From Patescibacteria group bacterium (GTDB taxonomy: Bacteria > Patescibacteriota > UBA1384 > XYA2-FULL-43-10 > 1-14-0-10-43-13), in assembly GCA_041671645.1 (NCBI GenBank), contig JBAZBD010000001.1, positions 173,365 through 237,364 of the forward strand: DNA of 64,000 bases. Reading direction: 5' to 3'. The notes below the pieces were generated by a model. The model was given only the letters and a program-made list of their open reading frames with translations. It ran no database searches and was not told where the DNA came from. The position numbers and the translations under genes were made by a program. This document shows, in pieces, positions 1 to 64,000 of the stretch (positions within the stretch are counted from its first letter, which is position 1; each line of letters opens with the position of its first letter).

Positions 1-859
1 GGAATTTACCGAGTTCAATATTGACGTTGCACTTCTCAGCGATTTCGAGCGTGTTGGTCATGACTTCGGGATGATCTGGAAAATTATTGAACATCTGCTC
101 ACGAGTCAGAAGGGAGTAGTCGTCGCCCGTCATCGTCATTCTATTTGTATCTGAAATCAAGCGACCGGTTTGGAGACAGAGAAGAGCGTCCTGAGCAATG
201 GCATCGTCGGTGTTCACATAATGGGGATCGTTGGTAGCAATGGTTTTGAGACTAAATTCTGCGGCCAATTTGAACATATTCTCATTGACGGTAACCTGAT
301 CTGGAACGGTGTTGGGGTGTGCTTGAACTTCGAGATAGAAATCTTCCTTTGGGAAAATCTCGAGGTATTCTTGAAGAACTTTTCTTCCCTCGTCTAGCGA
401 TTCGAGGGATTTACGAGGGATTTCTCCCTGGACACAGGCCGAGCAGGCGATCAGTCCTTCGGCGTGTGCCTTGAGTGTCTCTTTGTCAATGCGCGGTTTG
501 TAATAATAGCCGTCTAGATGAGCGATCGTGACCAATTTGAGCAGATTTCTGTATCCGATTTCGTTCTTGGCCAGCAAGATCAGATGGTAGGCCTTGGCGT
601 CAACTGAAGGCTGTTTGTCGGTCAATTTTCTCGGTGCGACATAGGCCTCAACGCCGAGGATTGGCTTGATTCCCTCCTTGAGGCAAGTTTCATAGAACTC
701 GATAATGCCATACATCACGCCGTGATCGGTCAAGGCGAGGGCTGTCTGGCCGTCAGATTTGGCTTTTTTGATCAGATCAGGAACTTTGCCCATGCCGTCA
801 AGCATAGAATAGTGCGAATGCACGTGGAGATGGACAAAGTTAGGAAACTGCGTTTCCAT
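1..859 (-). CDS. dnaE: DNA polymerase III alpha subunit, N-terminal PHP domain (partial; runs off the window start)
   Basis: Minus-strand translation from the ATG at 857-859 reads METQFPNFVHLHVHSHYSMLDG...LTDHGVMYG...LGVEAYV, the classic DnaE PHP-domain N-terminus. There is no in-window stop. Confidence 0.8.
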   Translation of the reverse strand, partial: METQFPNFVHLHVHSHYSMLDGMGKVPDLIKKAKSDGQTALALTDHGVMYGIIEFYETCLKEGIKPILGVEAYVAPRKLTDKQPSVDAKAYHLILLAKNEIGYRNLLKLVTIAHLDGYYYKPRIDKETLKAHAEGLIACSACVQGEIPRKSLESLDEGRKVLQEYLEIFPKEDFYLEVQAHPNTVPDQVTVNENMFKLAAEFSLKTIATNDPHYVNTDDAIAQDALLCLQTGRLISDTNRMTMTGDDYSLLTREQMFNNFPDHPEVMTNTLEIAEKCNVNIELGKF

Positions 860-950
860 AAATTTCTAATTCCTAAATACTAATTTCTAATCAATGTCTA
901 ATTAATAATTTATAATTAAAAATTGATTAACAATTAAGAAATAAAAATTG
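860..950. repeat. AT-rich ~90 bp intergenic element (ttctaatt family). It is an inverted near-identical copy of 26761-26843.
   Basis: Its reverse complement matches 26761-26843 apart from a 6-nt indel. It sits directly against the dnaE start codon and upstream of the divergent gene at 1006. Confidence 0.75.
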
Positions 951-1005
951 GTAATTTGCGTATTTTCTAGCTAAATGTCGTCAAATGTGTTAAAGTAAGC
1001 AAACA

Positions 1006-2244
1006 ATGCAACACAACAACCAAAAATACGCCTTTGTGCTTGGTCGTGAGCGCGATTTGTGCTTGACGGAACTCTATGCAGTTCTAGTTCGTTTTGGTTT
1101 TTGTTTTACAGTTCCCAGTGTATATGACAATGTCGCAATCATCAATATTGAAAATGCGAACGAAAGTGATGTGGCGAGCTTGATTGAGAGTCTGGGCGGC
1201 ACGATGAAGATTTTCCGCATGATCGTCCCAGTCGATAAGCAAGTCAAGGACAGAATAATTTCTTATATTACGAGCTCAGAGAGAAGCCAGAAGAAATTCA
1301 ACTATACTATTTCTTCTTACTCACGACTTTTCAATTACAAATCGATCTTTGATCTCGGTCTTTCGATCAAAAAGGAGCTGAAAAAGGAGCTATCCTTGCG
1401 ATTCGTTGAAATTAGAGAGGGCAAGGACGCTTCAAGTATTTTGTCCTTGAAAAATCATTTTGTGGATCAAGGTTTTGAGTTTGGCTTGTTCGAAGCAGAT
1501 CTAGGCATTTTAATCGCTCTCACGGATGCGGAAGAGTGGGGCGAGCGTGATTATGATAAGCCATCTGGCGACAAGAGAAGCGGAATGCTTCCGCCAAAAT
1601 TAGCCAGGATGATGATCAATCTTGCGCTAGGATCGAAGAAACAAGAGGGAAAATCTCTCGTGATTGATCCTTTCTGTGGATCGGGCAATATTCTGATCGA
1701 AGCATTGCTTCTTGGCGCTGACGCGATGGGCTCGGACGTGAGCGAAAAAGCGGTTAATGATTCGATGAACAATATCAAATGGCTTGTTGAAAACCCGAAA
1801 TATAGAGACAAAATTACTGCCAAAAATCCGAAGCCGAAGGTGCATATAGACCAAGCCGATGCTTCCAATGTAGATTTTGCAAAACTACTTTCGACTTTCG
1901 ACTTTCGACTTTCAGACTACAACAGCGTAGCTGTGGTGGCCGAGCCGTTTCTGGGCGAGCCCAAGAAATTTAAACCTAGCTTGAACGCAGTCAAGGGCGA
2001 ATATGCAAAGATTCAGGAATTATACATTGATTTCCTCAAGAATATTCGACAATCAGGGCTTCCAATTAATTCGTTGGTTTTGATTTTTCCACTGGTAGAA
2101 ACGCTCGAAGGCAAGCTCTACAGTCTCTTCGACGCAAGTGTTGACGAAATTGAAAAAATTGGCTATAGTGTACTCACTAAACCACTTGTTTATGGTAGAG
2201 AATACCAGGTTGTGAAGCGAGAGATCGTTTTACTACAGTTTTAA
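1006..2244 (+). CDS. SAM-dependent RNA/DNA methyltransferase (UPF0020/THUMP-type, N6-adenine/N2-guanine MTase-like)
   Basis: Motif I DPFCGSGNILIEA and motif IV-like AEPFLGEP are present. The ORF is intact at 412 aa. Confidence 0.6.
   Translation: MQHNNQKYAFVLGRERDLCLTELYAVLVRFGFCFTVPSVYDNVAIINIENANESDVASLIESLGGTMKIFRMIVPVDKQVKDRIISYITSSERSQKKFNYTISSYSRLFNYKSIFDLGLSIKKELKKELSLRFVEIREGKDASSILSLKNHFVDQGFEFGLFEADLGILIALTDAEEWGERDYDKPSGDKRSGMLPPKLARMMINLALGSKKQEGKSLVIDPFCGSGNILIEALLLGADAMGSDVSEKAVNDSMNNIKWLVENPKYRDKITAKNPKPKVHIDQADASNVDFAKLLSTFDFRLSDYNSVAVVAEPFLGEPKKFKPSLNAVKGEYAKIQELYIDFLKNIRQSGLPINSLVLIFPLVETLEGKLYSLFDASVDEIEKIGYSVLTKPLVYGREYQVVKREIVLLQF
1888..1918. repeat. Heptanucleotide tandem repeat (TCGACTT)x3-4 inside the methyltransferase CDS, in frame
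   Basis: The sequence is tcgactttcgactttcgactttcagact and encodes STFDFRLSDY. Confidence 0.8.
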
Positions 2245-2272
2245 TTTGTAAATTATCCCAAAGGGGTACGTC

Positions 2273-2563
2273 ATGGCTCATAAAAAAGCCGCAGGTAGTA
2301 CAAGATTAGGTCGCGATTCCGTCTCCAAACGACTTGGAGTCAAGGTTTTTGGTGATCAATTTGTTACCGCTGGCGGAATCATCATCAGACAGCACGGTAC
2401 CAAATTTTATCCAGGACTCAACGTCGGAATGGGCGATGATTATACGATCTACGCTTCTATCGATGGCTTGGTTAGATTCCAGGAAAAACAGGTTACAGCT
2501 TTCAATGGCAACAAAGACAAGCGAACTTTTGTACATGTAGACGAAATTGTGGAAGGTAAATAA
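2273..2563 (+). CDS. rpmA: 50S ribosomal protein L27
   Basis: [29 protein letters not shown]...GTKFYPG is canonical L27. Confidence 0.95.
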
Positions 2564-3075
2564 TGCTTAAAATTCTCGAAAAATATACCAAGAAAAACAT
2601 TCCTGAAATTCGATCAGGCGACACAGTCAAGGTTCATATCCTGGTCAAAGAAGGCGCCAAAGAGCGCGTTCAGATCTTCGAAGGTCTAGTCATCGCTGTT
2701 CAGCATGGCCAGTCACTCGACGGTACTTTCACTGTTCGCAAAGAGTCCTTCGGTATCGGTGTTGAGAGAACATTTCCTCTTCACAGCCCAAGAGTTGTCA
2801 AAGTTGAGAGAATCAAACAATCCAAAGTCCGCCGAGCCAAACTTTACTTCATGAGAGAATTGACTGGCAAACACGCACGTCTCAAGGATCTCAACCGTGA
2901 TCACAAGGTTTGGGAAGAGAAGGGCGCCGAAGAAGAGCTAGAGAAGATTGCAGCTGAAACTGCTGCTATCGCTGAAGCCGCTGCTGCTGAAAAAGCTGCA
3001 GAGGAAGCCGAAATCGCAGCCAAAGTTGAGGCAGTCGCAGGCGACCGTATCGTAGAGGATAAAAAAGAAGACTAA
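2563..3075 (+). CDS. rplS: 50S ribosomal protein L19 with an Ala/Glu-rich C-terminal extension
   Basis: SGDTVKVHILVKEGAKERVQIFEGLVIAVQ...VRKESFGIGVERTFPLHSP...RRAKLYFMRE matches L19. The start overlaps the rpmA stop. Confidence 0.9.
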   Translation: MLKILEKYTKKNIPEIRSGDTVKVHILVKEGAKERVQIFEGLVIAVQHGQSLDGTFTVRKESFGIGVERTFPLHSPRVVKVERIKQSKVRRAKLYFMRELTGKHARLKDLNRDHKVWEEKGAEEELEKIAAETAAIAEAAAAEKAAEEAEIAAKVEAVAGDRIVEDKKED

Positions 3076-3103
3076 CTACCAAGTTATATACAGTGCTCCA
3101 AAA

Positions 3104-3137
3104 AATACCCAATCGAAAGATAATGGGTATTTTTTTA
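3104..3137 (+). terminator. Rho-independent terminator after rplS
   Basis: The stem aataccca/tgggtatt has loop atcgaaagataa and is followed by a T7 run. Confidence 0.75.
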
Positions 3138-3142
3138 ATTAA

Positions 3143-3337
3143 ATGCTATCATTGAAAAAACAACTTGGAGGAAATATGAACTCAGAAGAAATTGTCAAAG
3201 CAGTAGAAGCGGCTGTTGATACATACAAACAAGATCTTGATCAGGTGGGCAAGAAGCAAAAGCAAGTTCTAAGCGATTTTATTGGTCGTTTGGAGCAAGA
3301 AAAGATGGATAAGATACGGAAGGAAATAGTACTATGA
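3143..3337 (+). CDS. Small hypothetical protein; the likely start is the ATG at 3176 after GGAGG
   Basis: The ORF has the RBS ggaggaaat-ATG at 3176, and its stop overlaps the next gene's ATG (ATGA). Confidence 0.4.
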   Translation: MLSLKKQLGGNMNSEEIVKAVEAAVDTYKQDLDQVGKKQKQVLSDFIGRLEQEKMDKIRKEIVL

Positions 3338-5424
3338 AAGGCGCCGAAAAGGTTGGGGAAAATACAGGAGAAGAAATAAAGGGGCAAGAGGCAACGCCTG
3401 CCGCGGAGCCTAGTAATAGTGAAGTATTGAACAATCGTGCCGAGCAGGTCGTCGGTCTGAAGGGTCTTTCAGAAAATATTAGTAGCAGAAACAGCCAGAC
3501 AGCCGAACAAGTCGGTGGAAATTTGGACGCAGACGCGACTGAAATCGCTGGAGTCAAGGCAGAGATAGATAGAATTGGTGTACAGGAAGGTGGCGTTGCT
3601 CAAGCTAGATTGGCAGAATCACTTGAGAAAATCAGGCAAGAAGCAGGCTCTGACGGCGAGAATCCTGAGGAGATTGCCGCATTGGATAACTTGATCAAAC
3701 GGGTGAAGCCTAGCGCGGAGGAGAATAGTGAAGTTCAGCCTGACGTAGATTGGGACGAAAATTCGGCCAATTTTGATGAAGGCGACAAGCATATCGCGTC
3801 TGAAGGTGAGGAAACTCAGGACGCAGGGCCAGAGCAGAGAGACGACGATGAGAAAACAAAGATCTACGAAGAGCCGAATTTAGATCCTGCCGTCCAGAAG
3901 ATATATGAAGAGATTACAGCTCGTGCGGCCAAATGGACGCAAGAGGCACAGAGCGGCAAGTCTGGCGCGATTGCACAGACCGAATCGCGGAAAGACCCTG
4001 CTCGATACTCGGGCCAGATGAACTTCTTGAGCTCCAGAGGAGTTTGGGAAAGATTTGCCAAAGATTATCCCGAAAAAGCGTTGGCTTACGCTGATAAGAA
4101 TGAGGACATTGCCGAGGGCTTGGCGGCTTCTGCCCCGCGTGCAGAAAAATCCGATGGAGCGCCGAAAATTATTCCCGGCGAAGCAGGGCCCGAAATGCCT
4201 GCAGAAGAAGATGAAACGCCAGGCGAGGAATCAGAATCGGAGACAGACAAAATGATTCAGGAGCTTGGTCTCGAAGATGCTTCGCCTGAGAATCCAGTCA
4301 AAATGCAGTGGGCCAACGAGGATGGCGATGTCGAGGTATCAGTCACTGGGGTCAATGAAGAGCCAGGTGCTGATGGCAGGACGTATGCTAGGGCTTTTGA
4401 CGAGGAAACTGGCGCAGAGTTTGAGGTGCCGCTAGACGAATTGCAGTCGATCGATCTAGCTGTCGGGGAGGAGGACGATGGATCCCCAGACGAAGAGGGC
4501 GAAGCTCAGAAGAAGGAAGCGCCAACCGAGAAAGAGGGCGAGGATGAGCCGACTCAGGCCGAAGCAGACGAGAAGAATAATGCTTATCGTGAGAAGATCT
4601 CTCAAGAGAGACAGCTGCGGATACGTGACCGCCTAGAGAGACGGGGCAAAGAGCAGGCAGAGAGAGACGAAGTGGCAGTACAATCAATTACGATGAGCCT
4701 AGAGAAGGCTAGTACTGCTCTTGCGGAGACGAAAGCCGATACGGGAGAAGAGAGCATATCGAAAATCGGTCCGGCTCTGAAGCTGTTAAATGAAAGTGGT
4801 GCTACCAAGAGAGAGCTTGCTATCCAACTTCTGCCTTCTGTCAGAGCTTTTGCTCGAAACATGGATAAATCATCTTCTGACCCAACTGCAGCGGAAACCA
4901 TTACAGCACAGAAAATACTCGGTAATCGAGAAGCTGGCGACCAGAGGTTGCAAGAAGCATTTGTCAAAATTAATTCATTGAATCAGGAGACAGACAAAGT
5001 CTCTGGCGGCGAATCCATGGCGTATTTGATGAAATATATCGTGAAAAACTCCGAGGGTAAACTTGGCAACCCTGCCCAGAAAGATGACATTGAAGCTCCC
5101 CAGGCACAAAATGATACGGTTGAAGAGGCTGAACCTTTGACTGCGGAGCGACCAATTGCTAATCAGGCAGAAGGAGCTGATTTAGGCGGTGATGAAGTTG
5201 GGGACGAAGGAAATGAACCAGGGTCCAGGAACGCCGACACAGTTGAAGAACCAAGCACGGCCCAAGATGGAGATCAAGAAGCGGCAAATCCATATAGCGA
5301 TCCGGAGGCTCAGCCAGATGTAAATTGGGATGACAATTCGGCCGAATTCGATGAGGCTGATAGGGAAATTGCCCAGTCAGATCAGACCGAGAAAACAGAA
5401 GCAAAAGCAGACAGCGGGGAATAA
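3334..5424 (+). CDS. Very acidic (D/E/A-rich) low-complexity hypothetical protein with an internally duplicated motif
   Basis: The 696-aa ORF carries the motif QPDV(D/N)WD(E/D)NSA(N/E)FDE(G/A)D(K/R)xIA near both the N- and C-termini. I see no signal peptide. Confidence 0.6.
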   Translation: MKGAEKVGENTGEEIKGQEATPAAEPSNSEVLNNRAEQVVGLKGLSENISSRNSQTAEQVGGNLDADATEIAGVKAEIDRIGVQEGGVAQARLAESLEKIRQEAGSDGENPEEIAALDNLIKRVKPSAEENSEVQPDVDWDENSANFDEGDKHIASEGEETQDAGPEQRDDDEKTKIYEEPNLDPAVQKIYEEITARAAKWTQEAQSGKSGAIAQTESRKDPARYSGQMNFLSSRGVWERFAKDYPEKALAYADKNEDIAEGLAASAPRAEKSDGAPKIIPGEAGPEMPAEEDETPGEESESETDKMIQELGLEDASPENPVKMQWANEDGDVEVSVTGVNEEPGADGRTYARAFDEETGAEFEVPLDELQSIDLAVGEEDDGSPDEEGEAQKKEAPTEKEGEDEPTQAEADEKNNAYREKISQERQLRIRDRLERRGKEQAERDEVAVQSITMSLEKASTALAETKADTGEESISKIGPALKLLNESGATKRELAIQLLPSVRAFARNMDKSSSDPTAAETITAQKILGNREAGDQRLQEAFVKINSLNQETDKVSGGESMAYLMKYIVKNSEGKLGNPAQKDDIEAPQAQNDTVEEAEPLTAERPIANQAEGADLGGDEVGDEGNEPGSRNADTVEEPSTAQDGDQEAANPYSDPEAQPDVNWDDNSAEFDEADREIAQSDQTEKTEAKADSGE

Positions 5425-5440
5425 GTGCTAGGATTATGAT

Positions 5441-7807
5441 ATGAAATTGTTTAAAAACAATATAAAAAGAGTTGGCTCATTCAAGCTAAAAGATTTTGAG
5501 TTGGTCAAAAACCATTACCTTGCTAGAGCATCAGAACTTAATCGACTCATAAATGGATCTAACAAAACCGAATCTCTGGCCGAGAATTCAAAGCGAGCTT
5601 ATTATCTGCATTGTTTTATCGACGATATGAGGGATTTGGGCTATCCGGAGATCGCGGATGGTCTTGAGGAGGCCTTAGCCAAAAGATATCACGATCCGAA
5701 AATATTGTTGAATATCGCTGAAGCAGGACTGTCCAGGATTCTTTCCAGTTTCGAAGGCAAAATCAGATTGGGGGAGAACGAATACCATATTCGTAATGGC
5801 AAAGCATATTACCAAAGTGTTTTTGACAAATGGTACGAGCTAAAAGGTGTTCAAGTCTTTCTCCTTACTCCTGATCTGGGCGAAGAAGTCGTCCCAATTG
5901 ATGCCGAGGGCGAAAAGGGCATCAATGAATATCAAACTTTTCTTCGAGCATGGCGAGAATCCGGTGGCAGAGACAATTTTGATTTTAGCTCGACAGACGG
6001 TGATACGACTCCAGAGAACTACTTCGAATCTTCTGTAAATGAAATTAGTAAAATTATTGAGACTCCAATAAGTTCAGAGGCGATCTTGGCAAAAATCGGT
6101 AGCGAGCAAAAATTTGAAAGAATCTTCAAAGTCGCTGCTAGGTTGATCAAATTTGTCAAAGAAATTCGAGATAGCGGCGTCTCGCCAGTCTACCTTTTGC
6201 GAGACGGCCTAATGTTCGCCGAGGCACAGAAAGCGCTTGATTTCGCTTCAGGGCAGGACACGCTGAGCGGACAATTGATGATCAACCGCAAGTTGCTGAG
6301 TAAGGAACCGGATGACCATTATTATTGGGCATTGGCGTCCGATGCGCTTTACGTCGCTCTGCCGAAGAACGGCCGTGATTTTGATCTTTTTTACAAGAAT
6401 TATTGCCAGGAGATGGCTAGACTCAAGATAAAAGAGCCCGGGTTTAAAGAACTGCTTAGTCGACTTGGTTTATACGTTTCCTCCCAGTTATCACATCTCA
6501 AGGGGTCGAAGAAAATATTGGTTGTAGACACTGGTCTCCAGGGGTCTATTAACATGCTCACCAAATACGTTATTGATTTCCACACTGATCTGGATGTGCC
6601 AGTAGACGTGGAAATGTTCGTGGTTGGAGATTGGCTGAAGCGAATCTATCAGAAAAGATACGCCAGCGATTATTACCCGATCCTGAAAGACATTGAGATA
6701 TTCAATCGAAGTGACCATTTGTACAATTACAGATCTGGAAGTTTCGAATCGGGGAAAGTAGAAGTAACCATGGGTAGCGAAGCTGAACAATTGATGGCTC
6801 ATGTCGAATTGATAATCATCACGATGTTGTGCAAATTGATGGATGAGCAGAAATCGGCGCCCAAAGTATCTCCAGCTGAGGCGGCTTCAGGCGGTATGGC
6901 AAACCAGTATTCTCTCGATGGATTTAAGCTGGCAAAAACTTTGGCTGACCCCTCAAAACCCCTAACGTCTCACACTGTAGAATTGTGGGAAAACCATCAG
7001 GGCGAACGTCTCGTGGTTAAGACCGTTTCGGATGGCCTTGAGCACAGTTTATCAGCAGATATTATCGGTCAACGTTGCTTCACTCTGCTGGGTTTGCCGT
7101 CGCCCCGGACGTCCCTGATAGAGCACGACGACAAATATCGTTTGGTGATGGAGTTTCTCGACGGGTACAAGACACCAGATGATCCCCTAGCTCTGCCCCT
7201 GGGCCAAGAAAATAATCGAGTGATCCAATCTGGCATTCTAGCTGATATCTGGCTCCATCATTATGATCGGCAGCCTTACAATTTCATGTTCAAGGGCGAT
7301 GAGCCTGTATTTATTGATTTCGGAGGGTGTTTGACCTCTTCGCCAAGCGGCAAAATTACTGGTTTTCCGGCCGAAATTACAGATCAGGAAATATTGAATT
7401 GCATCAAAGCTTTTCAGGGCGATTATCCGGTCAATCAAGCGTATGGAGAAGTCATTTCTTTTAACCCAAGCTCGAAAAAGATTGTTGTCAAAGATGCTGA
7501 ACTTCTGGCTCGACTGGCTGATCAACTCTCCAAGGTTTCCGATGAACAAATCGAGGCGATTGTCAGTCAGAACATTTTGTTTTTCCAAAAACATAATCCA
7601 GACAGAATCCAACATATCCTGGACAATTTGGAGGAAAACTTGAAGATACCAATTGAGAAACTTCACTATGCTCATTACCATAATAATTTCCTCGAGGCAC
7701 GCGATACTTTTGCCCGCGTTAGAGATGAATTTGATTCTGATGAATCAAACTATATTCAGTTTGCGCTGAAGCAACGACGTGATATGTTGGTGAAAAGATT
7801 TAAATAA
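5441..7807 (+). CDS. Hypothetical protein with a C-terminal atypical protein-kinase-like (PI3/4K-like) catalytic core
   Basis: The C-terminal region has RLVVKTV (Lys), a hinge at VMEFLDG, the catalytic loop WLHHYDRQPYNFMF (HxDxxxxN / DRxxxN) and FIDFGG (DFG). The N-terminal ~500 aa is unrecognised. Confidence 0.6.
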   Translation: MKLFKNNIKRVGSFKLKDFELVKNHYLARASELNRLINGSNKTESLAENSKRAYYLHCFIDDMRDLGYPEIADGLEEALAKRYHDPKILLNIAEAGLSRILSSFEGKIRLGENEYHIRNGKAYYQSVFDKWYELKGVQVFLLTPDLGEEVVPIDAEGEKGINEYQTFLRAWRESGGRDNFDFSSTDGDTTPENYFESSVNEISKIIETPISSEAILAKIGSEQKFERIFKVAARLIKFVKEIRDSGVSPVYLLRDGLMFAEAQKALDFASGQDTLSGQLMINRKLLSKEPDDHYYWALASDALYVALPKNGRDFDLFYKNYCQEMARLKIKEPGFKELLSRLGLYVSSQLSHLKGSKKILVVDTGLQGSINMLTKYVIDFHTDLDVPVDVEMFVVGDWLKRIYQKRYASDYYPILKDIEIFNRSDHLYNYRSGSFESGKVEVTMGSEAEQLMAHVELIIITMLCKLMDEQKSAPKVSPAEAASGGMANQYSLDGFKLAKTLADPSKPLTSHTVELWENHQGERLVVKTVSDGLEHSLSADIIGQRCFTLLGLPSPRTSLIEHDDKYRLVMEFLDGYKTPDDPLALPLGQENNRVIQSGILADIWLHHYDRQPYNFMFKGDEPVFIDFGGCLTSSPSGKITGFPAEITDQEILNCIKAFQGDYPVNQAYGEVISFNPSSKKIVVKDAELLARLADQLSKVSDEQIEAIVSQNILFFQKHNPDRIQHILDNLEENLKIPIEKLHYAHYHNNFLEARDTFARVRDEFDSDESNYIQFALKQRRDMLVKRFK

Positions 7808-7818
7808 CAGAGGCATTT

Positions 7819-9183
7819 ATGACCACCGAAATTAATAGAGGCAAAGAGATGGAAAAGGTTCAAAATACCCGAGATCTATTTTTCTATCCAGAAGGCGAAG
7901 GAGCAAATAATCCGATCAGAATAATTATGGTTGGATCTTCCGAAAGCTCAAAAGATGAGCAAAAAAAAGAAATGGGCCAGATCGTAGCCGAAGAGAGCGC
8001 TAAGGGGATGGCCAAAATTGTAGAGAAGGGCAAGAAGGTCCTCTGGAGCATGGCTACGGGCTCGACTTTTAATTGGCCAGAAAATTTGCCGGTGTCTCTC
8101 GAGCAGACTGGCGTCGACCCCAAAGATATTATCCCGATTGTCAAAGAAGACGCTTGGGATCAAGATCGTAACCATTTCCCATCAGGCAATGGCTATGATT
8201 TTCGTGGAAAAAGAATTAATTCTTTTCATAAACTTTTTGGTTTGGAGCCGAAGAATGTTTCTGTATCTGATGGGCAAATCGAGGGGAATATCGTCGCGCC
8301 TGATTATGACATGTCACCCGAACAAGCCGTAGACTATATGAATGAAACGTGGTCGGCGCTTACTAAGACTGGTCAGGTTGAAGGCTTTACCACAACTGGA
8401 GTAGGCGAAGATATGCATGTAGGCGAATTTCAAATAAACAAGATGGGTTTGGAAAATCAGATCAAGCAAATGGATTTCTTCCTTCAGCCTGTGAACGATT
8501 ATAGCGACGAGAGAGGTCTGTTTCGATGGCTCAAGAATCCTGAAGAGTTTGCAAAGGAAAGCAACGTATTTGTCGAACGGGGCAAAGAGGGATGGCAAGC
8601 GACTGGTCGCACAGCCAAACTTGGCGAAGATATTGTTGGCGGGACAGTCATGGGGATGGGTTGGAGAGCCATGCTGGAGACTCCAGGAGGCGCTGTGTTT
8701 GCATTTGATAGCGGGAGCAAAGCATTGGCGGCCCGGTCTGCAATCCAGGGCTCTCTGTCAGGTGTGATCAAGGATTCTGATGGCATAGAAGTGCTCAAAG
8801 TTGAGGCAGAAAGAGGCGAAGGCATCGGGATTTGGGATGATCTAGCGAAGATTGTCGGCCAATATGAAGAGGATGGCATACTCGAGCACGGTTATTTTGA
8901 CAAAATAATGGCATCGTCTGAGACCGAAAATTCGAAAATTGGATTGATCAACAACATTCTTGAAGACATATACAGCGCATATATCGAAAAAAATATTTCA
9001 CCTCAGAAACCAGAGCAGAATGAGAAATATTTCCAGCCTCTATGGCGCCTTGTGAACCGTTATCTCGGGTATCGATCCCCGGTCTCTCTGTGGGTTAGCC
9101 AGTTGCAGAGGAGAGGCACACCGGTTACGCTCGTGATTACGCGTCAAGCGGCAGCAGAATTGCCCTCTGAAATGCTGGTTTGA
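7819..9183 (+). CDS. Hypothetical protein (454 aa)
   Basis: The ORF is intact, on the same strand and tightly spaced after the kinase-like gene. I recognise no motif. Confidence 0.55.
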   Translation: MTTEINRGKEMEKVQNTRDLFFYPEGEGANNPIRIIMVGSSESSKDEQKKEMGQIVAEESAKGMAKIVEKGKKVLWSMATGSTFNWPENLPVSLEQTGVDPKDIIPIVKEDAWDQDRNHFPSGNGYDFRGKRINSFHKLFGLEPKNVSVSDGQIEGNIVAPDYDMSPEQAVDYMNETWSALTKTGQVEGFTTTGVGEDMHVGEFQINKMGLENQIKQMDFFLQPVNDYSDERGLFRWLKNPEEFAKESNVFVERGKEGWQATGRTAKLGEDIVGGTVMGMGWRAMLETPGGAVFAFDSGSKALAARSAIQGSLSGVIKDSDGIEVLKVEAERGEGIGIWDDLAKIVGQYEEDGILEHGYFDKIMASSETENSKIGLINNILEDIYSAYIEKNISPQKPEQNEKYFQPLWRLVNRYLGYRSPVSLWVSQLQRRGTPVTLVITRQAAAELPSEMLV

Positions 9184-9202
9184 CATAAAATAAGGTTAGA
9201 TA

Positions 9203-9238
9203 AAAAATGCTTGCACAACATTCAGCAGGCATTTTTTG
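9203..9238 (+). terminator. Rho-independent terminator
   Basis: The hairpin is aatgcttgc...gcaggcatt and is followed by TTTTTT. Confidence 0.7.
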
Positions 9239-9301
9239 ATGGACAAAGATATCAAATTATGGTAAAGATATTCCAAACGCTATATGCGGGAGGGTGAGAA
9301 A

Positions 9302-9976
9302 ATGGCAGATGAGAAAATTCCAGTTTATCGATGGGAATTGACAGAAGAGGAACTTGGAATCAGAGTGACAGTGCGACGATTGCTGATCTACGATATCAGC
9401 ACGACAAGAGCTGAGGGTACGATTCTTTGTCGGGATAACATCGAAGGCAGAAACTTTGAAGATCATTGGGCTGCGGATTCTCGAGACGGACAATGGGTGG
9501 TTAAGTGCGTCAGAGATAAATCCGGCCCCTTCGATGAAAAGCTCGGTGAGCCGTTGTTTACCGGAGCGATAAATATCAACGGCTGGATCAAAGTGTTCAT
9601 TGCGAAGCGGATTGTGCATCATCTCCAGACTGGGGAAACACAGAATGTGATTCCGCTTTATACTGGGAAGGTCGGGGTTTGCCCGGGAGACTGTCAGTGC
9701 CGTGAGGTTGGTGCCTTTGGTAGCACTTCGCCGCCGAGACTCTGGAGGGATTTAATGGATGGCTATGAGCATCCCGCCAATTGCTTTTCTTGCAGCTGCG
9801 GAAGACACTGGTTCTTCAGCGCAGAGGATGAGCGTTTCTACTTTGTGGCAGACGATGAAGCCTGGGAAGAGCTGACTACCCACGACGGACAGTCGCGTTA
9901 CTGGTTGGGCTTTCAATATGATGCCCTGTATTTGTCGCAGACTTTGCGAAAGAGAGGCTTAATCCCTCTCGGTTAA
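9302..9976 (+). CDS. Cys-rich hypothetical protein (putative zinc-binding C-terminal half); the ORF could extend to 9284
   Basis: It contains CPGDCQC...CFSCSCGRHW. The RBS gggagggtgag precedes the ATG at 9302. Confidence 0.55.
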   Translation: MADEKIPVYRWELTEEELGIRVTVRRLLIYDISTTRAEGTILCRDNIEGRNFEDHWAADSRDGQWVVKCVRDKSGPFDEKLGEPLFTGAININGWIKVFIAKRIVHHLQTGETQNVIPLYTGKVGVCPGDCQCREVGAFGSTSPPRLWRDLMDGYEHPANCFSCSCGRHWFFSAEDERFYFVADDEAWEELTTHDGQSRYWLGFQYDALYLSQTLRKRGLIPLG

Positions 9977-9981
9977 TTATC

Positions 9982-10015
9982 AGACGGTTGCTATATGCTG
10001 CCGTCTATTTTATTT
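9982..10015 (+). terminator. Rho-independent terminator
   Basis: The hairpin agacgg...ccgtct is followed by attttattt. Confidence 0.65.
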
Positions 10016-10045
10016 GCATCATAATATTTGCGGTATAATTGGACT

Positions 10046-10408
10046 ATGTTTGATAAGACCAAAAACAAAAGTACTGGGAACGCGGGAGAGGACGCGGCGA
10101 CAGAATTTCTAAGGCGAAAAGGCTACAAGATTATCGACCGGAATTTAAGATTGTTTTGCGGTGAAATAGATATCTTGGCTGAATATAAGAAAGTGATTGT
10201 TATTGTTGAGGTGAAAACAGTTCGTGGCGCGGGATTTGGGTTAGCCCAAGATCTAGTTCGCTTCGCCAAGCAGAACAAATTGAGATTGTTAGCGAGGGCG
10301 ATTGCGCAGAAATATCCGGGCAGAATGCTCAGAATTGATGTCATTGGCGTTGATTATTCGTCGGGCGAGCCCAAAATAGAACACTTAGAAAACGCAGTCG
10401 AGGGATAG
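10046..10408 (+). CDS. yraN: YraN-family (UPF0102) endonuclease-like protein
   Basis: GEDAATEFLRRKGYKIIDRNLRLFCGEIDILAEY...IVEVKT matches the UPF0102 pattern. A TATAAT box lies 7 nt upstream of the ATG, suggesting a leaderless transcript. Confidence 0.7.
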   Translation: MFDKTKNKSTGNAGEDAATEFLRRKGYKIIDRNLRLFCGEIDILAEYKKVIVIVEVKTVRGAGFGLAQDLVRFAKQNKLRLLARAIAQKYPGRMLRIDVIGVDYSSGEPKIEHLENAVEG

Positions 10409-10451
10409 AAGCAATATTCACTATTGCGAGATATTATGTTAGATTTGGATT

Positions 10452-11855
10452 ATGAATAACAAACCAATTATTACTCGTTTCGCCCCCAGCCCTACAGGGG
10501 AACTCCATATCGGCAGTGCTAGAACTGCTCTTTTCGCATATTTGGCGGCCAAAAGCACCGGAGGCAAATTTTATTTGCGTATTGAGGACACTGATCGTAC
10601 TCGTTATGTCGAAGATTCAGACAAGAGATTGATCGAAGCGCTAGATTGGCTCAAATTGATCCCAGACAACAGAGACAAAATCGTTTTCCAATCCAAAAGG
10701 CTCGAAATTTATCGCAAATACGCGCTGGAATTAGTTGAAAAAGGCAAAGCTTACATTTGCACCTGTTCGAAGGAAAAGATCGATGCTGATCGTGCAACAC
10801 AGGAAAAATCTGGCAAATTGCCAGGTTATCTTGGACATTGTCGTGAGGCCAAGATCAAGTTGGAAGATGTCAAAGAGGGTGAATATGTCATTCGGATGAG
10901 AATGCCCAAGACTGGTAAGGTTGTGGTTCATGACTTGGTTCGAGGAGATGTTGAATTTGATTTATCACTATTCGACGATCAGATATTGCTCAAATCAGAT
11001 GGTTTCCCGACTTACCACTTGGCCTCTGTGGTCGACGATCACGAGATGGGGATTAATTCGGTTCTCCGAGCCGAAGAGTGGCTCTCCTCTACGCCAAAAC
11101 ATATTTTGATTTATGAAGCATTTGGCTGGGATCTGCCGGATTTTGGTCATTTCTCGATGATTTTGGCGCCAGACAAGAGCAAATTGTCGAAGAGACATGG
11201 CGCTGTCTCGGTCGAGCAGTTTATGAACGAAGGGTATCTCAGAGAGGCAATTATCAATTTTGTCGCGTTACTTGGCTGGAATCCCAAAACCGATCAGGAA
11301 ATATTCTCGCTCGAAGAGCTCGAGAAAGAATTCAAAATTGAAAATTTGAACAAGGCGCCGGCCGTCTTCGACATTGTGAAATTGAATAGCATAAATTCAC
11401 AATATTTAGTTAAGCTTCCTTTTGATCGGATCAAGCAAGAATTAGAACGCTTCGGCTTGGAAAAACCGACTCCCGAAATGATTGAAATTGCTCAGCGAGG
11501 CGGATTCGCGACAACAAAGAGTGCAGCCGAATACGTCCTTTCGTTGTTTGAAGAGAAGAAGTTCCCTCCTGAAATGTTAATTTTCAAACGATCCGACAAG
11601 AAAAATACTTTGTTGGCGCTTAAGCAAGTAAGCGATAAGCTCGTAAGCTTGGAAGAGTGGAGTTCAGATAAATTCCAGCAAGCTCTCCAATACACAGTGA
11701 TTGAAAACGGACTAGGTAACGGAGACGTCTTCTGGCCGATCCGTGTCGCACTTTCTGGCGAAGAAAAGTCCCCATCTCCAGTCGAGCTAGCTTTGGCCCT
11801 CGGAAAAGACGAGAGCATCAAGAGAATCCAAACGGCAATCAGGAAATTGAGTTAG
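10452..11855 (+). CDS. gltX: Glutamyl-tRNA synthetase
   Basis: The HIGH region RFAPSPTGELHIGSARTALF and the KMSKS-like KLSKRHG are both present. Confidence 0.95.
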   Translation: MNNKPIITRFAPSPTGELHIGSARTALFAYLAAKSTGGKFYLRIEDTDRTRYVEDSDKRLIEALDWLKLIPDNRDKIVFQSKRLEIYRKYALELVEKGKAYICTCSKEKIDADRATQEKSGKLPGYLGHCREAKIKLEDVKEGEYVIRMRMPKTGKVVVHDLVRGDVEFDLSLFDDQILLKSDGFPTYHLASVVDDHEMGINSVLRAEEWLSSTPKHILIYEAFGWDLPDFGHFSMILAPDKSKLSKRHGAVSVEQFMNEGYLREAIINFVALLGWNPKTDQEIFSLEELEKEFKIENLNKAPAVFDIVKLNSINSQYLVKLPFDRIKQELERFGLEKPTPEMIEIAQRGGFATTKSAAEYVLSLFEEKKFPPEMLIFKRSDKKNTLLALKQVSDKLVSLEEWSSDKFQQALQYTVIENGLGNGDVFWPIRVALSGEEKSPSPVELALALGKDESIKRIQTAIRKLS

Positions 11856-12592
11856 TTTATTTTCAACTTCGTTAGTTCAAATAGTTTCAAATAGATCTTT
11901 TTGTTAGTGGCTAGGAAGGCCTCGCAATATTCTCCTGCGCCAAACATTTTGGCGCGATATGTATTCAATCCCAATATTGCTTCTAGGTACGGGCGGTCTT
12001 TGAGCTGGGAAGTATGGGCCAGAACGGCCTCTTTTTTTATTTCTATCACCGAGTCGATATTGATGAGGCGATTGGCGTATATCGGTTGCCAGACACAATA
12101 TTGCCAAATTTCACCCTTAAAATTGTTTCTCGAGAGGACTTTACCAAGCATGGCAGAGACATCGTAGTGCTCGGGATGCGGATCAGTCAGCCCCGGAGAG
12201 CAGATAATATCGGGGTCAAAGCGCGATACTAGCTCGTCGAGAAGGTCTGGGACTCTTCCATCTATTTCATCGTTGCCCATGCCCCAGAAGCGTGTTTCGG
12301 CTCCAAGCAGAGCGGCAGCTTTCTCCGCTTCCTTACGCCTGACATCATTTTTGCGCTCTCTCATATAGACGATTACGGTCTTCCCGCCGTTTTTCTGATT
12401 TAGCGCGATCACCCCGCCACAGCCTAGGACATCGTCGTCGGGATGGGGCGCCAGTATGAGCAGGCGCTTGCCAGAGAACTGGTCAATAATCTCCTGTTTC
12501 AAGCTGAAACCGAGCGCTTGGCCGATCAATTGAAAACCGAAAATCTTGCGAAGATTGTTTAGACTCAACAAATAATCCATCATTTTGTTCAT
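11852..12592 (-). CDS. PIG-L/LmbE-family N-acetylglucosaminyl deacetylase; the ORF could extend to 12661
   Basis: LLILAPHPDDDVLGCGG and PHPEHYDVS are PIG-L motifs. The chosen start is MNKMMDY, with a TATAAT box just upstream. The 3' end overlaps gltX convergently. Confidence 0.8.
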   Translation of the reverse strand: MNKMMDYLLSLNNLRKIFGFQLIGQALGFSLKQEIIDQFSGKRLLILAPHPDDDVLGCGGVIALNQKNGGKTVIVYMRERKNDVRRKEAEKAAALLGAETRFWGMGNDEIDGRVPDLLDELVSRFDPDIICSPGLTDPHPEHYDVSAMLGKVLSRNNFKGEIWQYCVWQPIYANRLINIDSVIEIKKEAVLAHTSQLKDRPYLEAILGLNTYRAKMFGAGEYCEAFLATNKKIYLKLFELTKLKIN

Positions 12593-12649
12593 AGTCTGAT
12601 TATAGTACAAAAGGGAACTTGTTCCAAATTTGGAATAAGTGATACAATT

Positions 12650-13783
12650 ATGGTAATGCAAAAAGGTCGCGCAAAGGTTGTAATTGTGACAGCTGATTCT
12701 AAGGTTGGCGGAGGGTCAAGCCATATTTTGGGTTTGATCAGAAATCTAGACCGCGACAAATTTGAACTCCATTTAGTCTGCCCCTCGGGGTACCTTTCCA
12801 AATTGGCCAAGCAGATAAACTCTGTCGATGTCTACAACATCCCGATGAGCTCAAAGTTTGATTTGGAGTCAATATTTGCGCTCCGGACACGTCTTCGACA
12901 GATTCAGTCTGCTGGCAATCCTTTCACTCCGTTCCTAATCCACACTCATGGCCCCCGTGCCGGATTTTTTGCTAGTCTAGTTGCTCCGAGAATGGCAAGG
13001 AAAGTTTATACCGAGCATATTTACGATCAGAATTATCGACTTCCGAGCACGATCAATGGTTGGATTCAGAAGATGATGTTACGCAAGGTTTGCCTTGAGC
13101 AAGATTTGGTTTTGGCAGTTTCGACATCAGTTAAGAAGTTCTTGGTTAGTAACAAGTTTGCGGACGCGAATCAGGTTAAGGTCGTGCCAAACGGTCTCGA
13201 TGTAGAGGCTTGGTCAGCGCAAAAACGCAAGATTGAGCTTTCGGCAAACGCACCGATTATCGGTACACTAGGCACTTTGAACGCCCAGAAGGGGCAAAAG
13301 TTTTTGATCTCGGCTTTTAAGGAAGTTCTCAAAAAATTTGAGCATGCAACGCTAGAAATCATTGGCGATGGCCCATTATTTGAAGCCCTAAAGTCGCAAA
13401 CTAGAAGCTTAAAGATTGAGGGAAGAGTCAAATTCTTGGGAGCAAAGGAAAATCCGATTGAGTATATGCGCGATTGGAGTCTTTTCGCCTTGCCATCGAT
13501 ATCAGAAACCTTTGGCATCGCCGCCCTCGAAGCGATGGCGCTCGGCATTCCGGTCGTTGCCTCCAAAGTTGGCGGCTTGCCAGACATTATAGACAATCAG
13601 AAAAACGGGATTTTGGTGCCAGCCAAGGATGCGGAAATTCTGGCCAAGGCAATGCTAGGCGTGCTAGAACATCCAGCAGTTGCGGCCAAGCTTCGTCGCG
13701 AAGGCGAGAAGAGGGCAGCAGATTTCGATATCAAAAAAGTTGTCAGAGAAATTGAGGAAGTATATTTAAAATTAGTGGGATAA
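12650..13783 (+). CDS. GT4 (group 1) glycosyltransferase
   Basis: FALPSISETFGIAALEAMALGIPVVASKVGGLPDII is an EX7E motif. Confidence 0.85.
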   Translation: MVMQKGRAKVVIVTADSKVGGGSSHILGLIRNLDRDKFELHLVCPSGYLSKLAKQINSVDVYNIPMSSKFDLESIFALRTRLRQIQSAGNPFTPFLIHTHGPRAGFFASLVAPRMARKVYTEHIYDQNYRLPSTINGWIQKMMLRKVCLEQDLVLAVSTSVKKFLVSNKFADANQVKVVPNGLDVEAWSAQKRKIELSANAPIIGTLGTLNAQKGQKFLISAFKEVLKKFEHATLEIIGDGPLFEALKSQTRSLKIEGRVKFLGAKENPIEYMRDWSLFALPSISETFGIAALEAMALGIPVVASKVGGLPDIIDNQKNGILVPAKDAEILAKAMLGVLEHPAVAAKLRREGEKRAADFDIKKVVREIEEVYLKLVG

Positions 13784-13786
13784 CGG

Positions 13787-14092
13787 ATGGAACGAATTCT
13801 TGTAAACATTGATTCTGGCGGAGTCTCTGTGGTGGGCGTACTGGGCGACGAAGAGAAGCTGATATTGGAGAGACAAATCGATTTTGTCGGCAATTTTCAT
13901 CCATCTCGCGGGCTTCATTTCAATGACGAGGAAGCCCTGATCAGATTGCTCGAGCGGATCAGCGCAAATTATTTTGACAAAAGAATTGAGGCAAAAGCCT
14001 CGGGGATATTTGAGAAATTGGACAGAAGATTCTTCGAAGAGCTCAAACGTGAAGCTTTCAAAAGATCAAAAATAGAGTTACAATTAGCGTAA
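13787..14092 (+). CDS. Hypothetical protein (101 aa)
   Basis: The ORF starts 4 nt after the GT4 stop. Confidence 0.5.
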   Translation: MERILVNIDSGGVSVVGVLGDEEKLILERQIDFVGNFHPSRGLHFNDEEALIRLLERISANYFDKRIEAKASGIFEKLDRRFFEELKREAFKRSKIELQLA

Positions 14093-14111
14093 GAATTAAT
14101 GGGGAGGGGTT

Positions 14112-14432
14112 ATGGCCGATCAAGATGTGAAGAAAAGTCTAGACGATATCAAAGATGATCTATTTTCTGCGTTAAATATTGCCGGAGTGTCTGACTCTGA
14201 CAAGAAAGTTTTGGCTGCCAAGATGTACAGGGCGGTTGAGGACAGAGCGATTGCACGTTTCATGACTGAGGCGACAGAAGAACAAAAAGCCAAGATTGAT
14301 GAGATTGCGAAGCAAAACGATCCAAAATTGTTTGACCAATATATCGAGGACAATTACGCTAGCATCGAGCAGATCTTCCAAGAGGAAGCGCTCAAACTAA
14401 GAAGTGATCTAATCGCCAAATTCGGCAAATAG
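14112..14432 (+). CDS. Hypothetical protein (106 aa)
   Basis: The ORF has a GGAGGGG RBS. Confidence 0.5.
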   Translation: MADQDVKKSLDDIKDDLFSALNIAGVSDSDKKVLAAKMYRAVEDRAIARFMTEATEEQKAKIDEIAKQNDPKLFDQYIEDNYASIEQIFQEEALKLRSDLIAKFGK

Positions 14433-14442
14433 GAGGGATATT

Positions 14443-17019
14443 ATGGGAGAGAGCAAAGGCGGATCTGAAAAATCATTTTGGGGCAATTTATTTGGTGGGA
14501 AAAAAGAGACTTCAGCCTTAGAGGATTCGAAAAGGTTAGCAGAGGAATTTAAAAATATTGGAACTGGGTCACCGAAAAATGAGGTTAAGCCGGTTGGTAG
14601 TTTTCTAGACATTAAATCAGATGCCACAGCTATGCCAATCGATGTTAAGCAAGAACGGAAAGAAGTTCTTGATGAGGCACTTTTGACTACTGGAGTCCCT
14701 TCAGATGTTGATGCTGAGCTGAATCAATCTGAGCGTTTCCTTTCGTCGGACGAGTTTCAGCGTTGGATTGATTCTGCCGCTTCCAGTGTCAATGGTGAGT
14801 CTGTTGGTGTCGGAGAAGAACAGATCCAGGATCAAAAAGTGAAAGAGATTACCAGCGACCCTCTCCTCGAGGTCCAGAAAAGTCCGACCGAGGCTCTGAT
14901 TAAGTTCAAGGAAGCTCTTCGGAAAAATGCCAAGAATATTGCCCGAGTGGTGTTGGCCTGTGTAATTGTGGGTCTTGGGTCTACTGTGGTGAACAAAAAT
15001 ACCGAGAATCGTCCGCCGACATCGCAGATACTGCCTCCTACATCATCCGTGATACAGCAGTCGCCTGATGATTCTGCTGGGCCTGGATTTGTGCCTGATG
15101 ATACGATTCCAAATTTCAATCAGCCTGCCGTCATGCCGGGGCTAGATGGAAAATCGCCAGCAGACGATTTCCTCTCGCAAACCAATCCACGAGATATATT
15201 CGAGCCTCAGGGTGATATGAAGGGCGCCGCCAATCCGCTTATCGGTGGTGGCGTTGATCTGGCTAAGCCTGCCGTCGGACCGGATTTAACTCAAAGAGCT
15301 CCTGGTCTAGCTGATGGTGCTAACAACGCAGATAAAACTTTAGGAGATACCGATATTGGCGCTACAACGATTACCCCACCTCCACCGGACAAAATTGAAA
15401 GAGGCGACCTGGCTCCCAAGACGTTGCTTAGTGACCCACACAATACAAATTTCAAAAATGAACATTTTCAAGATCTTGAGGCTGGCAAAGCCCATGATAT
15501 CGCGAAGGAAATTCTAGATGGCTATCTCAACAATCCTGCCAAAAACACCAAGGGCGTGACTCTCACTCCTGAGCAAAATGAGCAGGTTATTGATGCAGTG
15601 AACAAAGAGATCATTAAGCAGGGTTACGCAAACCTTGATGGTTCTATCGACAAAGACAAAGAGGCCAATGTCCGCATGTTCGACCCCATGAAAGTCGTAC
15701 CAGAAGCCATAGATACAGTTTTGGCAGGGCAGACCACGGTGTCACAATCGCCGGATATGATGAAAATACCTACCCTCAATGATATCCCGACTCCCATCGA
15801 TAATATAACTCGTAATGGATCGTTGACACCAATAGCGACGGGTGAGGTTTTCGGGCCAAAAGTCGAGCTGACAAGCGTCGATAATATCAAACCTATCGCT
15901 GATGCGGCAAATGCAGACTCGGAAATCGACAAAGGGAAAACCGAAGAAAGCACAAATCCGCTCAAAGATGTTCTGGCTAATCCCAATATTACAATCGACA
16001 AGATTGAACCCGCTCCGCCCTCTACGGCTCAGGTTATAGCCAAAATATCGGGCGAAAAGCCAGATTTGACCTCAAATGAACTTTCAAAATTGAGACCTGG
16101 GATGGACAATGCATTGCCTGCGCTAGAGGATGACTCTGCTGGCGCGGTAAGCGTAGCGCCAGCCCCTGTGACAAAATTGGAAGTGGGCGCTCCATTAATC
16201 GTCCCTGATAATTCAGAGCCTCTGGTTGACCCAAATATAGGTCGCAAGGCATTTACCGGATTATTTGGTCGTGGAGTAATGTCAGCAGAAGAAGCGGACA
16301 AGGCTGGCGCCGTCAAGTGGGTCCCAGGCCAGAAGGTCGCTCCGAAACCTCAGGGTTCGGGGATCAAATGGCCGAGTCGAAGCAGTAGCGAAGTTGTGAA
16401 ATCAGAAAATGTGGTCACTGCTGACTCTGGTGATTTTCCGGGAGATTACAAAACTTCGAAAGAATCATCCGATTTCTCTGAGCAGGCGACGAAGGAAGCC
16501 GCGCTCAAAAGTCCAGCCGAAAGAGAGAAGGCGGCCCGGACATTCTTGAGACAGTCTGAGAAACTCGTGGCCAAAAACCCTGATGCGAAAATAGCCGAAG
16601 CTCAGCTTGATGAAACAAAAATGAAGCTTCTAACTCTTACCAGCGGTACAAGCGCGGAAAATGCTCAGAAGTTTAACGCTATTTGGAATAGGATATTCGT
16701 TGTCTTGCAGGAGAAAGGTGCTGGTGCTGTTGCTGACCTTGCCAAGGATATCAAGGATCACCCAGATAGAGTGTCGCAACATTTCCCAGGACTTGTCCCA
16801 GATAGCGCAGACAAACCTGCGGTCGCGCCGACTGAAGTTGGTGCGAGTAGCCCAGACGGAGAGTGGGTGGGAGTCGAGATGACTAGAGGAAAGTTCAAAT
16901 GGGCCCCAGTCATTCTGGAATTTCTAAAGAACTGGGATTTTCGAGGCAAGTTATATATTGGGTTAAAGACGATTATTAACGCAACTGATAACTCTGCAGA
17001 AAACCTTCAAGGCAAGTAA
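14443..17019 (+). CDS. Large (858 aa) P/S/T/D-rich membrane-anchored surface protein, hypothetical
   Basis: It has a single TM segment, NIARVVLACVIVGLGSTVV, followed by low-complexity extracellular sequence. The RBS is aggaggga. Confidence 0.6.
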   Translation: MGESKGGSEKSFWGNLFGGKKETSALEDSKRLAEEFKNIGTGSPKNEVKPVGSFLDIKSDATAMPIDVKQERKEVLDEALLTTGVPSDVDAELNQSERFLSSDEFQRWIDSAASSVNGESVGVGEEQIQDQKVKEITSDPLLEVQKSPTEALIKFKEALRKNAKNIARVVLACVIVGLGSTVVNKNTENRPPTSQILPPTSSVIQQSPDDSAGPGFVPDDTIPNFNQPAVMPGLDGKSPADDFLSQTNPRDIFEPQGDMKGAANPLIGGGVDLAKPAVGPDLTQRAPGLADGANNADKTLGDTDIGATTITPPPPDKIERGDLAPKTLLSDPHNTNFKNEHFQDLEAGKAHDIAKEILDGYLNNPAKNTKGVTLTPEQNEQVIDAVNKEIIKQGYANLDGSIDKDKEANVRMFDPMKVVPEAIDTVLAGQTTVSQSPDMMKIPTLNDIPTPIDNITRNGSLTPIATGEVFGPKVELTSVDNIKPIADAANADSEIDKGKTEESTNPLKDVLANPNITIDKIEPAPPSTAQVIAKISGEKPDLTSNELSKLRPGMDNALPALEDDSAGAVSVAPAPVTKLEVGAPLIVPDNSEPLVDPNIGRKAFTGLFGRGVMSAEEADKAGAVKWVPGQKVAPKPQGSGIKWPSRSSSEVVKSENVVTADSGDFPGDYKTSKESSDFSEQATKEAALKSPAEREKAARTFLRQSEKLVAKNPDAKIAEAQLDETKMKLLTLTSGTSAENAQKFNAIWNRIFVVLQEKGAGAVADLAKDIKDHPDRVSQHFPGLVPDSADKPAVAPTEVGASSPDGEWVGVEMTRGKFKWAPVILEFLKNWDFRGKLYIGLKTIINATDNSAENLQGK

Positions 17020-17041
17020 AAACGCTAATTGATTATATGGG

Positions 17042-17068
17042 AAAACGGCCTCCAAGGGGTCGTTTTTT
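17042..17068 (+). terminator. Rho-independent terminator
   Basis: The stem aaaacggcc/ggtcgtttt includes one G-U pair and is followed by a T-run. Confidence 0.7.
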
Positions 17069-17132
17069 CTATTTGGAGCTTGAGAAAAAGGGCAAAACAT
17101 GATAGTCTAACTTAGAATTATTCCGATAATAA

Positions 17133-17206
17133 TCCGAGATCGTCTAGTGGCAGGACAGCAGATTCTGGATCTGCTTACCTAGGTTCGAATCCTAGTCTCG
17201 GAACCA
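17133..17206 (+). tRNA. tRNA-Gln (anticodon CUG)
   Basis: A cloverleaf folds by eye: acceptor TCCGAGA/TCTCGGA, anticodon stem GCAGA/TCTGC with loop ttCTGga, T-arm CTAGG-TTCGAAT-CCTAG, and an encoded CCA. Confidence 0.85.
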
Positions 17207-17300
17207 AGATAAGAACGCCAAGAAATTGGTGTTTTTATTATGGCCTTGATATATTGTTTGCAAATGACTGATCTAATTAAAACTCTTTCGGGGAGGAAAA

Positions 17301-18107
17301 ATGGCAGGTGATGAGATAAAAGGCGGCGATCCCAAGGTCCAGATAGAGGCAGCTAAGTTTGCGATTCAGCAGTTTGTGAAAGATGTCGCCGAAAAAACCG
17401 GTGTTGACCCTGACAAACTAATCAGCGAAGTGAATGAATCGGGAGATTTCCAATTTCGTCAAATCGATCAAGAATTGTACGAAAAGCTGACTGATTTACA
17501 GAAAATCCTTGTCTCACTCTCGTATGGTCTCGAGGAATCGATCAGGGGCGAGGAATATCTAGCCAAGTATCCCGATCCTAGAGTACCTGAGTTTTGGCGC
17601 AGTTCAAGATTTGTCGAACATGTAGAGCCAAAGGAACCACCTAAGTATTGGGAAAAGAGCTATCCTGACGTTGAGTTCGGTAGCTATATATCGAAAGGCA
17701 CTTCGGGCATAGATTCTAGTATGGTAGCTAAATCGGGGCTGAAAATTAAGCTGGACGATAAATTAGTACTAACCAAAGAAGAACTTCAATTCGTCAAGGG
17801 TCTGGTCGGATTTGACCCCGAAATTAACGATAGAGAAAATCACGCTGTTGGCGGCAAGTCCAGAATGTATGCCAGCATGTGCCCCTACCATAAGACAAAG
17901 ATCCCTAATTTATTTGTCGAGCAAGAAAGGCTAGGGGGTACAGCATATAATAATGCCGAAGCGATCAATTTTATTGTCCATCAATACGACATTGGCGGTT
18001 ATGAAGATGGAAGTCCGATGAGCGGCACCCAAGGAGGTCCACTAAAAAAGACCGCTGACCCAAGGAGTCTATATGAAAAACCCGATTCCGATACGCCAGC
18101 GAGCTAG
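17301..18107 (+). CDS. Hypothetical protein (268 aa)
   Basis: The ORF has the RBS gggagg. Confidence 0.55.
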   Translation: MAGDEIKGGDPKVQIEAAKFAIQQFVKDVAEKTGVDPDKLISEVNESGDFQFRQIDQELYEKLTDLQKILVSLSYGLEESIRGEEYLAKYPDPRVPEFWRSSRFVEHVEPKEPPKYWEKSYPDVEFGSYISKGTSGIDSSMVAKSGLKIKLDDKLVLTKEELQFVKGLVGFDPEINDRENHAVGGKSRMYASMCPYHKTKIPNLFVEQERLGGTAYNNAEAINFIVHQYDIGGYEDGSPMSGTQGGPLKKTADPRSLYEKPDSDTPAS

Positions 18108-18199
18108 AATATCTTTATTTTAAGAACCAATATCCTGGCGCATATAGCCGTACCTAGTTAATAGTATTCTCAAGACGTCAAGCGAGGGTGATTTTTTCG

Positions 18200-18228
18200 T
18201 TGACAGATATGTCATTTTGTGTTAGTAT
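18200..18228 (+). promoter_or_regulatory. Sigma70-like promoter for the GGDEF gene
   Basis: TTGACA, a 17-nt spacer, TAGTAT. Confidence 0.55.
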
Positions 18229-18266
18229 TGTGTACATGTTTGGGCTCGCGGATACTTGATCTCTCG

Positions 18267-18298
18267 ACAGTTGTCTATAGAAAATTACAGACAATTGT
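18267..18298 (+). promoter_or_regulatory. Operator-like inverted repeat between the promoter and the RBS
   Basis: ACAGTTGTCT, a 12-nt spacer, AGACAATTGT: 10-bp arms with 1 mismatch. Confidence 0.4.
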
Positions 18299-18312
18299 TC
18301 GGGAGGAGTAGT

Positions 18313-18891
18313 ATGAATCGAAAAAACGACAGCGTAATTTGCTTGTCCGCCATCGCTTTAATTGGGATTGCGGCCACGGCAATTCTGACGGTTGAGAACA
18401 GGAGATTGGCTTCGCTTCTTGAGGAAGCGGCGACCGATCATCTGACCGGTATACCCACCAGAAGACACCTGATGAGAAGTCTCAAAAGGTTGGAAATGGG
18501 CGGCGTTCGTTCTCTGCCGCTGGCAGTTCTGGTCATCGATGCCAACGGTCTCAAGGAGACCAACGATTTGCATGGTCACAAAGCGGGAGATAGACTCCTG
18601 CAGGTGATAGCAGAGATAATTATTGAAAATGTCCGCCCCAATGACATTTTCGGCCGATTGGGCGGCGATGAATTTATCATCGTTCTGCCAAATACTGATT
18701 TGGATGGTGCTGAGCTTGTAGCCAAGAGGTTGCAAACAGCTTGCGCGTCTTCCTATTTCAAGTATCCCGTATCGGTTTCGATTGGGATTGCGGTTAGGGA
18801 AGATTTATCCAAACCGATTGATAAAATCATTCATGAGGCCGACCAAGAAATGTACAAGGCGAAAGCCGCGTACAAGAAGGCTCATGTTTGA
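18313..18891 (+). CDS. GGDEF-domain diguanylate cyclase with an N-terminal TM helix; the ORF could extend to 18256
   Basis: RLGGDEFIIVL gives the GGDEF motif, DANGLKETNDLHGHKAGD is typical, and the TM segment is ICLSAIALIGIAATAIL. Confidence 0.8.
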   Translation: MNRKNDSVICLSAIALIGIAATAILTVENRRLASLLEEAATDHLTGIPTRRHLMRSLKRLEMGGVRSLPLAVLVIDANGLKETNDLHGHKAGDRLLQVIAEIIIENVRPNDIFGRLGGDEFIIVLPNTDLDGAELVAKRLQTACASSYFKYPVSVSIGIAVREDLSKPIDKIIHEADQEMYKAKAAYKKAHV

Positions 18892-18912
18892 ACTAAATTT
18901 ACTGGTGGCACC

Positions 18913-18955
18913 TCGATATATATCGGAGTGCCACATTTTATTTGTAGAAACATTT
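18913..18955 (+). terminator. Rho-independent terminator
   Basis: The stem GTGGCAC...GTGCCAC has an inner CTCGATATATATCGGAG and is followed by attttattt. Confidence 0.7.
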
Positions 18956-18976
18956 TTTTCTTATTATACTTGACTC

Positions 18977-20257
18977 ATGTGTCTCACAATTCCAGGAAAA
19001 ATTGAATCGATAGATGACGTGGGTATCGCCACCGTATTATCATCCCGCGAAAAGGCTCAGATTGACCTCTCGCTTGTTTCTGACGTTTACCCCGGTGATT
19101 GGATACTTTATGCATCAAACAGGGCTGTCAAGGCAATCTCGGAGGAAGATGCCAAGGAGATCATAGCCTTGCTCGAAGACAATTATAGCCAGGTCGACGT
19201 TAGCCGTTTGCCCCTGCAGTTCAAGAAAATTATATACAAAGTTCGCTCGGGCAATTCTGATTTGACCAAGGACGAGATAGTTTATCTTTTGAACCTCAAA
19301 GGCAAGAATAACCTCGAAACTTTGTATGCCGAAGCCAATACTCTACGCAAAGACAGGATCAAGGATTTCGTTTGCATCCATGGCATTATTGAGTTCTCAA
19401 ATTATTGCAAAAATCTCTGCCTCTATTGTGGCATCCGAAAAGGTAATAAGGTCGAGCGATATCGGATGAAACGAGAAGAGATTGTTAAAGCTGCGAGGCA
19501 GGCAGTTGACGAGGAGGGCTACAAGCTCCTGGTCCTGCAAAGTGGGGAAGACGATGAGTATTCTGATGACGATTTGATCAAAATTGTAGCGGAAATCAAG
19601 AAAGAACTGCGAGTCTTTGTCTTTCTTTCTGTCGGCGAGAGAAGTATTAATTTTTACAAAAAAGCTTATGAAGCTGGGGCGTCTGGGGCTCTGATTCGAT
19701 TCGAAACCTCGGACCCCGAATTTTATTCAGAATTACGCCCGGGCCACAAATTGGACGACCGATTAAAATTAATCAAACAGATGACGGAGCTCGGCTACTA
19801 CATGGCGACAGGCAATATCGTCGGCTTGCCAGGGCAAAGTCTTGAAAGTCTGGCAGACGATTTGCTTTTGATCAAAAAGTTAAATGCGCCAATGATCAGC
19901 TCTGGCCCGTGGCTCCCAGCCAAAGGAACGCCGCTGGTGCAAGTCGAAAGTCGAAAGTCGAAAGTCGAAAGTTTGGAAATTATGCTGAAGTATATTGCAG
20001 TTGCTAGGTTCTTGATGCCGGAGGCGAAGATTCCGGTCACGACAGCGCTTGAGACGCTTGACCCAGAGAACGGACGACACAAGGGACTTTTGGCGGGTGC
20101 CAGCGCTCTAATGTTTAGCCTGACCCCAGAGAAATATGCGGGCGATTATTCTATCTATGACAACAAATATCGCGAGCGTGAGAAGGTCTGGCAGAAATAT
20201 GGCTTGTTTAAGGGTGAAGAGAGCTACGAAATGTTGGCTGATAGGCTTAAGGTTTGA
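18977..20257 (+). CDS. Fusion protein: N-terminal HypC/HupF-like domain plus a HydE/PylB/BioB-family radical SAM domain
   Basis: The N-terminus MCLTIPGKIESIDD...IDLSLV...GDWILY matches the HypC signature MC(L/I)x(I/V)PG. After that comes IIEFSNYCKNLCLYCGIRKGNKVERYRM (CxxxCxxC) with HydE-like motifs VLQSGED and GNIVGLPGQS. Confidence 0.75.
   Translation: MCLTIPGKIESIDDVGIATVLSSREKAQIDLSLVSDVYPGDWILYASNRAVKAISEEDAKEIIALLEDNYSQVDVSRLPLQFKKIIYKVRSGNSDLTKDEIVYLLNLKGKNNLETLYAEANTLRKDRIKDFVCIHGIIEFSNYCKNLCLYCGIRKGNKVERYRMKREEIVKAARQAVDEEGYKLLVLQSGEDDEYSDDDLIKIVAEIKKELRVFVFLSVGERSINFYKKAYEAGASGALIRFETSDPEFYSELRPGHKLDDRLKLIKQMTELGYYMATGNIVGLPGQSLESLADDLLLIKKLNAPMISSGPWLPAKGTPLVQVESRKSKVESLEIMLKYIAVARFLMPEAKIPVTTALETLDPENGRHKGLLAGASALMFSLTPEKYAGDYSIYDNKYREREKVWQKYGLFKGEESYEMLADRLKV
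19943..19972. repeat. Heptanucleotide tandem repeat (GTCGAAA)x4, in frame in the radical SAM CDS
   Basis: gtcgaaagtcgaaagtcgaaagtcgaaagt encodes VESRKSKVES. It is the reverse-complement unit of the repeat at 1888-1918. Confidence 0.8.
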
Positions 20258-20304
20258 TTTTATTATTGCCAGATGGGACTTTTTGTGCTAATATTTCTCT
20301 GTTT

Positions 20305-20379
20305 GGCGTCATCGTATAACGGTTAGTACGCCGCCCTCTCACGGCGGTAATTGGGGTTCGATTCCCCATGACGCTACCA
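20305..20379 (+). tRNA. tRNA-Glu (anticodon CUC)
   Basis: A cloverleaf folds by eye: acceptor GGCGTCA/TGACGCT with a G-U at 1:72, anticodon stem CCGCC/GGCGG with loop ctCTCac, T-arm TGGGG-TTCGATT-CCCCA, and an encoded CCA. Confidence 0.85.
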
Positions 20380-20383
20380 AAAA

Positions 20384-20410
20384 ACCATCAGCACAGCTGG
20401 TGTTTTTTTG
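20384..20410 (+). terminator. Terminator after tRNA-Glu
   Basis: The stem CATCAGC-aca-GCTGGTG is followed by TTTTTTT. Confidence 0.6.
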
Positions 20411-20473
20411 TTTTTGCAATCGAATATATGCAGAGCCACGATTATTTTGTCGTCCCACTTCTTCTGAAACAGT

Positions 20474-21733
20474 CTAGGGCTGATGCATATTTTTGGCTCG
20501 ATTTACGACATTCGGCCAGTTCCAGATAGAATCAATATAAAGCATGTTCACAATTTCGGATTTAAGGTAATGTTTTTCTTCCAAAACGCCAATGCACTTG
20601 ATCCATTTGTCTAGCTGAATATTATACAAATTTTCAATATCCTGCATAAGTGTTTGATCGTCTGGGCTGCTCAAAGTGCGGCCTTCTACATTGTCATCAT
20701 TTATTCTAGAAACAGTATCACTGAAAGAATAAATAACGTCCCTGATTCCTTTTTTATCACTTTGAATGTCCATATAATCGTATAACTTTGAGTGCATTGT
20801 CTCTTTGATTTCAACCGAATTAGACATACCTTTAACGTAAGCTAATAGTTCATCCTTAATTCTGTTATCGATTCCGGACGAAATTAAATATTGATTCAAG
20901 ATCGATTTTTCTACCAGAAAAATCTGACTGTCCGCATCGAGATTTTCTATGACTTTATCGTTTTGATATAGCTTGTCTGTATTATAGACAGTAAACAGTT
21001 GATGAAATTTATGTTGTTCCTCATGATCTTCTGTCGGCTTGTAGTCATATCTTGACACCGTCACCACACCTCTAAGTCCGTATGACTCTTTATACGAGAA
21101 CCCTCCAGACATTGAGGCGTCTTCTTCGTCGCCATATAATTTATTAAAATCATTACTGTTGCTACAAATAATGTTGAAATTTGCAGGAAGAGTTTTGACC
21201 TTGATTTCTCCTTCTGGCATATGGCCAGATAATGCCTCAAACAATTCTTGATCGGTATATTTTTGTCTCTGCTCCTGAACCAATCGATGTTTATCGAGAT
21301 AGTTTCTGATACCTTGTTCAAAACTACTTTTTTGATAGTAATTTAGCCCAATCGCTTTACCTTGAGTATCAACAATTTGAGATAGTTCCTGAACCGATAT
21401 ATCAGGATTACTCTTTATGGTATCGAAAAGTGTGTTAACAATTTTGTTGATACCTTCCCTTTGAGCTCTGAGTTTGGCCTTATAATCTAAAAATTTATCA
21501 AAAAAAGCGACTTTAGCTTTTTCGTCAGAATAATCTACCGCATCTTTTTCTTCCTTCAACTTGAAGAGCTCCTTTCCAGGATCAAACTGGCCGTCAAAAA
21601 CAATAGCGTCAGCTGCCTGATTTAGGCCATTTTCAAGATCCTCTTTTGACTCTTCGCTAGCGGCTCGCCAATCTTCGGCGTTTTCCATGCCCCAGGCGTT
21701 AAATTCATCTTGTTGCATACCTCTCTCGTTCAT
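20474..21733 (-). CDS. Hypothetical protein (419 aa)
   Basis: This is an isolated, intact minus-strand ORF. I recognise no motif. Confidence 0.6.
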   Translation of the reverse strand: MNERGMQQDEFNAWGMENAEDWRAASEESKEDLENGLNQAADAIVFDGQFDPGKELFKLKEEKDAVDYSDEKAKVAFFDKFLDYKAKLRAQREGINKIVNTLFDTIKSNPDISVQELSQIVDTQGKAIGLNYYQKSSFEQGIRNYLDKHRLVQEQRQKYTDQELFEALSGHMPEGEIKVKTLPANFNIICSNSNDFNKLYGDEEDASMSGGFSYKESYGLRGVVTVSRYDYKPTEDHEEQHKFHQLFTVYNTDKLYQNDKVIENLDADSQIFLVEKSILNQYLISSGIDNRIKDELLAYVKGMSNSVEIKETMHSKLYDYMDIQSDKKGIRDVIYSFSDTVSRINDDNVEGRTLSSPDDQTLMQDIENLYNIQLDKWIKCIGVLEEKHYLKSEIVNMLYIDSIWNWPNVVNRAKNMHQP

Positions 21734-21884
21734 ATAGACCTCAAATATTTAGTTTCTATACTAAAAATACAGCGGTTGGAGCCGAAACTCAAGCGTCGCT
21801 TCAGCTTCTCTCTGTCGATGACGCCTCGAATTTTACAACCGAATATGTTTAGAGTTATAATTAATTTAAGTTAACGGAGGGCGA

Positions 21885-23300
21885 GTGAAAAAACAGGGCT
21901 CCGCGATTTTAATTGCAGTTTTATTGGTTACGGCGATCGGTTCGCTGGCTTTTTCGTTTGGCAGAATATTGCTTGCTGATATTACCGGTGCCAACATTTA
22001 TGAAAATGGGGCCGGTGCGTATTATTCGGCCGAGTCCGGCGTAGAGGAGGGAATGTTGCGTTATCGTTTTGCTCCCACGGCCACTGTGCCGGCAAGCAAC
22101 TGGAATCTTGGCGCCTCGGATTGGGTATATCGCTCAGATTTGGCTGCAAAGACGGCCGAGACTGGCCTAGATGTTGGGATCGATAGAAATACAGCGATCA
22201 CGGCAAACGCCAATCAAACTTATGATCTAAGACTTGGCTACATAGGCAGTGGCGCTACTCAGCCGTTTTGGGGCGAAGATTTAGATGCGAATGGGCTTGA
22301 TATTAGTGACTTAGCCAGCGACAAATATGGAGCGACCATTCCATCACTGAGAGTGCCGAAGGACGAGGTGCTGAAGATATCGCTTCCAGCGAAGTTCAAT
22401 CTTTCTGGCCCAAACGGAGCTTTGAATTTGCTTGTGGTGTTTGAAAATCCGACAGATCCAGCAGGAACAGTTGATAAGGATAAAGCTGTAATTGAAGTCA
22501 AGGCTATCGCAAAACGGCCGACTAATCTAAACAGAACTTATGAATACAAAAAAATGGTTGCTTTCTCCAGTCCTGATGCTATCTCAAATATTGGAGGGAG
22601 CGATGATGATTACATTCCTCGGAATACTCCCTGGGACAGTGTAAACGGAAAAAAGGGCTTGGCAATAAATAATCTTTTGGGGGGTCTTGGGGTTGCTTAT
22701 GACCCGCCAGTATCTGGAACCGGCGGCACCGAGATCGAGTTATCATTCCGTCCACTTTTTAATAATATTAGAATCGGCCTCTCCACCCAGGGTTGCCAAA
22801 ACTATATTGGGACTCCGCTTGCTGCTTGCGACGGTACAACCGCGACTGTCATGCCCGGACCGGTCGCTCGGATTATCTCTTCTGGCCATTATGCGGACGT
22901 GATCAAGACGCTCGAGGTCAACGTTGACCGCCAGTCCGGCACGTTATATGATCTCTATGATAACGTAGTTTACTCGGCGAACAATGGGACTACTTATAGT
23001 TTAACTTTTCAAAATAGCGGTGATTGTGTCGCCAAGATTACGATTGGTGCAAAGGATTACCTGATTCCTGCAAGCACCGGGTCAGGACCAGGCAGCGTGG
23101 CAGTCAGTTATGGCAAAAACTCTAATTTGAATATATCGTTGACAGGAGTCAACACGCCTACAAGTGTATGTCTCGCCGATTCGACAATCCATCCGATGCA
23201 AGATATTACAGATGGCTGGTCGAGCCCTACTCTGGTCGGCGGCACCTACTTGCTTGATAGAAATAGAACCATTAGCGCAAGTACTTACATTCCAAAATAA
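21885..23300 (+). CDS. Hypothetical secreted/pilus-associated protein with a pilin-like N-terminal hydrophobic segment (GTG start)
   Basis: It begins MKKQGSAILIAVLLVTAIGSLAF, which resembles a class III (prepilin-like) signal but has no Glu at +5. The RBS is aacggaggg. A PilB-like ATPase and a receiver gene are adjacent. Confidence 0.5.
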   Translation: MKKQGSAILIAVLLVTAIGSLAFSFGRILLADITGANIYENGAGAYYSAESGVEEGMLRYRFAPTATVPASNWNLGASDWVYRSDLAAKTAETGLDVGIDRNTAITANANQTYDLRLGYIGSGATQPFWGEDLDANGLDISDLASDKYGATIPSLRVPKDEVLKISLPAKFNLSGPNGALNLLVVFENPTDPAGTVDKDKAVIEVKAIAKRPTNLNRTYEYKKMVAFSSPDAISNIGGSDDDYIPRNTPWDSVNGKKGLAINNLLGGLGVAYDPPVSGTGGTEIELSFRPLFNNIRIGLSTQGCQNYIGTPLAACDGTTATVMPGPVARIISSGHYADVIKTLEVNVDRQSGTLYDLYDNVVYSANNGTTYSLTFQNSGDCVAKITIGAKDYLIPASTGSGPGSVAVSYGKNSNLNISLTGVNTPTSVCLADSTIHPMQDITDGWSSPTLVGGTYLLDRNRTISASTYIPK

Positions 23301-23343
23301 ATTCAATGATCGCATAAAATTTTAATAATAAAGAGAGGAAAAT

Positions 23344-23739
23344 ATGGCAGAGTTAACAAAAGTTTTATTGGCCGATGATGACGCAATCTTGCACGAAATG
23401 TACGCTGAGAGGCTTCGGGCTGAGGGTTTCAACATTATTTCCGCCTACGACGGCGAGGAAGCGCTCGAGAAATTCAATGCCGAGAAGCCGGCTCTTCTCG
23501 TTCTCGATATTATGATGCCAAAAATGAATGGCATTGATGTCATGAAGAAAATCAGGGAGGGAGACATCAATCCAAACACCCCAATCATCCTTCTGACCGC
23601 GCTGGTCCAAGAGATCAACAAAATCAAAAAGATGATGAAAGAGGGCGATCAATATCTCATCAAAAGCGAGATCGTCCCAGCTAATCTGATCGAAGCAATC
23701 AAATCTACTCTCAAGAAAAGTTCAGCTAGCGCCGCCTAA
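23344..23739 (+). CDS. Single-domain CheY-like response regulator receiver
   Basis: KVLLADDDAILHEMY...LLVLDIMMPKMNG...IILLTAL. The conserved Asp residues and the T/K positions are present. Confidence 0.8.
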   Translation: MAELTKVLLADDDAILHEMYAERLRAEGFNIISAYDGEEALEKFNAEKPALLVLDIMMPKMNGIDVMKKIREGDINPNTPIILLTALVQEINKIKKMMKEGDQYLIKSEIVPANLIEAIKSTLKKSSASAA

Positions 23740-25789
23740 GAGTCTTGTATAGTTCTTCCAGAGTTGTCTGGCCTCGAAGTACCTTGTCGAGGCCATCTTC
23801 TCGTATTGTCGAGAGCTCATTGTATCTGAGTACCTCGTCATAATCGTCTGGCTCACCAGAGAGAGTTTGTTTGACGATATTGTGATTGATTTTAACCACT
23901 TCATGTAGGGGGATCTGACCTTTAAATCCGGATTCTGCACAAGCGCTGCAACCGATAGGTAGCCAGATTTTCTGAGCAGTTTTACCTAGGGTTAATTCTT
24001 TTTCAATATAATTTTTGAGCTTGTCTTCTAATGGACGATCCATCTCTTTTTTGCATTTATCACAAATACGGCGGGAGAGTTTCTCAAAAATAACGAGTTT
24101 TAGCAATTCGGAAATCTTGGTCTCGCTGATGCCCCAATCGTAGAGTCTCTTGATCGTCTCTGCGACGGAGGAGCCGGCCATCGAGATGATCAGGAAATGG
24201 CCGCTGGCTGCCAACTCAAAGGCTTTCTGGACCGTTTCGCGGCTATCAGCCCCGGTGATACCGATAACATCAGGATCGAGTTTCTCGACCTGGCTCATGG
24301 CAGTTTCTCTGTCGGCTGGATTCGAAATGCTGGTTTGATTGATTCCCGGAAGGCGGAATTTGACCGGATTCTCAAGTGTCACAATGTTGATTCCTTCCGA
24401 ATAGACCTGATCGATCAGGGCGTAGAAAAGTGTGCTCTTGCCAGACTCGCTAGGTCCAGTGATCATAATAATACCGCTTCTATCGATGCATGCCTCTGTG
24501 ACCAGTTTGAAATTTTTGTCTGAAAATTCTAATTCCCCCAGGTTCTTGAGGGCGGTCAATTTGTTGGTCAGTTTCATTGTAATCTTGAGGCCATCGAGGA
24601 CAGGAAAAGTAGCGAGACTATATTCGTAGGTCTCGTTTTCGATGTTTATCTTGAGTTTGCCAGTTTGTGGCTTGGTCTGGTCATCGTCGAGGGAGGAAAT
24701 CAGAGAAAAAGCACGAACCAGGAGATTGCCCATCGCTTTGGGCAGGGAGGTCCGCTTCTGCAGAAGGCCGTCGATCCTGAATCGCATTGTAATCTCCTCT
24801 TTTGACGGATCAAAATGAATGTCGGTGGCATTGTCTCTGACCGATTTTTTGATCAGATTCAGTACTGTCCTGACGACTGGGGCAACCTTGCCTTCGTTGC
24901 TAAGAGAGCTAATAAATTCAGGAGTTGGCTCGACGGCAACGATCAGGTTGCCCTCTCTCAGCCTGGCATATTGAGCCAAGACATGTGCCATACCGGTTTC
25001 GTCGGCCAATTTGATCTCGACTGTGCGCCCAGTAACCTTCTCAAGCAAATGGATCACTTCGTCGTCACCAGCGTCCAACATCGCCACGACCAAGACATTG
25101 TCTTCGTCTTCAATAGCTACGACGCGGTGGTTTTTGGCAAATGACTCAGGGATGATAGCCAGGATGGAGGAAGGAATTGTGAAGTGGCTGAGGTCGACGA
25201 AAGGAATTTTGTTTTTCTTGTCCTTGTGGGAAATGGGTGCGACAAAATCAGCGTCATCTTTCTCCACTGGCTCAATTGTTTTGATCTTGATAACTTCGGC
25301 TTTCTCTCTTGGCGCTTCCTCGACTTTGACCTCTACTTCGGGCGCTTCAACCTTCTCGCCAATTATCTTGATCGGGATATCGACTTCTTCATCTTCGTTG
25401 GTCTTGATCTTTTCTGGGGGGATATCGATCTCTTCTCCCTTGGATTCAGATTTGTCGCCATGCATTTTCTTGAACGAGCCGTATGAAGTGCAATTTTCGA
25501 GATTCAAGCCTCTATTGACCGCTTCTTTGATGTTATCCGCTGGCATCCATTTGACCACGTCGGTAGGAAGCATAATCATCTTTTTGGCTGCGCCAAGCTT
25601 GGGGTGGAGGATAGTTTTGGAGGGGTAATGGACAGTGTAGAAACTTCCGAAATTGGAATAGATGACCTTCTCGCCTTTTTCCAATGTCTCAGAAACGGTG
25701 TCAGCAAAAGCAATCGCTAATTTCAGCGCCTTCTTGATGTTGAGGTTTGTTTTTTTGGCGATCTCTCTCGCCAAATCTTCCCGTGTCAT
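23726..25789 (-). CDS. PilB/GspE-family type IV pilus / T2SS ATPase with an N-terminal HU/IHF-like (DNABII) domain; the ORF could extend to 25879
   Basis: The Walker A is ITGPSESGKSTLFYAL. There is a GspE_N-like region (IPSSILAIIPESFAKNHRVVAI...LVVAM) and a C-terminal CxxC...CxxC. The N-terminal ~90 aa (MTREDLAREIAKKTNLNIKKALKLAIAFADTVSETLEKGEKVIYSNFGSFYTVHY...) fits the HU fold pattern. A TATAAT box and the RBS aaggatggg precede the ATG at 25789. Confidence 0.85.
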   Translation of the reverse strand: MTREDLAREIAKKTNLNIKKALKLAIAFADTVSETLEKGEKVIYSNFGSFYTVHYPSKTILHPKLGAAKKMIMLPTDVVKWMPADNIKEAVNRGLNLENCTSYGSFKKMHGDKSESKGEEIDIPPEKIKTNEDEEVDIPIKIIGEKVEAPEVEVKVEEAPREKAEVIKIKTIEPVEKDDADFVAPISHKDKKNKIPFVDLSHFTIPSSILAIIPESFAKNHRVVAIEDEDNVLVVAMLDAGDDEVIHLLEKVTGRTVEIKLADETGMAHVLAQYARLREGNLIVAVEPTPEFISSLSNEGKVAPVVRTVLNLIKKSVRDNATDIHFDPSKEEITMRFRIDGLLQKRTSLPKAMGNLLVRAFSLISSLDDDQTKPQTGKLKINIENETYEYSLATFPVLDGLKITMKLTNKLTALKNLGELEFSDKNFKLVTEACIDRSGIIMITGPSESGKSTLFYALIDQVYSEGINIVTLENPVKFRLPGINQTSISNPADRETAMSQVEKLDPDVIGITGADSRETVQKAFELAASGHFLIISMAGSSVAETIKRLYDWGISETKISELLKLVIFEKLSRRICDKCKKEMDRPLEDKLKNYIEKELTLGKTAQKIWLPIGCSACAESGFKGQIPLHEVVKINHNIVKQTLSGEPDDYDEVLRYNELSTIREDGLDKVLRGQTTLEELYKTLRRR

Positions 25790-25950
25790 GTCTGCCCATC
25801 CTTTGAAAACATTATATCTTTTTCTGCCAGAAAAAGGCAAATAGATAGGGAAAAAAGGGGGAATTTGAGCGAGCGTCAAGCTTGATTACATTGCCTCAGA
25901 TTGACGTTGGCTCGCAAAAGCTGTACTTATTATTGCAGGGGGTTCCAGCT

Positions 25951-26535
25951 ATGCTCGAACAGATCTTAAGGTTTTCGACCATCACTACGATGGTGGCAGC
26001 TGGGATTGTCCAGCTTTGCTTTCTCTACTTTTATCATCGAGATAGCGTCCAAAGCGCTATAACTCTCAGGATAAATTTACGTGGTGCTCTTTGCGCCTCT
26101 CTCCTTCTGGTTACTGGATGGATTGTCTGGCCAGAAAATGTGCTTATAGATAAATCTGTGCTATGGCTTGGCTGTTTGACGATTATCGCCGGCATGAGTC
26201 TACGCCTTTGGGCGCAATTTACACTCAAGTCAATGTGGTCAGTAGGGACGAGAATACTGTCTGGCCATGTATTGACCGACCAAGGGCCATATCGATTTCT
26301 CCGTCATCCGATGTATGTCGGATACGGACTAGTAGGGATTGGGACGATCTTGCTCACGCAGAATATTTTGATACTCTGTGGTTGGTCTTTCTTCTTCATT
26401 TTGCTCTTCCAGAGAGCGCTTGAGGAAAGTACAGCCCTTTACCAGAAATTCGGCGAAAGTTTTCTGGGTTGGACTGGAGGGCGAATGATGCTCGGACCGC
26501 CAATCTGGCTGACTCTGTGGAAAATTAATCAGTAG
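25951..26535 (+). CDS. Isoprenylcysteine carboxyl methyltransferase (ICMT/PEMT) family membrane methyltransferase; the ORF could extend to 25882
   Basis: GPYRFLRHPMYVGY is the family signature. The protein has multiple TM helices. Confidence 0.75.
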   Translation: MLEQILRFSTITTMVAAGIVQLCFLYFYHRDSVQSAITLRINLRGALCASLLLVTGWIVWPENVLIDKSVLWLGCLTIIAGMSLRLWAQFTLKSMWSVGTRILSGHVLTDQGPYRFLRHPMYVGYGLVGIGTILLTQNILILCGWSFFFILLFQRALEESTALYQKFGESFLGWTGGRMMLGPPIWLTLWKINQ

Positions 26536-26552
26536 CTTACTTAAAATTTATC

Positions 26553-26590
26553 AGGACGGCGCTCAAAAAGAGCCCGTCTATTTTATTTCT
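26553..26590 (+). terminator. Rho-independent terminator
   Basis: The stem gacggcgctc...gagcccgtc is followed by tattttattt. Confidence 0.65.
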
Positions 26591-26637
26591 TAAAACAAAA
26601 AGTGTTTACAACTCTGTGGACTGCTTGGGGACAATTA

Positions 26638-26667
26638 AGTTGAAAGTTGAAAGTTAGAAGTTGAAAG
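26638..26667. repeat. Heptanucleotide tandem repeat (AGTTGAA)x4, intergenic
   Basis: The sequence is agttgaaagttgaaagttagaagttgaaag. Confidence 0.75.
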
Positions 26668-26760
26668 ACAAGGGTGGGAGGGAATAATTATGCAATAGTT
26701 CACGATGCAGTGGCATAAGGCTTATAATAAGACAGCTGACAAACTAGAAGTTCATTTTTT

Positions 26761-26843
26761 AATTTTTATTTCTTAATTGTTAATCAATTTTTAATTATAA
26801 ATTATTAATTAGACATTGATTAGAAATTAGTATTTAGAAATTC
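26761..26843. repeat. AT-rich ~85 bp element; inverted copy of 860-950, immediately upstream of dnaX
   Basis: It is near-identical to the reverse complement of 860-950, with one 6-nt indel. Confidence 0.75.
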
Positions 26844-26856
26844 CCCGAAGGGGTCT

Positions 26857-28413
26857 ATGGCTTTTTACCAAAAATATCGGGCAAAGAAATTCGGCGAGAT
26901 GGTCGGCCAAGAACATGTTGTTGGCACTATTTTGGCGAGCATTGCGGGCGATCGCATGGTTCACGCCTATCTTTTGGCGGGGCCAAGAGGGATCGGTAAG
27001 ACTTCAGTTGCCCGTCTTTTGGCCAAGGCAGTTAACTGTGAGAAAGTGGCCAAAGATCGCAAAGAGGGCAAGACTGATGGCGAGCCATGTGGCAAATGTA
27101 GTGCTTGTATTGAGATCGGAAACGGCCAAGCGATTGATGTGATAGAGATCGACGCCGCCTCGCATACCGGTGTTGACGAAATACGCGATGTGATCGAGAA
27201 AGCTCGTCTTTCACCCGTCAGATTGGCCAAAAAGGTTTATATAATCGATGAAGTCCATATGCTCTCCAAGAGCGCCTTTAACGCACTTTTGAAAACTCTG
27301 GAAGAGCCACCAAGCCATGCCATATTTATCTTGGCTACTACTGAAATTCACAAAATACCGGCAACTATAATTTCTCGAGTTCAGAGATATGATTTTCGTC
27401 GTGCGACCAAGGAAGATTTGGTAAAAAATTTGAAGCGCGTTGCAGCTGCTGAAAAAATGGACGTTTCTGATGAAGCGATTGAGCTTATAGCTATCCTGTC
27501 TGCAGGCGGGCATCGTGATGCACTCGGCCTTCTCGAACAGCTTTCTTCGGCCAAAGGCAAGATCATTTTGGAGTCGGCAAGAGAAATCTTGGGAGTATCA
27601 AGTCAAAAGGAAATTTTTGATTTTCTGGGGGCGATTTTTAATAACAACCCGGAGGAGGGATTAAAAATCGCCCATACTGTTTATGATCAGGGGCTTGATC
27701 TGCTTGAGTTCAATCGTGGTGTGATCGACCGTCTGCGCAAGATTATGGTTTTGTCCGTCTCTGATTCAAGCCTCTCTGATGAGACTCAGGATAGTGCCGA
27801 ACAGCTCAAAGAAATTGCGAAGGGTCAGAAGATTGAAAGACTTCTGTCGCTGATTAACATTTTTGTCGAGGCAGGGATGATGCTCAAAGATGTCTCGTAT
27901 CCTCTCTTGCCAATCGAAATGGCGGTTGTCAAATCAGTTGAAAGTATAAAGTTGAAAGTTGAAAGTGCGAATAAAGAAGAAAAATTGATCATTAGTATTC
28001 CCGAACCAAAGAAACCTGAACCAAAAATACCAGACCAAGAGCAGACCAAACCAGAATTGTCTGTTCCCCCTGACTCCGTGCCTGTGCCCGTGCTAGAAAT
28101 GACCAAGGATCTCTGGATTCGGATTATAGATGAGACCAAGAAGGAGAATTCTACACTGGCCGCTCTGCTTCGAGATGCTCATCCAACAGAAGTTACCGCC
28201 GAGAAATTGATCTTGGGGGTCAAGTTCAAATTTCACAAGGACAAGATTTCTGAGACCAAAAACATGGCGGCTCTCGAGAAGATCGTCTGCGCCGTGACTG
28301 GCTCTCCATATAATGTTTCGTGTAGACTGGTAAGCGACAAGCCCAAGGCCACATCTACCGATCCGAACGAGATCGAAAAAGCAGTAGGCGAGATCTTCGA
28401 TCTCAGTTCATAA
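26857..28413 (+). CDS. dnaX: DNA polymerase III gamma/tau subunit
   Basis: The Walker A is GPRGIGKTSVARLLAKAVNCE. The Zn motif CGKCSACIEIGNGQAIDVIEIDAAS is present. Confidence 0.9.
   Translation: MAFYQKYRAKKFGEMVGQEHVVGTILASIAGDRMVHAYLLAGPRGIGKTSVARLLAKAVNCEKVAKDRKEGKTDGEPCGKCSACIEIGNGQAIDVIEIDAASHTGVDEIRDVIEKARLSPVRLAKKVYIIDEVHMLSKSAFNALLKTLEEPPSHAIFILATTEIHKIPATIISRVQRYDFRRATKEDLVKNLKRVAAAEKMDVSDEAIELIAILSAGGHRDALGLLEQLSSAKGKIILESAREILGVSSQKEIFDFLGAIFNNNPEEGLKIAHTVYDQGLDLLEFNRGVIDRLRKIMVLSVSDSSLSDETQDSAEQLKEIAKGQKIERLLSLINIFVEAGMMLKDVSYPLLPIEMAVVKSVESIKLKVESANKEEKLIISIPEPKKPEPKIPDQEQTKPELSVPPDSVPVPVLEMTKDLWIRIIDETKKENSTLAALLRDAHPTEVTAEKLILGVKFKFHKDKISETKNMAALEKIVCAVTGSPYNVSCRLVSDKPKATSTDPNEIEKAVGEIFDLSS
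27936..27966. repeat. Heptanucleotide tandem repeat (AGTTGAA/AGTATAA) inside dnaX, in frame
   Basis: agttgaaagtataaagttgaaagttgaaagtg encodes VESIKLKVES. Confidence 0.8.
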
Positions 28414-28501
28414 TTTCTAATTCTTAATTTTTATTCAAATATTAATTAATAATTAAAAATTGATTAAAAATTAGAAACTACCAATTAACAATTACTCGAA
28501 T
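28414..28501. repeat. AT-rich ttctaatt-family intergenic element upstream of dnaB
   Basis: It shares ctaattaataattNNaattaaaaattgattaaNaatta with the element at 860-950. Confidence 0.65.
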
Positions 28502-29914
28502 ATGGCTCGCGAGCAAAACAATTCACAATCTAAAGACAAGACGTCTGGCAAGTCCGCATATTCTGGCATACGTGTGCCGCCCCAAAATATTGAGGCAGAG
28601 CGTAGCATTCTGGGGGCCGTCCTTTTGGACAAAGATGCGATTATCAAGGTGGCTGATTCTGTCTGGCCAGAAGACTTTTATGATTCTCGCAACGGTATAA
28701 TTTTTGAAGCGATGCTTAGGCTTTTCGAAAGTCGTATGCCGATTGATATCGTGACCCTCTCTGAAATGCTTGAAAAAGCGAGCCAGATCGAGACTGTCGG
28801 CGGATCGAGCTATCTAGCTGATATTGTCAACTCTACTCCGTCAGCCGCCAATGTGGTCCATTACAGCAAGATTGTGAAGGAAAAGGCGATATTGCGCCGC
28901 CTGGTCTCTGCTGGTACCGATATCACCGAGCTTGGTTTTGATGAAGAGGGAAACATTTCTGAGACACTTGATAAAGCCGAACAGAAACTCTTCTCTGTCT
29001 CTCAAAATTCTCTCAAAAACAAATTTATGCCGATCAAGGATGTCCTGACCGAGGCCTTCGACAGAATCGACAAAATTCACAAGGACAAGGATAAGGGAGC
29101 GCTTCGTGGAGTTTCTTCGGGTTTTCGTGATCTAGATGGTGTTACTGCTGGATTCAACAAATCTGATTTGATCATCCTAGCCGCTCGACCTGCTATGGGT
29201 AAAACTTCCTTTGCTCTGAATTTGGCCGAGAATGCGGCGATTGATGACAAGATACCGGTTGCAATATTTTCGCTCGAGATGAGCAAAGATCAGCTCGTGG
29301 ATCGTCTCCTCTCCTCTCAGGCTGGCGTAGACTCCTGGAAGCTCCGAACTGGTAATCTTTCCGACGACGATTTTCCAAAGATTGGCTATGCCATGGGCGT
29401 GCTTTCTGAGGCGCCGATATTCATAGACGATACTCCTAGCGCCAACGTGATGGAGATACGAGCCAAGGCTAGACGCCTTCAGATGGAGCACGGCTTGGGA
29501 CTGATCATCATCGACTATTTGCAGTTGATGCAGGGCCACTCCAGGAATTCTGATGGCAATCGTGTCCAGGAAATTTCAGAAATTTCCAGAGGTTTGAAGG
29601 GCTTGGCCCGTGAACTCGATATTCCAATCATCGCTCTCTCTCAGCTTTCTCGTGCGGTCGAACATCGTGATGACAAGAGACCACAGCTTTCTGACCTTCG
29701 TGAATCTGGCTCGATCGAGCAAGATGCTGATATCGTGATGTTTCTTTATCGTGAAGAGTATTATAATCAGGATACTGAGAAGAAAGGTATCACCGAAATA
29801 CTTATTCGCAAACATAGAAATGGTCCGACTGGTAATATCGAGCTTTTCTTCAACCCTTCACAAATGCGCTTCAATGATTTGGAGAGAAAACGAGTCTCGC
29901 AGGCGGAAGAATGA
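28502..29914 (+). CDS. dnaB: Replicative DNA helicase
   Basis: NIEAERSILGAVLLD matches the DnaB N-terminus. The Walker A is ILAARPAMGKTSFALN. Confidence 0.95.
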   Translation: MAREQNNSQSKDKTSGKSAYSGIRVPPQNIEAERSILGAVLLDKDAIIKVADSVWPEDFYDSRNGIIFEAMLRLFESRMPIDIVTLSEMLEKASQIETVGGSSYLADIVNSTPSAANVVHYSKIVKEKAILRRLVSAGTDITELGFDEEGNISETLDKAEQKLFSVSQNSLKNKFMPIKDVLTEAFDRIDKIHKDKDKGALRGVSSGFRDLDGVTAGFNKSDLIILAARPAMGKTSFALNLAENAAIDDKIPVAIFSLEMSKDQLVDRLLSSQAGVDSWKLRTGNLSDDDFPKIGYAMGVLSEAPIFIDDTPSANVMEIRAKARRLQMEHGLGLIIIDYLQLMQGHSRNSDGNRVQEISEISRGLKGLARELDIPIIALSQLSRAVEHRDDKRPQLSDLRESGSIEQDADIVMFLYREEYYNQDTEKKGITEILIRKHRNGPTGNIELFFNPSQMRFNDLERKRVSQAEE

Positions 29915-29947
29915 CAAATTGCTACCGAATAAATCAAAAGGAGCCTT

Positions 29948-30841
29948 GTGGAAAATGAATTTCAATCCGACCCGATTACCAATTCTGATATCTCTGCAGA
30001 CGAACCGGTCAAGTCGGCTGTAAATTTTGGTTATAATATCGATAGTGTTATAAAGGCAAATCTTTATTATCTAACGCCTGGGACAGCTGCGGCAGACGAG
30101 AAAATCTCTGGTTTGAGGGAGGCATATTCGAAAAACCCTACAGAAGCTCGGAGGATTTTGAGTCAGGAATATGTGAACTGTCTGAATCGTGGCGCTTTAG
30201 GAACCGCGGTTCTAATTAGAGATGATATACTCGACGGCGTTCTCGAGGTAGAGCCACAGATTCTATCTGAAGCGGCGTTCAATTGCCTCAGGGATCTGCT
30301 CAATGACAGACATTTGGACGCTGAAGGCGTCAGAACAATTTTGACTGAGTTCTTAAATGGTGAAGAAAAAATCATTGCCGAAGGAATGATCAAGGAAGCA
30401 ATAATTAAAAAAATAAAAAATTGTAATTGGCTTCACGCGAAAAGTTACATTGAAAATTTTTTTCCTGAGTTTAAGTCTGATCCGAACTGCATACTGGCTG
30501 CCCAAGAAAATTTTGAGGCATTCTTAAAGTCATCCTACAGGCAAGAGGCAGAAAAATTTATAGATTATTTTAAGTTGCCGATTGAAACTTCAGTTATTGA
30601 TGATGAGTTAAAACGAGCAGTAATTACAGATCTTGATAAAGTGAAGGACTTTAAGATTAACCCTAACTATACCAATACCCATCCAGCTGTAGGAATCGTT
30701 CGGAAGATGGATCAAGGTCTACCCCATAGTCTGGAGGGCTACGTTCTGACAGACGGGTTGAATTCAATCGTCGACAAACATCAGCTGTCGACCTTAGATG
30801 AATTAGCGGCAAAGATTGCTGAGATCAATAAGCCAGAGTAA
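29948..30841 (+). CDS. Hypothetical protein (297 aa; probable GTG start)
   Basis: The ORF is intact. The RBS aaaggag is 4 nt upstream of the GTG. Confidence 0.5.
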   Translation: MENEFQSDPITNSDISADEPVKSAVNFGYNIDSVIKANLYYLTPGTAAADEKISGLREAYSKNPTEARRILSQEYVNCLNRGALGTAVLIRDDILDGVLEVEPQILSEAAFNCLRDLLNDRHLDAEGVRTILTEFLNGEEKIIAEGMIKEAIIKKIKNCNWLHAKSYIENFFPEFKSDPNCILAAQENFEAFLKSSYRQEAEKFIDYFKLPIETSVIDDELKRAVITDLDKVKDFKINPNYTNTHPAVGIVRKMDQGLPHSLEGYVLTDGLNSIVDKHQLSTLDELAAKIAEINKPE

Positions 30842-30855
30842 TTAGAATCTAGAAT

Positions 30856-31872
30856 ATGGAAGTCAGAATGCAGAATGATCTATACAAATACTTAGAGAAT
30901 TTAACACCGCTTCGACAAAAGCAATTGCGGCACGCTGTTTTTGTCAATTTAATTGACAACGCTGAGGGCTTAACTACATTTTCCAAAATCGAGCGAGAGA
31001 AAATCAAAGAAGAATTCGTTTTCACTCCTTTTGAAGTTCTAGAGGAACAAACTTCTCGCGATGGCTCGACCAAGTGGGCGTTCAAACTAGCGGACGGTAA
31101 AGTGATCGAAACAGTGCTGATGGAATTTCATGACGGTCGCAACACCGTCTGCGTCTCTTCTCAGGTTGGCTGTCCGTCTGGTTGTCTCTTCTGCGCTACT
31201 GGTCAGCTTGGGTTTATCCGAAATTTGTCTAGTTGGGAAATACTGAGTCAAGCTCTATACGCCGGTAGGAAATTGAAAGCTCAGGACAAGAAGATTACCA
31301 ATATCGTATTTATGGGTATGGGCGAGCCACTTCTGAATTGGGACAACGTCTTGCCTGCGATCAAAGAATTGAATGACCCAGATTATTTCAATCTTGGCAG
31401 ACGTCACATGACTCTCTCGACCTGCGGACCCATCGCGGGGTTGGAGAAATTTATCGAAGCCGAGACCGGCGTGACTTTGGCTATCAGTTTGCATGCACCA
31501 AACCAAATTTTGAGGGAAAAGCTGATGCCGATCGCCAGAAGCAATAAGCTTCCAGATCTCGTAAATATACTTGACAAGTATGTCCGCTCGACACACAAGC
31601 GAGTGAGCTATGAATATCTCTTGCTGGACGGCGTGAATGACACTGATCAGTCTGCGATTGAATTGGCAAATTTGCTCAAAGGCAAGCTAGCTTTTGTAAA
31701 TCTGATAGTCTTCAACCCGATTGAAAAGTCCGCCTTTTCTCCCAGCAAACGCGACCGGGTGGATCGATTTCGAGAGATACTGGAGCGGAATCATATCGAA
31801 GTGACAGTGCGAGTCAGCCTAGGCGATGAAATATCAGCTGCCTGCGGCCAACTGGCCGGCGAGAAAAGTTAA
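30856..31872 (+). CDS. rlmN: 23S rRNA/tRNA m2A methyltransferase (radical SAM), RlmN/Cfr family
   Basis: CVSSQVGCPSGCLFCATGQLGF is the RlmN CxxxCxxC motif. Confidence 0.9.
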   Translation: MEVRMQNDLYKYLENLTPLRQKQLRHAVFVNLIDNAEGLTTFSKIEREKIKEEFVFTPFEVLEEQTSRDGSTKWAFKLADGKVIETVLMEFHDGRNTVCVSSQVGCPSGCLFCATGQLGFIRNLSSWEILSQALYAGRKLKAQDKKITNIVFMGMGEPLLNWDNVLPAIKELNDPDYFNLGRRHMTLSTCGPIAGLEKFIEAETGVTLAISLHAPNQILREKLMPIARSNKLPDLVNILDKYVRSTHKRVSYEYLLLDGVNDTDQSAIELANLLKGKLAFVNLIVFNPIEKSAFSPSKRDRVDRFREILERNHIEVTVRVSLGDEISAACGQLAGEKS

Positions 31873-31929
31873 AAGTTTGTAAAGTCTCGGGAACTCTTTT
31901 ATAATGTTGTCAACTAAGGGAAGGTATAT

Positions 31930-32436
31930 ATGCTAGAAGAGAATAAGAAAATTCTTGATAAATTGATGGGTCAGTACAGTGACAATGTTTCTGAACTAAA
32001 GGATCGCAAAGAAGCAGACAAACAGGAGCAGGAGACTTTCGCCAAAACTTTCAACGATTTGAAACACAATGTTATCTGGCCGGTGGTGATCGATATTGGC
32101 AATCAGCTCAATCAATATGGCCAGGATTATAGCATCTCGGAGGACACCGATTTTCTCGACGCGACGGCCAAGTATCATCCTTCCAATATTACAATTTTCA
32201 TCTATCCGAAAGTTGCAGAGAAGGCGATGTATACACCAGAGACGACCCCTTATGTTGCCTTTGTAGCCGACAAATACGCACGAAAAGTTGGAATTTTGGT
32301 CTCGACCATGATGCCTGACGGTTCGGGTGTGACTGGCAGCTATGGCACTTTTGAGCTGAATGTTATCACCAAGGAATTTGTCGAAAAAGAAGTTGTAAAT
32401 GTGCTCAAAGACACGCTGATTTTTCATCAAGAATAG
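31930..32436 (+). CDS. Hypothetical protein (168 aa)
   Basis: The ORF has the RBS aagggaagg. Confidence 0.5.
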   Translation: MLEENKKILDKLMGQYSDNVSELKDRKEADKQEQETFAKTFNDLKHNVIWPVVIDIGNQLNQYGQDYSISEDTDFLDATAKYHPSNITIFIYPKVAEKAMYTPETTPYVAFVADKYARKVGILVSTMMPDGSGVTGSYGTFELNVITKEFVEKEVVNVLKDTLIFHQE

Positions 32437-32511
32437 AAGTATTGCAAAATTGTCCCGCTGTTTGGAAAATAAAATAACGAGATAATTTTACAATTTTGAT
32501 TTGGAGGAATT

Positions 32512-32904
32512 ATGGAGCTAGACACAATTCGCAAGAGGATAGAGCAATTGGCCAAACTAAAAGAAGAGATCAAGATACAGAAAGAGTTGCTCAAGGGCGA
32601 ACTCGAAAATGAAGAGGAATATTTGAAGGTAGCCGAAGAAGCGAAGGCGGCCAATCAGAAGAAGAAGATAATCAGAGATGAGATCCTAGGCCGTGGGCCA
32701 AATCAGGAAACTTTAGCCAAGATCAAAGATGACAACGAGGAAATCTCAACTCTCAAGGAGATTCTTTCGGCCGAGCTAGTTCAAATTTTCCATGAGAATA
32801 ATACTGATGAGATCGCTGGTCAGAAGATCAAGGTCATCGGCACCCTTGTGCCAAACGCAAAGCAGTATGACAAGAAAAATTTCTCGGGATCATACGGTGA
32901 GTAA
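32512..32904 (+). CDS. Hypothetical coiled-coil protein (130 aa)
   Basis: The ORF has the RBS tggagg. It is Lys/Glu-rich with heptad-like periodicity. Confidence 0.5.
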   Translation: MELDTIRKRIEQLAKLKEEIKIQKELLKGELENEEEYLKVAEEAKAANQKKKIIRDEILGRGPNQETLAKIKDDNEEISTLKEILSAELVQIFHENNTDEIAGQKIKVIGTLVPNAKQYDKKNFSGSYGE

Positions 32905-32947
32905 AGTCTCGGATTAAGCTCGGATAATATTTGAAAATAATGCAGTC

Positions 32948-32990
32948 TGGGACTAAATAATATCATACTATACCATATTATTTAGTCCCA
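32948..32990. promoter_or_regulatory. Perfect 16-bp-arm inverted repeat (hairpin/operator) abutting a promoter -35 box
   Basis: tgggactaaataatat, an 11-nt loop, atattatttagtccca. No T-run follows. Confidence 0.6.
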
Positions 32991-32995
32991 TATGC

Positions 32996-33024
32996 TTGAC
33001 AAGTTGTGATCTGGTTGATATAAT
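32996..33024 (+). promoter_or_regulatory. Consensus sigma70 promoter
   Basis: TTGACA, a 17-nt spacer, TATAAT. Confidence 0.65.
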
Positions 33025-33030
33025 TGCTTA

Positions 33031-33547
33031 ATTTAGTACATTAAAAACTTGAGTTAGAGGGAACGAGATGGGGAGCGGAATTATATTTACCCCGATATAA
33101 TTTCAAAGAGAAATAATTTTTAAAATATATGGTTATTTCCCCCAGCTCGTTCCAACTAAAACAAAAATAACAAGCTATAAGGAATAGCAAGAAAACAAAA
33201 AGCCCATCCTTCGCATAAAGCTACGGAGGGCAAGAAGGAACAAAAACAAAATGCATTTAGACCAGGCTTAAATTAAATAATCATAACGCCTGACAAGATC
33301 TAATACGCAACCAATCAAAAAATTCTCCTATACATTGATAAAATATCAAGGAGGGGAGAAATCAGCATTAGAGACCTAGACCCACTCTCTTAAGGGATGC
33401 AAATCTCTTGGGGGAATCCAAAGTCGAAGCCTCTAAAAACGGGCATAAATGATGAAGCCGCAACATTATTAAAATATTGATTTGCGATCAGTCTTCAAAT
33501 CATTTCTGCCCAAACTAATAAGCCCAGTCGAAAGATTGGGTTTTTTA
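33031..33547 (+). ncRNA. Candidate ~520-nt non-coding RNA of unassigned class. It lies between a consensus promoter and an intrinsic terminator and has no ORF of 60 aa or more on either strand.
   Basis: A long-range stem GGAACGAG (33058-33065) / CTCGTTCC (33140-33147) encloses an inner GGGG...CCCC. There are A-rich spacers and several GGA motifs. The terminator is at 33522-33547. Confidence 0.35.
33522..33547 (+). terminator. Rho-independent terminator
   Basis: The stem cccagtc-gaaag-attggg is followed by TTTTTT and then TTGCCAaaaat, which is shared with 35146. Confidence 0.65.
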
Positions 33548-33667
33548 GTTGCCAAAAATATGGATTAAGCTTGCATAAATCATATTTTTGTGTCATATTG
33601 CGGGCAGAAGTTAGGCCACAATAGTGTGAGTCTAATTTAGTTTTCGCGCACCATAAAGGAGGACGCG

Positions 33668-35074
33668 ATGTCATTGTATAAGTTTGATTTCCCCAAAGGG
33701 GGAAAAGTCATCGAGGGTAAGACGAAGGCTCTTTACGAAGTGCTGGATTATCCCGGATTATTGATCGCTGAGTATAAGTCAGACATTACTGCGTTTGACG
33801 ATCCACGTTTTACAACGGTGTTTGGCACCAAAGCTCGCGATTCCAATGCAGTGACCTGCAGGATCTTCGAACTTTTGCAACAAGCCGGCTTGCCGGTTGC
33901 CTATCTTGGAAAGTTGTCAGAGACAGAATTTGTTGCTCCGCGTGTCCAGATGGCGCCGGTGGAACTCATCACCCGTCGCTTTGTTCACCCCAAGGGCAGC
34001 ATTCGGAAACGTCGACCCGAGTTGCCACCGCATTATCGCTTTGGCGAGCTGACATTCGAAGTTTGTCTGAAGACGCATAATGGTGGCAAGTATACCAACA
34101 TTTTTGGCGCAGAGGTCGATCTGGCCCTGCCGCGTGTCGATGACAAACCTACTGATGATCCGATGGTGTTAAACCCACTTGCTGACGAGTGGAAACTGAT
34201 TGGCAAGAGCCCGCTCTATGATCCAGAGGTCATAGCTACTGTCAAACGCGACGAAGTTTTGCACGGCGTCGACGAGATTACAGAATACCGCCGTTTACTC
34301 CATGCTGCCTTCCTGATCATCGAAGCATTCTTCAAATTGATCGGATGGACGACTTATGACCTTAAGGTCGAGTGCGGAAGACTGAAAGAAGACTTTCAGC
34401 CGGAGGTCGGTCCGCTCCTAAAAGCGGGGACGATCGTCATCGCTGATGTAATCGACCATGACTCCTGGAGAGTATTGGACGAATCTGGCCGTGAAATGTC
34501 TAAGCAAGTTTTTCGTGACATGATCTTGGCTGGCAAACTGGATCAGGATGAGATCGCCCAGATCTACTCTTCCGTCGTCAGAGCCGTCGAGAACTTTCGG
34601 GTTCAAGAACAGGCGCTCGTGCTCTGGCGCGGCTCGGAGGATGATAATTTTCCGGATCTTCAACTCAATGGATCGATGGGCCGGCTCGATCTGAACAATT
34701 TGCCTGGTATCAAGGTAGAACGCATCACCGGCTCCGGTCACAAGCAGACTATAGCTTGTCTGGATCGTCTAAACGCGTTACAGGCACGCTACAAGTATGG
34801 TGCGATTATTGTCGAGGTCGGTCGTAGCAACGGTCTCGGCCCGACACTGGCTGCTCACACAATCTGGCCTGTCATTTCCCGGCCCGCTTCACTTGAGAAG
34901 TGCCCCGGAGATATCTGGAGCAACCTGCGTTGTCCAAGCAACGATCCGATGGCGACAATCATCGACAAGGGGAATGCGGTTCTTTTCGCCCTCCGGCAGC
35001 TGGCACCGTTGAATCCCTACGTCGCCGCCTGGCTCCAATACGGCGTAGAGCAACTCGAAGCGACGCCAGTATAA
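33668..35074 (+). CDS. purC: Bifunctional SAICAR synthetase (PurC) plus AIR carboxylase/mutase-like (PurE-like) fusion, PAICS-like
   Basis: The N-terminus (GKTKALYEV...LLIAEYKSDITAFD...GTKARDSN and VECGRLKEDF...IVIADVIDHDSWR) matches PurC. The C-terminus (LVLWRGSEDD...SGHKQT...GRSNGLGPTLAAHTIWPVISRP...NAVLFALRQLA) follows the PurE pattern. The RBS is aaaggagg. Confidence 0.75.
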   Translation: MSLYKFDFPKGGKVIEGKTKALYEVLDYPGLLIAEYKSDITAFDDPRFTTVFGTKARDSNAVTCRIFELLQQAGLPVAYLGKLSETEFVAPRVQMAPVELITRRFVHPKGSIRKRRPELPPHYRFGELTFEVCLKTHNGGKYTNIFGAEVDLALPRVDDKPTDDPMVLNPLADEWKLIGKSPLYDPEVIATVKRDEVLHGVDEITEYRRLLHAAFLIIEAFFKLIGWTTYDLKVECGRLKEDFQPEVGPLLKAGTIVIADVIDHDSWRVLDESGREMSKQVFRDMILAGKLDQDEIAQIYSSVVRAVENFRVQEQALVLWRGSEDDNFPDLQLNGSMGRLDLNNLPGIKVERITGSGHKQTIACLDRLNALQARYKYGAIIVEVGRSNGLGPTLAAHTIWPVISRPASLEKCPGDIWSNLRCPSNDPMATIIDKGNAVLFALRQLAPLNPYVAAWLQYGVEQLEATPV

Positions 35075-35094
35075 GACATAATCAACCAAGATCC

Positions 35095-35145
35095 GAGAGC
35101 GGATCGCAATGAGTAATTATTACTCAAGCGGTTCGCTCTTTTTAG
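35095..35145 (+). terminator. Conserved terminator module, copy A (also at 37120-37170)
   Basis: The stem gagagcggatcgc...gcggttcgctc has an inner AGTA/TACT hairpin and is followed by TTTTT. Confidence 0.7.
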
Positions 35146-35173
35146 TTGCCAAAAATAATAGTTGTGGTACGAT
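35146..35173 (+). promoter_or_regulatory. Putative promoter
   Basis: TTGCCA, a 16-nt spacer, TACGAT. The same TTGCCAaaaat sequence follows the terminator at 33547. Confidence 0.4.
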
Positions 35174-35222
35174 ATCTGGCAATAGCAGATCTCATGCTAA
35201 ATCTTGCAAAGGAGGTAAGTCC

Positions 35223-35450
35223 GTGCTTATCTCAATAACCGATCGCATCGGCTCCGCTGTAGTTCGGGGCATGATCTCCGATCATAATCCTCCGCCAAAG
35301 CCAGAGGCTACCTCTGGCGCAAAGTTTCAGGTCGGGAACGACCCCATTACCGCAGAAGTTCTGCGCAGTATGAAGCAGAATCAAAACCGAGTCCGTCACG
35401 TTGAGGACCCAGATGATGGAAGACATTCCTCGTTACTGATGTGCAAGTAG
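35223..35450 (+). CDS. Possible small ORF (76 aa, GTG start). The same region could instead be a structured RNA.
   Basis: A strong RBS AAAGGAGG lies 7 nt upstream of the GTG. The sequence GGAGGUAAGUCCGUGCU also resembles the RNase P P4 5' strand GGAGGAAAGUCCGGGCU. Confidence 0.25.
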   Translation: MLISITDRIGSAVVRGMISDHNPPPKPEATSGAKFQVGNDPITAEVLRSMKQNQNRVRHVEDPDDGRHSSLLMCK

Positions 35451-35460
35451 TGCTAAGCCC

Positions 35461-35497
35461 ACCGGTGTTGTCTGATACGATAGCGCCGGTTTTTATT
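35461..35497 (+). terminator. Rho-independent terminator
   Basis: The stem accgg...ccggt is followed by tttttattt. Confidence 0.55.
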
Positions 35498-35595
35498 TGC
35501 ATTTTTTGTGCGTAATCGTTATAACGGTCTCATTGCAGGCGCTCGCAAGCAAAATACCAGAGCGCAAAATTTTCTGTACAAAAGGGGAACATATT

Positions 35596-37104
35596 ATGCA
35601 AGAACGGTATGCAGACACCAGAATCGAGCGAATCTGGAGTAACGAAGAGCTACTGCTTGGTTGGCAGACTGTCGAAAAAGCGTTAATCCAAGCTCGTTTC
35701 AATCTAAAACTGATGCCCGAGGTTGATTTTCGGGCGATCATGGAAGCTTTAGACTCAACACCGCCTAATGTTGATTGTTGGAAAGATTGGGACAATAGAC
35801 TGCATCATGACTTAAATGCTGCTCTCAAGGAGCGGATGCGTTTCATTCCTGGCGATCTTCAGCGTTGGTACCATAGTGGTATCACAAGTTATGATACTGA
35901 AGAGGCGGCGATGTTGCGCAAGATCATTATGGCGATCGAAATTTATGAAGCAGAGGTTGTTGAACTTTTAGGAGTAATCAAATCTCAAGCTTTAAAATAT
36001 CGATACACACCCATGATGGGTGTGACGCATGGACAGTGGGCTGACCCTCAATCATTCGGAAAGAGATTAGCTTGTTGGCATCAAGAGCTACAGATGGGGC
36101 TTACTTTACTTCGAGAGTTGAAGTTAAAACTCATCTATTCGAAAATGTCTGGTTTTGTCGGAAACTACACCGAAATAACACCTGAGATTGAAAAAGAGGC
36201 TCTGAGAATCCTCGGATTCAAACCCTATTATGGTGCAACTCAGATCGTACCTCGAACATTGTATGTTCCGGTGGCTTCAACGATTGGCATGATGTCGAAA
36301 ACAATCGCTAATATTGCGATGACCATCAGACTCGGAGCGAGAAGCGCTTCCGTTCTATATCATGAGCCGTTTGGCAAGCAACAAACCGGTTCGACAGCTG
36401 GTCCGCACAAGCGGAATACGATCAACGATGAAAAAGCTGGTGGCATGGATATCATGATCACCAAATACATCGAGATGATCATAGCGTGTTGTGGGACCTG
36501 GGAGGAGCGGGATATCGCTCACTCGTCTGTCGAAAGAAACGCGTGGCCGGACTTATTTCACGCCAGCATCCATCAGGCGAAAGTCATGACCAAAATGATT
36601 GGAGGCTTGGTTGTCTATCCCAAGAACATGATGCTCGAAATTGTGAAGACCAACGGTTGTTACGCGGCGAACGTCGCCAAAGAGCAATTAAAGGAGTGGG
36701 GCGAATCGTATGGCTTGAGCGCTGCTGATTGCTACAAAATCTTTCAACTGGCAGCTTTTAATCTCAGCTGTCCGATACAAGATGAAGATATCGGCAACGA
36801 TCCTGGTTTGATGGATGCGACATTGCGAAGCATCGAGCAGGAAGACTGTTCGGGCCATGCCCGGCGTAATATCCAATATCATATCTCTCTGGGCGAGCTT
36901 GAGCCAAGCGGCGTGCTTGATATTACGGATGAGACAATCAAAGTTTGGAATACCAAGCTTCGGGCGATCTTTGACAGCGTCGAGGTCAACGAGCGTTGGG
37001 ACGAGGTCTTCTCGCTCAAATATCTACTACGCAATGAAGCCAAGATCTTCGAGGAGGTATTTCCGGAACCTGAAGCCCATGAGGAATATGTACCTGGAGC
37101 GTAA
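35596..37104 (+). CDS. purB: Adenylosuccinate lyase (fumarate-lyase family); the ORF could extend to 35497
   Basis: The family signature is GSTAGPHKRN (GSSxMPxKxN). The N-terminus IERIWSNEELLLGWQTVEKAL matches PurB. The RBS aaagggga precedes the ATG at 35596. Confidence 0.8.
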   Translation: MQERYADTRIERIWSNEELLLGWQTVEKALIQARFNLKLMPEVDFRAIMEALDSTPPNVDCWKDWDNRLHHDLNAALKERMRFIPGDLQRWYHSGITSYDTEEAAMLRKIIMAIEIYEAEVVELLGVIKSQALKYRYTPMMGVTHGQWADPQSFGKRLACWHQELQMGLTLLRELKLKLIYSKMSGFVGNYTEITPEIEKEALRILGFKPYYGATQIVPRTLYVPVASTIGMMSKTIANIAMTIRLGARSASVLYHEPFGKQQTGSTAGPHKRNTINDEKAGGMDIMITKYIEMIIACCGTWEERDIAHSSVERNAWPDLFHASIHQAKVMTKMIGGLVVYPKNMMLEIVKTNGCYAANVAKEQLKEWGESYGLSAADCYKIFQLAAFNLSCPIQDEDIGNDPGLMDATLRSIEQEDCSGHARRNIQYHISLGELEPSGVLDITDETIKVWNTKLRAIFDSVEVNERWDEVFSLKYLLRNEAKIFEEVFPEPEAHEEYVPGA

Positions 37105-37119
37105 TTCTAAACAAGATCC

Positions 37120-37170
37120 GAGGGCGGATCGCAGAGAGTATACATACTCAAGCGGTTCGCTCTTTTTAGT
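37120..37170 (+). terminator. Conserved terminator module, copy B
   Basis: gagggcggatcgc...gcggttcgctc followed by TTTTT, ~85% identical to copy A. It sits between the convergent genes purB and 37166. Confidence 0.7.
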
Positions 37171-37906
37171 TCAAATGTAGAATATTTTCGATATATTTCT
37201 TCATTTTTATTTGGTCTTCGATGCTGTTGCCGACTTCGATTGCGGCATACGGAGCGAAATATTTCGGATAATATCGTTTGAGATAATCCATTTGTTTCAA
37301 ATCATCCATATAGTGACGGTCGTTGGTCCAAAAATCGTATTCAGGAATGAACATCTTAGCATCGGCTATAGCGCTCATATGGATGGCGCCAATTTTGTAT
37401 TTCTCGGCAATACCGATATTTATCTCATAACCAGGTAGATTTTGTAATCTGACACTCTCTAAGTGAGAAAGATCGAGACAGACGCCGGCAAAACCCTCGA
37501 GATCTTCGGCGGTCAAACCCTGTACGAAGGCACGGCCAGCATTTTCGATGTAAATCATATTTTTGTATTTGTCCAAGTCGTGGATTATCGGCCAGTCGAT
37601 GGTCGGATGCAGATTGACGGCCTTGGTACCAAAATTTCTGATCATAAAATCTAATTCGTTGGGATGCATATCAGAGCGGATATGAGCAAATGGGATCGAA
37701 ACTGGGCCGAGTTCCTTCACTATTGTTTTGAATAATTCTTCTCGTTCTTCTTGGCTATTGATACAGTTTGGGAAAAGAGCGAATTCCTTGATCTCAAATT
37801 TTTTCAGATCGCCAACATTTTTTCGCCAGTCAGGATTATTTAACGTTGTGAGTGAGACTAATATTTTCGTTTTCATAATAAGTATTAAAGCAAAAAGACG
37901 AGCCAT
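37166..37906 (-). CDS. Hypothetical protein (246 aa), possibly a TIM-barrel-like fold
   Basis: The ATG at 37906 follows the RBS ggaagg. I see no confident motif. Confidence 0.55.
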   Translation of the reverse strand: MARLFALILIMKTKILVSLTTLNNPDWRKNVGDLKKFEIKEFALFPNCINSQEEREELFKTIVKELGPVSIPFAHIRSDMHPNELDFMIRNFGTKAVNLHPTIDWPIIHDLDKYKNMIYIENAGRAFVQGLTAEDLEGFAGVCLDLSHLESVRLQNLPGYEINIGIAEKYKIGAIHMSAIADAKMFIPEYDFWTNDRHYMDDLKQMDYLKRYYPKYFAPYAAIEVGNSIEDQIKMKKYIENILHLN

Positions 37907-37950
37907 CAGCAACCTTCCAAAATCGTTTTTTAGCTGTTAGAATTCCTAAG

Positions 37951-39945
37951 ATGACTAACTTATTGGAAAACCTAAACAAACCGCAGCAAGAGGCTGTTTT
38001 GGCGACGGAGGGGCCTGTCTTGGTCTTGGCTGGAGCGGGATCTGGCAAGACGAAGGCGCTGACTCACCGGATCGCATATTTGATTCGCGAGAAGCATGTC
38101 TCGCCCTATTCTGTCTTGGCTGTCACCTTCACGAATAAGGCAGCAGCCGAGATGCAATCTCGTGTTTCGAGTTTGCTCTCTGGGAATAAGGAATTAGGAA
38201 TTATGAATAAGGGAAGTGAAAACCCTAATTCCTACTCCGATATTCCTAATTCGGCGGATGCATTCCGTCTACCTTGGATGGGGACTTTTCACTCCATTTG
38301 TGTTCGGATTTTGCGGCGCGAAGCTGATTTTGTCGGGTATTCTAGAAGCTTCACCATTTACGATTCACAGGATTCGCTTTCGGTGATCAAGAAGATTATG
38401 AAGGAGCAAAATGTCGATCCGAAACATTTCAATCCCAATTCCGTCCAGTATTTCATTTCCGGTGCCAAGAACGAGCTGATCGATTCGGCCGGTTACAAAA
38501 AGTATATCAACTCTCCGTTCGAGGCGGTCACCAGCAAAGTTTACGAGCGCTACGAGAAGTACTTGCGCGAAGCAAATGCGATGGATTTTGACGATCTGAT
38601 CATGCAATGTGTCTTCTTGTTTCAAAAAAATCCGGCTATTTTGGAAAAATATCAAAATTTATTTCGCTATATTCTAGTTGACGAGTACCAGGACACCAAC
38701 CAAGCACAGTATTTGTGGGCAAAGTTGTTGGCCGAGAAGCACAAGAATATTATGGTGGTGGGTGACGATTATCAATCTATTTACAGTTGGCGCGGTGCGA
38801 ATTTCAAGAATATTTTGAATTTTGAGCGTGATTACAAAAACGCGGTCGTGGTCAAATTGGAGCAAAATTATCGCTCGACCAAGACGATCCTGGATGCGGC
38901 CAACGAGGTGATCAAATACAACGAGAACAAGACCGACAAGAAACTCTGGACCGAGAAGGAAGAAGGCGCCGCAATCACGGTTTACGAGGCACTAAACGAA
39001 AAAGATGAGGCAGAATTCTTGGCCATGGAGATTAGATCGATGCGTAATCGCGGTATGGATTACAACGACTTTGCAGTTCTGTACCGGACGAATGCTCAAT
39101 CTCGTGCGGTCGAGGAAGTTTTCTTGCGTTTCAAAATGCCATATCGAGTTGTCGGCGGTCTTCGCTTTTACGAACGCAAAGAGATCAAGGATATGATTTC
39201 ATATTTGAGATTGATGTCCAATCCTGCTGACCACGAAGCCTTGAGCAGAATCGTCTCGTCTCCGCCGAGAGGAATTGGCGACAAAACACTCGAGCAAATT
39301 CGCGGATTTCGCTATGACGATCCGGAAGAGAAATTGATGAGCTTGCCCAAGAAAGTCCAGGATTTCTATAAAGTGTTGAAGGATTTGTCGCTTGCTTCGT
39401 TGACTGCTTCGCTCGATCAATTAATTATCAAAATTGCAGAGAGAACTGGTTTCAAAGAATATTTGCTCGACGGCACCCCGGAGGGAGAAGCGAGATGGGA
39501 AAACGTCGAAGAGCTCTCCACCGTAGCGGAGCAAGCCGAGGCCAATCATGAAATTAAAAAAGATCTTCAAGACGAAAACGACGACGTTGATCGTACAGTT
39601 CTGGAAGAGTTTCTAGAACAAGTTGCGTTGGTCCAAGATACCGATCAAATGAACGAGGGCGACGGTGTCGTCACTCTAATGACTTTGCACTCTGCCAAAG
39701 GACTAGAATTCAGCGTCGTATTTATCGTCGGCGCCGAAGAAGGAATATTTCCACATTCTCGCTCCCTCATGGACGCGTCCGAGATGGAGGAAGAGCGTCG
39801 CTTGGCTTATGTTGGCATCACTCGCGCCAAGGAGCGGCTCTATATGATCCATGCAGGAGAGCGCAACATTTATGGCCGTTTCCAATCAAATCCAAGATCT
39901 CGTTTCATCGATAATATTCCGGAACATTTACTGGATCAGATTTAA
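37951..39945 (+). CDS. uvrD: ATP-dependent DNA helicase UvrD/PcrA
   Basis: The Walker A is GAGSGKTKALTHRIAYLI. TFTNKAAAEM, ILVDEYQDTN and VGDDYQSIYSWRGA are present. There is an in-frame ~25-aa insertion at 38186-38252. Confidence 0.9.
   Translation: MTNLLENLNKPQQEAVLATEGPVLVLAGAGSGKTKALTHRIAYLIREKHVSPYSVLAVTFTNKAAAEMQSRVSSLLSGNKELGIMNKGSENPNSYSDIPNSADAFRLPWMGTFHSICVRILRREADFVGYSRSFTIYDSQDSLSVIKKIMKEQNVDPKHFNPNSVQYFISGAKNELIDSAGYKKYINSPFEAVTSKVYERYEKYLREANAMDFDDLIMQCVFLFQKNPAILEKYQNLFRYILVDEYQDTNQAQYLWAKLLAEKHKNIMVVGDDYQSIYSWRGANFKNILNFERDYKNAVVVKLEQNYRSTKTILDAANEVIKYNENKTDKKLWTEKEEGAAITVYEALNEKDEAEFLAMEIRSMRNRGMDYNDFAVLYRTNAQSRAVEEVFLRFKMPYRVVGGLRFYERKEIKDMISYLRLMSNPADHEALSRIVSSPPRGIGDKTLEQIRGFRYDDPEEKLMSLPKKVQDFYKVLKDLSLASLTASLDQLIIKIAERTGFKEYLLDGTPEGEARWENVEELSTVAEQAEANHEIKKDLQDENDDVDRTVLEEFLEQVALVQDTDQMNEGDGVVTLMTLHSAKGLEFSVVFIVGAEEGIFPHSRSLMDASEMEEERRLAYVGITRAKERLYMIHAGERNIYGRFQSNPRSRFIDNIPEHLLDQI
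38186..38252. repeat. AT-rich inverted-repeat insertion (aggaattaggaatta ... ctaattcctactccgatattcctaattc), in frame inside uvrD
   Basis: It is related to the intergenic taattcctaa/ttctaatt repeat family. It interrupts the conserved LLSG-(insert)-GTFHS region. Confidence 0.65.
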
Positions 39946-40539
39946 GCATTCATTTACATGCAAATTATTTAGTTCTATAATTATACCAATAGCATCTGGG
40001 GAGGGTTGCCTTTCCTTACGATGGTGTACTTAAAGTAATCCAGACGATTGAAACGGCTGAAACGATCTCCAATCTTCACTCACATCCATTAATGGAGGGG
40101 GGAGACTGATCAGACAGATATTCTCACCGCTTTAGCGAAACGAAGCAATTTCGAACCTATTTGGTTCTGCCTATGCTTTCGTATTATTTTAATGAACTGT
40201 CAGAAGGTAAGCTTCTAGTTTTAAAGAAGCTTGAAAAAGGAAGGTTTCCTATTTTGTGTTTTGCGACTATTCTATAATCATTTTTTGTACTTAATTTTGT
40301 ATTAAATTATCAGTCTCTATATTTGCCATAGCATTATGTTGTTGGTAAAATATTGGCATAGATTTCGGGGAGGGTTGTCGAACGTTTTCGGCTGTATATA
40401 GCTAAATGCGCTCCACATTCCTATTTTGCATTTGTTAATAATTGTTGTTCCTCTTTCTCCCGCCCCACCCGTCCTCCCCTCGGGCAGGGGAGGAGCCGTT
40501 TGACTAGTTTTGGCATTGTAGTAGAATGGTAAGTAATAT

Positions 40540-41538
40540 ATGAAAACCATTAAGCTTTTGCTAGCAGGGTTGGTGTTGCCGGCAGGTTTTGTTTCGGCCC
40601 TCACATTTGGTTCGCTCAGTCAATCTAACGCTACACCCTCAAGGGTGGAGAGGCCTTTCGTTGTGGAAATCTACTCGGCCGATGGAAATGTTGAAAAAAC
40701 GATAAGTGGTGTGAGTTATGAAACAGACTCGTATCTTATTGCCGAAAAGTTGGGGGCTTCACCTGTCAGGGCCGATAAGTTCACTGCTTTTCCTGAGATC
40801 AGGATGAATATCGGTAGCAAGATCACATTGTATAGGTCGCCCATGATATTATTGATCGACGGGAAGAACAAAACTGAGATTCGAAGCTGGTCCAAAACTG
40901 TTGGGGAATTACTTCTCGAGCAAAACATTGATTTAGCGAGCGAGGATAAGATAGCGCCTCCACTGGATACTGAAATTGCTGACGGCTCACAAATCAAGAT
41001 TACGAGAGTAGCGATTGCTCATATCGACAAATTAACTGATATCGAGTTCAAGACTATCAACAAGAATGATAACACTCTCGACAAGGGCAAGACTCGCGTC
41101 GAGCAAAAGGGCTTGAAGGGCCAGAAGAAGCTGACTTATGAGATTCGTCGCGAAGATGGTGTCGAAGTCGCAAGAAGATTGATCAACACAGAAATTGTGA
41201 CCAAGGCGATAGACCAGATTACGATTATTGGCACGAAGCCGGTGATTACTGGCTGGTGTAAATATAATGATCTGGTTCTAGACGCTTCGATCAAAAATGG
41301 TATCGATCCTGATAGAGTTTGCGCTCTGATGCGCAAGGAGAGCAACGGAAACGCTGATTCTGTTTCTGGCGGAGGCCATCTTGGCCTTTTCCAATACACT
41401 GAAGGATTTTGGGCTGACGCATCTGCCAAGGCTGGATACAGCGGAGCGTCATGGGACAACGCAAAGGCTCAGATCTATACCACGGCCTGGGCCTTGACTC
41501 ATGGCTACGCTGGTCGGTGGGCGGGAACATTTAAATAG
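40540..41538 (+). CDS. Secreted RpfB/YabE-like cell-wall hydrolase (G5 domain plus Rpf/transglycosylase-like C-terminal domain)
   Basis: It has a signal peptide MKTIKLLLAGLVLPAGFVSA and a G5-like segment (KGKTRVEQKGLKGQKKLTYEIRREDGVEV). The C-terminus is MRKESNGNADSVSGGGHLGLFQYTEGFWA. Confidence 0.7.
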   Translation: MKTIKLLLAGLVLPAGFVSALTFGSLSQSNATPSRVERPFVVEIYSADGNVEKTISGVSYETDSYLIAEKLGASPVRADKFTAFPEIRMNIGSKITLYRSPMILLIDGKNKTEIRSWSKTVGELLLEQNIDLASEDKIAPPLDTEIADGSQIKITRVAIAHIDKLTDIEFKTINKNDNTLDKGKTRVEQKGLKGQKKLTYEIRREDGVEVARRLINTEIVTKAIDQITIIGTKPVITGWCKYNDLVLDASIKNGIDPDRVCALMRKESNGNADSVSGGGHLGLFQYTEGFWADASAKAGYSGASWDNAKAQIYTTAWALTHGYAGRWAGTFK

Positions 41539-41552
41539 CTGAAAGCAGATGA

Positions 41553-42461
41553 ATGTCGATTGATTTAACTGATAAAGAACAACTTACAAAATATTTGAAG
41601 TCTAAGGGGTTATTGGCCAAGCAAAGTTTGGGCCAGAATTTTCTAGTTGATCGAGAGGTACTGGAAAAAATCGTAGAAGCGGCTGAGATAAAAACTAGCG
41701 ACACTGTAATCGAAGTCGGCCCAGGTCTTGGCACGTTGACGGAGGAATTAATTTTGCGGGCAGGCAAAGTCATCGCAATTGAGAAAGACGATAAGTTGGC
41801 AAAATTGTTGAGTTCACAATTTTGTCATCCTGAACTTGATTCAGGATCCAGTATTGTTAACCTAGATTCCGGATCTCAAGCCGCAGTCCGGAATGACAAT
41901 CTGGTTGTGCTAAACTCCGATATTCTAGCGGTCAATGTTCCGGAGCTGACGGGCGGAAAACCTTACAAAGTGGTGGCAAATATCCCTTATTACATTACGG
42001 CCAAAATCATCAAGTTGTTTCTGACCTCAGAGAATAAGCCTGAGTCAATCGTTTTGTTAGTGCAAAAAGAGGTGGCTGAGCGTATTTGCGCTAAGCCAGG
42101 ACAATTATCAATTCTCGCGCTATCTGTCCAAGCATTTGGCGAACCGGAAATTGTAAGCGTCGTGAAGCGGGATTCTTTTTTCCCAGCTCCTGCAGTTGAT
42201 TCGGCGATACTTCGTATCAGAATTCAGAATTCAGAATTCAGAATTCAACCGGAAGACGAGAGAGAACTTTTCCGTCTGATCCATATTGGCTTTGCCAGCA
42301 AGCGCAAAACTCTCATAAACAATTTATCGGCAGGACTTCGAATTGATAAAAAAGCAATAGCGGATATAATTAAATCAATCGGACTTGGCGAAAACGCCAG
42401 AGCACAAGAGCTGAGTCTGGAAGAGTGGAAGAAGCTATCATTAATATTGAAACTGAAATGA
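41553..42461 (+). CDS. rsmA: 16S rRNA (adenine1518/1519-N6)-dimethyltransferase
   Basis: GQNFLVD, the motif I EVGPGLGTLT and NIPYYIT are present. Confidence 0.9.
   Translation: MSIDLTDKEQLTKYLKSKGLLAKQSLGQNFLVDREVLEKIVEAAEIKTSDTVIEVGPGLGTLTEELILRAGKVIAIEKDDKLAKLLSSQFCHPELDSGSSIVNLDSGSQAAVRNDNLVVLNSDILAVNVPELTGGKPYKVVANIPYYITAKIIKLFLTSENKPESIVLLVQKEVAERICAKPGQLSILALSVQAFGEPEIVSVVKRDSFFPAPAVDSAILRIRIQNSEFRIQPEDERELFRLIHIGFASKRKTLINNLSAGLRIDKKAIADIIKSIGLGENARAQELSLEEWKKLSLILKLK
42217..42247. repeat. Heptanucleotide tandem repeat (CAGAATT)x4, in frame in rsmA/ksgA
   Basis: tcagaattcagaattcagaattcagaattcaacc encodes IRIQNSEFRIQ. Confidence 0.8.
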
Positions 42462-43960
42462 TGAAGTTAATCGGCGAGCCGACTCCTGATCAAAATCAAT
42501 CAGTCTCGAACGAAGGAGTTGAAGGTGATGATGGTCATTTTTCAGCCATTAATTATAATTCGGACGATCTGGTCGAGCCGACGTTCCCAGAATTTGACCT
42601 GCGCGACACTCGAGAATTCCAAGAGGTTTACGAGGAGACTCTGGACTTAGCCGAGAAGGTATCTGGTCATATTGCTACTATGCTCAAGTTCCAGGACAGT
42701 TCTCTGGAGGTTGAACTGATTGAGAAATCTATTCTGAGGGAAATTGCTGAGCGATTCCAGAATTTTAACGAGGGCAAGGTTGACCTGGCGGTTCGCGGCT
42801 TGGCATTAATTAACGCTGAATTGCAAGGCTTGCTTTCCTATCCTGCCACACCTCAGGGCTTTATGGATGCACAGTTCATTATCGATGATTTTCTAAAGGA
42901 GCAGCCGAAGTCAGATAAAGAAAAACTTGAAGGAGGCCTTTTCTCTCAAGAGATAATTGCTCGACGCTTACAACGTTTGTATGATAAATCTGACTTTAAC
43001 CTGCGCGATTACGAAGGTTTGACAACGAACACAACGGTGAGTCTCGAGCATCTCTTGAAGGAATTAATGCTTCACACTTTAACCACAGGGGCAAAGAATC
43101 CCGAAGAGCTTACAATTCTGGATCTGGGAGCCGGAGAAGGAAGACTCGCTATTCCTCTAGCCACTCTAGGTTATCATGTGAATGGCATCGATATCTCAAA
43201 GGGAATGGTCGAGAAAGTAGACGATCGGACAGAGCTGTTTTGGGATGGTTTTACAGGCAAGACCTCAGATAAACTTGCAGAATCGGCAAACACTGTCTTT
43301 GACGCTCTAAAAGTTTCTCCAAAGGTAGAAAACTTAGACGATCTGAAAAAAAACATCCAAATCCAGCAGGGCAATTTCTTCGATATTGACAGCGAAGATT
43401 ATGATAGGAGATTTGGCCCCGATAAGGCCGACGCTGCTATCGTTATGTGGCACACCTTTGGATTTGCGGGTGATCATGAAGGCCAAATGAAGGTATTAAA
43501 AAATATTTATGATAATGTGCGACCTGGCGGCATAGTCGCTATCGAGATGCCTGATCGTGAGTTTGGCGGTTATGGAAGGGCGGTTCGAGAATATCAGCGG
43601 TTGCATGGCCAGGATAACGATGCACAGAAGCCGATTCCGTTTGGGGCTCTAGTCGACGCACCCTCAAAGAGCGCCGGAAATCCGACAGAACAGAACGAAG
43701 AGCTTGAAACGCCAAGATATTTCCCAAGCAAAAATGAGATGATTGGTATATTAGAAGACGCTGATTTCAATCTCGCTGAGTGCTACGACTATTTTGTCCC
43801 GATTGATGGTCCTGACGGAAAACAACTGGCAGTCCTGGAACATCTGTTTGTCGCTGTAAGGCCTAGAGGCAAGAGTCAGAAGAATCTACGTGCCAAAACC
43901 GAAATAGCGCAAGAAGATTCATCACGTCTAGAGGAAGTAAGGAAGAGAATAGCTGCCTAA
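42425..43960 (+). CDS. Hypothetical protein with a class I SAM-dependent methyltransferase domain; the start could be at ~42458
   Basis: ILDLGAGEGRLAIPLATLGYHVNGIDIS is motif I, and VRPGGIVAIE is present. Confidence 0.65.
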   Translation: MEEAIINIETEMMKLIGEPTPDQNQSVSNEGVEGDDGHFSAINYNSDDLVEPTFPEFDLRDTREFQEVYEETLDLAEKVSGHIATMLKFQDSSLEVELIEKSILREIAERFQNFNEGKVDLAVRGLALINAELQGLLSYPATPQGFMDAQFIIDDFLKEQPKSDKEKLEGGLFSQEIIARRLQRLYDKSDFNLRDYEGLTTNTTVSLEHLLKELMLHTLTTGAKNPEELTILDLGAGEGRLAIPLATLGYHVNGIDISKGMVEKVDDRTELFWDGFTGKTSDKLAESANTVFDALKVSPKVENLDDLKKNIQIQQGNFFDIDSEDYDRRFGPDKADAAIVMWHTFGFAGDHEGQMKVLKNIYDNVRPGGIVAIEMPDREFGGYGRAVREYQRLHGQDNDAQKPIPFGALVDAPSKSAGNPTEQNEELETPRYFPSKNEMIGILEDADFNLAECYDYFVPIDGPDGKQLAVLEHLFVAVRPRGKSQKNLRAKTEIAQEDSSRLEEVRKRIAA

Positions 43961-44727
43961 TCTTGCTTCTCGGCGCCTTTCCACGCTAGTTCAAATAGAC
44001 CTCTCATACTCTCAGCGATGCTTTTGTTGTCGATAATTACGGCCAGCGGAACATCGCCTTTGTTATAGTTAGCGAAGGAAACTTTGTTTCCATATACCTG
44101 AATCTCTAGTTTACAGGGGAATAGGCTCTTTTTGACTATCCTTGTTTCCCGCAGCTCCTCAGCGTCGTGTGAAATATACTCTGCAGTATTCTTGTCCTCT
44201 GCGGCCGATACTATAACGCGAGCAGTAATTTCGGCTTTTACACGTTGCTTTACGTAAACGTCGCGAAGCCATTTCCATATCTCCATATTTGATTCATTGG
44301 CTTCAAGAAATGAATAGATCGGCTTGTTCTCTTGGATTGTGTCCTCGTAGAGCTTCTTGATTCCTTCTATCCCTTCCATGACCTGTACTCCTGGCTTGTG
44401 GTAGGTCAGATTGAATGCGGAGATGAGAGAGGGGAGAACGGCGTTGATCTCGCGCTCGGCCAGCGAAGCGGCGTGAATCTGGGCGTCGGTGTATTCCCTG
44501 ATCTTCTCAGGGTGAGCCAGGCGAAAATGCTTCTTCTTCTGCTTGCTGAACTCCTCGATGAAGCCAAGCCCCTTGAGAGCGTAGATCTTGTTGTAGCAAT
44601 CTCCCTTCTTGAGGCCGGTCCTCTTGATAATTTCGTGCGCAGGGAGCTCACCACCCTCGAGGAGGGCGCTGTAGATGTTGATTTCCTGGTCGGTCAAGCC
44701 GACCTTTTTGAGTATGTCTAGCTGCAT
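43957..44727 (-). CDS. TrmB-family (winged-HTH) transcriptional regulator
   Basis: The N-terminus LTDQEINIYSALLEGGELPAHEIIKRTGLKKGDCYNKIYALKGLGFIEE is a TrmB-like HTH. Confidence 0.6.
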   Translation of the reverse strand: MQLDILKKVGLTDQEINIYSALLEGGELPAHEIIKRTGLKKGDCYNKIYALKGLGFIEEFSKQKKKHFRLAHPEKIREYTDAQIHAASLAEREINAVLPSLISAFNLTYHKPGVQVMEGIEGIKKLYEDTIQENKPIYSFLEANESNMEIWKWLRDVYVKQRVKAEITARVIVSAAEDKNTAEYISHDAEELRETRIVKKSLFPCKLEIQVYGNKVSFANYNKGDVPLAVIIDNKSIAESMRGLFELAWKGAEKQD

Positions 44728-44877
44728 AATAGTATTATATACTGCTCCAAAGTAGTAGTCAAGACTTCGTGACAGGTATAGTCAAAATCTCGATTCTAAT
44801 AACAAAAAAGTGAGTCACGGAGCCAACAATCGGTAAATAAGACAGTCACGATATAGTGACAAATTGGTCATAAACCC

Positions 44878-44906
44878 TTGACAATCCCAAATAGGCATGC
44901 TATAAT
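44878..44906 (+). promoter_or_regulatory. Consensus sigma70 promoter
   Basis: TTGACA, a 17-nt spacer, TATAAT. Confidence 0.65.
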
Positions 44907-44912
44907 ATACCC

Positions 44913-45364
44913 ATCACGATGAGAAAGGCGAACAACCCACAGGAGGATTAGGCCGCTGCCCAGACTGATAGAACATTTACAACCAAATAGGTACATAGGT
45001 AGAAAAAGATCAAGCCCTATCAATAGATAAGGCGATCCCGATCACAAATGGCACAATCCGGCTCGTATCTCAGGAGATAAGAGCGCAAATTCACGCCACT
45101 TGAGATCATCCCCAGCACACTCAATTGAGTCGCAAGGGGAATTACCCGAATCCCGATCAAATTCCCGCCCCTTAGGCGGAAATATGGAAGATATTATCAA
45201 TATCCGGTTTGGCCGCACAGGTTCAAGCATTTACAAGATAATACATCATATATATAGGATCAGATTCAACCGACTTATGAGTAGTACATTTATCCATGAC
45301 ACAGGAGTTTAGCGATAAGTATAAAACTCACCCCCCATCCTTCGCAAGAAGGGTGATGGGGGGC
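44913..45364 (+). ncRNA. Candidate ~450-nt non-coding transcript of unassigned class, ending in a strong GC hairpin
   Basis: The region has no ORF with an RBS. Internal hairpins include GGGGAATT...AATTCCC and CCGCC-CCTTA-GGCGG. The terminal hairpin CACCCCCCATCC-ttcgcaagaa-GGGTGATGGGGGG is at 45329-45364, with no T-run after it. Confidence 0.3.
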
Positions 45365-45460
45365 TTCCTCAGGAGGGGCAATATTCGTAAGTGTCAACGG
45401 CGCGAATAACGGCGTTTGAGCTCATATCGAGCATATACGCCAGAATTAACGCCAGACCGG

Positions 45461-45585
45461 AATTACTAATTAATAGTTACTAATTACCTAATTAAATCTC
45501 AAGATCCGAGTGTCCAATTGGACATTAAATAATTGGGACTTATTTAGAAATTAGAGCAATTAGATCAATTAGAAATTCTATATAT
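45461..45585. repeat. AT-rich ttctaatt/aattag-family repeat cluster; it contains the 14-bp perfect palindrome TGTCCAATTGGACA (45511-45524)
   Basis: ttactaattaatagttactaattacctaatt ... ttagaaattagagcaattagatcaattagaaatt. Confidence 0.6.
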
Positions 45586-45699
45586 CTTTCTACCATCATT
45601 TCTGATCACTCGGCCGAAACGCCCTGAGAGAAATAGTTTGCTGTGTCCAAAATTTATGTGGCACACACTATCCTACTCTTTTCGCTTTGACGGTGATCG

Positions 45700-45830
45700 G
45701 AGCAGTTCTTCTGGCCTATTCGGCTGTGCTTGCCATCTATTATATAGGTGACCAGCCAGCTGAATTAGGCATCCCGGTAGAAGCACTGAAACCCGTAAGG
45801 GGGAGGTTAAGCTTCGGGAGGAGAATTATA
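45700..45830 (+). promoter_or_regulatory. Conserved ~110-130 nt 5' leader module, copy 1 (duplicated at 46676-46792)
   Basis: ccagctgaattaggcatcccggtagaagcactgaaacccgtaagggggaggttaagcttcgggaggag is ~90% identical to copy 2. The RBS GGGAGGAG can pair with the upstream CCCG. Confidence 0.55.
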
Positions 45831-46184
45831 ATGATACTGAACAATAAGCCAGAGGCCGTGGAGCTTCTGATGTCTCTCGGCTATCGCGAAGCCGACGGAA
45901 AATTTTCGAAAGACAATAATGAGGGCCACACAGTCGTGGTCGAATTCGTTGAAACTACAACCAATGACGGTACAACCGTGCCAATTATGGTGGTAGCGGA
46001 CCCATATTTCACCCCGGGTGGGGTGTTCCGTACCTCGAGTGAGGTATTCCATTATCCTATCGATGCGGGATCCCTGCACGAGGGGATCGGATATTTCCTC
46101 CATCAGGAGGATATAGAAGTCTGGGTGGACGAAGAGGGGGAGGAGCAATCCTCCAGCAGCAACAAAAACTACTGCTGGATATAA
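45831..46184 (+). CDS. Small hypothetical protein P1 (117 aa); the ORF frame extends upstream to 45687
   Basis: The start MILNNKPEAV is 7 nt after GGGAGGAG. It is followed by a conserved 3' hairpin and a terminator. Confidence 0.5.
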   Translation: MILNNKPEAVELLMSLGYREADGKFSKDNNEGHTVVVEFVETTTNDGTTVPIMVVADPYFTPGGVFRTSSEVFHYPIDAGSLHEGIGYFLHQEDIEVWVDEEGEEQSSSSNKNYCWI

Positions 46185-46526
46185 GCAGTAGCCATTAAAC
46201 TATTGGTTTTGCTTGTTGAGCCATTGTATCAACAAGCCGGGTGCCAGACTGAATTCTGGCAGTTCAAAGGAGGTTTTTATGACTTTGAACGTTTAGGTTT
46301 GCTGGTTGTCCGTTAACAATCAGATATGGTCGTAACACACTTGCACGACCAATCTCACCCTGAGGAGAGCAAGGGGTAAGTCAGCCCATTTCTGCCTAAA
46401 AAGCAAGCAGAAATAAAGAGACAAGGCCGATTCTCGATCGGCGTTGAGGTGATAACTTCAGGAGTTTCACCAATCGAGAAACAGGCTTCTATTGCCTGGG
46501 ACGAAAGTCCGAAAATAGCAATTTCA

Positions 46527-46549
46527 TCTCTCGCCACGAAGGTGAGAGA
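46527..46549 (+). repeat. Conserved 3' hairpin element H1 (copy also at 47187-47209)
   Basis: tctctcgcc-acgaa-ggtgagaga inside the shared aattcatctctcRccacgaaggtgagagaaaat. Confidence 0.6.
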
Positions 46550-46558
46550 AAATATCCC

Positions 46559-46610
46559 GAAGCGCACCGCAAAGTGAATTATTCACTTGGTGCGCTTCAA
46601 ACCTTTTGAT
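46559..46610 (+). terminator. Rho-independent terminator T1
   Basis: A 10-bp stem GAAGCGCACC...GGTGCGCTTC is followed by aaaccttttg. Confidence 0.7.
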
Positions 46611-46675
46611 TCTGAATGTATTAAATAAACTATTTATTTAGCCATGCCGAATTAAAACGACAAAATCCTTTAAGT

Positions 46676-46792
46676 ATTTCCTACTCGGCTGCGCCCTGCA
46701 CCTTTTCGAAGATGAATGGCCAGCTGAATAGGCATCCCGATAAAAGCACTGAAACCCGAAAGGGGGAGGTTAAGCTTCGGGAGGAGAAAAAG
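46676..46792 (+). promoter_or_regulatory. Conserved 5' leader module, copy 2
   Basis: cctactcggctgcgc...ccagctgaataggcatcccgataaaagcactgaaacccgaaagggggaggttaagcttcgggaggag. Confidence 0.55.
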
Positions 46793-47056
46793 ATGATCAC
46801 AAAAGGCACAATCCGCAAAGCGCGGGTTGAAAATATTGCGAACGGAAAGATCTCCGTTCGCACCGGAAATTATGCCGGAACTTCGGCACATGATGTTGCC
46901 GAGTTCGAAATCTCCGGCAATTTGCCGGAGATTGGGAGATTCATCTCCCTCAGCGTCCAGCATGAGCGCTGGACTGAAACGTGCCAGGATGGCGATGATC
47001 AGCTGCAATCATATTGCAGCCGGCATAGTGTCAGTAAATGGCACTATGTCGAGTAG
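46793..47056 (+). CDS. Small hypothetical protein P2 (87 aa)
   Basis: The start MITKGTIRKAR is 6 nt after GGGAGGAG. It is followed by hairpin H2 and terminator T2. Confidence 0.45.
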   Translation: MITKGTIRKARVENIANGKISVRTGNYAGTSAHDVAEFEISGNLPEIGRFISLSVQHERWTETCQDGDDQLQSYCSRHSVSKWHYVE

Positions 47057-47186
47057 AATGGTCAGCTGTTTAGAGATATCAGTGCAAAAAATAATCTTAT
47101 CGAATCATCTGCGGAAAGATGGATAAAGTTGCAGGACTGTATGTCTGCCGTCACTTGTCGAGGACGAATCAGAGACAACGAATTCA

Positions 47187-47209
47187 TCTCTCACCACGAA
47201 GGTGAGAGA
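47187..47209 (+). repeat. Conserved 3' hairpin element H2
   Basis: tctctcacc-acgaa-ggtgagaga, a perfect 9-bp stem. Confidence 0.6.
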
Positions 47210-47218
47210 AAATTACCG

Positions 47219-47264
47219 GAGAGACATTGCCATAACGGCGGTGTCTCTCAACCTTTTTCTTTTG
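47219..47264 (+). terminator. Rho-independent terminator T2
   Basis: The stem GAGAGACA...TGTCTCTC is followed by aacctttttctttt. Confidence 0.7.
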
Positions 47265-47289
47265 AGAAATAGACAAATCAACCATTTGA

Positions 47290-47580
47290 TTTATTTTTCC
47301 TCGAAAGAGGATTGATTTTTTTGACCTGCGGGTGCAAATGTGGCGGCTTGAGCCGCCTTAAGAGCACAAGTTCTTGAGAGCTAACGCTTTCAGGGCAAGC
47401 ATTTGAGAGCGGCAACCTATTAACCATAATTTATGGAGAGGAGGAACAAGTTGCCAACTCCTGCATTTCGCTCGCAGATCCAAATTATTTATTAAGAAAA
47501 CCGTCAATAGAAATATCGGCGGTTTTTTGTTATTCATTTTCTTTCGTCAATACTTTATACTAAATACAAACCACTAATTT
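47290..47580 (+). promoter_or_regulatory. Structured ~290-nt leader upstream of mntH with a terminator/attenuator hairpin (47497-47528); candidate riboswitch or attenuator
   Basis: Hairpins include GGCGGC-ttga-GCCGCC (47342-47357) and GGCAAC...GTTGCC. The attenuator hairpin AAAACCG...CGGTTTTTT sits just before the RBS gtgagggg. Confidence 0.4.
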
Positions 47581-47591
47581 GTGAGGGGAAT

Positions 47592-49058
47592 ATGTCGGAA
47601 GAAAAATACGTTGCAGAAGTAGCGGCTCAGTCGGACGGACACAAACATTTCACGATCTCGGAATTTCGCCATGAACTAGGCATTCCGCTCATTTTGGCTC
47701 GCAAGCTTATTGTTTGGGGTATCGTCGAAGTTGAGAGAACGGCCGATGGCACATTCCGTATCACCGAAGCAGAGCTCAATGAAGCGCGGGAAATTCTAAA
47801 GCATCCCTTCACCAAGGCGAAGCTTTTCTTTCGTGCTCTCGGGCCTGGAATCATTACAGGCGCGGCGGATGACGACCCTTCTGGTATAGGCACTTACTCT
47901 TCGGTCGGCGCACAGTATGGCTTTGGCTTGATATGGTTGGCGCCATGGCTCTTGCCACTTATGACAGCGGTGCAGGAAGCCTGCGCTCGTATCGGCATTG
48001 TCACCAACAGAGGGCTGGCTGGAGTGCTGATGAAACATTATCGCAAGTGGTTTGTTGCGATTATTATTTTGCTTTTGATCGTAGCCAACGTCGCCAACAT
48101 CGGAGCGGATATTTCCGCCATGTCTGCGACTGTCAATATGCTTGTCCCAGTAAACTATTATGTAGTGGCGGTCGCCCTGACCGTATTGATCATATTGATT
48201 GAGATAATGATACCGTATCGGGTCTACTCCAAAATATTAAAGTGGCTCACTTTGTCGCTCTTCGCCTATCTAATCACGGGATTCATCATCCATCCTGATT
48301 GGCTCATGATCTTCAAAGAGGCACTCACGCCCAATGTTATTTTCGACAAGGCATATATATTCGCAATAGTGGCAGTCTTTGGAACTACGATCAGCCCCTA
48401 CCTATTCTTCTGGCAAACTTCTGAGGAAGTGGAGGAGAAAAAGGTTGAGAGGCGTGAAGGGACATTACAGAAGCTGACCGGCCGAATTGCCCATATGAGA
48501 ACAGATGTGAGGACAGGGATGGTTTTTGCCAATCTAACATTCTTCTTCATCGTTCTAACAACTGCCAAGGTGCTCAATGCAAACGGAATTTTTAGCATTG
48601 ATTCGCCTCAGCAGGCAGCTGAAGCGCTTCGACCCTTTGCTGGTGACCAAGCATTTCTGCTATTCGCTCTAGGAATTCTGGGCACTGGTCTCTTGGCCAT
48701 ACCTGTCCTGGCCGGCTCGGGCGCTTACGCTCTTGCGGAGCTGATGAACTGGCGTGAGGGACTGGACGAGAAGTTCTCAAGGGCCAAGGCCTTTTATCTA
48801 GTTATTTCCTTCTCCGTGATCGTCGGCCTGCTCCTCAATTTCATCGGCATTAATCCGATGAAAGCACTCTACTACTCTGCATATCTCAACGGTATTATTT
48901 CGATTCCTCTTCTCTTCGTGATCATGATCGTGGGGAACGACAAGAGAATTATGGGCCGCGAGACTCATCCGGCTTGGGTCAAAATATTTGGCTGGGCCGC
49001 CTTTGCCTTCGCCTCGGCTGGACTAGTCCTGACCATTATATTGAGCTTGGTCAAATAA
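47592..49058 (+). CDS. mntH: NRAMP-family divalent metal (Mn2+/Fe2+) transporter with a ~70-aa N-terminal extension
   Basis: LGPGIITGAADDDPSGIGTYSSVGAQYGFGLIW matches the NRAMP DPGN region. There are ~11 TM helices. Confidence 0.8.
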   Translation: MSEEKYVAEVAAQSDGHKHFTISEFRHELGIPLILARKLIVWGIVEVERTADGTFRITEAELNEAREILKHPFTKAKLFFRALGPGIITGAADDDPSGIGTYSSVGAQYGFGLIWLAPWLLPLMTAVQEACARIGIVTNRGLAGVLMKHYRKWFVAIIILLLIVANVANIGADISAMSATVNMLVPVNYYVVAVALTVLIILIEIMIPYRVYSKILKWLTLSLFAYLITGFIIHPDWLMIFKEALTPNVIFDKAYIFAIVAVFGTTISPYLFFWQTSEEVEEKKVERREGTLQKLTGRIAHMRTDVRTGMVFANLTFFFIVLTTAKVLNANGIFSIDSPQQAAEALRPFAGDQAFLLFALGILGTGLLAIPVLAGSGAYALAELMNWREGLDEKFSRAKAFYLVISFSVIVGLLLNFIGINPMKALYYSAYLNGIISIPLLFVIMIVGNDKRIMGRETHPAWVKIFGWAAFAFASAGLVLTIILSLVK

Positions 49059-49066
49059 AATCCCCG

Positions 49067-49345
49067 CTATGCCTTAGGCAGCGGGGTGATTGCGTAGTTC
49101 TCCCTGAAAACGTACCCACTTATGTGGAGATGGAAATTTTCTCCATCCTTTGTTAGTACAAGTACTTTACCGACCATGATGTCGTTTAGTGTTATCAGAC
49201 GGTATCCAGACAGCTCCTCTGGAAGATTTTCAACCTCAAAAGTTTGGGTTGTCGGGTGAAAGTAGGCAGGCACCATGATGGGGCCTTGTTTAAGCTCTGG
49301 GCTTACACATATCATGTAAACCGGCGGTTTTGTTTCTCCTGACAT
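49067..49345 (-). CDS. Hypothetical protein (92 aa)
   Basis: The RBS aggagg is upstream of the ATG. The gene is convergent with mntH and has no overlap. Confidence 0.45.
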   Translation of the reverse strand: MSGETKPPVYMICVSPELKQGPIMVPAYFHPTTQTFEVENLPEELSGYRLITLNDIMVGKVLVLTKDGENFHLHISGYVFRENYAITPLPKA

Positions 49346-49436
49346 TACACATTCAACCTCCTACTAGATTTTGTTATAATATAGCACATATAAAGAAAAT
49401 ATGGTATAGTGAGGCGTAAAATTATCTAGGAATATC

Positions 49437-50132
49437 ATGGATAACGAGAAAAAAGGAACTTTATATATTGTCGCAACGCCGATCGGTAACCTCTCCGACA
49501 TGACTTTGCGTGGGCTCGAAATATTGAAAAGTGTTGATCTGATCGCTTGCGAAGACACCAGGAATACTGGGGTACTACTCAAACATTTTGAGATCAGCAA
49601 ACCTTTGGTTTCTTATTTTCAACATTCAAAAATTGGCAAAATAGAGCAATTAATCCAGGAATTGAAAAGCGGCAAAGACATTGCTTTGGTTTCTGACGCC
49701 GGAACTCCAGGCATTTCAGACCCTGGCGAATATTTAATTTCTCAAATACGAGATCAATTCCCTGAGATCAATGTTATTCCTATTCCGGGCGTGAGCGCAG
49801 TGGTTGCGGCCGCGAGTGTTTCCGGGCTAATTGATAAAGAATATTATTTTGCTGGGTTTTTGCCGAAGAAAAAGGGCCGACAGACCAAATTCAAATCTTT
49901 CTCAACTTTGGATTGCCCTATTGTTATCTACGAAAATGCATTGAGACTAGAGCGAACGCTCAAGGACGTGCAGACATATCTAGGCGAGGATACAGAAGTG
50001 TTCATCGCTCGTGAAATCACCAAAATGTTTGAAGAATATTGGGGCGGTAGTGTCTCAATTGTGCTTGAAAATCTCAAAAAGCATACTCTAAAAGGGGAAA
50101 TCGTACTAATTGTGAAGAGGCTGGTCAAATAA
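49437..50132 (+). CDS. rsmI: 16S rRNA (cytidine1402-2'-O)-methyltransferase
   Basis: LYIVATPIGNLSDMTLRGLEILKSVDLIACEDTR matches RsmI. Confidence 0.9.
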   Translation: MDNEKKGTLYIVATPIGNLSDMTLRGLEILKSVDLIACEDTRNTGVLLKHFEISKPLVSYFQHSKIGKIEQLIQELKSGKDIALVSDAGTPGISDPGEYLISQIRDQFPEINVIPIPGVSAVVAAASVSGLIDKEYYFAGFLPKKKGRQTKFKSFSTLDCPIVIYENALRLERTLKDVQTYLGEDTEVFIAREITKMFEEYWGGSVSIVLENLKKHTLKGEIVLIVKRLVK

Positions 50133-50198
50133 GGGTTGCCGATTGATCTCAAAACGGCTATACTAGCGGTGGAAAACGGCGTTGAGAGGAGGGGTACT

Positions 50199-50633
50199 AT
50201 GTATTGGACTATTCCGATTTTCCTGTTAGCAGTTTTTGTTTGCTTACGAAAAAAGCGAAAGCTGCAAGCGCAACTCAAGGAACTATATGACGTTCTGTGT
50301 GCAACCTACTATACAGAACAGGAACGACAGATAGCAGTGGGGCGAGCATGCGAAATTGCCGTCTTACTGTTTGGCCGGCTTGTTGAGAATTCTCTCGCAA
50401 AGCCTATCGTCTTCAAAGGTGAGAAGGTTCTCGCCGTCAAACTGGCAGTGCCCAAGGATTCTCCTTGTACCGTTTTTTTGACGCGCAAAGGCGAGTTTGC
50501 TATCAGCCCGACGGACGATAAGTTCGGCACCAAACAGCGCTGTCTCGCGCTGTTGAGCCATGAATACAAAATGGAGGCGCTCAAAATCGCCTTCAAGGAG
50601 ATGTTCGAAGAACACCTCAAAATCACGGCCTAA
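50199..50633 (+). CDS. Membrane-anchored hypothetical protein (144 aa); the ORF could extend to 50136
   Basis: The RBS aggagggg precedes the ATG at 50199. The TM segment is WTIPIFLLAVFVCL. Confidence 0.5.
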   Translation: MYWTIPIFLLAVFVCLRKKRKLQAQLKELYDVLCATYYTEQERQIAVGRACEIAVLLFGRLVENSLAKPIVFKGEKVLAVKLAVPKDSPCTVFLTRKGEFAISPTDDKFGTKQRCLALLSHEYKMEALKIAFKEMFEEHLKITA

Positions 50634-50705
50634 CGCCCCGATACTGAATCGGGGCATTTTTATTTGGCCATTGAGAGAAGTGATCGCTTTTGTTATCATC
50701 TATTT

Positions 50706-52130
50706 ATGAGCAAATATTATATTACGACCCCGATCTATTATATCAACGACGTTCCACATATTGGCCACGCGTACACTACGATCGCGGTGGACGTATTGGC
50801 GCGTTATCATCGCGCCAAAGGCGACGATGTTTTTTTCCTGACTGGTACTGACGAACATGGCGCCAAGATAGCTGAGGCGGCTGAAAAATTGGGCAAGACG
50901 CCTCGAGAATTTGCGGATGAACTGGTTCCGAAATTTGCTGACGTCTGGAAGAAGTTGAACATTTCATATGACCAATTTTTTCGCACGACCAACCCAAAGC
51001 ATGAGGAGTATGTTCAGGATTTTGTCGAGGATTTGCAAGAAAATGGCTATATCGAAAAGCGTGAATACGAAGGGCTATACTGTGTCGGATGCGAGAAATT
51101 CTTGAAAGAATCAGACCTAGTGGAGGGCTGTTGTCCAGATCACAAGAAGCCACCGGTCAAGCAAAAAGAGGAGAATTATTTCTTCAAGCTGTCAGAACTC
51201 CAGGACAAATTGCTTGAGCGGATAGAAAATGGGGAGCTGAAAATTGCCCCCGAATCACGAAAGAACGAGATTGTTGGCAAGATCAAGCAAGGTTTGGAGG
51301 ATGTCTCGATTTCTCGTGCGGCGGTAGAGTGGGGCGTCTCATACCCAGGCGATTCCAAGCAGACAATTTATGTTTGGATTGATGCCTTGCTCAATTATTA
51401 CACTGCTTGCGAGATATACGAGAAGGAGAAATTCTGGCCTGCCAGTCTGCATCTGATGGCGAAGGATATCGTCTGGTTTCATGCCGTGATCTGGCCAGCG
51501 ATGCTGATCGCTCTTGATCTGCCATTGCCCCGCAAGGTCTTTGCCCACGGTTTCTTTACCGTGAATGGCCAGAAAATGAGCAAGACGATTGGCAATGTGA
51601 TTGATCCAAATGTAATTATCGAGAAATATGGTGCCGATGCAGTCAGATTCTATCTACTCTCCGCCTTCCCTTTTGGCGAAGACGGCGATGTCTCGCTCGA
51701 AAAGCTGGCCCTCTCTTACAACAAGCTGGCCAATGATATTGGTAACTTGCTGCAGAGAACAATCTCGATGATGGTCAAGTATAACGTATCAGGTATAACG
51801 TATAAGGGAGAAGAAGATTCTGTAATACGTGATACGAAATACGAAATACGAATCGACAAAGAATTAGACAGTCTTGATTTCGCTGGGGCGTTGAAGAAAA
51901 TCACCGATGTAGCACAGGCAGAGAATAAATATATTGCTGACAGAGAGCCCTGGACTTTGGCAAAAGAGGGCAAGACGGAGGAGCTGACACAAACTTTACA
52001 GCATTCATACGATTGCTTGACCTCATTGGCTCAAGTGTTGCAGCCTTTCATGCCAGAAACGGCAGAGAAAATGGCTAGTCAATTAAAATCTCTAGAACCG
52101 ATGCCACTTTTCCCTCGAATTGAATCATAA
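50706..52130 (+). CDS. metG: Methionyl-tRNA synthetase (short form); the ORF could extend to 50664
   Basis: The HIGH region is YYITTPIYYINDVPHIGHAYTT, the Zn knuckle is CVGCEKF...CPDH, and KMSKT is present. Confidence 0.9.
   Translation: MSKYYITTPIYYINDVPHIGHAYTTIAVDVLARYHRAKGDDVFFLTGTDEHGAKIAEAAEKLGKTPREFADELVPKFADVWKKLNISYDQFFRTTNPKHEEYVQDFVEDLQENGYIEKREYEGLYCVGCEKFLKESDLVEGCCPDHKKPPVKQKEENYFFKLSELQDKLLERIENGELKIAPESRKNEIVGKIKQGLEDVSISRAAVEWGVSYPGDSKQTIYVWIDALLNYYTACEIYEKEKFWPASLHLMAKDIVWFHAVIWPAMLIALDLPLPRKVFAHGFFTVNGQKMSKTIGNVIDPNVIIEKYGADAVRFYLLSAFPFGEDGDVSLEKLALSYNKLANDIGNLLQRTISMMVKYNVSGITYKGEEDSVIRDTKYEIRIDKELDSLDFAGALKKITDVAQAENKYIADREPWTLAKEGKTEELTQTLQHSYDCLTSLAQVLQPFMPETAEKMASQLKSLEPMPLFPRIES
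51779..51855. repeat. Direct repeats inside metG, in frame: (gtataacgtat)x2 then (ATACGAA)x3
   Basis: agtataacgtatcaggtataacgtataag ... gatacgaaatacgaaatacgaatcg. Confidence 0.7.
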
Positions 52131-52989
52131 TTTTTGGAGGAAGATCATGCTTTTTGCATTCCTGGCGTCTCTTTTGAGCGCCGGTGAAGATATTATCAAC
52201 AAAATAATTTTGGGAAAGATGAAGCTGGCTGTGCAGGAGTATTTGCCGATCGCTTTTGCTTTCATCACCGTGATTTCGCTTTTCCTGGCTCCAATAGATT
52301 TTCGTTTTGATTCGACCGTCTTGAGCTTGCCACATTTGCTGATTTTTGTACTGCTGCTCGCTTCTTCTACAATTTGGAATATTCTTCTCGCCAAAAGTAT
52401 GAAAACAGAGCCGCTTCACGAGTACGAAGCTATTATCCTGACTGTGCCGCTGGCCACCGTGATCATGGCGATGATATTTCTCCCCGGCGAGAGGAACACG
52501 AGTGCGATTATCGCTGGTATTGTTTCGACTTTGGCACTGCTAATTTTCAAATTCAAGAAACATCACCTTAATTTTTCCAAAACAGCCTCCCGAACCGCTT
52601 TGGCGGTCGTGTTTATCGCCGTTGAAGCCATTTGTATCAAGACTCTGCTCGTTGACCTCTCTCCGGCTCTTCTTTATTTTTTCAGAGTATTCTTCCTCAC
52701 GATTATCTTCCACATCATCTTCAAACCGAATTATGACATTCTCAAAATTAAGCCAGTCAGGATGGGCTTGCTTGCGGCATCCCTGATCGGCGCTACGCTC
52801 ATGGTGTTAAAATACTCAGCCTTTGCAGAAATCGGCGTTGTTCACTCCACGATTATCCTCCTCCTGGCGCCACTTCTGACATATCTGGGCTCATATTTCT
52901 ACTTCAAGGAGCGCCGGAATTTTGTGCCAGACTTAGCTTGCGCTGGAGTTACAATCGCGTGCATAATATATGCAACACTAGCAAGGTAA
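52120..52989 (+). CDS. Polytopic membrane protein, DMT/EamA-like (tentative)
   Basis: It has ~9-10 hydrophobic helices, begins 8 bp before the metG stop, and its stop is immediately before tatD. Confidence 0.5.
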   Translation: MNHNFWRKIMLFAFLASLLSAGEDIINKIILGKMKLAVQEYLPIAFAFITVISLFLAPIDFRFDSTVLSLPHLLIFVLLLASSTIWNILLAKSMKTEPLHEYEAIILTVPLATVIMAMIFLPGERNTSAIIAGIVSTLALLIFKFKKHHLNFSKTASRTALAVVFIAVEAICIKTLLVDLSPALLYFFRVFFLTIIFHIIFKPNYDILKIKPVRMGLLAASLIGATLMVLKYSAFAEIGVVHSTIILLLAPLLTYLGSYFYFKERRNFVPDLACAGVTIACIIYATLAR

Positions 52990-53003
52990 TTATTAATTAG
53001 AAA

Positions 53004-53801
53004 TTGGAACACAACGTGTTCATCGATACTCACTGCCATTTGGATTTTCCAGAGTTCAAGACCGAAGTGCCGGGTGTGCTTGGTCGTGCCAAGGAAGCGC
53101 ACGTCGAGAGACTTGTCAACGTCGGCGTCGATTGCGACACTTCGAAGCATTCAGTTGACCTGGCTCGGAAATATCCCGAAGTATATGCTTCTGTCGGCAT
53201 CCATCCGCATAGCGCCAAAGAGCTGGACATCGAGTCCAGAGGTTGGTTGATGGCTCTCTCAAATCACGAGAAAGTGGTAGCGATCGGTGAGATAGGGCTC
53301 GACTATTATTATCTCAAGCGTTCGAGCAAATATGCACATTATCCTACCCGCGAAGAGCAAATGTTCTGTTTTGAGCAAATGCTTGATCTGGCCATGGAGA
53401 CAAATCTGCCAGCCATAATTCATGCTCGTGAGGCTGATGCCGATCTTCTCGGGATTTTGAAGTCTTACCACGGCCAACTTCGAGCGGTGATGCACTGCTT
53501 CTCGAGCAATTGGGAAGTGGCGGAAAAGTTGATCGATATGGGTTTTGCTCTCTCGTTCACTGGCAATATTACGTATAAAAATCCAGATATTGCGGAGGTG
53601 ATACGGAAGACTCCGCTAGCCAATATTATGATTGAAACAGATTCTCCTTATTTGGCGCCTGAGCTATACCGTGGCAAGAGAAACGAGCCCGCTTTTGTCG
53701 TTGAAGTAGCCAAGAAGATCGCCTTGATCAAGGGGATTTCTTTGGCTGAAGTTGAGATGGAAACGACCAAAAAAGCGATGAAGTTTTTCGGAATTAGATA
53801 A
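53004..53801 (+). CDS. tatD: TatD-family metal-dependent DNase/hydrolase (non-ATG start; the exact start is uncertain)
   Basis: IDTHCHLDFPEF, EIGLDYYY, HAREADADLL and IETDSPYL are present. Confidence 0.85.
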   Translation: MEHNVFIDTHCHLDFPEFKTEVPGVLGRAKEAHVERLVNVGVDCDTSKHSVDLARKYPEVYASVGIHPHSAKELDIESRGWLMALSNHEKVVAIGEIGLDYYYLKRSSKYAHYPTREEQMFCFEQMLDLAMETNLPAIIHAREADADLLGILKSYHGQLRAVMHCFSSNWEVAEKLIDMGFALSFTGNITYKNPDIAEVIRKTPLANIMIETDSPYLAPELYRGKRNEPAFVVEVAKKIALIKGISLAEVEMETTKKAMKFFGIR

Positions 53802-54041
53802 TCAATAACGGATTACCCCGAGACAAAGTCTTCCCTTCGGGAAAGGGGACCCTTAGGGTCGAATTGTTCAAATTACAAATGTCCAACAGAACAAGTCGCT
53901 CGAAAGAGCGGTTTCTGTGTTTAAACACATTGACAAATTGAGCTCAAAGTGATATAATGTATTGGTGATTAGTCAATCACCAACGGCTCTGCCGTAGGCT
54001 GATCAACGCAGCTATACAACAAATTCGAGCTGCCCATTTGC

Positions 54042-55163
54042 ATGTTGGGTCGGCTCTCAAGGGAGGAAATCATGCACAAATTTCTGTTATTGGCTGTACA
54101 GGTGACCCTCCGGATTATTCTAGGGATCATCCTGGGGATCTGGATAGTACTGTCCTCCATTGTCATGGGCGTGTACTACGCTCTGGAATACGCCTGGCGA
54201 AAGCTCAGCGAAGTTCAAGGGCAATGGAACAAGGCGGTTTCGCTCGGCGCCTACCTGGCTCCGATTTTGATCGTCTTGGCACTCGTTCTGTGGTGGCCTC
54301 AAAAAAAGGTCCACCGCGTCACCCCGTCTCCACGCTCTGCCCCGACTGCCAAAGCGCCGATCCAGGCGCCAACTCCTGATCAGGTAATCATCCCTGACGT
54401 TCCGCAGCCCAATATGCCGATCAAGTCAACGGGAAGCGGAAGCCTTTCAAACGTTCTGGTTATCCTTGACCCGGGTCACGGTGGCAACACCCCCTGGGAT
54501 GGGGTAGACCCGGGCTGCTACTGGCAGTTCAACGGCCAGGAGTATTATGAGGCGGCGTACACATATCGCATGGCCAAGGAGCTTGGCGATATGGTCCGTG
54601 CCGAAGGCGGCGATGTTGCTTACACGGCTTGGTCTCCGACCATGGAGGTGTCGACCTCGCCGCGCGTGGCGATGCCTTTGCCTGTTACTCCGCTTCTCCC
54701 GAACGGTGTGAAACTGACCAACAACGGGACAGGCCTCACGGCTCGTGCTGACGCGGCGAACGCTCTGTACCAGGCTCACAAGGCCAAGTACAGGGGCGTC
54801 TTCTTCCTCTCGCTGCATATCGACAGTATGGGCGAAGGTTGGGACGGGTTGCATGTCTGCTACGATCGACATGCGTCCGAGATGCCGCGCTTGGCTGAGC
54901 TGATCTCGCAAGGGATCAACGAGGGCCGGTATGGCCGACGCTATAAGGGTGTCGCCAAAGAGATAGTCGAAGCTCGTGGCCTCGCAGTGCTGAATCGGAA
55001 TCATAATCCGTTGAAGCACCGAGTGTTGATCGAGCTTGGGATCCCCGGTGATCCCAATGATTCGTGGCGCCTCAGAAATGAGGGCAACCGCCGGAAAATG
55101 CTGGAAAAAGTGGCTCTGCGGCCGCTACTCCAGCTTGCCGAGGAGGTGAAAAAAAGAAAGTGA
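54042..55163 (+). CDS. N-acetylmuramoyl-L-alanine amidase (Amidase_3 family) with an N-terminal TM anchor
   Basis: LVILDPGHGGNTPWDGVDPG and LSLHIDS match Amidase_3. The TM segment is LGIILGIWIVLSSIVMGVYYAL. Confidence 0.75.
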   Translation: MLGRLSREEIMHKFLLLAVQVTLRIILGIILGIWIVLSSIVMGVYYALEYAWRKLSEVQGQWNKAVSLGAYLAPILIVLALVLWWPQKKVHRVTPSPRSAPTAKAPIQAPTPDQVIIPDVPQPNMPIKSTGSGSLSNVLVILDPGHGGNTPWDGVDPGCYWQFNGQEYYEAAYTYRMAKELGDMVRAEGGDVAYTAWSPTMEVSTSPRVAMPLPVTPLLPNGVKLTNNGTGLTARADAANALYQAHKAKYRGVFFLSLHIDSMGEGWDGLHVCYDRHASEMPRLAELISQGINEGRYGRRYKGVAKEIVEARGLAVLNRNHNPLKHRVLIELGIPGDPNDSWRLRNEGNRRKMLEKVALRPLLQLAEEVKKRK

Positions 55164-55273
55164 GGGGGAACTGGCTAGTACCAATTGGTGCTAGCCTTTT
55201 CTCGTTTATGGGGGGATGTTGACATAAATTTGGCATCTGATAAGATTTACTGACACCGAAGGGGGGTGCAAAA

Positions 55274-55582
55274 ATGCAAGCAATCAGCGCACACTGGCTG
55301 ATCTGGCTGATCGGTTTTATCGTTTTTTCGGTACTTTGGCTTTTATGCTATTGCATGAAACTAGTACCGCTGTCGACCAAAGAGCAGATGATGTATGGAA
55401 TTAGTTCGGCCGGGGACTACTGTTTGATCGTAATCCTTCGGACCGTATCTCTACTCCTTGGCATCACCTGCCTCGTACTTCTGATTCTGGCTTTGATACA
55501 TGGAGCCAATTGGCTCGGAGCTGGATGTCTCGCACTTCATATCCTGGCCTTAGTATATGGCGCCAAGAGGTTCCTATACTAA
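55274..55582 (+). CDS. Small membrane protein (102 aa)
   Basis: The RBS is aagggggg. It has 3 TM helices. Confidence 0.5.
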   Translation: MQAISAHWLIWLIGFIVFSVLWLLCYCMKLVPLSTKEQMMYGISSAGDYCLIVILRTVSLLLGITCLVLLILALIHGANWLGAGCLALHILALVYGAKRFLY

Positions 55583-55635
55583 AAGAACAGGTGCTTGCCC
55601 AGATCGGGCGGGCACTCTGCGGGCAAAAAATGATC

Positions 55636-55665
55636 GCCCCCACTTGTTGAGGGCTTTTTTGTTGC
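55636..55665 (+). terminator. Rho-independent terminator
   Basis: The stem gccccca-cttgt-tgagggc is followed by TTTTTT. Confidence 0.55.
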
Positions 55666-55741
55666 CAAATTTCAGGCATTATTGACAGGTATTTCGAGAA
55701 ATGTTACATTACTTGTTACAGTAAACTAGCGAGACAATATT

Positions 55742-55954
55742 ATGAAAACTATTTCTACAAATGAACTTCAGGATCAGATTTCCAAGGTGATTAAGGAAGT
55801 CGAAGGCGGGGAAGTCTATCAAATCAGCCGATACTCCAAGTCGGTCGCTTATTTGGTGTCCAAACCAGAGTTTGAAAAATTAATTACTGGTAGCGAATGC
55901 AAAGAGTGTATGAAGGACATGCGGAAGATAGCAAAGAAAATTTCTAATTCTTAA
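55742..55954 (+). CDS. Phd/YefM-family type II antitoxin-like protein (orphan)
   Basis: MKTISTNELQDQISKVIKEVEGGEVYQISRYSKSVAYLVS matches the Phd/YefM N-terminus. No toxin ORF follows. Confidence 0.55.
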   Translation: MKTISTNELQDQISKVIKEVEGGEVYQISRYSKSVAYLVSKPEFEKLITGSECKECMKDMRKIAKKISNS

Positions 55955-56034
55955 TTAATAATTTCTAATCAATTACTAATTTTAAATTTCTAATTAATAA
56001 TTGAATAAAAATTAAGAACTAAAAACTAATAATT
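55938..56034. repeat. AT-rich ttctaatt-family intergenic element upstream of iscS
   Basis: aaaatttctaattcttaattaataatttctaatcaattactaattttaaatttctaattaataatt. Confidence 0.65.
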
Positions 56035-57264
56035 ATGGAAAATATTTACTTAGACAATGCGGCGACCACCAAACCTGATCAGAAGGTGATTGAGGCGATG
56101 AGTCGAGTCTCGGAGGAGGCATGGGGCAATCCATCTTCGATTCACTCTGTCGGCCAGGAGGCGGCCCTTGAGGTTGATAACGGTCGAGAGACCGTAGCTA
56201 AGTTTTTGGGTTGCGACGCTACCGAGGTGATATTTACCTCTGGCGGATCGGAAAGCGATAACCTCGCTTTGCGAGGGTTAGTCGGAAGTCTGAGGGCAGA
56301 AGCTGGAAGCATTTCCTCAAACCTCAAACCTCAAGCCACTAACACATTACCTCATATCATCACTGGTGCAGGTGAGCATCACGCCGTCCTCCACACTGTA
56401 CAAGAGCTCGAGAAGGAGGGTTTGATCGAGGCGACCTACCTCAATCCTGATGCGAATGGTTTAATTACTCCAGAACACGTCATCGAGGCGATCAGAGACA
56501 ATACGATTTTGGTCAGTTTGATGTACGTAAACAATGAGACAGGCGTCGTCACGCCGATTGCCGAGATCGGCAAAAGACTTTTAACTTTCAACTTTGAACT
56601 TTCAACTCGAAATAAATCCGCGAAGCGAATTTATTTCCACACTGACGCAGTTCAAGCGGCCGAATGGCTAGATATGAATGTCCAAGATTTGGGCGTTGAT
56701 TTACTCACTTTTACATCTCACAAGATCCATGGTCCAAAGGGCATTGGAGTATTGTACGCGAAAAAGGGTACGCCGATTAAACATCAAATTAGCGGTGGAG
56801 ACCAAGAGTTTCGGCTGAGAGCTGGAACGGAAAATGTCGCTTCAATCGCTGGGATCGCACAGGCGATCACAAATATCGAGCGAGGAGCGGCCGATAGAGT
56901 TCAAACGTTGCGCGATAGACTAATCGACGGAGTTGTGAAGAATATTTCTGATGCGATCGTGAACGGTGGCAAGGCACCACGATCTCCTCATATCGCCAAT
57001 ATCTCTTTCTTGAACGCCGAAGGCGAAGCAATTATATTGAATCTCGATTTCTTGGGTATCCAAGTCTCTTCAGGCAGTGCTTGCACATCGAGATCGCTCA
57101 ACCCAAGTCACGTGTTGTCCTCGATGGGAGTCCCGCCCGAGAAGGCACATGGCTCGATTCGCTTCTCCTTAAGTCGTGAGACTACCGCAGAAGAGATTGA
57201 TAAGGTGATTGAAGTATTACCAGGAATTATTCTTAAACTGCGACAAATGTCGCCATTTAAGTAA
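56035..57264 (+). CDS. iscS: Cysteine desulfurase (IscS/NifS)
   Basis: The PLP lysine motif SHKIHGPKGIGVLY and the active-site SSGSACTS are present. Confidence 0.9.
   Translation: MENIYLDNAATTKPDQKVIEAMSRVSEEAWGNPSSIHSVGQEAALEVDNGRETVAKFLGCDATEVIFTSGGSESDNLALRGLVGSLRAEAGSISSNLKPQATNTLPHIITGAGEHHAVLHTVQELEKEGLIEATYLNPDANGLITPEHVIEAIRDNTILVSLMYVNNETGVVTPIAEIGKRLLTFNFELSTRNKSAKRIYFHTDAVQAAEWLDMNVQDLGVDLLTFTSHKIHGPKGIGVLYAKKGTPIKHQISGGDQEFRLRAGTENVASIAGIAQAITNIERGAADRVQTLRDRLIDGVVKNISDAIVNGGKAPRSPHIANISFLNAEGEAIILNLDFLGIQVSSGSACTSRSLNPSHVLSSMGVPPEKAHGSIRFSLSRETTAEEIDKVIEVLPGIILKLRQMSPFK
56578..56608. repeat. Heptanucleotide tandem repeat (ACTTTCA/ACTTTGA)x4, in frame in iscS
   Basis: cttttaactttcaactttgaactttcaactcg encodes LLTFNFELSTR. 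It is the reverse-complement unit of the repeat at 27936-27966. Confidence 0.8.
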
Positions 57265-57372
57265 TTTTACGATTGATCATTACCCATTTTCCATTAATTT
57301 CCCATTGATCAATTCGAAAATGAACAATTAATGAGTAATGAAAAATGATAAATATTTTACGGAGTAAATCTT

Positions 57373-57759
57373 ATGCAGCAATATAGCAAACAAGTTATGG
57401 ATCATTTCAATAATCCGAGAAATGTCGGCGAGATCAAGGACGCCGATGGTATCGGCGAAGTTGGCAATATGAAGTGTGGCGACGTCATGTATATCTACAT
57501 CAAAGTCGGTAAACATGACGGCAAGGAGTATGTCGACGATATCAAGTTCAAAACGCTTGGTTGTGCTGCCGCGATTGCTTCTTCGAGCATGATGACTGAA
57601 TTGGTCAAGGGCAAGTCACTCGATGAGGCGGCCAAGATCTCTCGCGATGATATCAATGAAGCGCTTGGCATATTGCCACAACAAAAATATCATTGTTCGA
57701 TATTGTCCGCCGATGGAATTCACAGGGCAGTAGAAAATTATAAAAGTAAAAATAAATAG
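57373..57759 (+). CDS. iscU: Fe-S cluster assembly scaffold IscU/NifU-like
   Basis: NPRNVGEIKDADGIGEVGNMKCGDVMYIYIKV...KTLGCAAAIASSSMMTELVKGKSLDEA. Confidence 0.9.
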   Translation: MQQYSKQVMDHFNNPRNVGEIKDADGIGEVGNMKCGDVMYIYIKVGKHDGKEYVDDIKFKTLGCAAAIASSSMMTELVKGKSLDEAAKISRDDINEALGILPQQKYHCSILSADGIHRAVENYKSKNK

Positions 57760-58554
57760 GTGAAAGATATGTTTGACGGCAAACAAATTAGAGAAGAGAT
57801 ATTGAAAGAGCTAGCAGACAAGATTGTGCTCATGGACCCCAAGCCTATATTGGCTGAGATTGTTGTTGGCGAAGATCCAGTGGTTCTCAAGTACGCAGAG
57901 CTCAAGAAAAATTTGGCCGAAAAAGTTGGTATTACTTTCAATATTTATCAATTCGAATCAGATGCTCCAGAGGAAGAAATCCTAGAGTGTATCGAATTTC
58001 TAAATGATGACTTTGAAACAAATGGAATTATGATTCAAATTCCAATGCCAAAGTCCTTTGATCGTGCCAAACTTATCACGGCGATCAGCCCAGCCAAAGA
58101 TGTCGATGGCTTGCGCTATTGCCAGGGATTGGATTCGGATTTCCGACCGCCTGTTGCGGAAGCGATTCTAGAAGCTCTGAAGCGATCAGAGAAGGATTTG
58201 AAGACGAGTCAGATCGCTCTGATCGGTCATGGATTTCTCGTTGGCAAACCCCTAGAGAAGGCGTTAAAAGATTTAGATATTCAGGTCAGCGTTTTCGAAA
58301 GTGGCTCATCAATCGCAAAACTGGACAAATTTGATATTGTTATCTCCGCTACTGGCAAGGCCGGCATCATCAAGCCAGAGATGGTGTCAGATGACGTCGT
58401 CCTGATTGATGCTGGAACGGCTGAAGAAAACGGCGAACTCAAGGGCGATATCGATCCTGAAACATACAAAAAGGCCTTGTACTATACACCTGTCCCGGGC
58501 GGCATCGGCCCAGTCACAGTGGCGATGCTATTTCGCAATTTAGTTTCAAAATAA
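57760..58554 (+). CDS. folD: Bifunctional methylenetetrahydrofolate dehydrogenase/cyclohydrolase
   Basis: LIGHGFLVGKPL, ISATGKAGIIKPEMV and YYTPVPGGIGPVTVAMLFRN match FolD. Confidence 0.85.
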   Translation: MKDMFDGKQIREEILKELADKIVLMDPKPILAEIVVGEDPVVLKYAELKKNLAEKVGITFNIYQFESDAPEEEILECIEFLNDDFETNGIMIQIPMPKSFDRAKLITAISPAKDVDGLRYCQGLDSDFRPPVAEAILEALKRSEKDLKTSQIALIGHGFLVGKPLEKALKDLDIQVSVFESGSSIAKLDKFDIVISATGKAGIIKPEMVSDDVVLIDAGTAEENGELKGDIDPETYKKALYYTPVPGGIGPVTVAMLFRNLVSK

Positions 58555-58560
58555 TGTACT

Positions 58561-58592
58561 AAAAAAGGCTTAGCGAGTGCTAAGCCTTAGCT
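58561..58592. terminator. Bidirectional terminator between folD (+) and the small-protein operon (-)
   Basis: The stem aaggcttagc-gagt-gctaagcctt is flanked by an A-run and a T-run. Confidence 0.7.
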
Positions 58593-58596
58593 TATT

Positions 58597-58746
58597 CTAC
58601 CAGTCTTCGTGACCAGGTGGGTCTTTAACGAACCCATAGTTCACGCATCCAGTCGGTAGCTTTTCTTTTGCGGCGGGTTTATCCGCCTTCTTTTGTTTGG
58701 CTTGGGCAGAGTTTGTGCCGGTAGCCCCGGCATTTTTGGCTTTGCG
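58597..58746 (-). CDS. Small basic Lys/Ala-rich protein (50 aa); the ORF frame extends to 58797
   Basis: The RBS aaggagggg is 4 nt before the ATG at 58746. Confidence 0.4.
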   Translation of the reverse strand, partial: RKAKNAGATGTNSAQAKQKKADKPAAKEKLPTGCVNYGFVKDPPGHEDW

Positions 58747-58765
58747 CATTTCCCCTCCTTTACGG

Positions 58766-59008
58766 CTAATAGCCGTTGCGGGCGGCATAGCATCCAAGGA
58801 TCAGGAAGACGGCTGCTGTAGCAACCCACATCTTCATGAGTAGGTATGGGTCCAGTTTATCAAGCCAGCTTGGCTTGGGCGTAGGCCATCGTGGGTCATT
58901 CTTGGCCAGCGAGATTATCTCGTTTCTCCTGCAGACGATGCCAAGTGTGACCGTCAGAATCCCTACGAGCATCAGTGCAACCCATGTTGCGGTTACAATC
59001 AGAATCAT
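58766..59008 (-). CDS. Small membrane protein (80 aa, 2 TM)
   Basis: The RBS aggagg precedes the ATG. Confidence 0.5.
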   Translation of the reverse strand: MILIVTATWVALMLVGILTVTLGIVCRRNEIISLAKNDPRWPTPKPSWLDKLDPYLLMKMWVATAAVFLILGCYAARNGY

Positions 59009-59017
59009 TTTTTCCTC

Positions 59018-59386
59018 CTATCCCCGTGGGAACATTTCTTTTCCTGCAAAAACCATGCAGAAGAAGAGGGCCGCCGTGGCGATTATCCCGCCCCAGAAGA
59101 TTAAACTCTTGGGCATTTTTTGGCTTCGAGTATCTTTTTGAGATAGATAGCCGCCAAGGAAAATGGCCACGACTGACGTAATTGCGAGTTCGGTAATTGG
59201 CATACCTCTCTCGCAGATCCAGATAAAAGCCTGGATCGTAACTCCCGAAATGACTGCGCAGTATGACCACCAGAAGACGGCTTTGGCACCGTAACTGCCT
59301 TTCTGGCAAAATAACTTGCCGGAAATCATAATGCACAAGCCCGCAACAGCAATTGCTGCCGGGACGTAGAAAATTAATGCTCTCAT
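59018..59386 (-). CDS. Small membrane protein (122 aa, 4 TM)
   Basis: The RBS gggaggg precedes the ATG. Confidence 0.5.
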   Translation of the reverse strand: MRALIFYVPAAIAVAGLCIMISGKLFCQKGSYGAKAVFWWSYCAVISGVTIQAFIWICERGMPITELAITSVVAIFLGGYLSQKDTRSQKMPKSLIFWGGIIATAALFFCMVFAGKEMFPRG

Positions 59387-59421
59387 CAGTGCCCTCCCGT
59401 GTATGAGATACTTAGTTTTCT

Positions 59422-59625
59422 TCAGAAGTGAATGTCGCCACCCGCTCCGCCATGGTTACTCGGACTGTGCATCTGTTCATGTGCCAGCTCGCCAACAAGT
59501 AATATCCACCCGATAAAAGCGAGGTAAAAGCCCAGTTCACCAATTTTTGACTTTTTCCCTCGGGTGCAGAACGCAATGATTATTCCGATGGCCAGCATCG
59601 GAAGGCTGATGTACCATATAGGCAT
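59422..59625 (-). CDS. Small membrane protein (67 aa, 2 TM); the ORF frame extends to 59826
   Basis: The RBS aaggggg precedes the ATG at 59625. Confidence 0.45.
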   Translation of the reverse strand: MPIWYISLPMLAIGIIIAFCTRGKKSKIGELGFYLAFIGWILLVGELAHEQMHSPSNHGGAGGDIHF

Positions 59626-59635
59626 AAGAACCCCC

Positions 59636-59833
59636 TTATTCTTCCACGCTGTCCGGAATATGCCGGAATCCGCCACAAATGTGGCATAAGATTGTCTGCC
59701 GTTTGCAACGGCTGCAGAAATTGCCGACTTCGCTTGGCACGACTGCTTCACAATCAGACATGTACTTTGCCTGTGTCGCGGCAATGTCGGGACACGTACA
59801 TGCGAAAGGTTTCTTTTCGGGCTCATCTTTCAT
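59636..59833 (-). CDS. Cys-rich zinc-ribbon-like small protein (65 aa); the ORF frame extends to 59860
   Basis: MKDEPEKKPFACTCPD...CSRCKRQTILCHICGG. The RBS GGAGG is 8 nt before the ATG at 59833. Confidence 0.5.
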   Translation of the reverse strand: MKDEPEKKPFACTCPDIAATQAKYMSDCEAVVPSEVGNFCSRCKRQTILCHICGGFRHIPDSVEE

Positions 59834-59856
59834 ATCACAAGCCTCCCTTGACCGAA

Positions 59857-59885
59857 ACAATAAAATAAACTATGATGTTTGTCAA
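59857..59885 (-). promoter_or_regulatory. Sigma70-like promoter for the minus-strand small-protein operon
   Basis: Read on the minus strand: TTGACA, a 17-nt spacer, TATTGT. Confidence 0.5.
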
Positions 59886-59902
59886 TAGTAAACCAAGCAA
59901 AA

Positions 59903-61000
59903 ATGGCAAAAGAAAACGAAAAAAAGAAAATTAAGGTAGCAATTGGAATGTCCGGTGGAGTTGACTCTTCCGTCGCGGCCATGCTTCTCAAAGAGCAGGG
60001 CTTCGAAGTGGTCGGCCTTTTTTTGAAGCTCTGGAGCGATGAGAGCTGCGCTATATCTCGCGAAAATGCCTGTTGCGATGAGAAAGCCTTGGCTGACGCG
60101 CGCAAGGTGGCGGCGGAGCTCGAAATACCATTTTACGTTGTTGACGCCAGGGAAAAATTCAAGAAAGATATTGTTGATTATTATCTGGATGAATATCGGG
60201 CTCTGCGTACTCCAAATCCCTGCGTTCTTTGCAATAAGAAGATCAAGTTTGGCTGGATGCTCGAATTTGCAGAGCAGATCGGTTGCGAAAAAGTTGCGAC
60301 TGGACATTATTCGAGAATCGAAAAGACAGACCATTACAGATTATTCCGAGGCAAAGATAAGAACAAAGACCAAAGTTACTTTCTCTGGCAATTGGGCCAG
60401 GAGCAATTGTCTAAAATCATTTTTCCGCTCGGTGAAATGACCAAAGATCGGGTTCGTGCCTTGGCCAAGGAGAAAAATTTGCCAGTCTACGAAAAGGTCG
60501 AGAGCCAGGAGATATGTTTCGTGGCAGACGATTATCGAGAATTTCTGAAGCGTCATTTACCTCCAGAATATTTTGAATCTGGACGGATTGTCGACCAAAA
60601 GGGATATACAGTTGGTCAGCATGAGGGCTTGGTCAATTATACGATTGGACAACGAAAGGGCATTAGCCAATCAGCAAGTCAGCTAGCCAGCGAGTCAGTA
60701 AATAGACAACCGCTTTATGTTGTTGGGTTTAACTTGGAGAAGAATGAATTGATCGTGGGCGAAAATGCAGACACTTCACGAAGTGAAATGATTGTGGCTG
60801 ATGCATACATCAACAAGTTTGAAGACGTTAAGGTCAAGATTCGATATAGGGCCGAAGCTGTGACCTGCACTGTAAAATCCCTTATTCCTAATTCCTCATT
60901 CCTTATTCAATTTGAAACTCCTCAGCGCGCTGTGACACCTGGGCAATCGGCCGTGTTCTACTGCGGCGACGAAGTCGTTGGCGGGGGAATCATTCGATAA
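59903..61000 (+). CDS. mnmA: tRNA-specific 2-thiouridylase; the ORF could extend to 59879
   Basis: The PP-loop is KVAIGMSGGVDSSVAAMLL, and the catalytic Cys region is CNKKIKFGWMLE. Confidence 0.9.
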   Translation: MAKENEKKKIKVAIGMSGGVDSSVAAMLLKEQGFEVVGLFLKLWSDESCAISRENACCDEKALADARKVAAELEIPFYVVDAREKFKKDIVDYYLDEYRALRTPNPCVLCNKKIKFGWMLEFAEQIGCEKVATGHYSRIEKTDHYRLFRGKDKNKDQSYFLWQLGQEQLSKIIFPLGEMTKDRVRALAKEKNLPVYEKVESQEICFVADDYREFLKRHLPPEYFESGRIVDQKGYTVGQHEGLVNYTIGQRKGISQSASQLASESVNRQPLYVVGFNLEKNELIVGENADTSRSEMIVADAYINKFEDVKVKIRYRAEAVTCTVKSLIPNSSFLIQFETPQRAVTPGQSAVFYCGDEVVGGGIIR

Positions 61001-61001
61001 A

Positions 61002-61049
61002 CCCCTTCTAACTTCCCCTTCTAACTTCCCCTTCTAAAGGGGAAGAACC
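61002..61049. repeat. 13-mer tandem repeat (ccccttctaactt)x2.5 ending in the hairpin CTTCCCC-ttctaaa-GGGGAAG
   Basis: ccccttctaacttccccttctaacttccccttctaaaggggaag. Confidence 0.7.
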
Positions 61050-61068
61050 ATGGCTATAATAGCAACAG

Positions 61069-63114
61069 ATGGAAAAACTCGATTTTCAAACAAAGATTAT
61101 ATATTTGCCCTCAGTTGGGATCAAAGGCGCCAAGAAATTTGAGCGGCTTGGACTTTTCTCGATCTCAGATTTAATTTACTATTTTCCACGACGTTATGAG
61201 GATTACACTAGAATCTCCAAGATCTCAAATATTGCGGCAGAGCTAGCCGATGATTGGCAAAATAACAACAATTTTACGGTCAAAGGTCAGATATTAGCAA
61301 TTGCCAACAAAAAGACGCGGAGGCGCGGTTTTACGGTCACGGAGGCGGTGGTAGATGACGAGTCGGCTAGTCTAAAAGTGGTTTGGTTCAATCAACCTTA
61401 CTTGGCCAAAATGTTGCACAACGGTAGCTTCGTCATATTGAACGGCAAGGTTAATTTTGATCGTTTTTCTGGCGGATACGCCATGGAGTCGCCGGTCAGG
61501 GTAGACCGACCGAGAATCGCTCCAATTTACAGCGTCACTTCGGGTGTGACTAGTTTCTATATCGCCAAGTTGATCAACACAATTTTGCCCATTGCTGATG
61601 AAATCGAAGAGTATTTGCCGGCCGAAATTATTCAAAAATACGATTTGTTGCCGATCGGCGAGACTATTTCGAATATTCACAATCCAAAAGATAATATTTC
61701 TCTTGCCAAGGCCCAGGCGCGTCTGGCTTTTGATGAACTTTTCTTCATCTCTCTCCAATCTGCGATTGCCAAAGCGGAAAGAAGCGGCGAGAAGTCCTAT
61801 AAAATTGAAACTGACTTGGACGAATTGAAATCTGAGATTGCCAAATTGCCATTTGAATTAACTGGAGATCAGAAGAAGGCACTCTGGGAGATTGTCAAAG
61901 ATCTGGGTAACCCTCACCCGATGAGCCGACTGCTCAACGGAGATGTTGGGAGTGGCAAGACGATAGTAGCGGCTCTGGCGGCTTGGTCCGTCAAGCAAGC
62001 GGGCATGAAGTCGCTTCTGATGGTACCGACAGAGATTTTGGCAAATCAACATTTTGAGACACTCACGAAGCTATTTGGCGATGGCGTTGGGATTTTCACC
62101 TCATCGAAGAAAATGGCCAAAGATACAGATTGGATTATTGTCGGAACCCAGGCTTTGATCCAAAAGGGTGTTAGTTTTTCAGATATTGGACTGGTAATCG
62201 TTGACGAACAACATCGCTTCGGGGTTGATCAGAGAGCTGCTTTGCAGGGTAAATTAGAGGCAAAGAAGGAAGCAATGACGCCTCACTTCCTGAGTATGAC
62301 AGCCACGCCGATACCACGGACTTTGCACTTGGCACTCTTTGGCGATTTGGACTTGAGTATAATTCGTGAGAAACCAGCCAATCGTAAGGAGATCAAAACA
62401 CGTTTCGTCGAGCCGTTCAATCGAGATAAGGCCTATGAATTTATCAGAGCTCAGATTCGGGCTGGCCGCCAGGCCTTTGTTATCTGTCCGTTGATTGAGG
62501 AGAAGGAACGAGAAATCAAAGAGAATTTGTTTGAGGAGGATAGGAAGTCGGTAATTTCTGAGTTTGAGAAGCTAAAAACTATTTTTTCTGAGCTAGAAAT
62601 AGCAATGTTACACGGCAAGCTGAAAGCCAAAGAGAAGGATCAGATTATGTCCGAATTTGCTTCTGGCAAGACACAATTACTCGTCTCTACCTCGGTGATC
62701 GAGGTAGGAGTTGACGTGCCCAACGCGACCGTAATGATGATTGAGGACGCCGAAAGATTTGGTCTGGCTCAGATTCACCAATTTCGAGGACGAGTCGGTC
62801 GGGCAGAGCACCAATCTTTTTGCTTTCTATTTTCAAATTCTACGAGCGACAAAGCATTGACTCGATTAAAGGCACTTGAATCGACAACGGACGGCTTCAA
62901 GCTGGCCGAGATAGATTTGGAGACGAGGGGAGCGGGATCGATCTTCGGCACCAGCCAATCTGGCTTGATAGATCTCAGGATGGCTTCATATTCGGACTAC
63001 CATCTGATCCAGATGGCGAGTGAGGCGGCCAAGGAAACGGTCAACAAAATCAAAACTCTTCCAAAACTTGCCAAAAAGTTGGATAATTTTATCTATAACA
63101 AACATTTAGAGTAA
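61069..63114 (+). CDS. recG: ATP-dependent DNA helicase RecG
   Basis: LLNGDVGSGKTIVAALA, VIVDEQHRFG, SMTATPIPRTL and GRVGRAEHQSFC are present. Confidence 0.9.
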   Translation: MEKLDFQTKIIYLPSVGIKGAKKFERLGLFSISDLIYYFPRRYEDYTRISKISNIAAELADDWQNNNNFTVKGQILAIANKKTRRRGFTVTEAVVDDESASLKVVWFNQPYLAKMLHNGSFVILNGKVNFDRFSGGYAMESPVRVDRPRIAPIYSVTSGVTSFYIAKLINTILPIADEIEEYLPAEIIQKYDLLPIGETISNIHNPKDNISLAKAQARLAFDELFFISLQSAIAKAERSGEKSYKIETDLDELKSEIAKLPFELTGDQKKALWEIVKDLGNPHPMSRLLNGDVGSGKTIVAALAAWSVKQAGMKSLLMVPTEILANQHFETLTKLFGDGVGIFTSSKKMAKDTDWIIVGTQALIQKGVSFSDIGLVIVDEQHRFGVDQRAALQGKLEAKKEAMTPHFLSMTATPIPRTLHLALFGDLDLSIIREKPANRKEIKTRFVEPFNRDKAYEFIRAQIRAGRQAFVICPLIEEKEREIKENLFEEDRKSVISEFEKLKTIFSELEIAMLHGKLKAKEKDQIMSEFASGKTQLLVSTSVIEVGVDVPNATVMMIEDAERFGLAQIHQFRGRVGRAEHQSFCFLFSNSTSDKALTRLKALESTTDGFKLAEIDLETRGAGSIFGTSQSGLIDLRMASYSDYHLIQMASEAAKETVNKIKTLPKLAKKLDNFIYNKHLE

Positions 63115-63131
63115 ATTTCTCTGGGAAATCT

Positions 63132-63653
63132 ATGGGGGATTTCATTGAACGAAACAAAATAGCGATCGGGGTGCTCTTGCTTATTTTGACTTTGGCCAGC
63201 GGCGGGTATTTGCTCTGGCGAGAGAATTATTTGAAGCCCGACACGAGCAAAAGATTGGAAGATGCAGAGAAGCAGATAGCGGAGCTCAAAAATGCCAGTC
63301 AGAAGGCTCCTTCTGTCCAAGAGGTCAAGCCGGAGGAAATAATCCAGGCTGCAGAGGGCAAGAGCGTAGAAACGGCTCCTGCCGCACCTGTGGTAAAGCC
63401 AACCGTCAAAGCTACCGTCCCAGCGCCAGTTGTGACAGCACCGGTTGTTGCGCCAGTCGCTGGGAAAATTAATATCAATACTGCTGATGCAACCGAGCTA
63501 GACAAATTGAAGGGGATAGGCCCAGTATTGGCACAGAGAATTTTGGATTATAGAACGAAAAATGGTTCGTTTAAATCGACTGATGAACTCAAAAACGTCT
63601 CCGGCATAGGAGATAAAATATTTGAGAAGTTTAAGAACGATATAACGATCTAA
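63132..63653 (+). CDS. comEA: ComEA-like competence protein (N-terminal TM plus C-terminal tandem helix-hairpin-helix)
   Basis: The C-terminus INTADATELDKLKGIGPVLAQRILDYRTKNGSFKSTDELKNVSGIGDKIFEK matches ComEA. Confidence 0.8.
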   Translation: MGDFIERNKIAIGVLLLILTLASGGYLLWRENYLKPDTSKRLEDAEKQIAELKNASQKAPSVQEVKPEEIIQAAEGKSVETAPAAPVVKPTVKATVPAPVVTAPVVAPVAGKININTADATELDKLKGIGPVLAQRILDYRTKNGSFKSTDELKNVSGIGDKIFEKFKNDITI

Positions 63654-63654
63654 T

Positions 63655-64000
63655 TTATACGGATAGGACTTCTTGGACTTCTTTGGCCAGAGACCTCTCG
63701 TCATCACGAACCTTGGTAATTTTGGCCAGCATAGCGTCAGCTTTGGTCAATTTGTCTTGCAATTCTTTGATTGAGTCTTCGAGGTCGCCCTTGGCTAGTT
63801 TGATCTTGCTCTCCAAATCGGCCAGATTGTCGCCATCATCGTCATCTGCGGCGGCAACGGAGGAGGTTGGTTTGGCATCATTTTCGTGCATCTTGATCAG
63901 GTCAGCGGCAGCGACAATGCTGTTGTCATCTGATTTTTCGCTGATAGGAGCTGAAACTGGAGCGTCGGCTAAGCCGTCCGAGCCAGCACCAAACTCAAAA
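63655..64000 (-). CDS. Hypothetical acidic coiled-coil protein, C-terminal part (partial; its 5' end lies beyond the window)
   Basis: The minus-strand ORF is open to the window edge: ...AAADDDDGDNLADLESKIKLAKGDLEDSIKELQDKL... Confidence 0.45.
   Translation of the reverse strand, partial: FEFGAGSDGLADAPVSAPISEKSDDNSIVAAADLIKMHENDAKPTSSVAAADDDDGDNLADLESKIKLAKGDLEDSIKELQDKLTKADAMLAKITKVRDDERSLAKEVQEVLSV

Follow-up and report, generated by a model that had tools for sequence, protein, structure and literature searches.

Intervening sequences (IVSs) of 23S rRNA genes are among the closest described systems for the repeat analysed here. The IVS of Coxiella has been described as selfish: it has terminal inverted repeats, carries an S23p ORF and strain-variable tandem heptamers, and is excised by RNase III (PMC4990558). 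In CPR bacteria, short (<200 bp) unclassified insertions in 23S genes have been reported and are suspected to be IVSs (PMC11270868); that report gave neither the sequence or structure of the insertions nor any occurrence outside rRNA genes. Other repeats that bear comparison are MITEs and palindromic co-transcribed repeats (Correia/NEMIS, ERIC, RUP), REPINs (PMC3116915), the TAACTGA repeats of marine Beggiatoaceae (PMC4679880) and the STRRs of cyanobacteria. TIGR (Tas-associated) arrays, which lie beside a Nop-domain gene and consist of ~36-nt units with box C/D motifs, alternating edge and loop repeats and 9-nt spacers (PMC12045711), were considered as well and rejected: the period here is 7 nt and there is no edge/loop-repeat layout.

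The window analysed is a 64-kb stretch (7%) of the 868-kb genome of a Patescibacteria group bacterium, and the copy counts below refer to this window. It holds five full copies (A to E) of an AT-rich hairpin element. The copies are discrete units with sharp ends, situated beside unrelated genes in either orientation and missing from the corresponding sites of relatives. They appear to be related, as gene-less forms, to the 23S rRNA intervening sequences and not to be a replication-gene switch. In our judgement the elements before dnaE and dnaX are probably ORF-less, copy-and-paste hairpin elements of an IVS/MITE-like kind, the pair having arisen by a recent intragenomic duplication of one discrete unit.

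Copy A (positions 861-950) is a heptamer-built imperfect palindrome that directly touches the dnaE start codon (CAT at 857-859). Copy B (26756-26842) lies before dnaX and is inverted relative to copy A. A repeat search of the window identifies their core as two 82-nt reverse complements (868-949 and 26761-26842; 99% complementary) that are 25,811 nt apart. In local alignment the 82 ungapped positions contain one mismatch and identity ends at both element edges, the flanks being unrelated to each other. The inverted pair that had been seen in an earlier, sequence-only reading is therefore real. The difference between the copies is not the single 6-nt indel given there, however, but one 7-nt heptamer unit by which copy A is longer (AATTCCT/AATTTCT at 861-874), plus the mismatch. 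Both copies had also been placed against the start codons, which is correct for copy A, whereas copy B is separated from the dnaX ATG (26857) by a 14-nt spacer, CCCCGAAGGGGTCT (26843-26856, plus strand). The equal orientation claimed for the two was borne out: the better-folding strand is the sense strand at dnaE (minus; -21.2 against -14.5 kcal/mol) as well as at dnaX (plus; -24.2 against -17.4 kcal/mol). The spacer before dnaX contains a small CCCC-GAA-GGGG hairpin and a possible SD-like GAAGGGG. Small GC hairpins of this type are also present at the element ends in three related loci of other genomes (L025, L031 and L044).

The sequence-only reading had listed further copies, most of which could be substantiated. 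Copy C (28412-28494) is diverged and fills the dnaX-dnaB spacer, overlapping the dnaX stop codon (28411-28413) and ending 7 nt before the dnaB ATG at 28502. Copy D (55939-56034) fills the spacer between a small ORF (55742-55954), the last codons of which fall inside the copy, and an iscS-like gene (ATG at 56035). With 68% (C) and 84% (D) ungapped identity to copy A, both are indeed related elements, though their orientation relative to their own genes is opposite to that of A and B. The minus strand, antisense to the genes, folds better in either case (-20.6 against -10.3 kcal/mol for C; -27.4 with z -6.0 against -9.0 kcal/mol for D). The 45.5-kb sequence proved to be a complete hairpin belonging to another subtype, which contains G (ATTGGGA...TAGAAATTAG arm): copy E (45461-45580, plus strand; -32 kcal/mol, z -4.4), in a poorly coding region. 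At tatD (a TatD_DNase domain is present in the window according to Pfam) related sequence exists, but it is only a 21-nt, 3-unit fragment (TAATTAT, TAATTAG, AAATTGG; 52987-53007, plus strand) just upstream of the probable GTG start. All four main copies (A-D) adjoin start codons, three of them those of replication genes. Neither a transposase nor an invertase is among the best 25 of 60 Pfam families in the window. The window copies are ORF-less, and no PF05635 gene was found in the window by tblastn with two IVP proteins. The window contains no rRNA either, as an Rfam search at gathering score finds only two tRNAs.

The element is an imperfect palindrome of ~90-150 nt, with arms that consist of degenerate AATTNNN heptamer runs around a TAATCAAT/ATTGATTA core. 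Comparison of related loci shows that the element ends sharply on its outer side, 21 nt from the core, and positions outside the search pattern are conserved too. AATT at 7-nt spacing (one mismatch allowed) is matched 15 times in the window against 0 in 100 shuffles, and the pattern is thus not due to chance. At a strict threshold, 7 is the only tandem period detected among periods 4-12 (4 arrays against 0 for the others). TRF likewise reports period 7, but with only 67-71% matches, the units being degenerate. The better strands of the window copies fold to -20.6 to -32 kcal/mol (z -3.5 to -6.0); family copies elsewhere, with palindromes of ~100-150 nt detected, fold to -45 to -68 kcal/mol. 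The two strands differ in G·U versus A·C asymmetry (chi-square p = 0.0012). Compensatory evolution was not seen, with 81.0% paired cells against 80.5% in shuffles and no covariation beyond the conserved sequence, and the palindrome is thus inherited from the consensus and not maintained locus by locus. Because of the palindromic layout, the gene-proximal arm reads (AAUUAGR)n in the sense direction at either element end. Across 16 related loci no Rfam match falls on the element itself; the matches there are rRNA, tRNA, 5S and one group I intron.

The gene order at the right junction, T2SSE(-)/dnaX(+)/dnaB(+), is the same in relatives. L054, L055 and L057 lack the element in their dnaX 5' region, where L056 has only a simple (TTAATTC)4.5 array; the relatives without the element at the copy B site show 54-68% DnaX identity. 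It is also absent from the dnaX-dnaB spacer in L055-L057. These spacers are only 4-14 nt long in relatives, and in the closest relative, L054, a different AT-rich, heptamer-like sequence of ~130 nt is found. Upstream of dnaE it is missing from L063 and L064 (52% and 54% identity to the N-terminal 286 aa). A promoter-like site, TTCACG-18-TATAAT, was detected by motif match upstream of copy B (26699-26728, plus strand). Both of its boxes are kept in L054, and TATAAT is found at the matching position in L055-L057. Given this upstream location copy B lies inside the dnaX leader, from which we infer that it is part of the dnaX 5' UTR. The comparison suggests that copy B is an insertion between the promoter conserved in L054 and the dnaX ATG, and thereby a presence/absence polymorphism.

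Searching with TAATTTCTAATCAATNNCTAATT yields 52 stretches in GTDB representative genomes, where at most a handful would be expected by chance (our own composition-based estimate). Nearly all carry CPR group labels, and many are located at the ends of contigs. Twenty of them were aligned with all five window copies. The stretches share a 23-nt core of the element and stem from MAGs that bear ~18 different CPR group names (Roizman-, Parcu-, Morani-, Portnoy-, Sacchari-, Azam-, Nealson-, Shapiro-, Peregrini-, Falkow-, Taylor-, Levy-, Woese-, Berkel-, Niyogibacteria and others). Some matching MAGs are labelled as Gammaproteobacteria or Bdellovibrionales, non-CPR assignments that are labels only. 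The cross-phylum similarity could reflect functional constraint instead of horizontal transfer. Searches of IMG/VR viral contigs and of phage and plasmid records did not find the element, and consequently no vector is evident. In other genomes, 45 genes have starts adjoining the element. These are diverse housekeeping genes, overwhelmingly not involved in replication, and include parB, mur ligases, tgt, topA, ligA, dnaA, fusA, rpsG, frr, RNase J and tRNA synthetases; before dnaE a copy is found in one genome other than that of the window (L008, Portnoybacteria). Where the flanking genes are co-directional, the better-folding strand is sense in 10 cases and antisense in 10. Since the whole spacer is filled, stop codons are abutted as closely as start codons. 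Two sites in a single MAG (L030, L049) have members of a subfamily that share a nested GC-rich hairpin, which points to copying of whole composite elements.

Stable RNA genes form a further context. In L033 the tip of a small 23S hairpin carries a 189-nt insertion with the element in it; in L044 the 23S insertion that holds the element measures 454 nt. The element is further found beside the 23S 5' end in L031, in the rRNA operon in L025 and between two tRNAs in L043. The better-folding strand is the transcribed strand at all of these loci (5/5). In three others (L007, L020, L038) two arms flank a PF05635 ORF ("23S rRNA intervening-sequence protein", S23p/IVP), the only ORF found between matching ends. 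Inverted AT-rich heptamer arrays also flank four PF05635 genes that were picked by protein homology only, without reference to the repeat (L065, L073, L080, L082), and one more in L026. The flanking-array score is above the 95th percentile of 454 control ORFs for 8/8 PF05635 loci. Across CPR groups, identity is 70-91% among these PF05635 proteins and 44-69% for DnaX, which fits horizontal movement. PF05635 proteins form four-helix bundles and belong to one family with the DGR accessory protein Avd; to our knowledge the family has no mobility function and is not a transposase.

Like the 23S IVSs with S23p/PF05635 (Leptospira, Coxiella, Brucella; PMC4990558), the family has complementary ends and a long stem, tandem heptamers of variable unit number beside an ORF, a PF05635 ORF in the loop of some copies (L007, L020, L038) and, in L033, an insertion at the tip of a 23S rRNA helix. 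IVSs are regarded as selfish and horizontally spread, which we count as another likeness. Unlike IVSs, the window copies are without ORF, measure only ~90-120 nt and are situated in mRNA leaders and intercistronic spacers instead of rRNA. Moreover, their arms are built entirely of AATTNNN heptamers, in a sequence family common to many CPR groups. The L033 copy matches the class of PMC11270868, being a <200-nt, ORF-less, non-intron insertion in a CPR 23S rRNA gene. With MITEs, co-transcribed palindromes and REPINs the family shares its short, non-coding, multi-copy nature, two inverted conserved ends that give a hairpin, extragenic sites in either orientation, near-identical copies within a genome and composite or nested forms. 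It differs from them in being heptamer-periodic inside, in its conservation across phylum-level groups and in that a four-helix-bundle PF05635 protein is the only protein linked to it; no RAYT (Y1 transposase) gene was noticed in the window or the related loci. Also unlike MITEs, copies A and B show no target-site duplication, no direct repeat being shared beyond the AT-rich ends (which may hide a 2-nt TA duplication). The TAACTGA repeats (PMC4679880) and STRRs are similar as intergenic 7-nt runs, often upstream of SD-less starts, with arrays also inside ORFs and a patchy phylogenetic distribution, which suggests transfer. These are direct repeats of one unit with a preferred forward orientation, however, whereas the present units are degenerate and palindromic with a specific core, and show no orientation preference (10 against 10). 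No published description of this hairpin family was found in the literature searched.

Four other explanations were weighed. The elements might be cis-acting mRNA leaders, in which heptamer arrays at the start codon influence how translation starts or how stable the mRNA is, by offering the ribosome or S1 an AU-rich, SD-independent landing site or a CsrA- or Csp-type protein a series of binding sites; dnaE and dnaX would then share post-transcriptional control. Indeed, copies end 0-14 nt from the dnaE, dnaX, dnaB and iscS-like start codons, always with an (AAUUAGR)n arm towards the gene, and the promoter-like site upstream of copy B puts it in a leader. A clear GGAGG precedes many other genes of the window, but those that follow copies A, C and D have no SD at normal spacing; dnaE offers no more than an AGGA 11 nt before its ATG. 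A role of this kind has been proposed for the TAACTGA heptamers of Beggiatoaceae (MacGregor 2015, PMC4679880), which sets a precedent. Yet the same leaders do without the element in relatives, orientation to genes is evenly divided, covariation is lacking, stop codons are approached as closely as starts, and translation is irrelevant in the rRNA and tRNA contexts. We therefore regard this explanation as rather unlikely. Slippage in situ, as in cyanobacterial STRRs or the Haemophilus hmw promoter repeats, would make the arrays heptanucleotide SSRs and not copies of a mobile unit, possibly contingency loci whose unit number tunes expression. The dominance of period 7 among tandem repeats in the window and related loci, the difference of exactly one unit between copies A and B, the seven AATTTYT units in a run in L010 and the array in the L056 dnaX leader all agree with it, as does a report that, among the long SSRs of prokaryotes, heptamers are the most frequent class (Mrazek 2007, cited in PMC4679880). 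But slippage cannot produce the same unit order, core and palindromic layout at unrelated sites in many phyla, nor an 82-nt near-identical inverted pair 25.8 kb apart, and the outer boundary is at a fixed distance from the core. The slippage explanation appears improbable.

The sequence-only reading had offered a shared promoter or regulatory module for replisome genes, and alternatively a lineage-specific dispersed repeat. As a DNA-level module, the element would serve as promoter, UP element, operator or nucleoid-protein array co-regulating dnaE, dnaX and dnaB. That 3/5 full window copies adjoin replication genes would fit, as would the dnaE copy in L008, the presence of dnaA, ligA, topA and parB among the 45 adjoining genes and the lack of another promoter-like site in the 146-nt dnaE/trm11-like spacer. 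The element is missing upstream of dnaX and dnaE in relatives, however, an absence that the sequence-only reading had itself named as refuting, and elsewhere precedes mostly unrelated housekeeping genes. In addition, the dnaB copy is inverted relative to those of dnaE and dnaX, and the iscS-like copy is opposite too. The dnaX promoter-like site lies outside the element, none was found inside copies A or D, and the sole match in any window copy is 9/12 on the minus strand of copy B. This makes co-regulation very improbable. The repeat is dispersed, as the alternative had it, but common to many CPR groups and thus not lineage-specific. The pair had also been thought able to mediate inversion. 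A stretch of 82 bp of near-identity suffices for homologous recombination, and a programmed inversion of the 25.8-kb segment, swapping the dnaE and dnaX upstream regions, is physically possible. Nothing indicates that it occurs: GC skew is positive inside and outside 0.9-26.8 kb, except for 2-kb bins at 20, 44, 52 and 58 kb (the 20-22 kb bin holds a minus-strand gene), gene order at the dnaX junction matches relatives, no invertase is among the best 25 of 60 Pfam families, and the pair belongs to a multi-copy family without such an arrangement elsewhere. We consider the chance that the pair serves this purpose to be slight in the extreme.

Under the preferred reading of an IVS/MITE-like hairpin element, copies would spread by copy-and-paste or by conversion between copies, and survive only where a self-contained hairpin in the transcript does no harm. 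In a compact genome, a surviving element would fill the entire gap; by filling short spacers it comes to abut stop and start codons. Transcribed copies would form long AU-rich imperfect stems, by analogy comparable to the stems that are cut out of classical 23S IVSs by RNase III. The dnaE and dnaX copies, with their better-folding sense strand, would be cases in point. Any effect on dnaE and dnaX expression would then be a side effect of carrying the same insertion and not a designed regulon. This neutral model accounts for the position of 4/4 main copies at starts, and for the three replication genes, only via compactness and chance. The window copies may relate to the IVP-carrying versions as MITEs do to insertion sequences. 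More tentatively, and with the odds against it, PF05635 proteins may belong with the heptamer-built palindromes to a single mobile system found throughout CPR genomes. In that case versions with an ORF would be the autonomous form, and ORF-less hairpins such as those of dnaE and dnaX would be miniatures that colonise rRNA helices, spacers between tRNA genes, mRNA leaders and even, in the form of single ~31-nt arms, coding sequences. The PF05635 protein might spread or tame the elements via a single-stranded nucleic-acid intermediate, without a canonical transposase.

CPR genomes are tiny, tightly packed and usually described as repeat-poor. A hairpin family common to many CPR groups, filling spacers ahead of essential genes and occurring in rRNA and tRNA operons as well, would add a new structural feature to them. 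Such a family would identify at least some of the 'short unclassified insertions' of CPR 23S rRNA genes, carry the old and unexplained IVS/S23p elements beyond rRNA genes to the genome at large and offer a testable role for the large, function-less PF05635 family. In practice, such repeats add 9-15-residue loops to conserved enzymes, can pass for regulatory motifs, as they did in the sequence-only reading, and break short-read assemblies. An independent Logan assembly ends 49 nt before the dnaX ATG, within copy B, as expected of a repeat.

The elements next to dnaE (copy A, 861-950, minus strand) and dnaX (copy B, 26756-26842, plus strand) form a near-identical inverted pair, as the sequence-only reading had stated. 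A repeat search shows 99% complementarity over 82 nt (868-949 against 26761-26842), and the local alignment holds one mismatch and no gaps, with similarity lost exactly at both ends. What had been described as a 6-nt indel is one 7-nt unit, since copy A has one extra terminal heptamer. The pair is a discrete unit duplicated, in inverted orientation, at a distant site; no target-site duplication is seen at the two copies, and the Pfam families listed for the window include no transposase. In an independent assembly of the source sample, a break falls within copy B. Abutment of the start codon applies to one member: copy A touches the start of dnaE (N-terminus with PHP domain, minus strand, ending at 859), whereas copy B lies 14 nt from the ATG of dnaX (26857-28413), and these 14 nt contain a CCCC-GAA-GGGG mini-hairpin. 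Diverged copies are indeed present at dnaB, iscS and 45.5 kb, but tatD has only a three-unit fragment. Copy C (28412-28494) fills the spacer between dnaX and dnaB (28502-29914), copy D (55939-56034) fills the spacer 5' of a class-V aminotransferase/cysteine desulfurase gene (iscS-like, 56035-57264) and copy E is located at 45461-45580. The calls of these four genes, in a window that covers 64 kb of an 868-kb contig, agree with Pfam; in an exact protein look-up DnaX, DnaB, the IscS-like protein and a Trm11-like methyltransferase are each a singleton at 90% identity.

All elements in the window show a period of 7 (Tandem Repeats Finder) and consist of runs of degenerate AATTNNN units. AATT at 7-nt spacing yields 15 matches in the window against 0 in shuffles, and under a strict threshold 7 is the sole tandem period detected in the window and 364 kb of related loci. 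Every element forms an imperfect palindrome, the better strand of which folds at -20.6 to -32 kcal/mol (z -3.5 to -6.0 compared to shuffled sequence). The opposite strand folds less well, since mismatches that read as G·U on the better strand become A·C there. For dnaE and dnaX the better-folding strand is sense, whereas it is antisense for dnaB and the iscS-like gene; a shared orientation relative to the gene therefore holds for the near-identical pair only.

To place the elements in a wider context, GTDB representative genomes were scanned with a 23-nt core, TAATTTCTAATCAATNNCTAATT, common to three window copies. The scan returned 52 stretches (a set from which the window's own genome is absent), against at most a handful expected by chance in the whole collection according to our own composition-based estimate, made without a tool. 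Almost all are in MAGs labelled as CPR (Patescibacteria), under about 18 different group names; eight of the MAGs bear the label Saccharibacteria. The alternative of a dispersed AT-rich repeat is supported, but the repeat is not lineage-specific. Many core matches are located at contig ends, as expected of multi-copy repeats. Conservation extends beyond the search pattern: three AATTTCT units stand 5' of the core, with a sharp stop 21 nt upstream, and most copies have a complementary arm 45-110 nt downstream. With each element oriented by its better-folding strand, the five window copies can all be aligned with 20 copies from other genomes. This 25-sequence alignment reveals a common plan, 5'-(AATTTYT)3-4 TAATCAAT..YTAATT - variable centre - AATTAG..ATTGATTAG (AAATTAGN)3-4. 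Beyond the search pattern, copies from genomes of different groups are up to 80-86% similar, which is as high as the similarity of copies within one genome.

MAG labels were used as given, and one sequence occurs in three differently labelled bins: the element surroundings are identical at loci L003, L019 and L035, from MAGs of related samples labelled Minisyncoccia, Nanoarchaeia and Kapaibacterium. This points to cross-contamination during binning, so the taxonomic labels of matches need caution. Scanning IMG/VR with the 23-nt core gave no matches. Two copies compared by blastn with plasmid and phage records had none either, though here the low-complexity filter may mask AT-rich matches. A 24-nt stretch specific to the A/B loop, searched for in metagenomes, returned only four unrelated AT-rich contigs, the window's contig not being among them. 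At the Rfam gathering threshold no family covers the element in the window or in 16 related loci. TIGR arrays were considered and rejected, as their unit size and layout differ (PMC12045711). Literature searches on the sequence, on CPR MITEs, palindromes and heptamers and on PF05635 gave no description of the family, nor a paper tying PF05635 genes to heptamer palindromes.

The sequence-only reading had first suggested a promoter or regulatory module shared by replisome genes. DnaX homologues at 54-68% identity retain the order T2SSE(-)/dnaX/dnaB. In the window, copy B is found between a promoter-like TTCACG-18-TATAAT site and the dnaX ATG; this site is whole in the closest relative (L054), and its TATAAT part only is found at the corresponding position in L055-L057. 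The dnaX leader carries no element in three of these relatives and only a simple (TTAATTC)4.5 array in one. The dnaX-dnaB spacer measures 4 nt in L057 and 14 nt in L056, is different and GC-rich in L055, and in L054 consists of a different AT-rich, heptamer-like sequence of about 130 nt. For dnaE the comparison covers two relatives (the closest DnaE relative, P0130, starts at a contig end); both have ordinary upstream regions of promoter/SD type from which the element is absent. The 45 genes with starts adjoining the element in other genomes are functionally diverse, including parB, mur ligases, tgt, topA, a secretion ATPase, mraW, ligA, an ATP synthase subunit, tRNA synthetases, nadE, dnaA, fusA, rpsG, frr, RNase J, dnaJ and one further dnaE. 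Between co-directional genes, the element spans from the upstream stop to the downstream start, so abutment of a start codon is expected of any surviving insertion in a very short spacer. The sole promoter-like match within any copy is a 9/12 match on the minus strand of copy B; the promoter scan found none inside copies A and D and nothing in the spacer between dnaE and the trm11-like gene.

RNAalifold predicts no consensus structure for the 25-sequence alignment. With a hairpin imposed from one member, 81.0% of cells are paired against 80.5% when partners are shuffled among sequences, and the covariation score is no better than in shuffles. The palindrome is therefore a property of the family consensus and is not kept by compensatory change at each site. 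Individual elements do show a significant strand asymmetry (chi-square p = 0.0012). That the better-folding strand tracks the mRNA strand was rejected: between co-directional genes the two coincide in 10 cases and are opposed in 10. Given the absence in relatives, the diverse neighbors, the even orientation and the lack of covariation, the replisome module is not upheld.

Some further features of these regions were observed in the relatives. The dnaX leader of L056 (3800-4000) has three heptamer arrays, (TTTTCCA)4, (GTAAGNA)-like and (TTAATTC)4.5, at the position of copy B. Upstream of the dnaX promoter-like site (~26606-26634) a motif CTGTGGA(C/T)..CTGGGGA(C/T)AA is conserved in all four of L054-L057; it resembles DnaA boxes (TGTGGATAA), and GC skew near the motif indicates no origin. 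In relatives (L062 37-2640, L064 2501-6048 and L063 2501-3361) dnaE is called either as two consecutive ORFs, of about 362-370 and 493-808 aa, or as a PHP protein of 286 aa standing alone; a split gene, a frameshift or recoding may be the cause.

Among the 16 related loci, an Rfam scan showed several copies to lie within operons for stable RNA. At L033 the element is part of a 189-nt insertion at the tip of a small hairpin in 23S rRNA domain I, and at L044 it lies within a 454-nt insertion in domain V. Other copies are found about 70 nt before the 23S 5' end (L031), within an rRNA operon (L025) and between two tRNA genes (L043). The better-folding strand is the transcribed one in all five, and for three of them the two strands differ more (23-30 kcal/mol) than anywhere else in the data set. 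The arms of L007, L020 and L038 flank an ORF of about 115 aa with PF05635, the protein (IVP or S23p) of 23S rRNA intervening sequences (IVSs), instead of a short loop. Four PF05635 homologues in long contigs, chosen by protein search alone, were then examined: clear inverted AT-rich heptamer arrays are present on both sides in L065, L073 (a perfect 29-nt pair with AATCAATT/AATTGATT) and L080, and a weaker inverted pair in L082. Another flanking pair, (AAAATCA)n/(TGATTTT)n, is seen in L026. Flank complementarity exceeds the 95th percentile of 454 control ORFs for 8/8 IVP genes, the association comprising these eight loci. CPR PF05635 proteins (P0244-P0363) are 70-91% identical across CPR groups, compared to 44-69% for DnaX. 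This similarity across candidate phyla is unusual, and most of the proteins are on very short contigs, as is typical of mobile or repeated genes.

The arms-plus-PF05635 layout agrees with published IVS architecture. The Coxiella IVS is described as a selfish element of helix 45 in 23S rRNA, bounded by terminal inverted repeats, with S23p encoded in the loop and tandem heptamers, variable among strains, beside the ORF; RNase III excises it (PMC4990558). For CPR rRNA genes, one survey reported PF05635 ORFs within rRNA insertions, as well as many insertions below 200 bp that are not introns, have no ORF and are "probably" IVSs (PMC11270868). The most parsimonious reading makes the window elements ORF-less members of an IVS-like hairpin family, and we infer that they would relate to the PF05635-bearing forms as miniature to autonomous elements. 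Such hairpins would be copied within genomes, and probably between them, and copies would persist wherever a self-folding stem in the transcript is harmless. In line with copying, L030 and L049, from one MAG, have the same nested GC-rich hairpin at an identical internal position.

Unit-number changes can be accounted for by in-situ slippage of heptamer arrays, which nonetheless fails to explain the shared ordered layout. Individual copies may act in translation or mRNA stability, as proposed for TAACTGA repeats (PMC4679880): copies A, C and D stand in place of a normally spaced SD, and the gene-proximal arm always reads (AAUUAGR)n. Such a role, however, leaves the rRNA and tRNA copies and the missing conservation unexplained. 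The sequence-only reading had also mentioned inversion mediated by the pair; a programmed inversion has no support. On the IVS-like reading, copies A and B result from a recent duplication. Transcription as leaders in the better-folding orientation is probable for both, for dnaX judging from the promoter-like site, and by analogy with 23S IVSs they may be cut by RNase III. If the two genes are affected in common, this would be incidental.

Smaller repeats were observed as well. Small GC-rich hairpins (CCCC-GAA-GGGG, CCAGTGC-TTCG/GAAG-GCACTGG and CCTGCCCGCA...GCAGGCGGG) occur at or inside AT-rich elements, namely at 26843-26853 in the window, at the left element end in L025, L031 and L044 and inside the left arm in L030 and L049; they resemble a further level of very small palindromic insertions. 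Heptamer arrays of about 20-33 nt are also present inside ORFs with the reading frame unbroken (1887-1918, 27936-27966, 38183-38212, 42217-42247, 51779-51852 and 60876-60908, and 56315-56334 and 56577-56607 within the iscS-like gene). The latter two coincide with gaps of 15 and 9 residues in the alignment to a solved cysteine desulfurase and are therefore real in-frame insertions. The array within dnaX sits in the hypervariable linker of the DnaX alignment, and the unit from which an in-frame TGA would arise is changed. Arrays of about 31 nt, (ACTTTCG)n, (AAGTTGA)n and (GGAATWA)n, recur at distant sites in both orientations, genic and intergenic (1887-1918/19941-19972; 26637-26667/27936-27966/56577-56607; 38183-38212/60876-60908), which favors very small dispersed repeats over separate slippage events.

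Upstream of an Nramp transporter gene, about 2.9 kb (44728-47590) has little convincing coding sequence and no Rfam match. Besides copy E, the region has a strong promoter-like site (~44880) and two direct repeats, one of 60 nt (45766/46729, 95%) and one of 38 nt (46523/47183). Finally, a perfect 13-nt tandem repeat, CCCCTTCTAACTT x 2.8, is found at 61002-61037, just upstream of a gene starting at 61069.

Follow-up and report, generated by a model that had tools for sequence, protein, structure and literature searches.

Short heptanucleotide tandem arrays form a clade-wide family in genes and intergenic DNA of Candidatus Berkelbacteria

Introduction

Heptanucleotide repeats are the most abundant class of long simple sequence repeats in many bacteria, and polymerase slippage has been proposed to generate them (PMC4679880, PMC4692102). 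Mrazek and colleagues (2007), as summarized in PMC4679880 and PMC4692102, described long simple sequence repeats that consist of tandem 7-nt units, favour period 7 over neighbouring periods and were ascribed to polymerase slippage in a register of about 7 nt; some inverted pairs were reported in Xanthomonas (PMC4692102). According to these summaries, published cases are mainly intergenic and non-triplet units are rare in genes, whereas 10 of the 17 arrays in the window lie in frame in genes. The present arrays differ further by a length quantized near 4.4 units and by copies common to several loci.

The STRR, TAACTGA and GGGGA(T/C)T repeats of cyanobacteria (PMC4679880, PMC4692102) are likewise lineage-typical heptamer arrays of few copies, with several unit types per genome and an occasional location in ORFs, in a stop-free orientation that yields 7-aa repeats. 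They belong to another phylum and use other units than the present arrays, which show a far higher share in conserved housekeeping genes; TAACTGA, which contains stops in one orientation, is almost wholly intergenic, unlike the arrays reported here. The STRR units reportedly stem from Mazel et al. in 1990.

Small in-frame inserted elements are known in Rickettsia (PMC10969869). These RPEs are selfish DNA in frame in protein-coding genes, as PMC10969869 presents them, citing Ogata 2000 and 2002. As with the present arrays, dispersed copies occupy unrelated housekeeping genes in frame, the bacterium is host-dependent and has a small genome, and the insertions are apparently compatible with the protein fold. 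By the same account RPEs are about 150 bp long, palindromic and encode a conserved peptide, whereas the present arrays are about 31 nt long with a 7-nt periodicity, mostly not palindromic and not always net insertions. REP/REPIN sequences (PMC3116915) and the small dispersed repeats of Nostoc are similar in being very short (20–35 nt) and dispersed, as singlets and as hairpin doublets with short spacers. REPs are extragenic and tied to RAYT transposases, whereas the present arrays are often in genes. The Nostoc repeats are said (Elhai, in 2008) to be often embedded in heptameric tandem repeats; unlike the present arrays, they are not heptamer arrays themselves.

Results

Period-7 arrays in the window

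The window is 64,000 nt of DNA from a Patescibacteria/Berkelbacteria MAG of a tiny uncultured bacterium; its proteins match at 100% identity entries that bear the name Patescibacteria group bacterium, and close relatives bear that of Candidatus Berkelbacteria. A strict scan of the window for periods 4–15 recovered seven period-7 arrays and one period-13 array, and none at any other period in that range. The shuffled expectation was 0.0 strict arrays (50 third-order Markov shuffles), and period 7 was the sole over-represented short period (seven strict arrays against none in shuffles). The view of the initial annotation that the arrays are a non-random, related set acting at the DNA level is supported. 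TRF recovered every array listed there, including an intergenic one (26637–26667) and a 13-mer array after mnmA. Added here are arrays in uvrD and mnmA, one further array in metG and one in iscS, an intergenic array at 45461–45494 and AT-rich tracts. Arrays occupy coding and intergenic DNA alike. Translation showed all in-gene arrays to be in frame, as first annotated. No Rfam family matched the arrays.

A 412-aa methyltransferase-like gene (1006–2244; Pfam UPF0020/N6_N4 methyltransferase) carries ACTTTCG x4.4 (1887–1918, minus strand, 96% matches), the complement of AGT(CGAAAGT)n, translated in frame as LLSTFDFRLSDY. The HypC-radical SAM-BATS gene (18977–20257; named from Pfam, as are DnaX, RsmA/KsgA, MetG, the class-V aminotransferase IscS/NifS and MnmA) contains a perfect (100%) AAGTCGA x4.6 array (19941–19972, plus strand), in frame as QVESRKSKVES. 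On the plus strand, AAGTTGA x4.4 (26637–26667) lies about 190 nt upstream of dnaX (26857–28413), which itself carries AGTTGAA x4.4 at the end of domain III (27936–27966). The uvrD/pcrA gene (37951–39945) contains in frame an element (38183–38252, plus strand) made of GGAATWA x4.3 (38183–38212) and an inverted partial copy. In rsmA/ksgA (41553–42461), perfect (100%) TCAGAAT x4.4 (42217–42247, plus strand) encodes IRIQNSEFRIQ in the linker after the conserved VDSAIL motif, and AATTACT x4.7 is intergenic (45461–45494, plus strand). An inverted pair in metG (50664–52130; pair 51775–51855, plus strand) combines GTATAAC x3.9 (51779–51805) and AATACGA x4.1 (51824–51852). The iscS gene (56035–57264) carries CCTCAAA x2.9 (56315–56334, plus strand) and ACTTTCA x4.4 (56577–56607, minus strand), the complement of AGT(TGAAAGT)n, with peptide LLTFNFELST. 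In mnmA (59879–61000), AATTCCT x4.7 (60876–60908, minus strand) is the complement of the GGAATWA type. A degenerate AT-rich period-7 tract of AATTNNN type, with no strand assigned, lies upstream of the methyltransferase gene (861–950), and kindred tracts at 26756–26842, 28437–28494 and 55952–56029 each stand immediately 5' of a start codon.

Reverse-complement-related units at different loci, claimed in the initial annotation, were borne out by direct reading: TCGACTT is the complement of rotated GTCGAAA, and TTTCAAC that of rotated GTTGAAA. GT(C/T)GAAA is over-used, as the unit of five of the roughly 12 non-AT-rich arrays, all five in one common phase and length, AGT(YGAAAGT)x4. Such recurrence among arrays has P ~3.5e-5, and AGTYGAAAG occurs 17 times against 1.9 expected. 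GT(C/T)GAAA is nevertheless just one of many unit types. GTCGAAA x3 is also frequent in very diverse metagenome and viral contigs, at 4–20 times composition-matched controls.

Origin of the arrays at the DNA level

TGA is a stop codon in this genome, where it terminates 8 of 56 genes. The consensus units of the dnaX, uvrD, first metG and mnmA arrays are stop-prone, and each array deviates precisely at the would-be stop codon: unit 2 of the dnaX array is AGTATAA, which removes the in-frame TGA of a perfect repeat, and one altered unit in mnmA avoids an in-frame TAA. Stop-free arrays are perfect (radical SAM, ksgA, first iscS) or 96% matched (methyltransferase), and a single unit was found in both orientations within same-strand genes. 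These observations show that the repetitiveness of the arrays arises and is maintained in the DNA itself, not through peptide selection.

Similar arrays recur at unrelated sites. In the window, the arrays of uvrD and mnmA, read in opposite orientations, share 93.5% identity across 31 nt, and the uvrD element is 76% identical over 68 nt to an intergenic hairpin element at a non-orthologous site in relative L001. RsmA and RsmI of GCA_026397135.1 each contain AGAATAAAGAAGGAAGAAGAAAGAAT[A/T]AAG, with identity at 29 of 30 bases. Near-identical pairs occur within genomes at about 3–4 times their frequency between genomes. Relatives L259 and L260 share an RsmI array without any difference over 41 nt, next to an upstream flank in which many third codon positions differ and a downstream flank that is also well conserved.

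Host proteins and orthologous sites

The initial annotation took all in-gene arrays to insert 8–10 residues. This held for iscS, uvrD and the radical SAM gene, but not, as a net gain in length, for ksgA, metG, mnmA and dnaX. The first iscS array lies within a 15-residue insertion relative to solved cysteine desulfurases, in a loop (residues 93–102, AF2 pLDDT <50), and the second, modelled in helix 175–192 (AF2), faces a 9-residue gap in PDB 9wep. At this second site the window has four units, and L259 just CTTTCGACT (1.3 units) and 8 codons fewer. The uvrD array falls in an insertion of about 24 residues relative to solved homologues; at the radical SAM site outgroups are shorter by about 5 residues, and relatives in the clade have arrays or longer inserts there. 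MetG shows one 1-residue gap per side against Aquifex MetRS (2csx), for a net difference of zero, MnmA is merely 2 residues longer than PDB 9hln, DnaX equals a 68%-identical relative in length, and the KsgA linker exceeds those of relatives by at most 3 residues. In these four genes the array occupies a stretch that throughout the clade resembles an array or a decayed array. The encoded 7–11 residues are located in a loop and at a helix end of IscS, in the KsgA linker and at the end of DnaX domain III, and the ksgA, dnaX and radical SAM arrays adjoin Pfam domain ends. The sites of the arrays are tolerant ones: loops, linkers or helix ends.

Orthologues mostly carried arrays of other units rather than the same residues without repeats; in ksgA, uvrD, mnmA, metG, dnaX and radical SAM, relatives have arrays at matching sites with units that differ from those of the window. 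At the uvrD site L001 has GGAGTCA where the window has GGAATTA. The metG site holds an inverted pair of other units in L260 (AAGCTAG/ATTCCAG), and is shorter and has no pair in L259. Both have four-unit arrays at the mnmA site with units differing from that of the window; the units across the window and relatives are CTNATTC, ATACGAA-like and CCAGNTT, at equal lengths. Relatives encode 7-aa-periodic peptides at the equivalent dnaX and radical SAM sites. The dnaX array and the intergenic array upstream of dnaX, both near-perfect in the window, have decayed counterparts of equal length in relative L262 (35 vs 36 nt for the intergenic stretch, which is degenerate there). The ksgA array is identical in L001 at 31 of 31 bases, the whole 461-nt alignment being 85% identical, and other relatives have TCAGTTG, a degenerate AAAGTCA or a palindromic insert.

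A clade-wide family

Berkelbacteria-like DNA contained 103 period-7 arrays in 205.6 kb (0.50 per kb), compared with 59 in 738.7 kb from other phyla (0.08 per kb), and in it period 7 was commoner than every other period. Array length peaks sharply at 31–32 nt, or 4.4 units (23 of 90 arrays). Of the 60 coding arrays, 19 have this length and just one exceeds 35 nt; noncoding arrays are more widely spread, up to 41, 49 and 79 nt. Ten related genome fragments yielded 106 arrays with 62 distinct canonical units, and the commonest types differ from genome to genome (three fragments compared in detail). Array lengths were equal in two independent assemblies of one relative, so that the strain-level copy-number variation that the initial annotation had thought worth seeking was not seen in this one pair of near-identical contigs. 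The arrays belong to a family of short heptanucleotide tandem repeats that spans the clade Candidatus Berkelbacteria; members are typically 31–32 nt long, that is four units plus 3–4 bases.

Hairpins and the 13-mer array

In the hairpin formed by the uvrD element, arms of 21 nt flank a spacer of 22 nt (RNA fold -22.5 kcal/mol, z -2.5), and the metG pair has arms and spacer of the same lengths, with 81% complementarity (-20.7 kcal/mol, z -3.0). Single arrays have no hairpin and fold weakly (radical SAM array, z -1.9). The 13-mer repeat, CCCCTTCTAACTT x2.8, lies directly after mnmA (61002–61049, plus strand; TRF 61002–61037, 100%). Its final copy pairs with AAGGGGAAG in a hairpin just past mnmA (-13.5 kcal/mol, z -2.7). 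No copies of it were found in related loci, and it is of another kind than the heptamer arrays.

Discussion

We favour, with a probability of roughly 0.55, the reading that the arrays are a family of heptanucleotide microsatellites akin to STRRs, which slippage or template switching renews, copying between arrays included. Slipped-strand mispairing or template switching in a 7-nt register would give birth to arrays and renew them, and one array could serve as the template for another locus in the genome that holds a short seed or an old array. In genes only gains or losses that amount to three units (21 nt, 7 codons) would keep the frame, and decayed arrays could be refreshed at constant length. 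A site so constrained would toggle between about 1.4 and about 4.4 units, which would account for the sharp length mode. Slippage was among the mechanisms envisaged in the initial annotation, and a slippage-type or copying process is the best explanation; a single shared DNA-binding motif, also envisaged there, is unlikely, as 106 arrays use 62 canonical units.

Several observations run against renewal by slippage and copying. A three-unit gain in one step from a 1.4-unit seed is not predicted by simple slippage, and needs reiterated slippage or copying of a full-length donor. Lengths differ by about 5 codons in the radical SAM gene and by about 8 in iscS, not by exactly 7, and some noncoding arrays, on which frame selection cannot operate, share the 31–32 nt mode. 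Shared phase and shared imperfections suit discrete elements as well as conversion, arrays better conserved than their flanks could also mean function, and the preference for GTCGAAA extends to diverse metagenome and viral contigs.

It is rather unlikely that the arrays are instead tiny non-autonomous mobile elements, in which singlets of about 31 nt and inverted pairs of about 64–70 nt, the latter a mobile hairpin form comparable to REP/REPIN, would be moved by an enzyme encoded elsewhere in the genome and in-frame insertions would survive in genes. The small dispersed repeats of Nostoc (Elhai, in 2008) are reportedly one precedent for such tiny elements. Rickettsia RPEs (PMC10969869) and REPINs (PMC3116915) are others, and the exact agreement of the five GTYGAAA arrays in phase and length, the near-identity of imperfect arrays at unrelated sites, the shared geometry of the uvrD and metG pairs, the L001 hairpin and the genome-specific preferred units fit this reading. 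However, at the only clear 'empty' site (iscS in L259) there is a one-unit seed and not unrelated sequence, neither target-site duplications nor conserved termini flank the arrays, the 62 unit types form a continuum rather than a few discrete families, single arrays lack the hairpin, and a 31-nt insertion would break the reading frame.

Selection for functional cis-elements, either DNA or RNA sites for proteins that bind 7-nt repeats or mRNA structures that slow translation at domain boundaries, is improbable. It could explain why some arrays are better conserved than their flanks, synonymous sites included, why array sites are conserved across the clade, why metG hairpins are kept in the window and L260 despite different sequences, and why three arrays adjoin domain ends; binding of cold-shock proteins to heptamer repeats, with one protein for each unit, has been reported (PMC4679880). 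But 62 units in both orientations leave no common motif, many orthologous sites are decayed or have no array with no sign of compensation, single arrays fold weakly, there is no match to any Rfam family, and tolerance alone predicts placement at domain boundaries equally well.

Classic phase-variable contingency loci, which a unit length that is not a multiple of three would allow since a change in copy number would toggle the frame, are already refuted as far as these data allow, together with chance and assembly artefacts: as first annotated, a one-unit change would frameshift single-copy housekeeping genes (dnaX, metG, iscS, mnmA, rsmA, uvrD) and the tracts are merely about four units long, lengths are identical in the two independent assemblies, the shuffles give an expectation of about 0 and independent MAGs contain the same arrays.

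Most likely, the arrays are neither switches nor protein-binding sites: a mutational process specific to the lineage would leave them as by-products, neutral or selfish, and the tolerance of the proteins would filter them.

Heptanucleotide arrays in the window

All tandem arrays listed in the initial annotation were recovered by TRF at matching coordinates: ACTTTCG x4.4 in a methyltransferase gene (1887-1918, 96% matches), AAGTCGA x4.6 in the radical SAM gene (19941-19972, 100%), AAGTTGA x4.4 about 190 nt upstream of dnaX (26637-26667, 83%), AGTTGAA x4.4 in dnaX (27936-27966, 83%), TCAGAAT x4.4 in ksgA, also called rsmA (42217-42247, 100%), AATACGA x4.1 in metG (51824-51852, 86%), ACTTTCA x4.4 in iscS (56577-56607, 87%) and a 13-mer array (61002-61037, x2.8, 100%). 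TRF also found arrays missing from that list, namely a GGAATAA type array in uvrD (38183-38212), an array at 45461-45494, a first array in metG (51779-51805) and in iscS (56315-56334), and one in mnmA (60876-60908). The window arrays consist of 2.9-4.7 head-to-tail 7-nt copies with 80-100% matches, as in long heptanucleotide SSRs. In a strict scan of periods 4-15, period 7 was represented by seven arrays, period 13 by one and other periods by none; as 50 third-order Markov shuffles gave 0.0 arrays, the excess is far above chance, in agreement with its proposed non-random character. The recurrence of units among the window arrays has P ~3.5e-5.

Coding sequence makes up about 87% of the window, and 10 of 17 arrays lie inside ORFs, spread over 8 of ~56 genes. 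Pfam identified the hosts as a UPF0020/N6_N4-type methyltransferase, a HypC-radical SAM-BATS fusion, DnaX, RsmA/KsgA, MetG, a class-V aminotransferase (IscS/NifS) and MnmA, so that the host genes first named were right or nearly so; the UvrD/PcrA helicase is a further host. Every genic array keeps the reading frame, as had been claimed. The radical SAM host is a single ORF (18977-20257) composed of a HupF/HypC domain (residues 1-66), a radical SAM core and a BATS domain, an architecture also found in three relative proteins (P0364-P0366).

Genes in the window have a strong strand bias (48 of ~56 on the + strand) and GC skew is positive throughout, consistent with a single leading-strand replichore. 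The stop codons are TAA (34), TAG (14) and TGA (8).

The arrays originate at the DNA level

For each genic array, a perfect repeat of the consensus unit was built and translated in the actual frame. Perfect repeats generate an in-frame stop in four arrays, dnaX (TGA), uvrD, first metG and mnmA (TAA), and each of these departs from its consensus precisely at the would-be stop codon. Where the unit is stop-free in the orientation used, the radical SAM, ksgA and first iscS arrays are perfect and the methyltransferase array is 96% so. One unit is used in both orientations within same-strand genes and encodes unrelated peptides, for example VESRKSK and LSTFDFR; selection for a peptide repeat cannot account for this. 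In conclusion, the arrays are DNA-level objects in origin, constrained by reading frame and stop codons. The stop-avoidance argument would fail under an alternative genetic code, but such a code was rejected, as TGA terminates 8 of 56 genes, ksgA and the radical SAM gene among them.

Inverted partners are confined to the uvrD and metG arrays; in both pairs the arms are 21 nt long, the spacer is 22 nt and complementarity is 81%, and the predicted folds are moderately better than those of shuffles (z -2.5 and -3.0, respectively). In metG the pair is formed by the first array, of unit GTATAAC, and the AATACGA array. Several units contain short palindromes (TCGA, GAATTC, AATT) that enable adjacent units to pair, which may plausibly help slipped intermediates to form. 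In an AlphaFold model of IscS (mean pLDDT 82.8), the first array falls in a loop with pLDDT below 50, and the second lies within helix 175-192, where seven residues correspond to about two helical turns.

Array sites persist in relatives, with different contents

The window RsmA, IscS and DnaX match proteins of a Patescibacteria-group MAG at 100% identity, and their closest relatives are named Candidatus Berkelbacteria. Related DNA was gathered through an RsmA-based scan of species-representative genomes, exact-protein look-ups and a pattern scan, and the comparison of orthologous sites in these fragments is the most informative result. In the ksgA linker, the window and fragment L001 (78% amino acid identity) share TCAGAAT x4.4; L002 has TCAGTTG, L006 a degenerate AAAGTCA and L004 a palindromic insert. 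In uvrD, the window carries GGAATWA with its inverted partner and L001 carries GGAGTCA with a short hairpin. The mnmA site is occupied by CTNATTC in the window, by an ATACGAA-like unit in L259 and by CCAGNTT in L260, with four units and equal length in each. The inverted pair of metG is matched in L260 by an inverted pair of unrelated units; L259 has none and is 6-12 codons shorter. At the second iscS site, the four units of the window (4.4 by TRF) compare with CTTTCGACT alone in L259 (1.3 units), which is 8 codons shorter. The second iscS array and the metG arrays, missing from otherwise intact genes of L259, display the presence/absence pattern of in-frame selfish repeats. Finally, the dnaX array and the intergenic array upstream of it are near-perfect in the window and decayed in L262, at equal length and with only a G.....A register remaining.

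The same pattern extends to protein families. Alignments of RsmA and IscS with 24-25 relatives revealed shared hotspots with peptides that are either 7-residue-periodic or of translated-palindrome type, and 7-residue-periodic peptides occupy the array site in a DnaX alignment of 15 relatives. RsmA ranges from 272 to 383 residues and IscS from 387 to 501, and this length variation is largely repeat-derived. Array sites thus persist across the clade, decayed in some lineages and near-perfect in others. The sole near-identical pair compared, L260 and L261, is identical over 8.5 kb with equal array lengths and is uninformative on variation; the window's own proteins form single-member clusters.

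A further element lies in rsmA at 41822-41900. It is an in-frame palindrome of ~78 nt, TTGTCATCCTGAA..TTCAGGAT...ATTCCGGA..TCCGGAATGACAA, encoding the peptide FCHPELDSGS...RNDN, with a predicted fold of -23.2 kcal/mol (z -3.0). It is missing from the 78%-identical L001 orthologue, and its terminal 22-28 nt are found again in the related fragments L003, L008, L018 and L259. Kindred translated-palindrome peptides occupy the RsmA and IscS insertion hotspots across the clade.

The region upstream of dnaX (26600-26760) was compared with positions 1520-1700 of L262. Both sides of the intergenic array are kept in this 68%-identical relative, and a TTATAAT box lies in the region, which surrounds the array and may be a promoter or small RNA.

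Some arrays are net insertions and others are not

The arrays had been described as inserting 8-10 extra residues into conserved proteins. This is true of some sites only: there are clear net insertions in IscS, UvrD and the radical SAM protein, but not in MetG, MnmA, DnaX and KsgA. The two IscS arrays fall in gaps of 15 and 9 residues relative to solved homologues, and the UvrD array lies within an insertion of ~24 residues relative to PcrA. The radical SAM site exceeds that of outgroups by ~5 residues, and clade relatives have arrays or far longer inserts there. The alignment of MetG with Aquifex MetRS (2csx) over the two arrays has a single 1-residue gap on each side and leaves the net length equal. 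MnmA exceeds 9hln by 2 residues, the KsgA linker exceeds that of relatives by no more than 3, and the DnaX array has the length of the corresponding stretch in a 68%-identical relative. Plain net insertion at every site is therefore ruled out for metG, mnmA, ksgA and dnaX.

Density, length and units across the clade

In 205.6 kb of Berkelbacteria-like DNA we counted 103 period-7 arrays (0.50 per kb), compared with 59 in 738.7 kb from other phyla in the same scan (0.08 per kb). The next periods in the Berkelbacteria-like set were 14 (31 arrays), 9 (26) and 8 (20), none exceeding 31 against the 103 of period 7. The length distribution is marked by a sharp peak at 31-32 nt (23 of 90 arrays). Among coding arrays, 19 of 60 have this length and just one exceeds 35 nt; lengths of noncoding arrays are more even and reach 41, 49 and 79 nt.

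A shared DNA-binding motif, GT(C/T)GAAA, had been suggested as one possible basis of the arrays. One common motif is ruled out, as 106 arrays reduce to 62 canonical units, which grade into one another as an A-rich continuum and do not fall into a small number of separate families (49% A, in a canonical orientation that favours the A-rich strand). In the three fragments analysed in detail, the commonest unit types are GTYGAAA (window), AAGAAGN (L259/L263) and ATTCYAG (L260).

The GT(C/T)GAAA unit is also found outside the clade. GTCGAAA x3 was matched in at least 120 metagenome contigs, whose GC content spans 30-73% and whose long stop-free spans are not readable as genes, and in 45 viral contigs (L058-L222 for the whole set). 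GTTGAAA x3 occurs in 24 viral contigs, and the controls ATCGGAA and ATCGAAG, which have the base composition of GTCGAAA and are equally stop-free, occur in 10 and 2. GTCGAAA x3 is thus 4-20 times commoner than composition-matched stop-free controls and is favoured well beyond Berkelbacteria. Among the metagenome matches listed, arrays mostly begin in an A-run and finish with ...GAAAG(T), so that start and end phase are non-random, and lengths peak at 25-27 and 30-33 nt; in the L058-L222 set, GTCGAAA arrays reach 157 nt. Two terminator-like hairpins of the window (3100-3140 and 33510-33545) have loops with TCGAAAG (C-GAAA-G), the core of the most frequent unit among the arrays.

Conserved arrays and copies between loci

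The ksgA array is the same at 31 of 31 bases in the window and L001, in an alignment of 461 nt that is 85% identical overall. Similarly, L259 and L260 share an imperfect RsmI array without a single difference over 41 nt, synonymous sites included; upstream of it third codon positions often differ, and the downstream flank is well conserved too. Near-identical arrays also occur at non-orthologous sites. In GCA_026397135.1, the RsmA linker and RsmI each contain the array AGAATAAAGAAGGAAGAAGAAAGAAT[A/T]AAG, with 29 of 30 bases identical; its unit creates no stop codon that would have to be avoided. Within the window, the uvrD and mnmA arrays, read in opposite orientations, share 93.5% identity over 31 nt. 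All five GTYGAAA arrays read AGT(YGAAAGT)x4, alike in phase and length with unrelated flanks, in which a search for shared similarity found none. Related copies at non-orthologous sites of one genome are a property of RPE/MITE-like in-frame selfish repeats; the palindromic or terminal-inverted structure of such elements is confined to the inverted pairs of uvrD and metG, and neither common flanks nor target-site duplications were seen. Near-identical pairs are ~3-4 times commoner within genomes than between them. Solitary AGTYGAAAG outside arrays is neither enriched nor depleted (2 compared with ~1.9 expected).

Other repeats and ORF-free regions

AT-rich degenerate tracts of 7-/11-nt periodicity (AATTNNN) occur in five intergenic regions (861-950, 26756-26842, 28437-28494, 45540-45573 and 55952-56029). 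The tract at 45540-45573 is ~110 nt upstream of a gene; the other four are directly upstream of the start codons of the methyltransferase, dnaX, a gene at 28502 and iscS. These four start codons have no obvious Shine-Dalgarno sequence, and other window genes have GGAGG-type sites.

Between mnmA and the next gene (61002-61049), the 13-mer CCCCTTCTAACTT is repeated x2.8 and only its final copy pairs with AAGGGGAAG; the region therefore looks like a tandemly duplicated 5' arm of a hairpin. It is not followed by a T-run, and no copy was found in related loci.

Two stretches are free of ORFs, 32905-33667 (~760 nt, 84% identical to L001) and 39946-40539 (~600 nt), the latter with a G+C-rich hairpin, CCCGTCCTCCCCTCGGGCAGGGGAGGAGC. 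At the gathering threshold, Rfam found two tRNAs only in the window; E-value scans of the two long intergenic regions gave nothing credible, and ARAGORN found no tmRNA. Since neither yielded a match, these stretches are possible unrecognised RNA genes.

Discussion

Cyanobacterial STRRs (STRR1-3) have heptamer units, belong to heterocystous cyanobacteria and are mainly intergenic; the small dispersed repeats of Nostoc described by Elhai in 2008 are reportedly very short. The present arrays are found in Patescibacteria, have other units and lie in ORFs in 10 of 17 cases; although they are not STRRs, they appear to work like them. Full-text literature searches yielded no description of such arrays for CPR or Berkelbacteria proteins. 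The over-representation of heptamer SSRs in bacteria, mainly as intergenic repeats, and the idea of slippage are published (PMC4679880, PMC4692102). In-frame selfish repeats are known in Rickettsia (PMC10969869), and REPINs are very short dispersed repeats (PMC3116915).

From these comparisons of sequences, STRR-like heptanucleotide microsatellites, made and renewed by slippage or template switching, are the likeliest reading of the arrays. Within genes, only net changes of three units (21 nt) would be viable, and a genic site would alternate between ~1.4 and ~4.4 units. A full-length array copied onto a seed, or over an old array, would lengthen the site by exactly 21 nt at once or refresh it, passing on phase, length and imperfections as a set. 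This 21-nt rule combined with array copying would account for the length mode of 31-32 nt, the common phase and the length-neutral refreshment of sites. The seed state was found at one site, the second iscS site of L259. Two observations are weak points of the mechanism: measured length differences are ~5 and ~8 codons when exactly 7 are expected, and some noncoding arrays are likewise 31 nt long.

The main rival is that the arrays are a genuine miniature mobile element comparable to REP/REPIN. Dispersed near-identical copies would be expected of such an element, and an intergenic hairpin of L001 matches the uvrD element of the window; however, a seed is present at the one empty site, termini and target duplications are not shared, and the units form a continuum, which makes this explanation unlikely, if still a serious competitor. 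We regard as improbable, and put forward as a speculation, that a dedicated copying process writes and overwrites ~31-nt heptad-periodic tracts at fixed array sites, with other arrays or RNA perhaps as template and a putative polymerase/primase/reverse-transcriptase-like enzyme as catalyst. The family would then have settled on a seed plus three units because 21 nt is frame-neutral, and the arrays would represent a new class of minimal genetic element fit for the essential genes of gene-dense genomes. A role as functional cis-element would account for the excess conservation of arrays, but it fits poorly with the diversity of units and their frequent decay, and we consider it improbable. Contingency loci are SSRs in or upstream of surface, restriction or virulence genes, with long tracts that slip often; as had been anticipated, the arrays are not of this kind, since hosts are housekeeping genes and tracts have ~4 units. 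Together with the agreement of independent assemblies, this makes phase variation or artefact very improbable. Every array was seen in frame, and L260 and L261, the one pair available, are identical.

If the reading of the arrays as slippage- or template-switching-derived microsatellites holds, about 1/7 of the genes of a streamlined CPR genome would contain 7-11 repeat-derived residues, in proteins that here include a clamp-loader subunit, a tRNA synthetase and a cysteine desulfurase. This would reveal a mutational process that is strong, specific to the lineage and set to a 7-nt register, accessible to comparative genomics in unculturable organisms, and the 21-nt rule would provide a simple account of how a non-triplet microsatellite survives in essential genes. 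The arrays would introduce errors when CPR proteins are aligned, used in phylogenomics or annotated by domain, and would provide conserved proteins with a steady supply of new loop and linker sequence.

Follow-up and report, generated by a model that had tools for sequence, protein, structure and literature searches.

Which of the four genes following rplS in this Patescibacteria contig belong together, and what might their products do? The window, i.e., the whole 64-kb stretch of DNA that was analysed, carries between two terminator-like hairpins a small ORF, a gene for a hyper-acidic protein, a gene for a two-unit protein (domains A and K) and a gene for a further protein, here called I (Table 1). 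As the preliminary description had stated, all four genes point the same way, lie close together and have a terminator on either side. Both hairpins, each consisting of an A-tract, a stem and a U-tract, proved real upon folding, with -14.3 kcal/mol (z -5.1) for region 3096-3140 and -15.1 kcal/mol (z -4.9) for region 9196-9240, and no structure was found at the internal gene junctions. With flanking terminators present and none internal, it is plausible that the four genes form a single transcription unit. Two starts had been said to overlap the preceding gene, but only one does, namely the ATG at 3334 of the 696-aa gene, which overlaps the small ORF stop ending at 3337; the claim of two is wrong because the remaining junctions are gaps of 16 and 11 nt. 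Since co-directional, tight packing holds across nearly the whole window, gene adjacency alone is weak evidence.

Table 1. Features of the gene block, in window coordinates.
Feature	Position	Strand	Description
rplS (L19)	2563-3075		Gene preceding the block; Ribosomal_L19 match
Upstream hairpin	3100-3137	+	Intrinsic terminator-like; after rplS; upstream block boundary
Small ORF	3143-3337	+	64 aa as listed
Hyper-acidic protein, WC227_00875	3334-5424	+	696 aa
Motif copy 1, QPDVDWDENSANFDE	3736-3780	+	aa 135-149 of the acidic protein
Motif copy 2, QPDVNWDDNSAEFDE	5311-5355	+	aa 660-674 of the acidic protein
A-K fusion protein, WC227_00880	5441-7807	+	788 aa
Domain A	5441-6850	+	aa 1-470 of WC227_00880
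LLRDG	6194-6208	+	aa 252-256; holds invariant R254 and D255
VDTGLQGS	6524-6547	+	aa 362-369; G365 invariant, D363 and G368 near-invariant
Domain K	6845-7807	+	aa 469-788 of WC227_00880; separate gene of ~320 aa in relatives
Lys527 codon (VVK)	7019-7021	+	Predicted ATP-phosphate-binding lysine
HHYDRQPYN	7256-7282	+	aa 606-614; catalytic loop
IDFGG	7313-7327	+	aa 625-629; predicted metal-binding DFG-type motif
Protein I, WC227_00885	7819-9183	+	454 aa
MATGST loop	8050-8067	+	aa 78-83 of I; aligned to the NagB phosphate-binding PTGGT loop
GVGEDMH	8398-8418	+	aa 194-200 of I; aligned to NagB GVGnDGH; D198 and H200 invariant
Downstream hairpin	9201-9238	+	Intrinsic terminator-like; downstream block boundary

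A, K and I adjoin in five other diverged Patescibacteria loci besides the window, in lineages that include Saccharibacteria and Magasanikbacteria. Identity between loci amounts to 46-72% for K, 27-54% for I and 21-45% for A. The order is A-K-I in L004 and L007 and K-I-A in L003 and L006, while L002 contains A-I with no K between; on L001, a 10-kb contig, A stands alone. The genes flanking A, K and I vary from locus to locus, those in L006 and L007 including map, ruvX-like and recO-like genes. The adjacency of A, K and I despite the varied gene order argues for functional coupling. Of the four-gene functional module proposed in the preliminary description, the synteny of the kinase protein and the 454-aa protein was thus borne out in relatives, whereas neither the acidic protein nor the small ORF is present there and the four genes never recur together. 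On the basis of these sequence comparisons, the block consists of two orphan genes and a conserved three-part module. Elsewhere in the window, neither A, K and I nor the acidic protein has a paralogue, and a limited literature search returned no published description of an A-K-I module or of the K kinase family.

The two genes outside this module have few informative features. The small ORF, annotated by JGI only and absent from the NCBI calls, more likely starts at ATG 3176, with GGAGG five nt upstream, which would yield a helical, charged product of 53 aa. This product has no significant Pfam match (best E 0.037), no NCBIfam or PADLOC match, and no homologue in loci L001-L007 or among 114 retrieved proteins. 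The 696-aa protein is indeed extremely acidic (pI 4.2, net charge -94, 24% D+E), and its low hydrophobicity, disorder-prone composition and lack of a hydrophobic segment indicate that it is probably disordered. Within the whole window, the duplicated motif QPDVxWDxNSAxFDE has exactly two copies, those at aa 135 and aa 660 of this protein. At the DNA level, five synonymous and three conservative changes separate the two copies, so it is the protein motif that is conserved. For the acidic protein, neither family matches (Pfam, NCBIfam, PADLOC and PHROG profiles) nor homologues (L001-L007 and the retrieved proteins) were detected.

These observations bear on the proposal of a four-gene operon with a signalling or effector function, the hyper-acidic repeat protein being substrate or scaffold of the kinase. 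The duplicated aromatic-acidic motif could in that case serve for docking, and tight co-directional packing with two strong terminators outside and none between the genes would be in line with a joint function. However, such packing extends over nearly the whole window, none of the other five loci with the kinase module has the acidic protein or the small ORF, no homologue of either was found in the fetched loci or among the retrieved proteins, and domain K lacks the glycine-rich loop and APE motif of eukaryotic-type protein kinases (ePK). We therefore regard a four-gene operon of this kind as highly improbable. The earlier suggestion that the acidic protein is a kinase substrate or scaffold is not supported, as no link was found and the protein is absent from every related locus. 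Judged by their distribution, the small ORF and the acidic protein are lineage-specific orphans outside the conserved module; the acidic protein is probably co-transcribed with A-K-I yet no component of it.

The 788-aa protein has 99 homologues, of which 70 contain K and 32 contain A; both occur together only in the window protein. This protein is thus a fusion of two units, A and K, that are separately encoded in relatives. The kinase motifs reported previously (VVK, HHYDRQPYN and IDFGG) are present and conserved across about 70 homologues of domain K. Position 527 is Lys in 45 of 52 homologues and invariant in a 22-sequence alignment, and position 609 is Asp in 57 of 68 and Asn in the other 11. 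R610 is found in 61 of 68, N614 in 67 of 68, D626 in all 69 and G628 in all 68. The objection that homologues might lack the catalytic residues therefore fails, since Lys527, Asp609, Asn614 and Asp626 are all kept. With an N-lobe Lys, a catalytic-loop Asp followed by Asn five residues later and a DFG-type Asp, K has the features of the protein-kinase-like (PKL) superfamily, and its catalytic core aligns to PknB-type and PI4KB cores. The K domains of the triad make up a separate subfamily (YDRQPYNFMF / IDFGGSLTSSPSGK). With pLDDT below 45, the AlphaFold model of K is not usable for judging a bilobal fold.

The catalytic loop had left two options, DRxxxN as in PI3/PI4-kinases or HxDxxxxN as in ePK/APH, and the first proved the better one. 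The best PDB profile matches of K are all PI4KB, PI3K-alpha or PI4KA, over DRHxxN and IDFG. YDRQPYN and IDFGG align column for column with DRHNGN and IDFG of PI4KB, His being replaced by Gln, and D-R-x-x-x-N and I-D-F-G likewise align with equal spacing to PI3/PI4-kinase catalytic domains (PF00454), such as human PI4KB (PDB 6gl3 and 4d0l) and PI3K-alpha. In addition, the context of the ATP-binding Lys in K, K-x-G...L-[RS]-A-D, resembles the PROSITE signature K..DDLRQD of these enzymes. An ePK reading was rejected, as K has no GxGxxG before VVK (the sequence there is HTVELWENHQGERLVVK), no APE after IDFGG and no Pkinase Pfam match, while the profile matches favour PI3/PI4-kinases. PI3_PI4_kinase (PF00454) matches weakly in 9 of 22 K members (best E 0.0022), whereas window K has no match to it and lies below every Pfam threshold. 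The best relatives reach 23.7 and 22.3 bits, under the gathering cut-off of 27.1 bits. At E up to 0.01, almost all of the other matches of K members are to the PKL families APH (PF01636; three members, weakly, best E 1.3e-4), HipA (HipA_C and HipA_2, weakly, in single members each) and ABC1, with RIO1 and Fam20C among the weaker ones. Combined, these matches indicate that K is a protein-kinase-like domain nearest to PI3/PI4-kinases, though under the family thresholds.

K also departs from these kinases in several respects. The His of DRH is Gln in window K and Thr in most relatives, the helical PIK accessory domain is lacking, and K, which comprises only ~320 aa, has a conserved helical extension of its own at the C-terminus (...YxxxALKxRRD). 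To our knowledge, partners such as A and a NagB-like protein have no precedent among PI3/PI4-kinases. Given that its nearest detectable relatives are lipid kinases, K might phosphorylate a membrane lipid head group, either phosphatidylinositol-like or from a host-scavenged glycolipid. One K relative is fused to a domain of the inositol-monophosphatase family (E 2.6e-44). Since the substrates of this family are small phosphorylated molecules, the fusion speaks for the sugar pathway proposed below, and it also fits a lipid kinase. On the other hand, the similarity to PI3/PI4-kinases is sub-threshold and limited to the catalytic core, no membrane-binding or hydrophobic segment is present, and the conserved partner I is folded like enzymes and sensors of soluble sugar phosphates. 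A role of K as a lipid kinase thus appears very unlikely to us.

Protein I consists of a core with the NagB/6-phosphogluconolactonase alpha/beta fold, to which a helical region of roughly 120-150 aa is added at the C-terminus. A79-T80-G81, E110, D198, H200 and K301 are invariant in six members of the I family. In the alignment to NagB, ATGST corresponds to PTGGT of the phosphate loop, E110 to the acidic catalytic residue (the Asp of NMDEY), D198 and H200 to DGH, and K301 to the phosphate-binding Lys of KALA. Window I has no Pfam match, PF01182 included; of the six family members only the L002 homologue matches PF01182 (24.7 bits, E 2.5e-5), below its gathering threshold of 27 bits. Furthermore, I is larger than typical PF01182 proteins (454 aa versus about 240-270 aa), from which it differs by an insert (aa 195-287; roughly 90 residues, poorly modelled) besides the C-terminal extension, and its acidic pair is E-D rather than the D-E of NagB. 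Protein I is accordingly assigned to the NagB/6-phosphogluconolactonase fold, with conserved predicted active positions. This NagB-like fold points to small-molecule metabolism and less to protein signalling.

Relatives of domain A are standalone proteins of ~480-530 aa forming an uncharacterised family, in which R254, D255, R283 and G365 are invariant in the family alignment and G111, N113, P144, E226, D363, G368, E419 and Q450 near-invariant. Word-indexed homologue searches recovered no more than two relatives for A and a single one for I. Domain A has no PDB sequence match, no Pfam match is common to more than one of 27 family members, and PADLOC and PHROG gave no match for the family. The strand-Asp motifs LLRD, VDTGxQGS and VVGDW were compared by eye with HAD-like and ASKHA-like folds, and neither fold found support. 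The would-be HAD motif IV Asp is not conserved, and A is left unassigned.

Taking the three parts together, we tentatively favour, with somewhat less than even confidence, a sugar-phosphorylating pathway in which K phosphorylates, I processes the phosphosugar and A contributes a coupled step. K would transfer phosphate from ATP to a hydroxyl group on a soluble, sugar-like substrate (for example an amino sugar, a hexose or a cyclitol). I would then act on the resulting phosphosugar by NagB-family chemistry, i.e., ring opening followed by isomerisation or deamination, or lactone hydrolysis. A may perform the step directly before or after K, and such coupling would explain the A-K fusion. Together, the three proteins would provide a host-dependent bacterium with a small pathway for salvage or catabolism. 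The connection from the kinase to a phosphosugar is drawn from the fold of the partner and from fusions in relatives. AmgK with MurU, the APH family and fructosamine kinases are small-molecule kinases of the PKL fold that work with sugar-processing enzymes, and the clustering of a PKL kinase with a sugar-phosphate-handling enzyme may be analogous here. In contrast to these systems, the partner enzymes differ, A has no counterpart and similarity does not reach the level of family membership. The locus in which A adjoins I with no K between, the contig with A alone, and the failure of window I and K to reach any Pfam threshold count against a sugar pathway.

CPR/Patescibacteria are host-dependent and carry many genes without an assigned function. 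What was an anonymous gene block is now a defined, testable module, whose parts are tied together by a natural fusion and, in several lineages, by their conserved adjacency. The conserved genes are told apart from lineage-specific passengers, which guards against over-reading the acidic protein. If K proves to be a sugar or cyclitol kinase, the PI3/PI4-kinase-like fold would extend to soluble carbon salvage in bacteria, and there would be a handle on what epibionts take from their hosts.

Beyond the module, the wider K family lies largely within larger multidomain proteins. K domains occur in proteins of 1,000-6,039 aa; 7 of the 11 giants inspected have signal-peptide-like N-termini, and some carry 2H-phosphoesterase (2H-SAK) or adenylate-kinase domains. 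With this distribution, effector or nucleotide/RNA-directed roles fit at least as well as sugar metabolism. They also lend some weight to a reading of the triad as an effector or conflict module, where K would be a toxin- or effector-type kinase (HipA-like or bacterial PI3/4-kinase-like) directed at a host or competitor molecule, A and I would be accessory, activating or immunity proteins, and the giant secreted K proteins would carry the same warhead in a form made for delivery. The broad fold class shared with HipA toxin kinases and secreted bacterial PI3/4-kinase-like effectors, the weak HipA_C and HipA_2 matches and the host-dependent lifestyle of the CPR bacterium agree with this. However, no HipB-like partner accompanies K, PADLOC (E up to 0.1; five window proteins and three A-family members) and PHROG (all genes of the block) gave no match, defence systems included, and neither an A relative nor a YDRTPWN-encoding pattern was found in viral contigs. 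Moreover, none of the four proteins shows a transmembrane or signal segment, so that the triad K, a subfamily of its own, is predicted to be cytoplasmic. It adjoins a metabolic-type enzyme, as I keeps residues at the NagB catalytic positions, and it is surrounded by housekeeping genes (rplS and gltX in the window; those named above in L006 and L007). An effector module is therefore unlikely in our view.

The sugar pathway can be extended to a broader and rather doubtful picture, in which A, K and I would represent an undescribed, Patescibacteria-specific three-enzyme pathway: K as a soluble sugar or cyclitol kinase from a new bacterial branch of the PI3/PI4-kinase-like fold, feeding a divergent NagB-like enzyme, A as a new enzyme family, and the same kinase branch recurring in giant secreted proteins of uncultured bacteria, possibly acting on host molecules. 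Since K also occurs in giant proteins, several of which have signal-peptide-like N-termini, it is a candidate for an effector domain in host interaction.

In the Patescibacteria metagenome-assembled genome from which the window derives (contig of 867,751 bp), all four ORFs of the preliminary description were recovered as described. Two of the starts had been said to overlap the preceding gene, but only one overlap was observed (start at 3334 against a gene end at 3337), and the remaining junctions are gaps of 16 and 11 nt. Folding placed a strong terminator-type hairpin at each boundary of the block, in line with the flanking terminators proposed earlier, and detected no structure at the internal junctions. 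A consensus terminator scan missed both hairpins owing to their loop length and GC content. The block is preceded by rplS (Pfam match Ribosomal_L19) and followed by a 230-aa orphan and then gltX (glutamyl-tRNA synthetase, recognized by eye from the translation). The small ORF was called by JGI only and is absent from the NCBI annotation; its likelier start is ATG 3176 with GGAGG five nt upstream, which yields 53 aa. Throughout the window (1-64000), nearly all long ORFs run in the + direction and are separated by short gaps, and the cumulative GC skew climbs steadily. To be co-directional and tightly packed is the norm across this genome and counts as weak evidence for an operon.

Coordinates of features in the window and in related loci
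Sequence	Feature	Position	Strand	Basis or remark
Window	Upstream hairpin	3096-3140		-14.3 kcal/mol, z -5.1
Window	Small ORF	3143-3337	+	ORF call
Window	696-aa acidic protein WC227_00875	3334-5424	+	ORF call, NCBI tag
Window	788-aa protein WC227_00880	5441-7807	+	ORF call, NCBI tag
Window	454-aa protein I WC227_00885	7819-9183	+	ORF call, NCBI tag
Window	Downstream hairpin	9196-9240		-15.1 kcal/mol, z -4.9
Window	230-aa orphan	9284-9976		224 aa per NCBI
Window	Terminator-like site of the orphan	9952-9970
Window	858-aa acidic protein	14443-17019		pI 4.8, no Pfam match
Window	511-aa protein	42425-43960		pI 4.6
L004	Run of N (XXXX in translation)	~6400-6480		3' end of the A gene, directly before K
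L006	Methionine aminopeptidase (Peptidase_M24), then ruvX-/recO-like ORFs	13792-16168		ruvX/recO by eye
L007	Reverse transcriptase	1066-2124		RVT_1, E 2e-22
L007	Methionine aminopeptidase (Peptidase_M24), then ruvX-/recO-like ORFs	6309-8364		ruvX/recO by eye

An exhaustive search with the 788-aa protein against 1.84 billion representative proteins returned 99 matches, which split locally into 70 with the C-terminal kinase-like domain (K, aa 469-788) and 32 with the uncharacterised N-terminal domain (A, aa 1-470). Among these matches, only the window protein holds both domains. Members of the A family elsewhere are standalone proteins of 480-530 aa, and K occurs either as a standalone protein of ~320 aa or as a domain of larger proteins, the longest of which has 6,039 aa. 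Judged from these alignments, the 788-aa protein is a fusion of A and K. Within the A family, R254, D255 and R283 are invariant and D363, E419, Q450 and N113 near-invariant; these conserved polar residues suggest that A is an enzyme, with no relative of known function detectable in PDB sequences or in Pfam.

The kinase-like core read from the window protein holds up in its homologues, in which the catalytic Lys/Asp/Asn/Asp residues are conserved. Lys527 is retained in 45 of 52 homologues, Arg610 in 61/68, Asn614 in 67/68, Gly628 in 68/68 and Asp626 in all 69, while position 609 is Asp in 57 and Asn in 11 of 68. A 22-sequence K profile compared with PDB sequences gave PI4KB, PI3K-alpha and PI4KA as top matches at weak E-values (0.02-0.2), with the alignment falling exactly over DRHxxN and IDFG. 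When single members were scanned against Pfam, 9 of the 22 showed a weak PI3_PI4_kinase match; almost every other match at E <= 0.01 fell in a protein-kinase-like family (APH, HipA, ABC1), and RIO1 and Fam20C appeared among the weaker ones. The window protein matches no Pfam family and no K member reaches a Pfam gathering score, so that K is not a PF00454 member by that family's own criterion. The Hanks-type glycine-rich loop and the APE motif are also absent from K. K is thus predicted to be a new family in the protein-kinase-like superfamily, closest to the PI3/PI4-kinases. A lipid-kinase role for K is possible, the remote PI3/4K similarity being the one observation that points to it.

Protein I, the 454-aa product, has the NagB/6-phosphogluconolactonase fold, as indicated by four lines of evidence. 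At locus L002, the homologue of I scores just under threshold for Pfam Glucosamine_iso (E 2.5e-5), and a six-sequence I profile retrieves glucosamine-6-phosphate deaminases first from the PDB (E 0.005). With the moderate AlphaFold model of I (pLDDT 57.7, pTM 0.62), Foldseek ranked B. subtilis NagB first with a probability of 0.94 but an E-value of only 0.1, and gave no match that reached E 0.001. Furthermore, invariant residues of the I family align with functional positions of NagB: A79-T80-G81 fall on the phosphate loop PTGGT, E110 on the acidic position in NMDEY, D198 and H200 on GVGnDGH, and K301 on the Lys of KALA. I exceeds NagB in length by ~200 aa. Residues 195-287 form an insert that is poorly modelled, and the C-terminus is extended by a helical region. 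On present sequence comparisons, both K and I represent new, divergent families inside known superfamilies.

Related loci were drawn from Logan, NCBI, GTDB-genome and JGI metagenome contigs. In pairwise comparisons, K is 46-72% identical, I 27-54% and A 21-45%.

Gene order of A, K and I in the window and related loci
Locus	Source	Order	Remark
Window	Patescibacteria MAG	A-K (fused), I
L002	Logan	A, I
L003	Logan	K, I, A	A cut by contig end
L004	Saccharibacteria MAG	A, K, I	I cut by contig end; N-gap at A/K junction, compatible with separate genes or a fusion
L006	Magasanikbacteria (K: OGH64084.1), contig of 221 kb	K, I, A
L007	JGI metagenome	A, K, I
L001 = L005	Patescibacteria MAG	A alone	10-kb contig

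The flanking genes vary between loci. An ABC substrate-binding protein lies upstream of the module in L004. In L007 the A gene is directly preceded by a reverse transcriptase, perhaps of a retron-type element or a group II intron. The window orphan contains eight Cys and eight Trp; it has no family match and no counterpart beside the module in other loci. L006 and L007 share their downstream genes but differ in order (K-I-A versus A-K-I), which suggests that the module was rearranged internally within a conserved position. Adjacency kept through rearrangement and changing contexts, together with the natural fusion, argues for a joint function of A, K and I. Of the four-gene unit proposed earlier, the pairing of the kinase protein with I recurs in relatives, whereas neither the acidic protein nor the small ORF has a homologue at the related loci or among the retrieved proteins. 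A limited search of Pfam, NCBIfam, PADLOC and the literature found no description of the three-part module or of the K family in giant secreted proteins. The A-K-I module is a piece of CPR 'dark matter' that is real, conserved and open to testing.

The strongest rival to a metabolic role is an effector or conflict function. Many K domains reside in giant proteins, and 7 of the 11 inspected open with signal-peptide-like sequences (P0028, P0033, P0040, P0048, P0065, P0067 and P0080; metagenomic, 2,384-6,039 aa, K embedded). Some also bear other domains, namely a 2H-SAK phosphoesterase in P0028 and an adenylate kinase, along with two K copies, in P0033. However, the triad K forms a distinct subfamily, the triad is located among housekeeping genes, and I resembles a metabolic enzyme. 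Neither PADLOC nor PHROG gave defence-system or phage-family matches, and viral contigs yielded no relatives of A and no YDRTPWN-encoding pattern. None of the four window proteins has a signal or membrane segment.

NagB-fold enzymes and sensors bind sugar phosphates, PI3/PI4-type kinases phosphorylate cyclitol ring hydroxyls, and the inositol-monophosphatase family acts on small phosphorylated molecules. One K relative, P0025 (1,029 aa), is fused to an inositol-monophosphatase-family domain (E 2.6e-44). Since I has conserved residues where NagB has its phosphate loop, its acidic residue, its His and its Lys, the neighbouring K would be the obvious source of a phosphate handle. Based on the fold of I, the cyclitol chemistry of PI3/PI4-type kinases and the P0025 fusion, we favour a short sugar-phosphorylating pathway of A, K and I, whose substrate and physiological role we infer. 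Here, K would phosphorylate a small molecule resembling a sugar, perhaps a hexose or amino sugar derived from the host, and I would isomerise, deaminate or hydrolyse the product. A would carry out a coupled step, which would account for its fusion to K.

The acidic protein (pI 4.2, net charge -94, Asp+Glu 24%) has a disorder-prone composition along its entire chain and no hydrophobic segment, and matched nothing in Pfam, NCBIfam, PADLOC or PHROG. The window holds two copies of the motif QPDVxWDxNSAxFDE in all, both of them in this protein (aa 135 and aa 660). The DNA of the two copies carries five synonymous and three conservative differences, indicating maintenance at the protein level rather than recent DNA duplication. 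The preliminary description considered this protein a possible substrate or scaffold, an idea that draws solely on co-transcription and is weakened because the protein is missing wherever else the module occurs. Its acidity alone is not distinctive either, since the window encodes other acidic proteins. Besides the 858-aa one, the 511-aa protein combines an acidic N-terminal region of ~200 aa with a SAM-methyltransferase domain, and regions of acidic, disorder-prone composition appear to be frequent in this genome.
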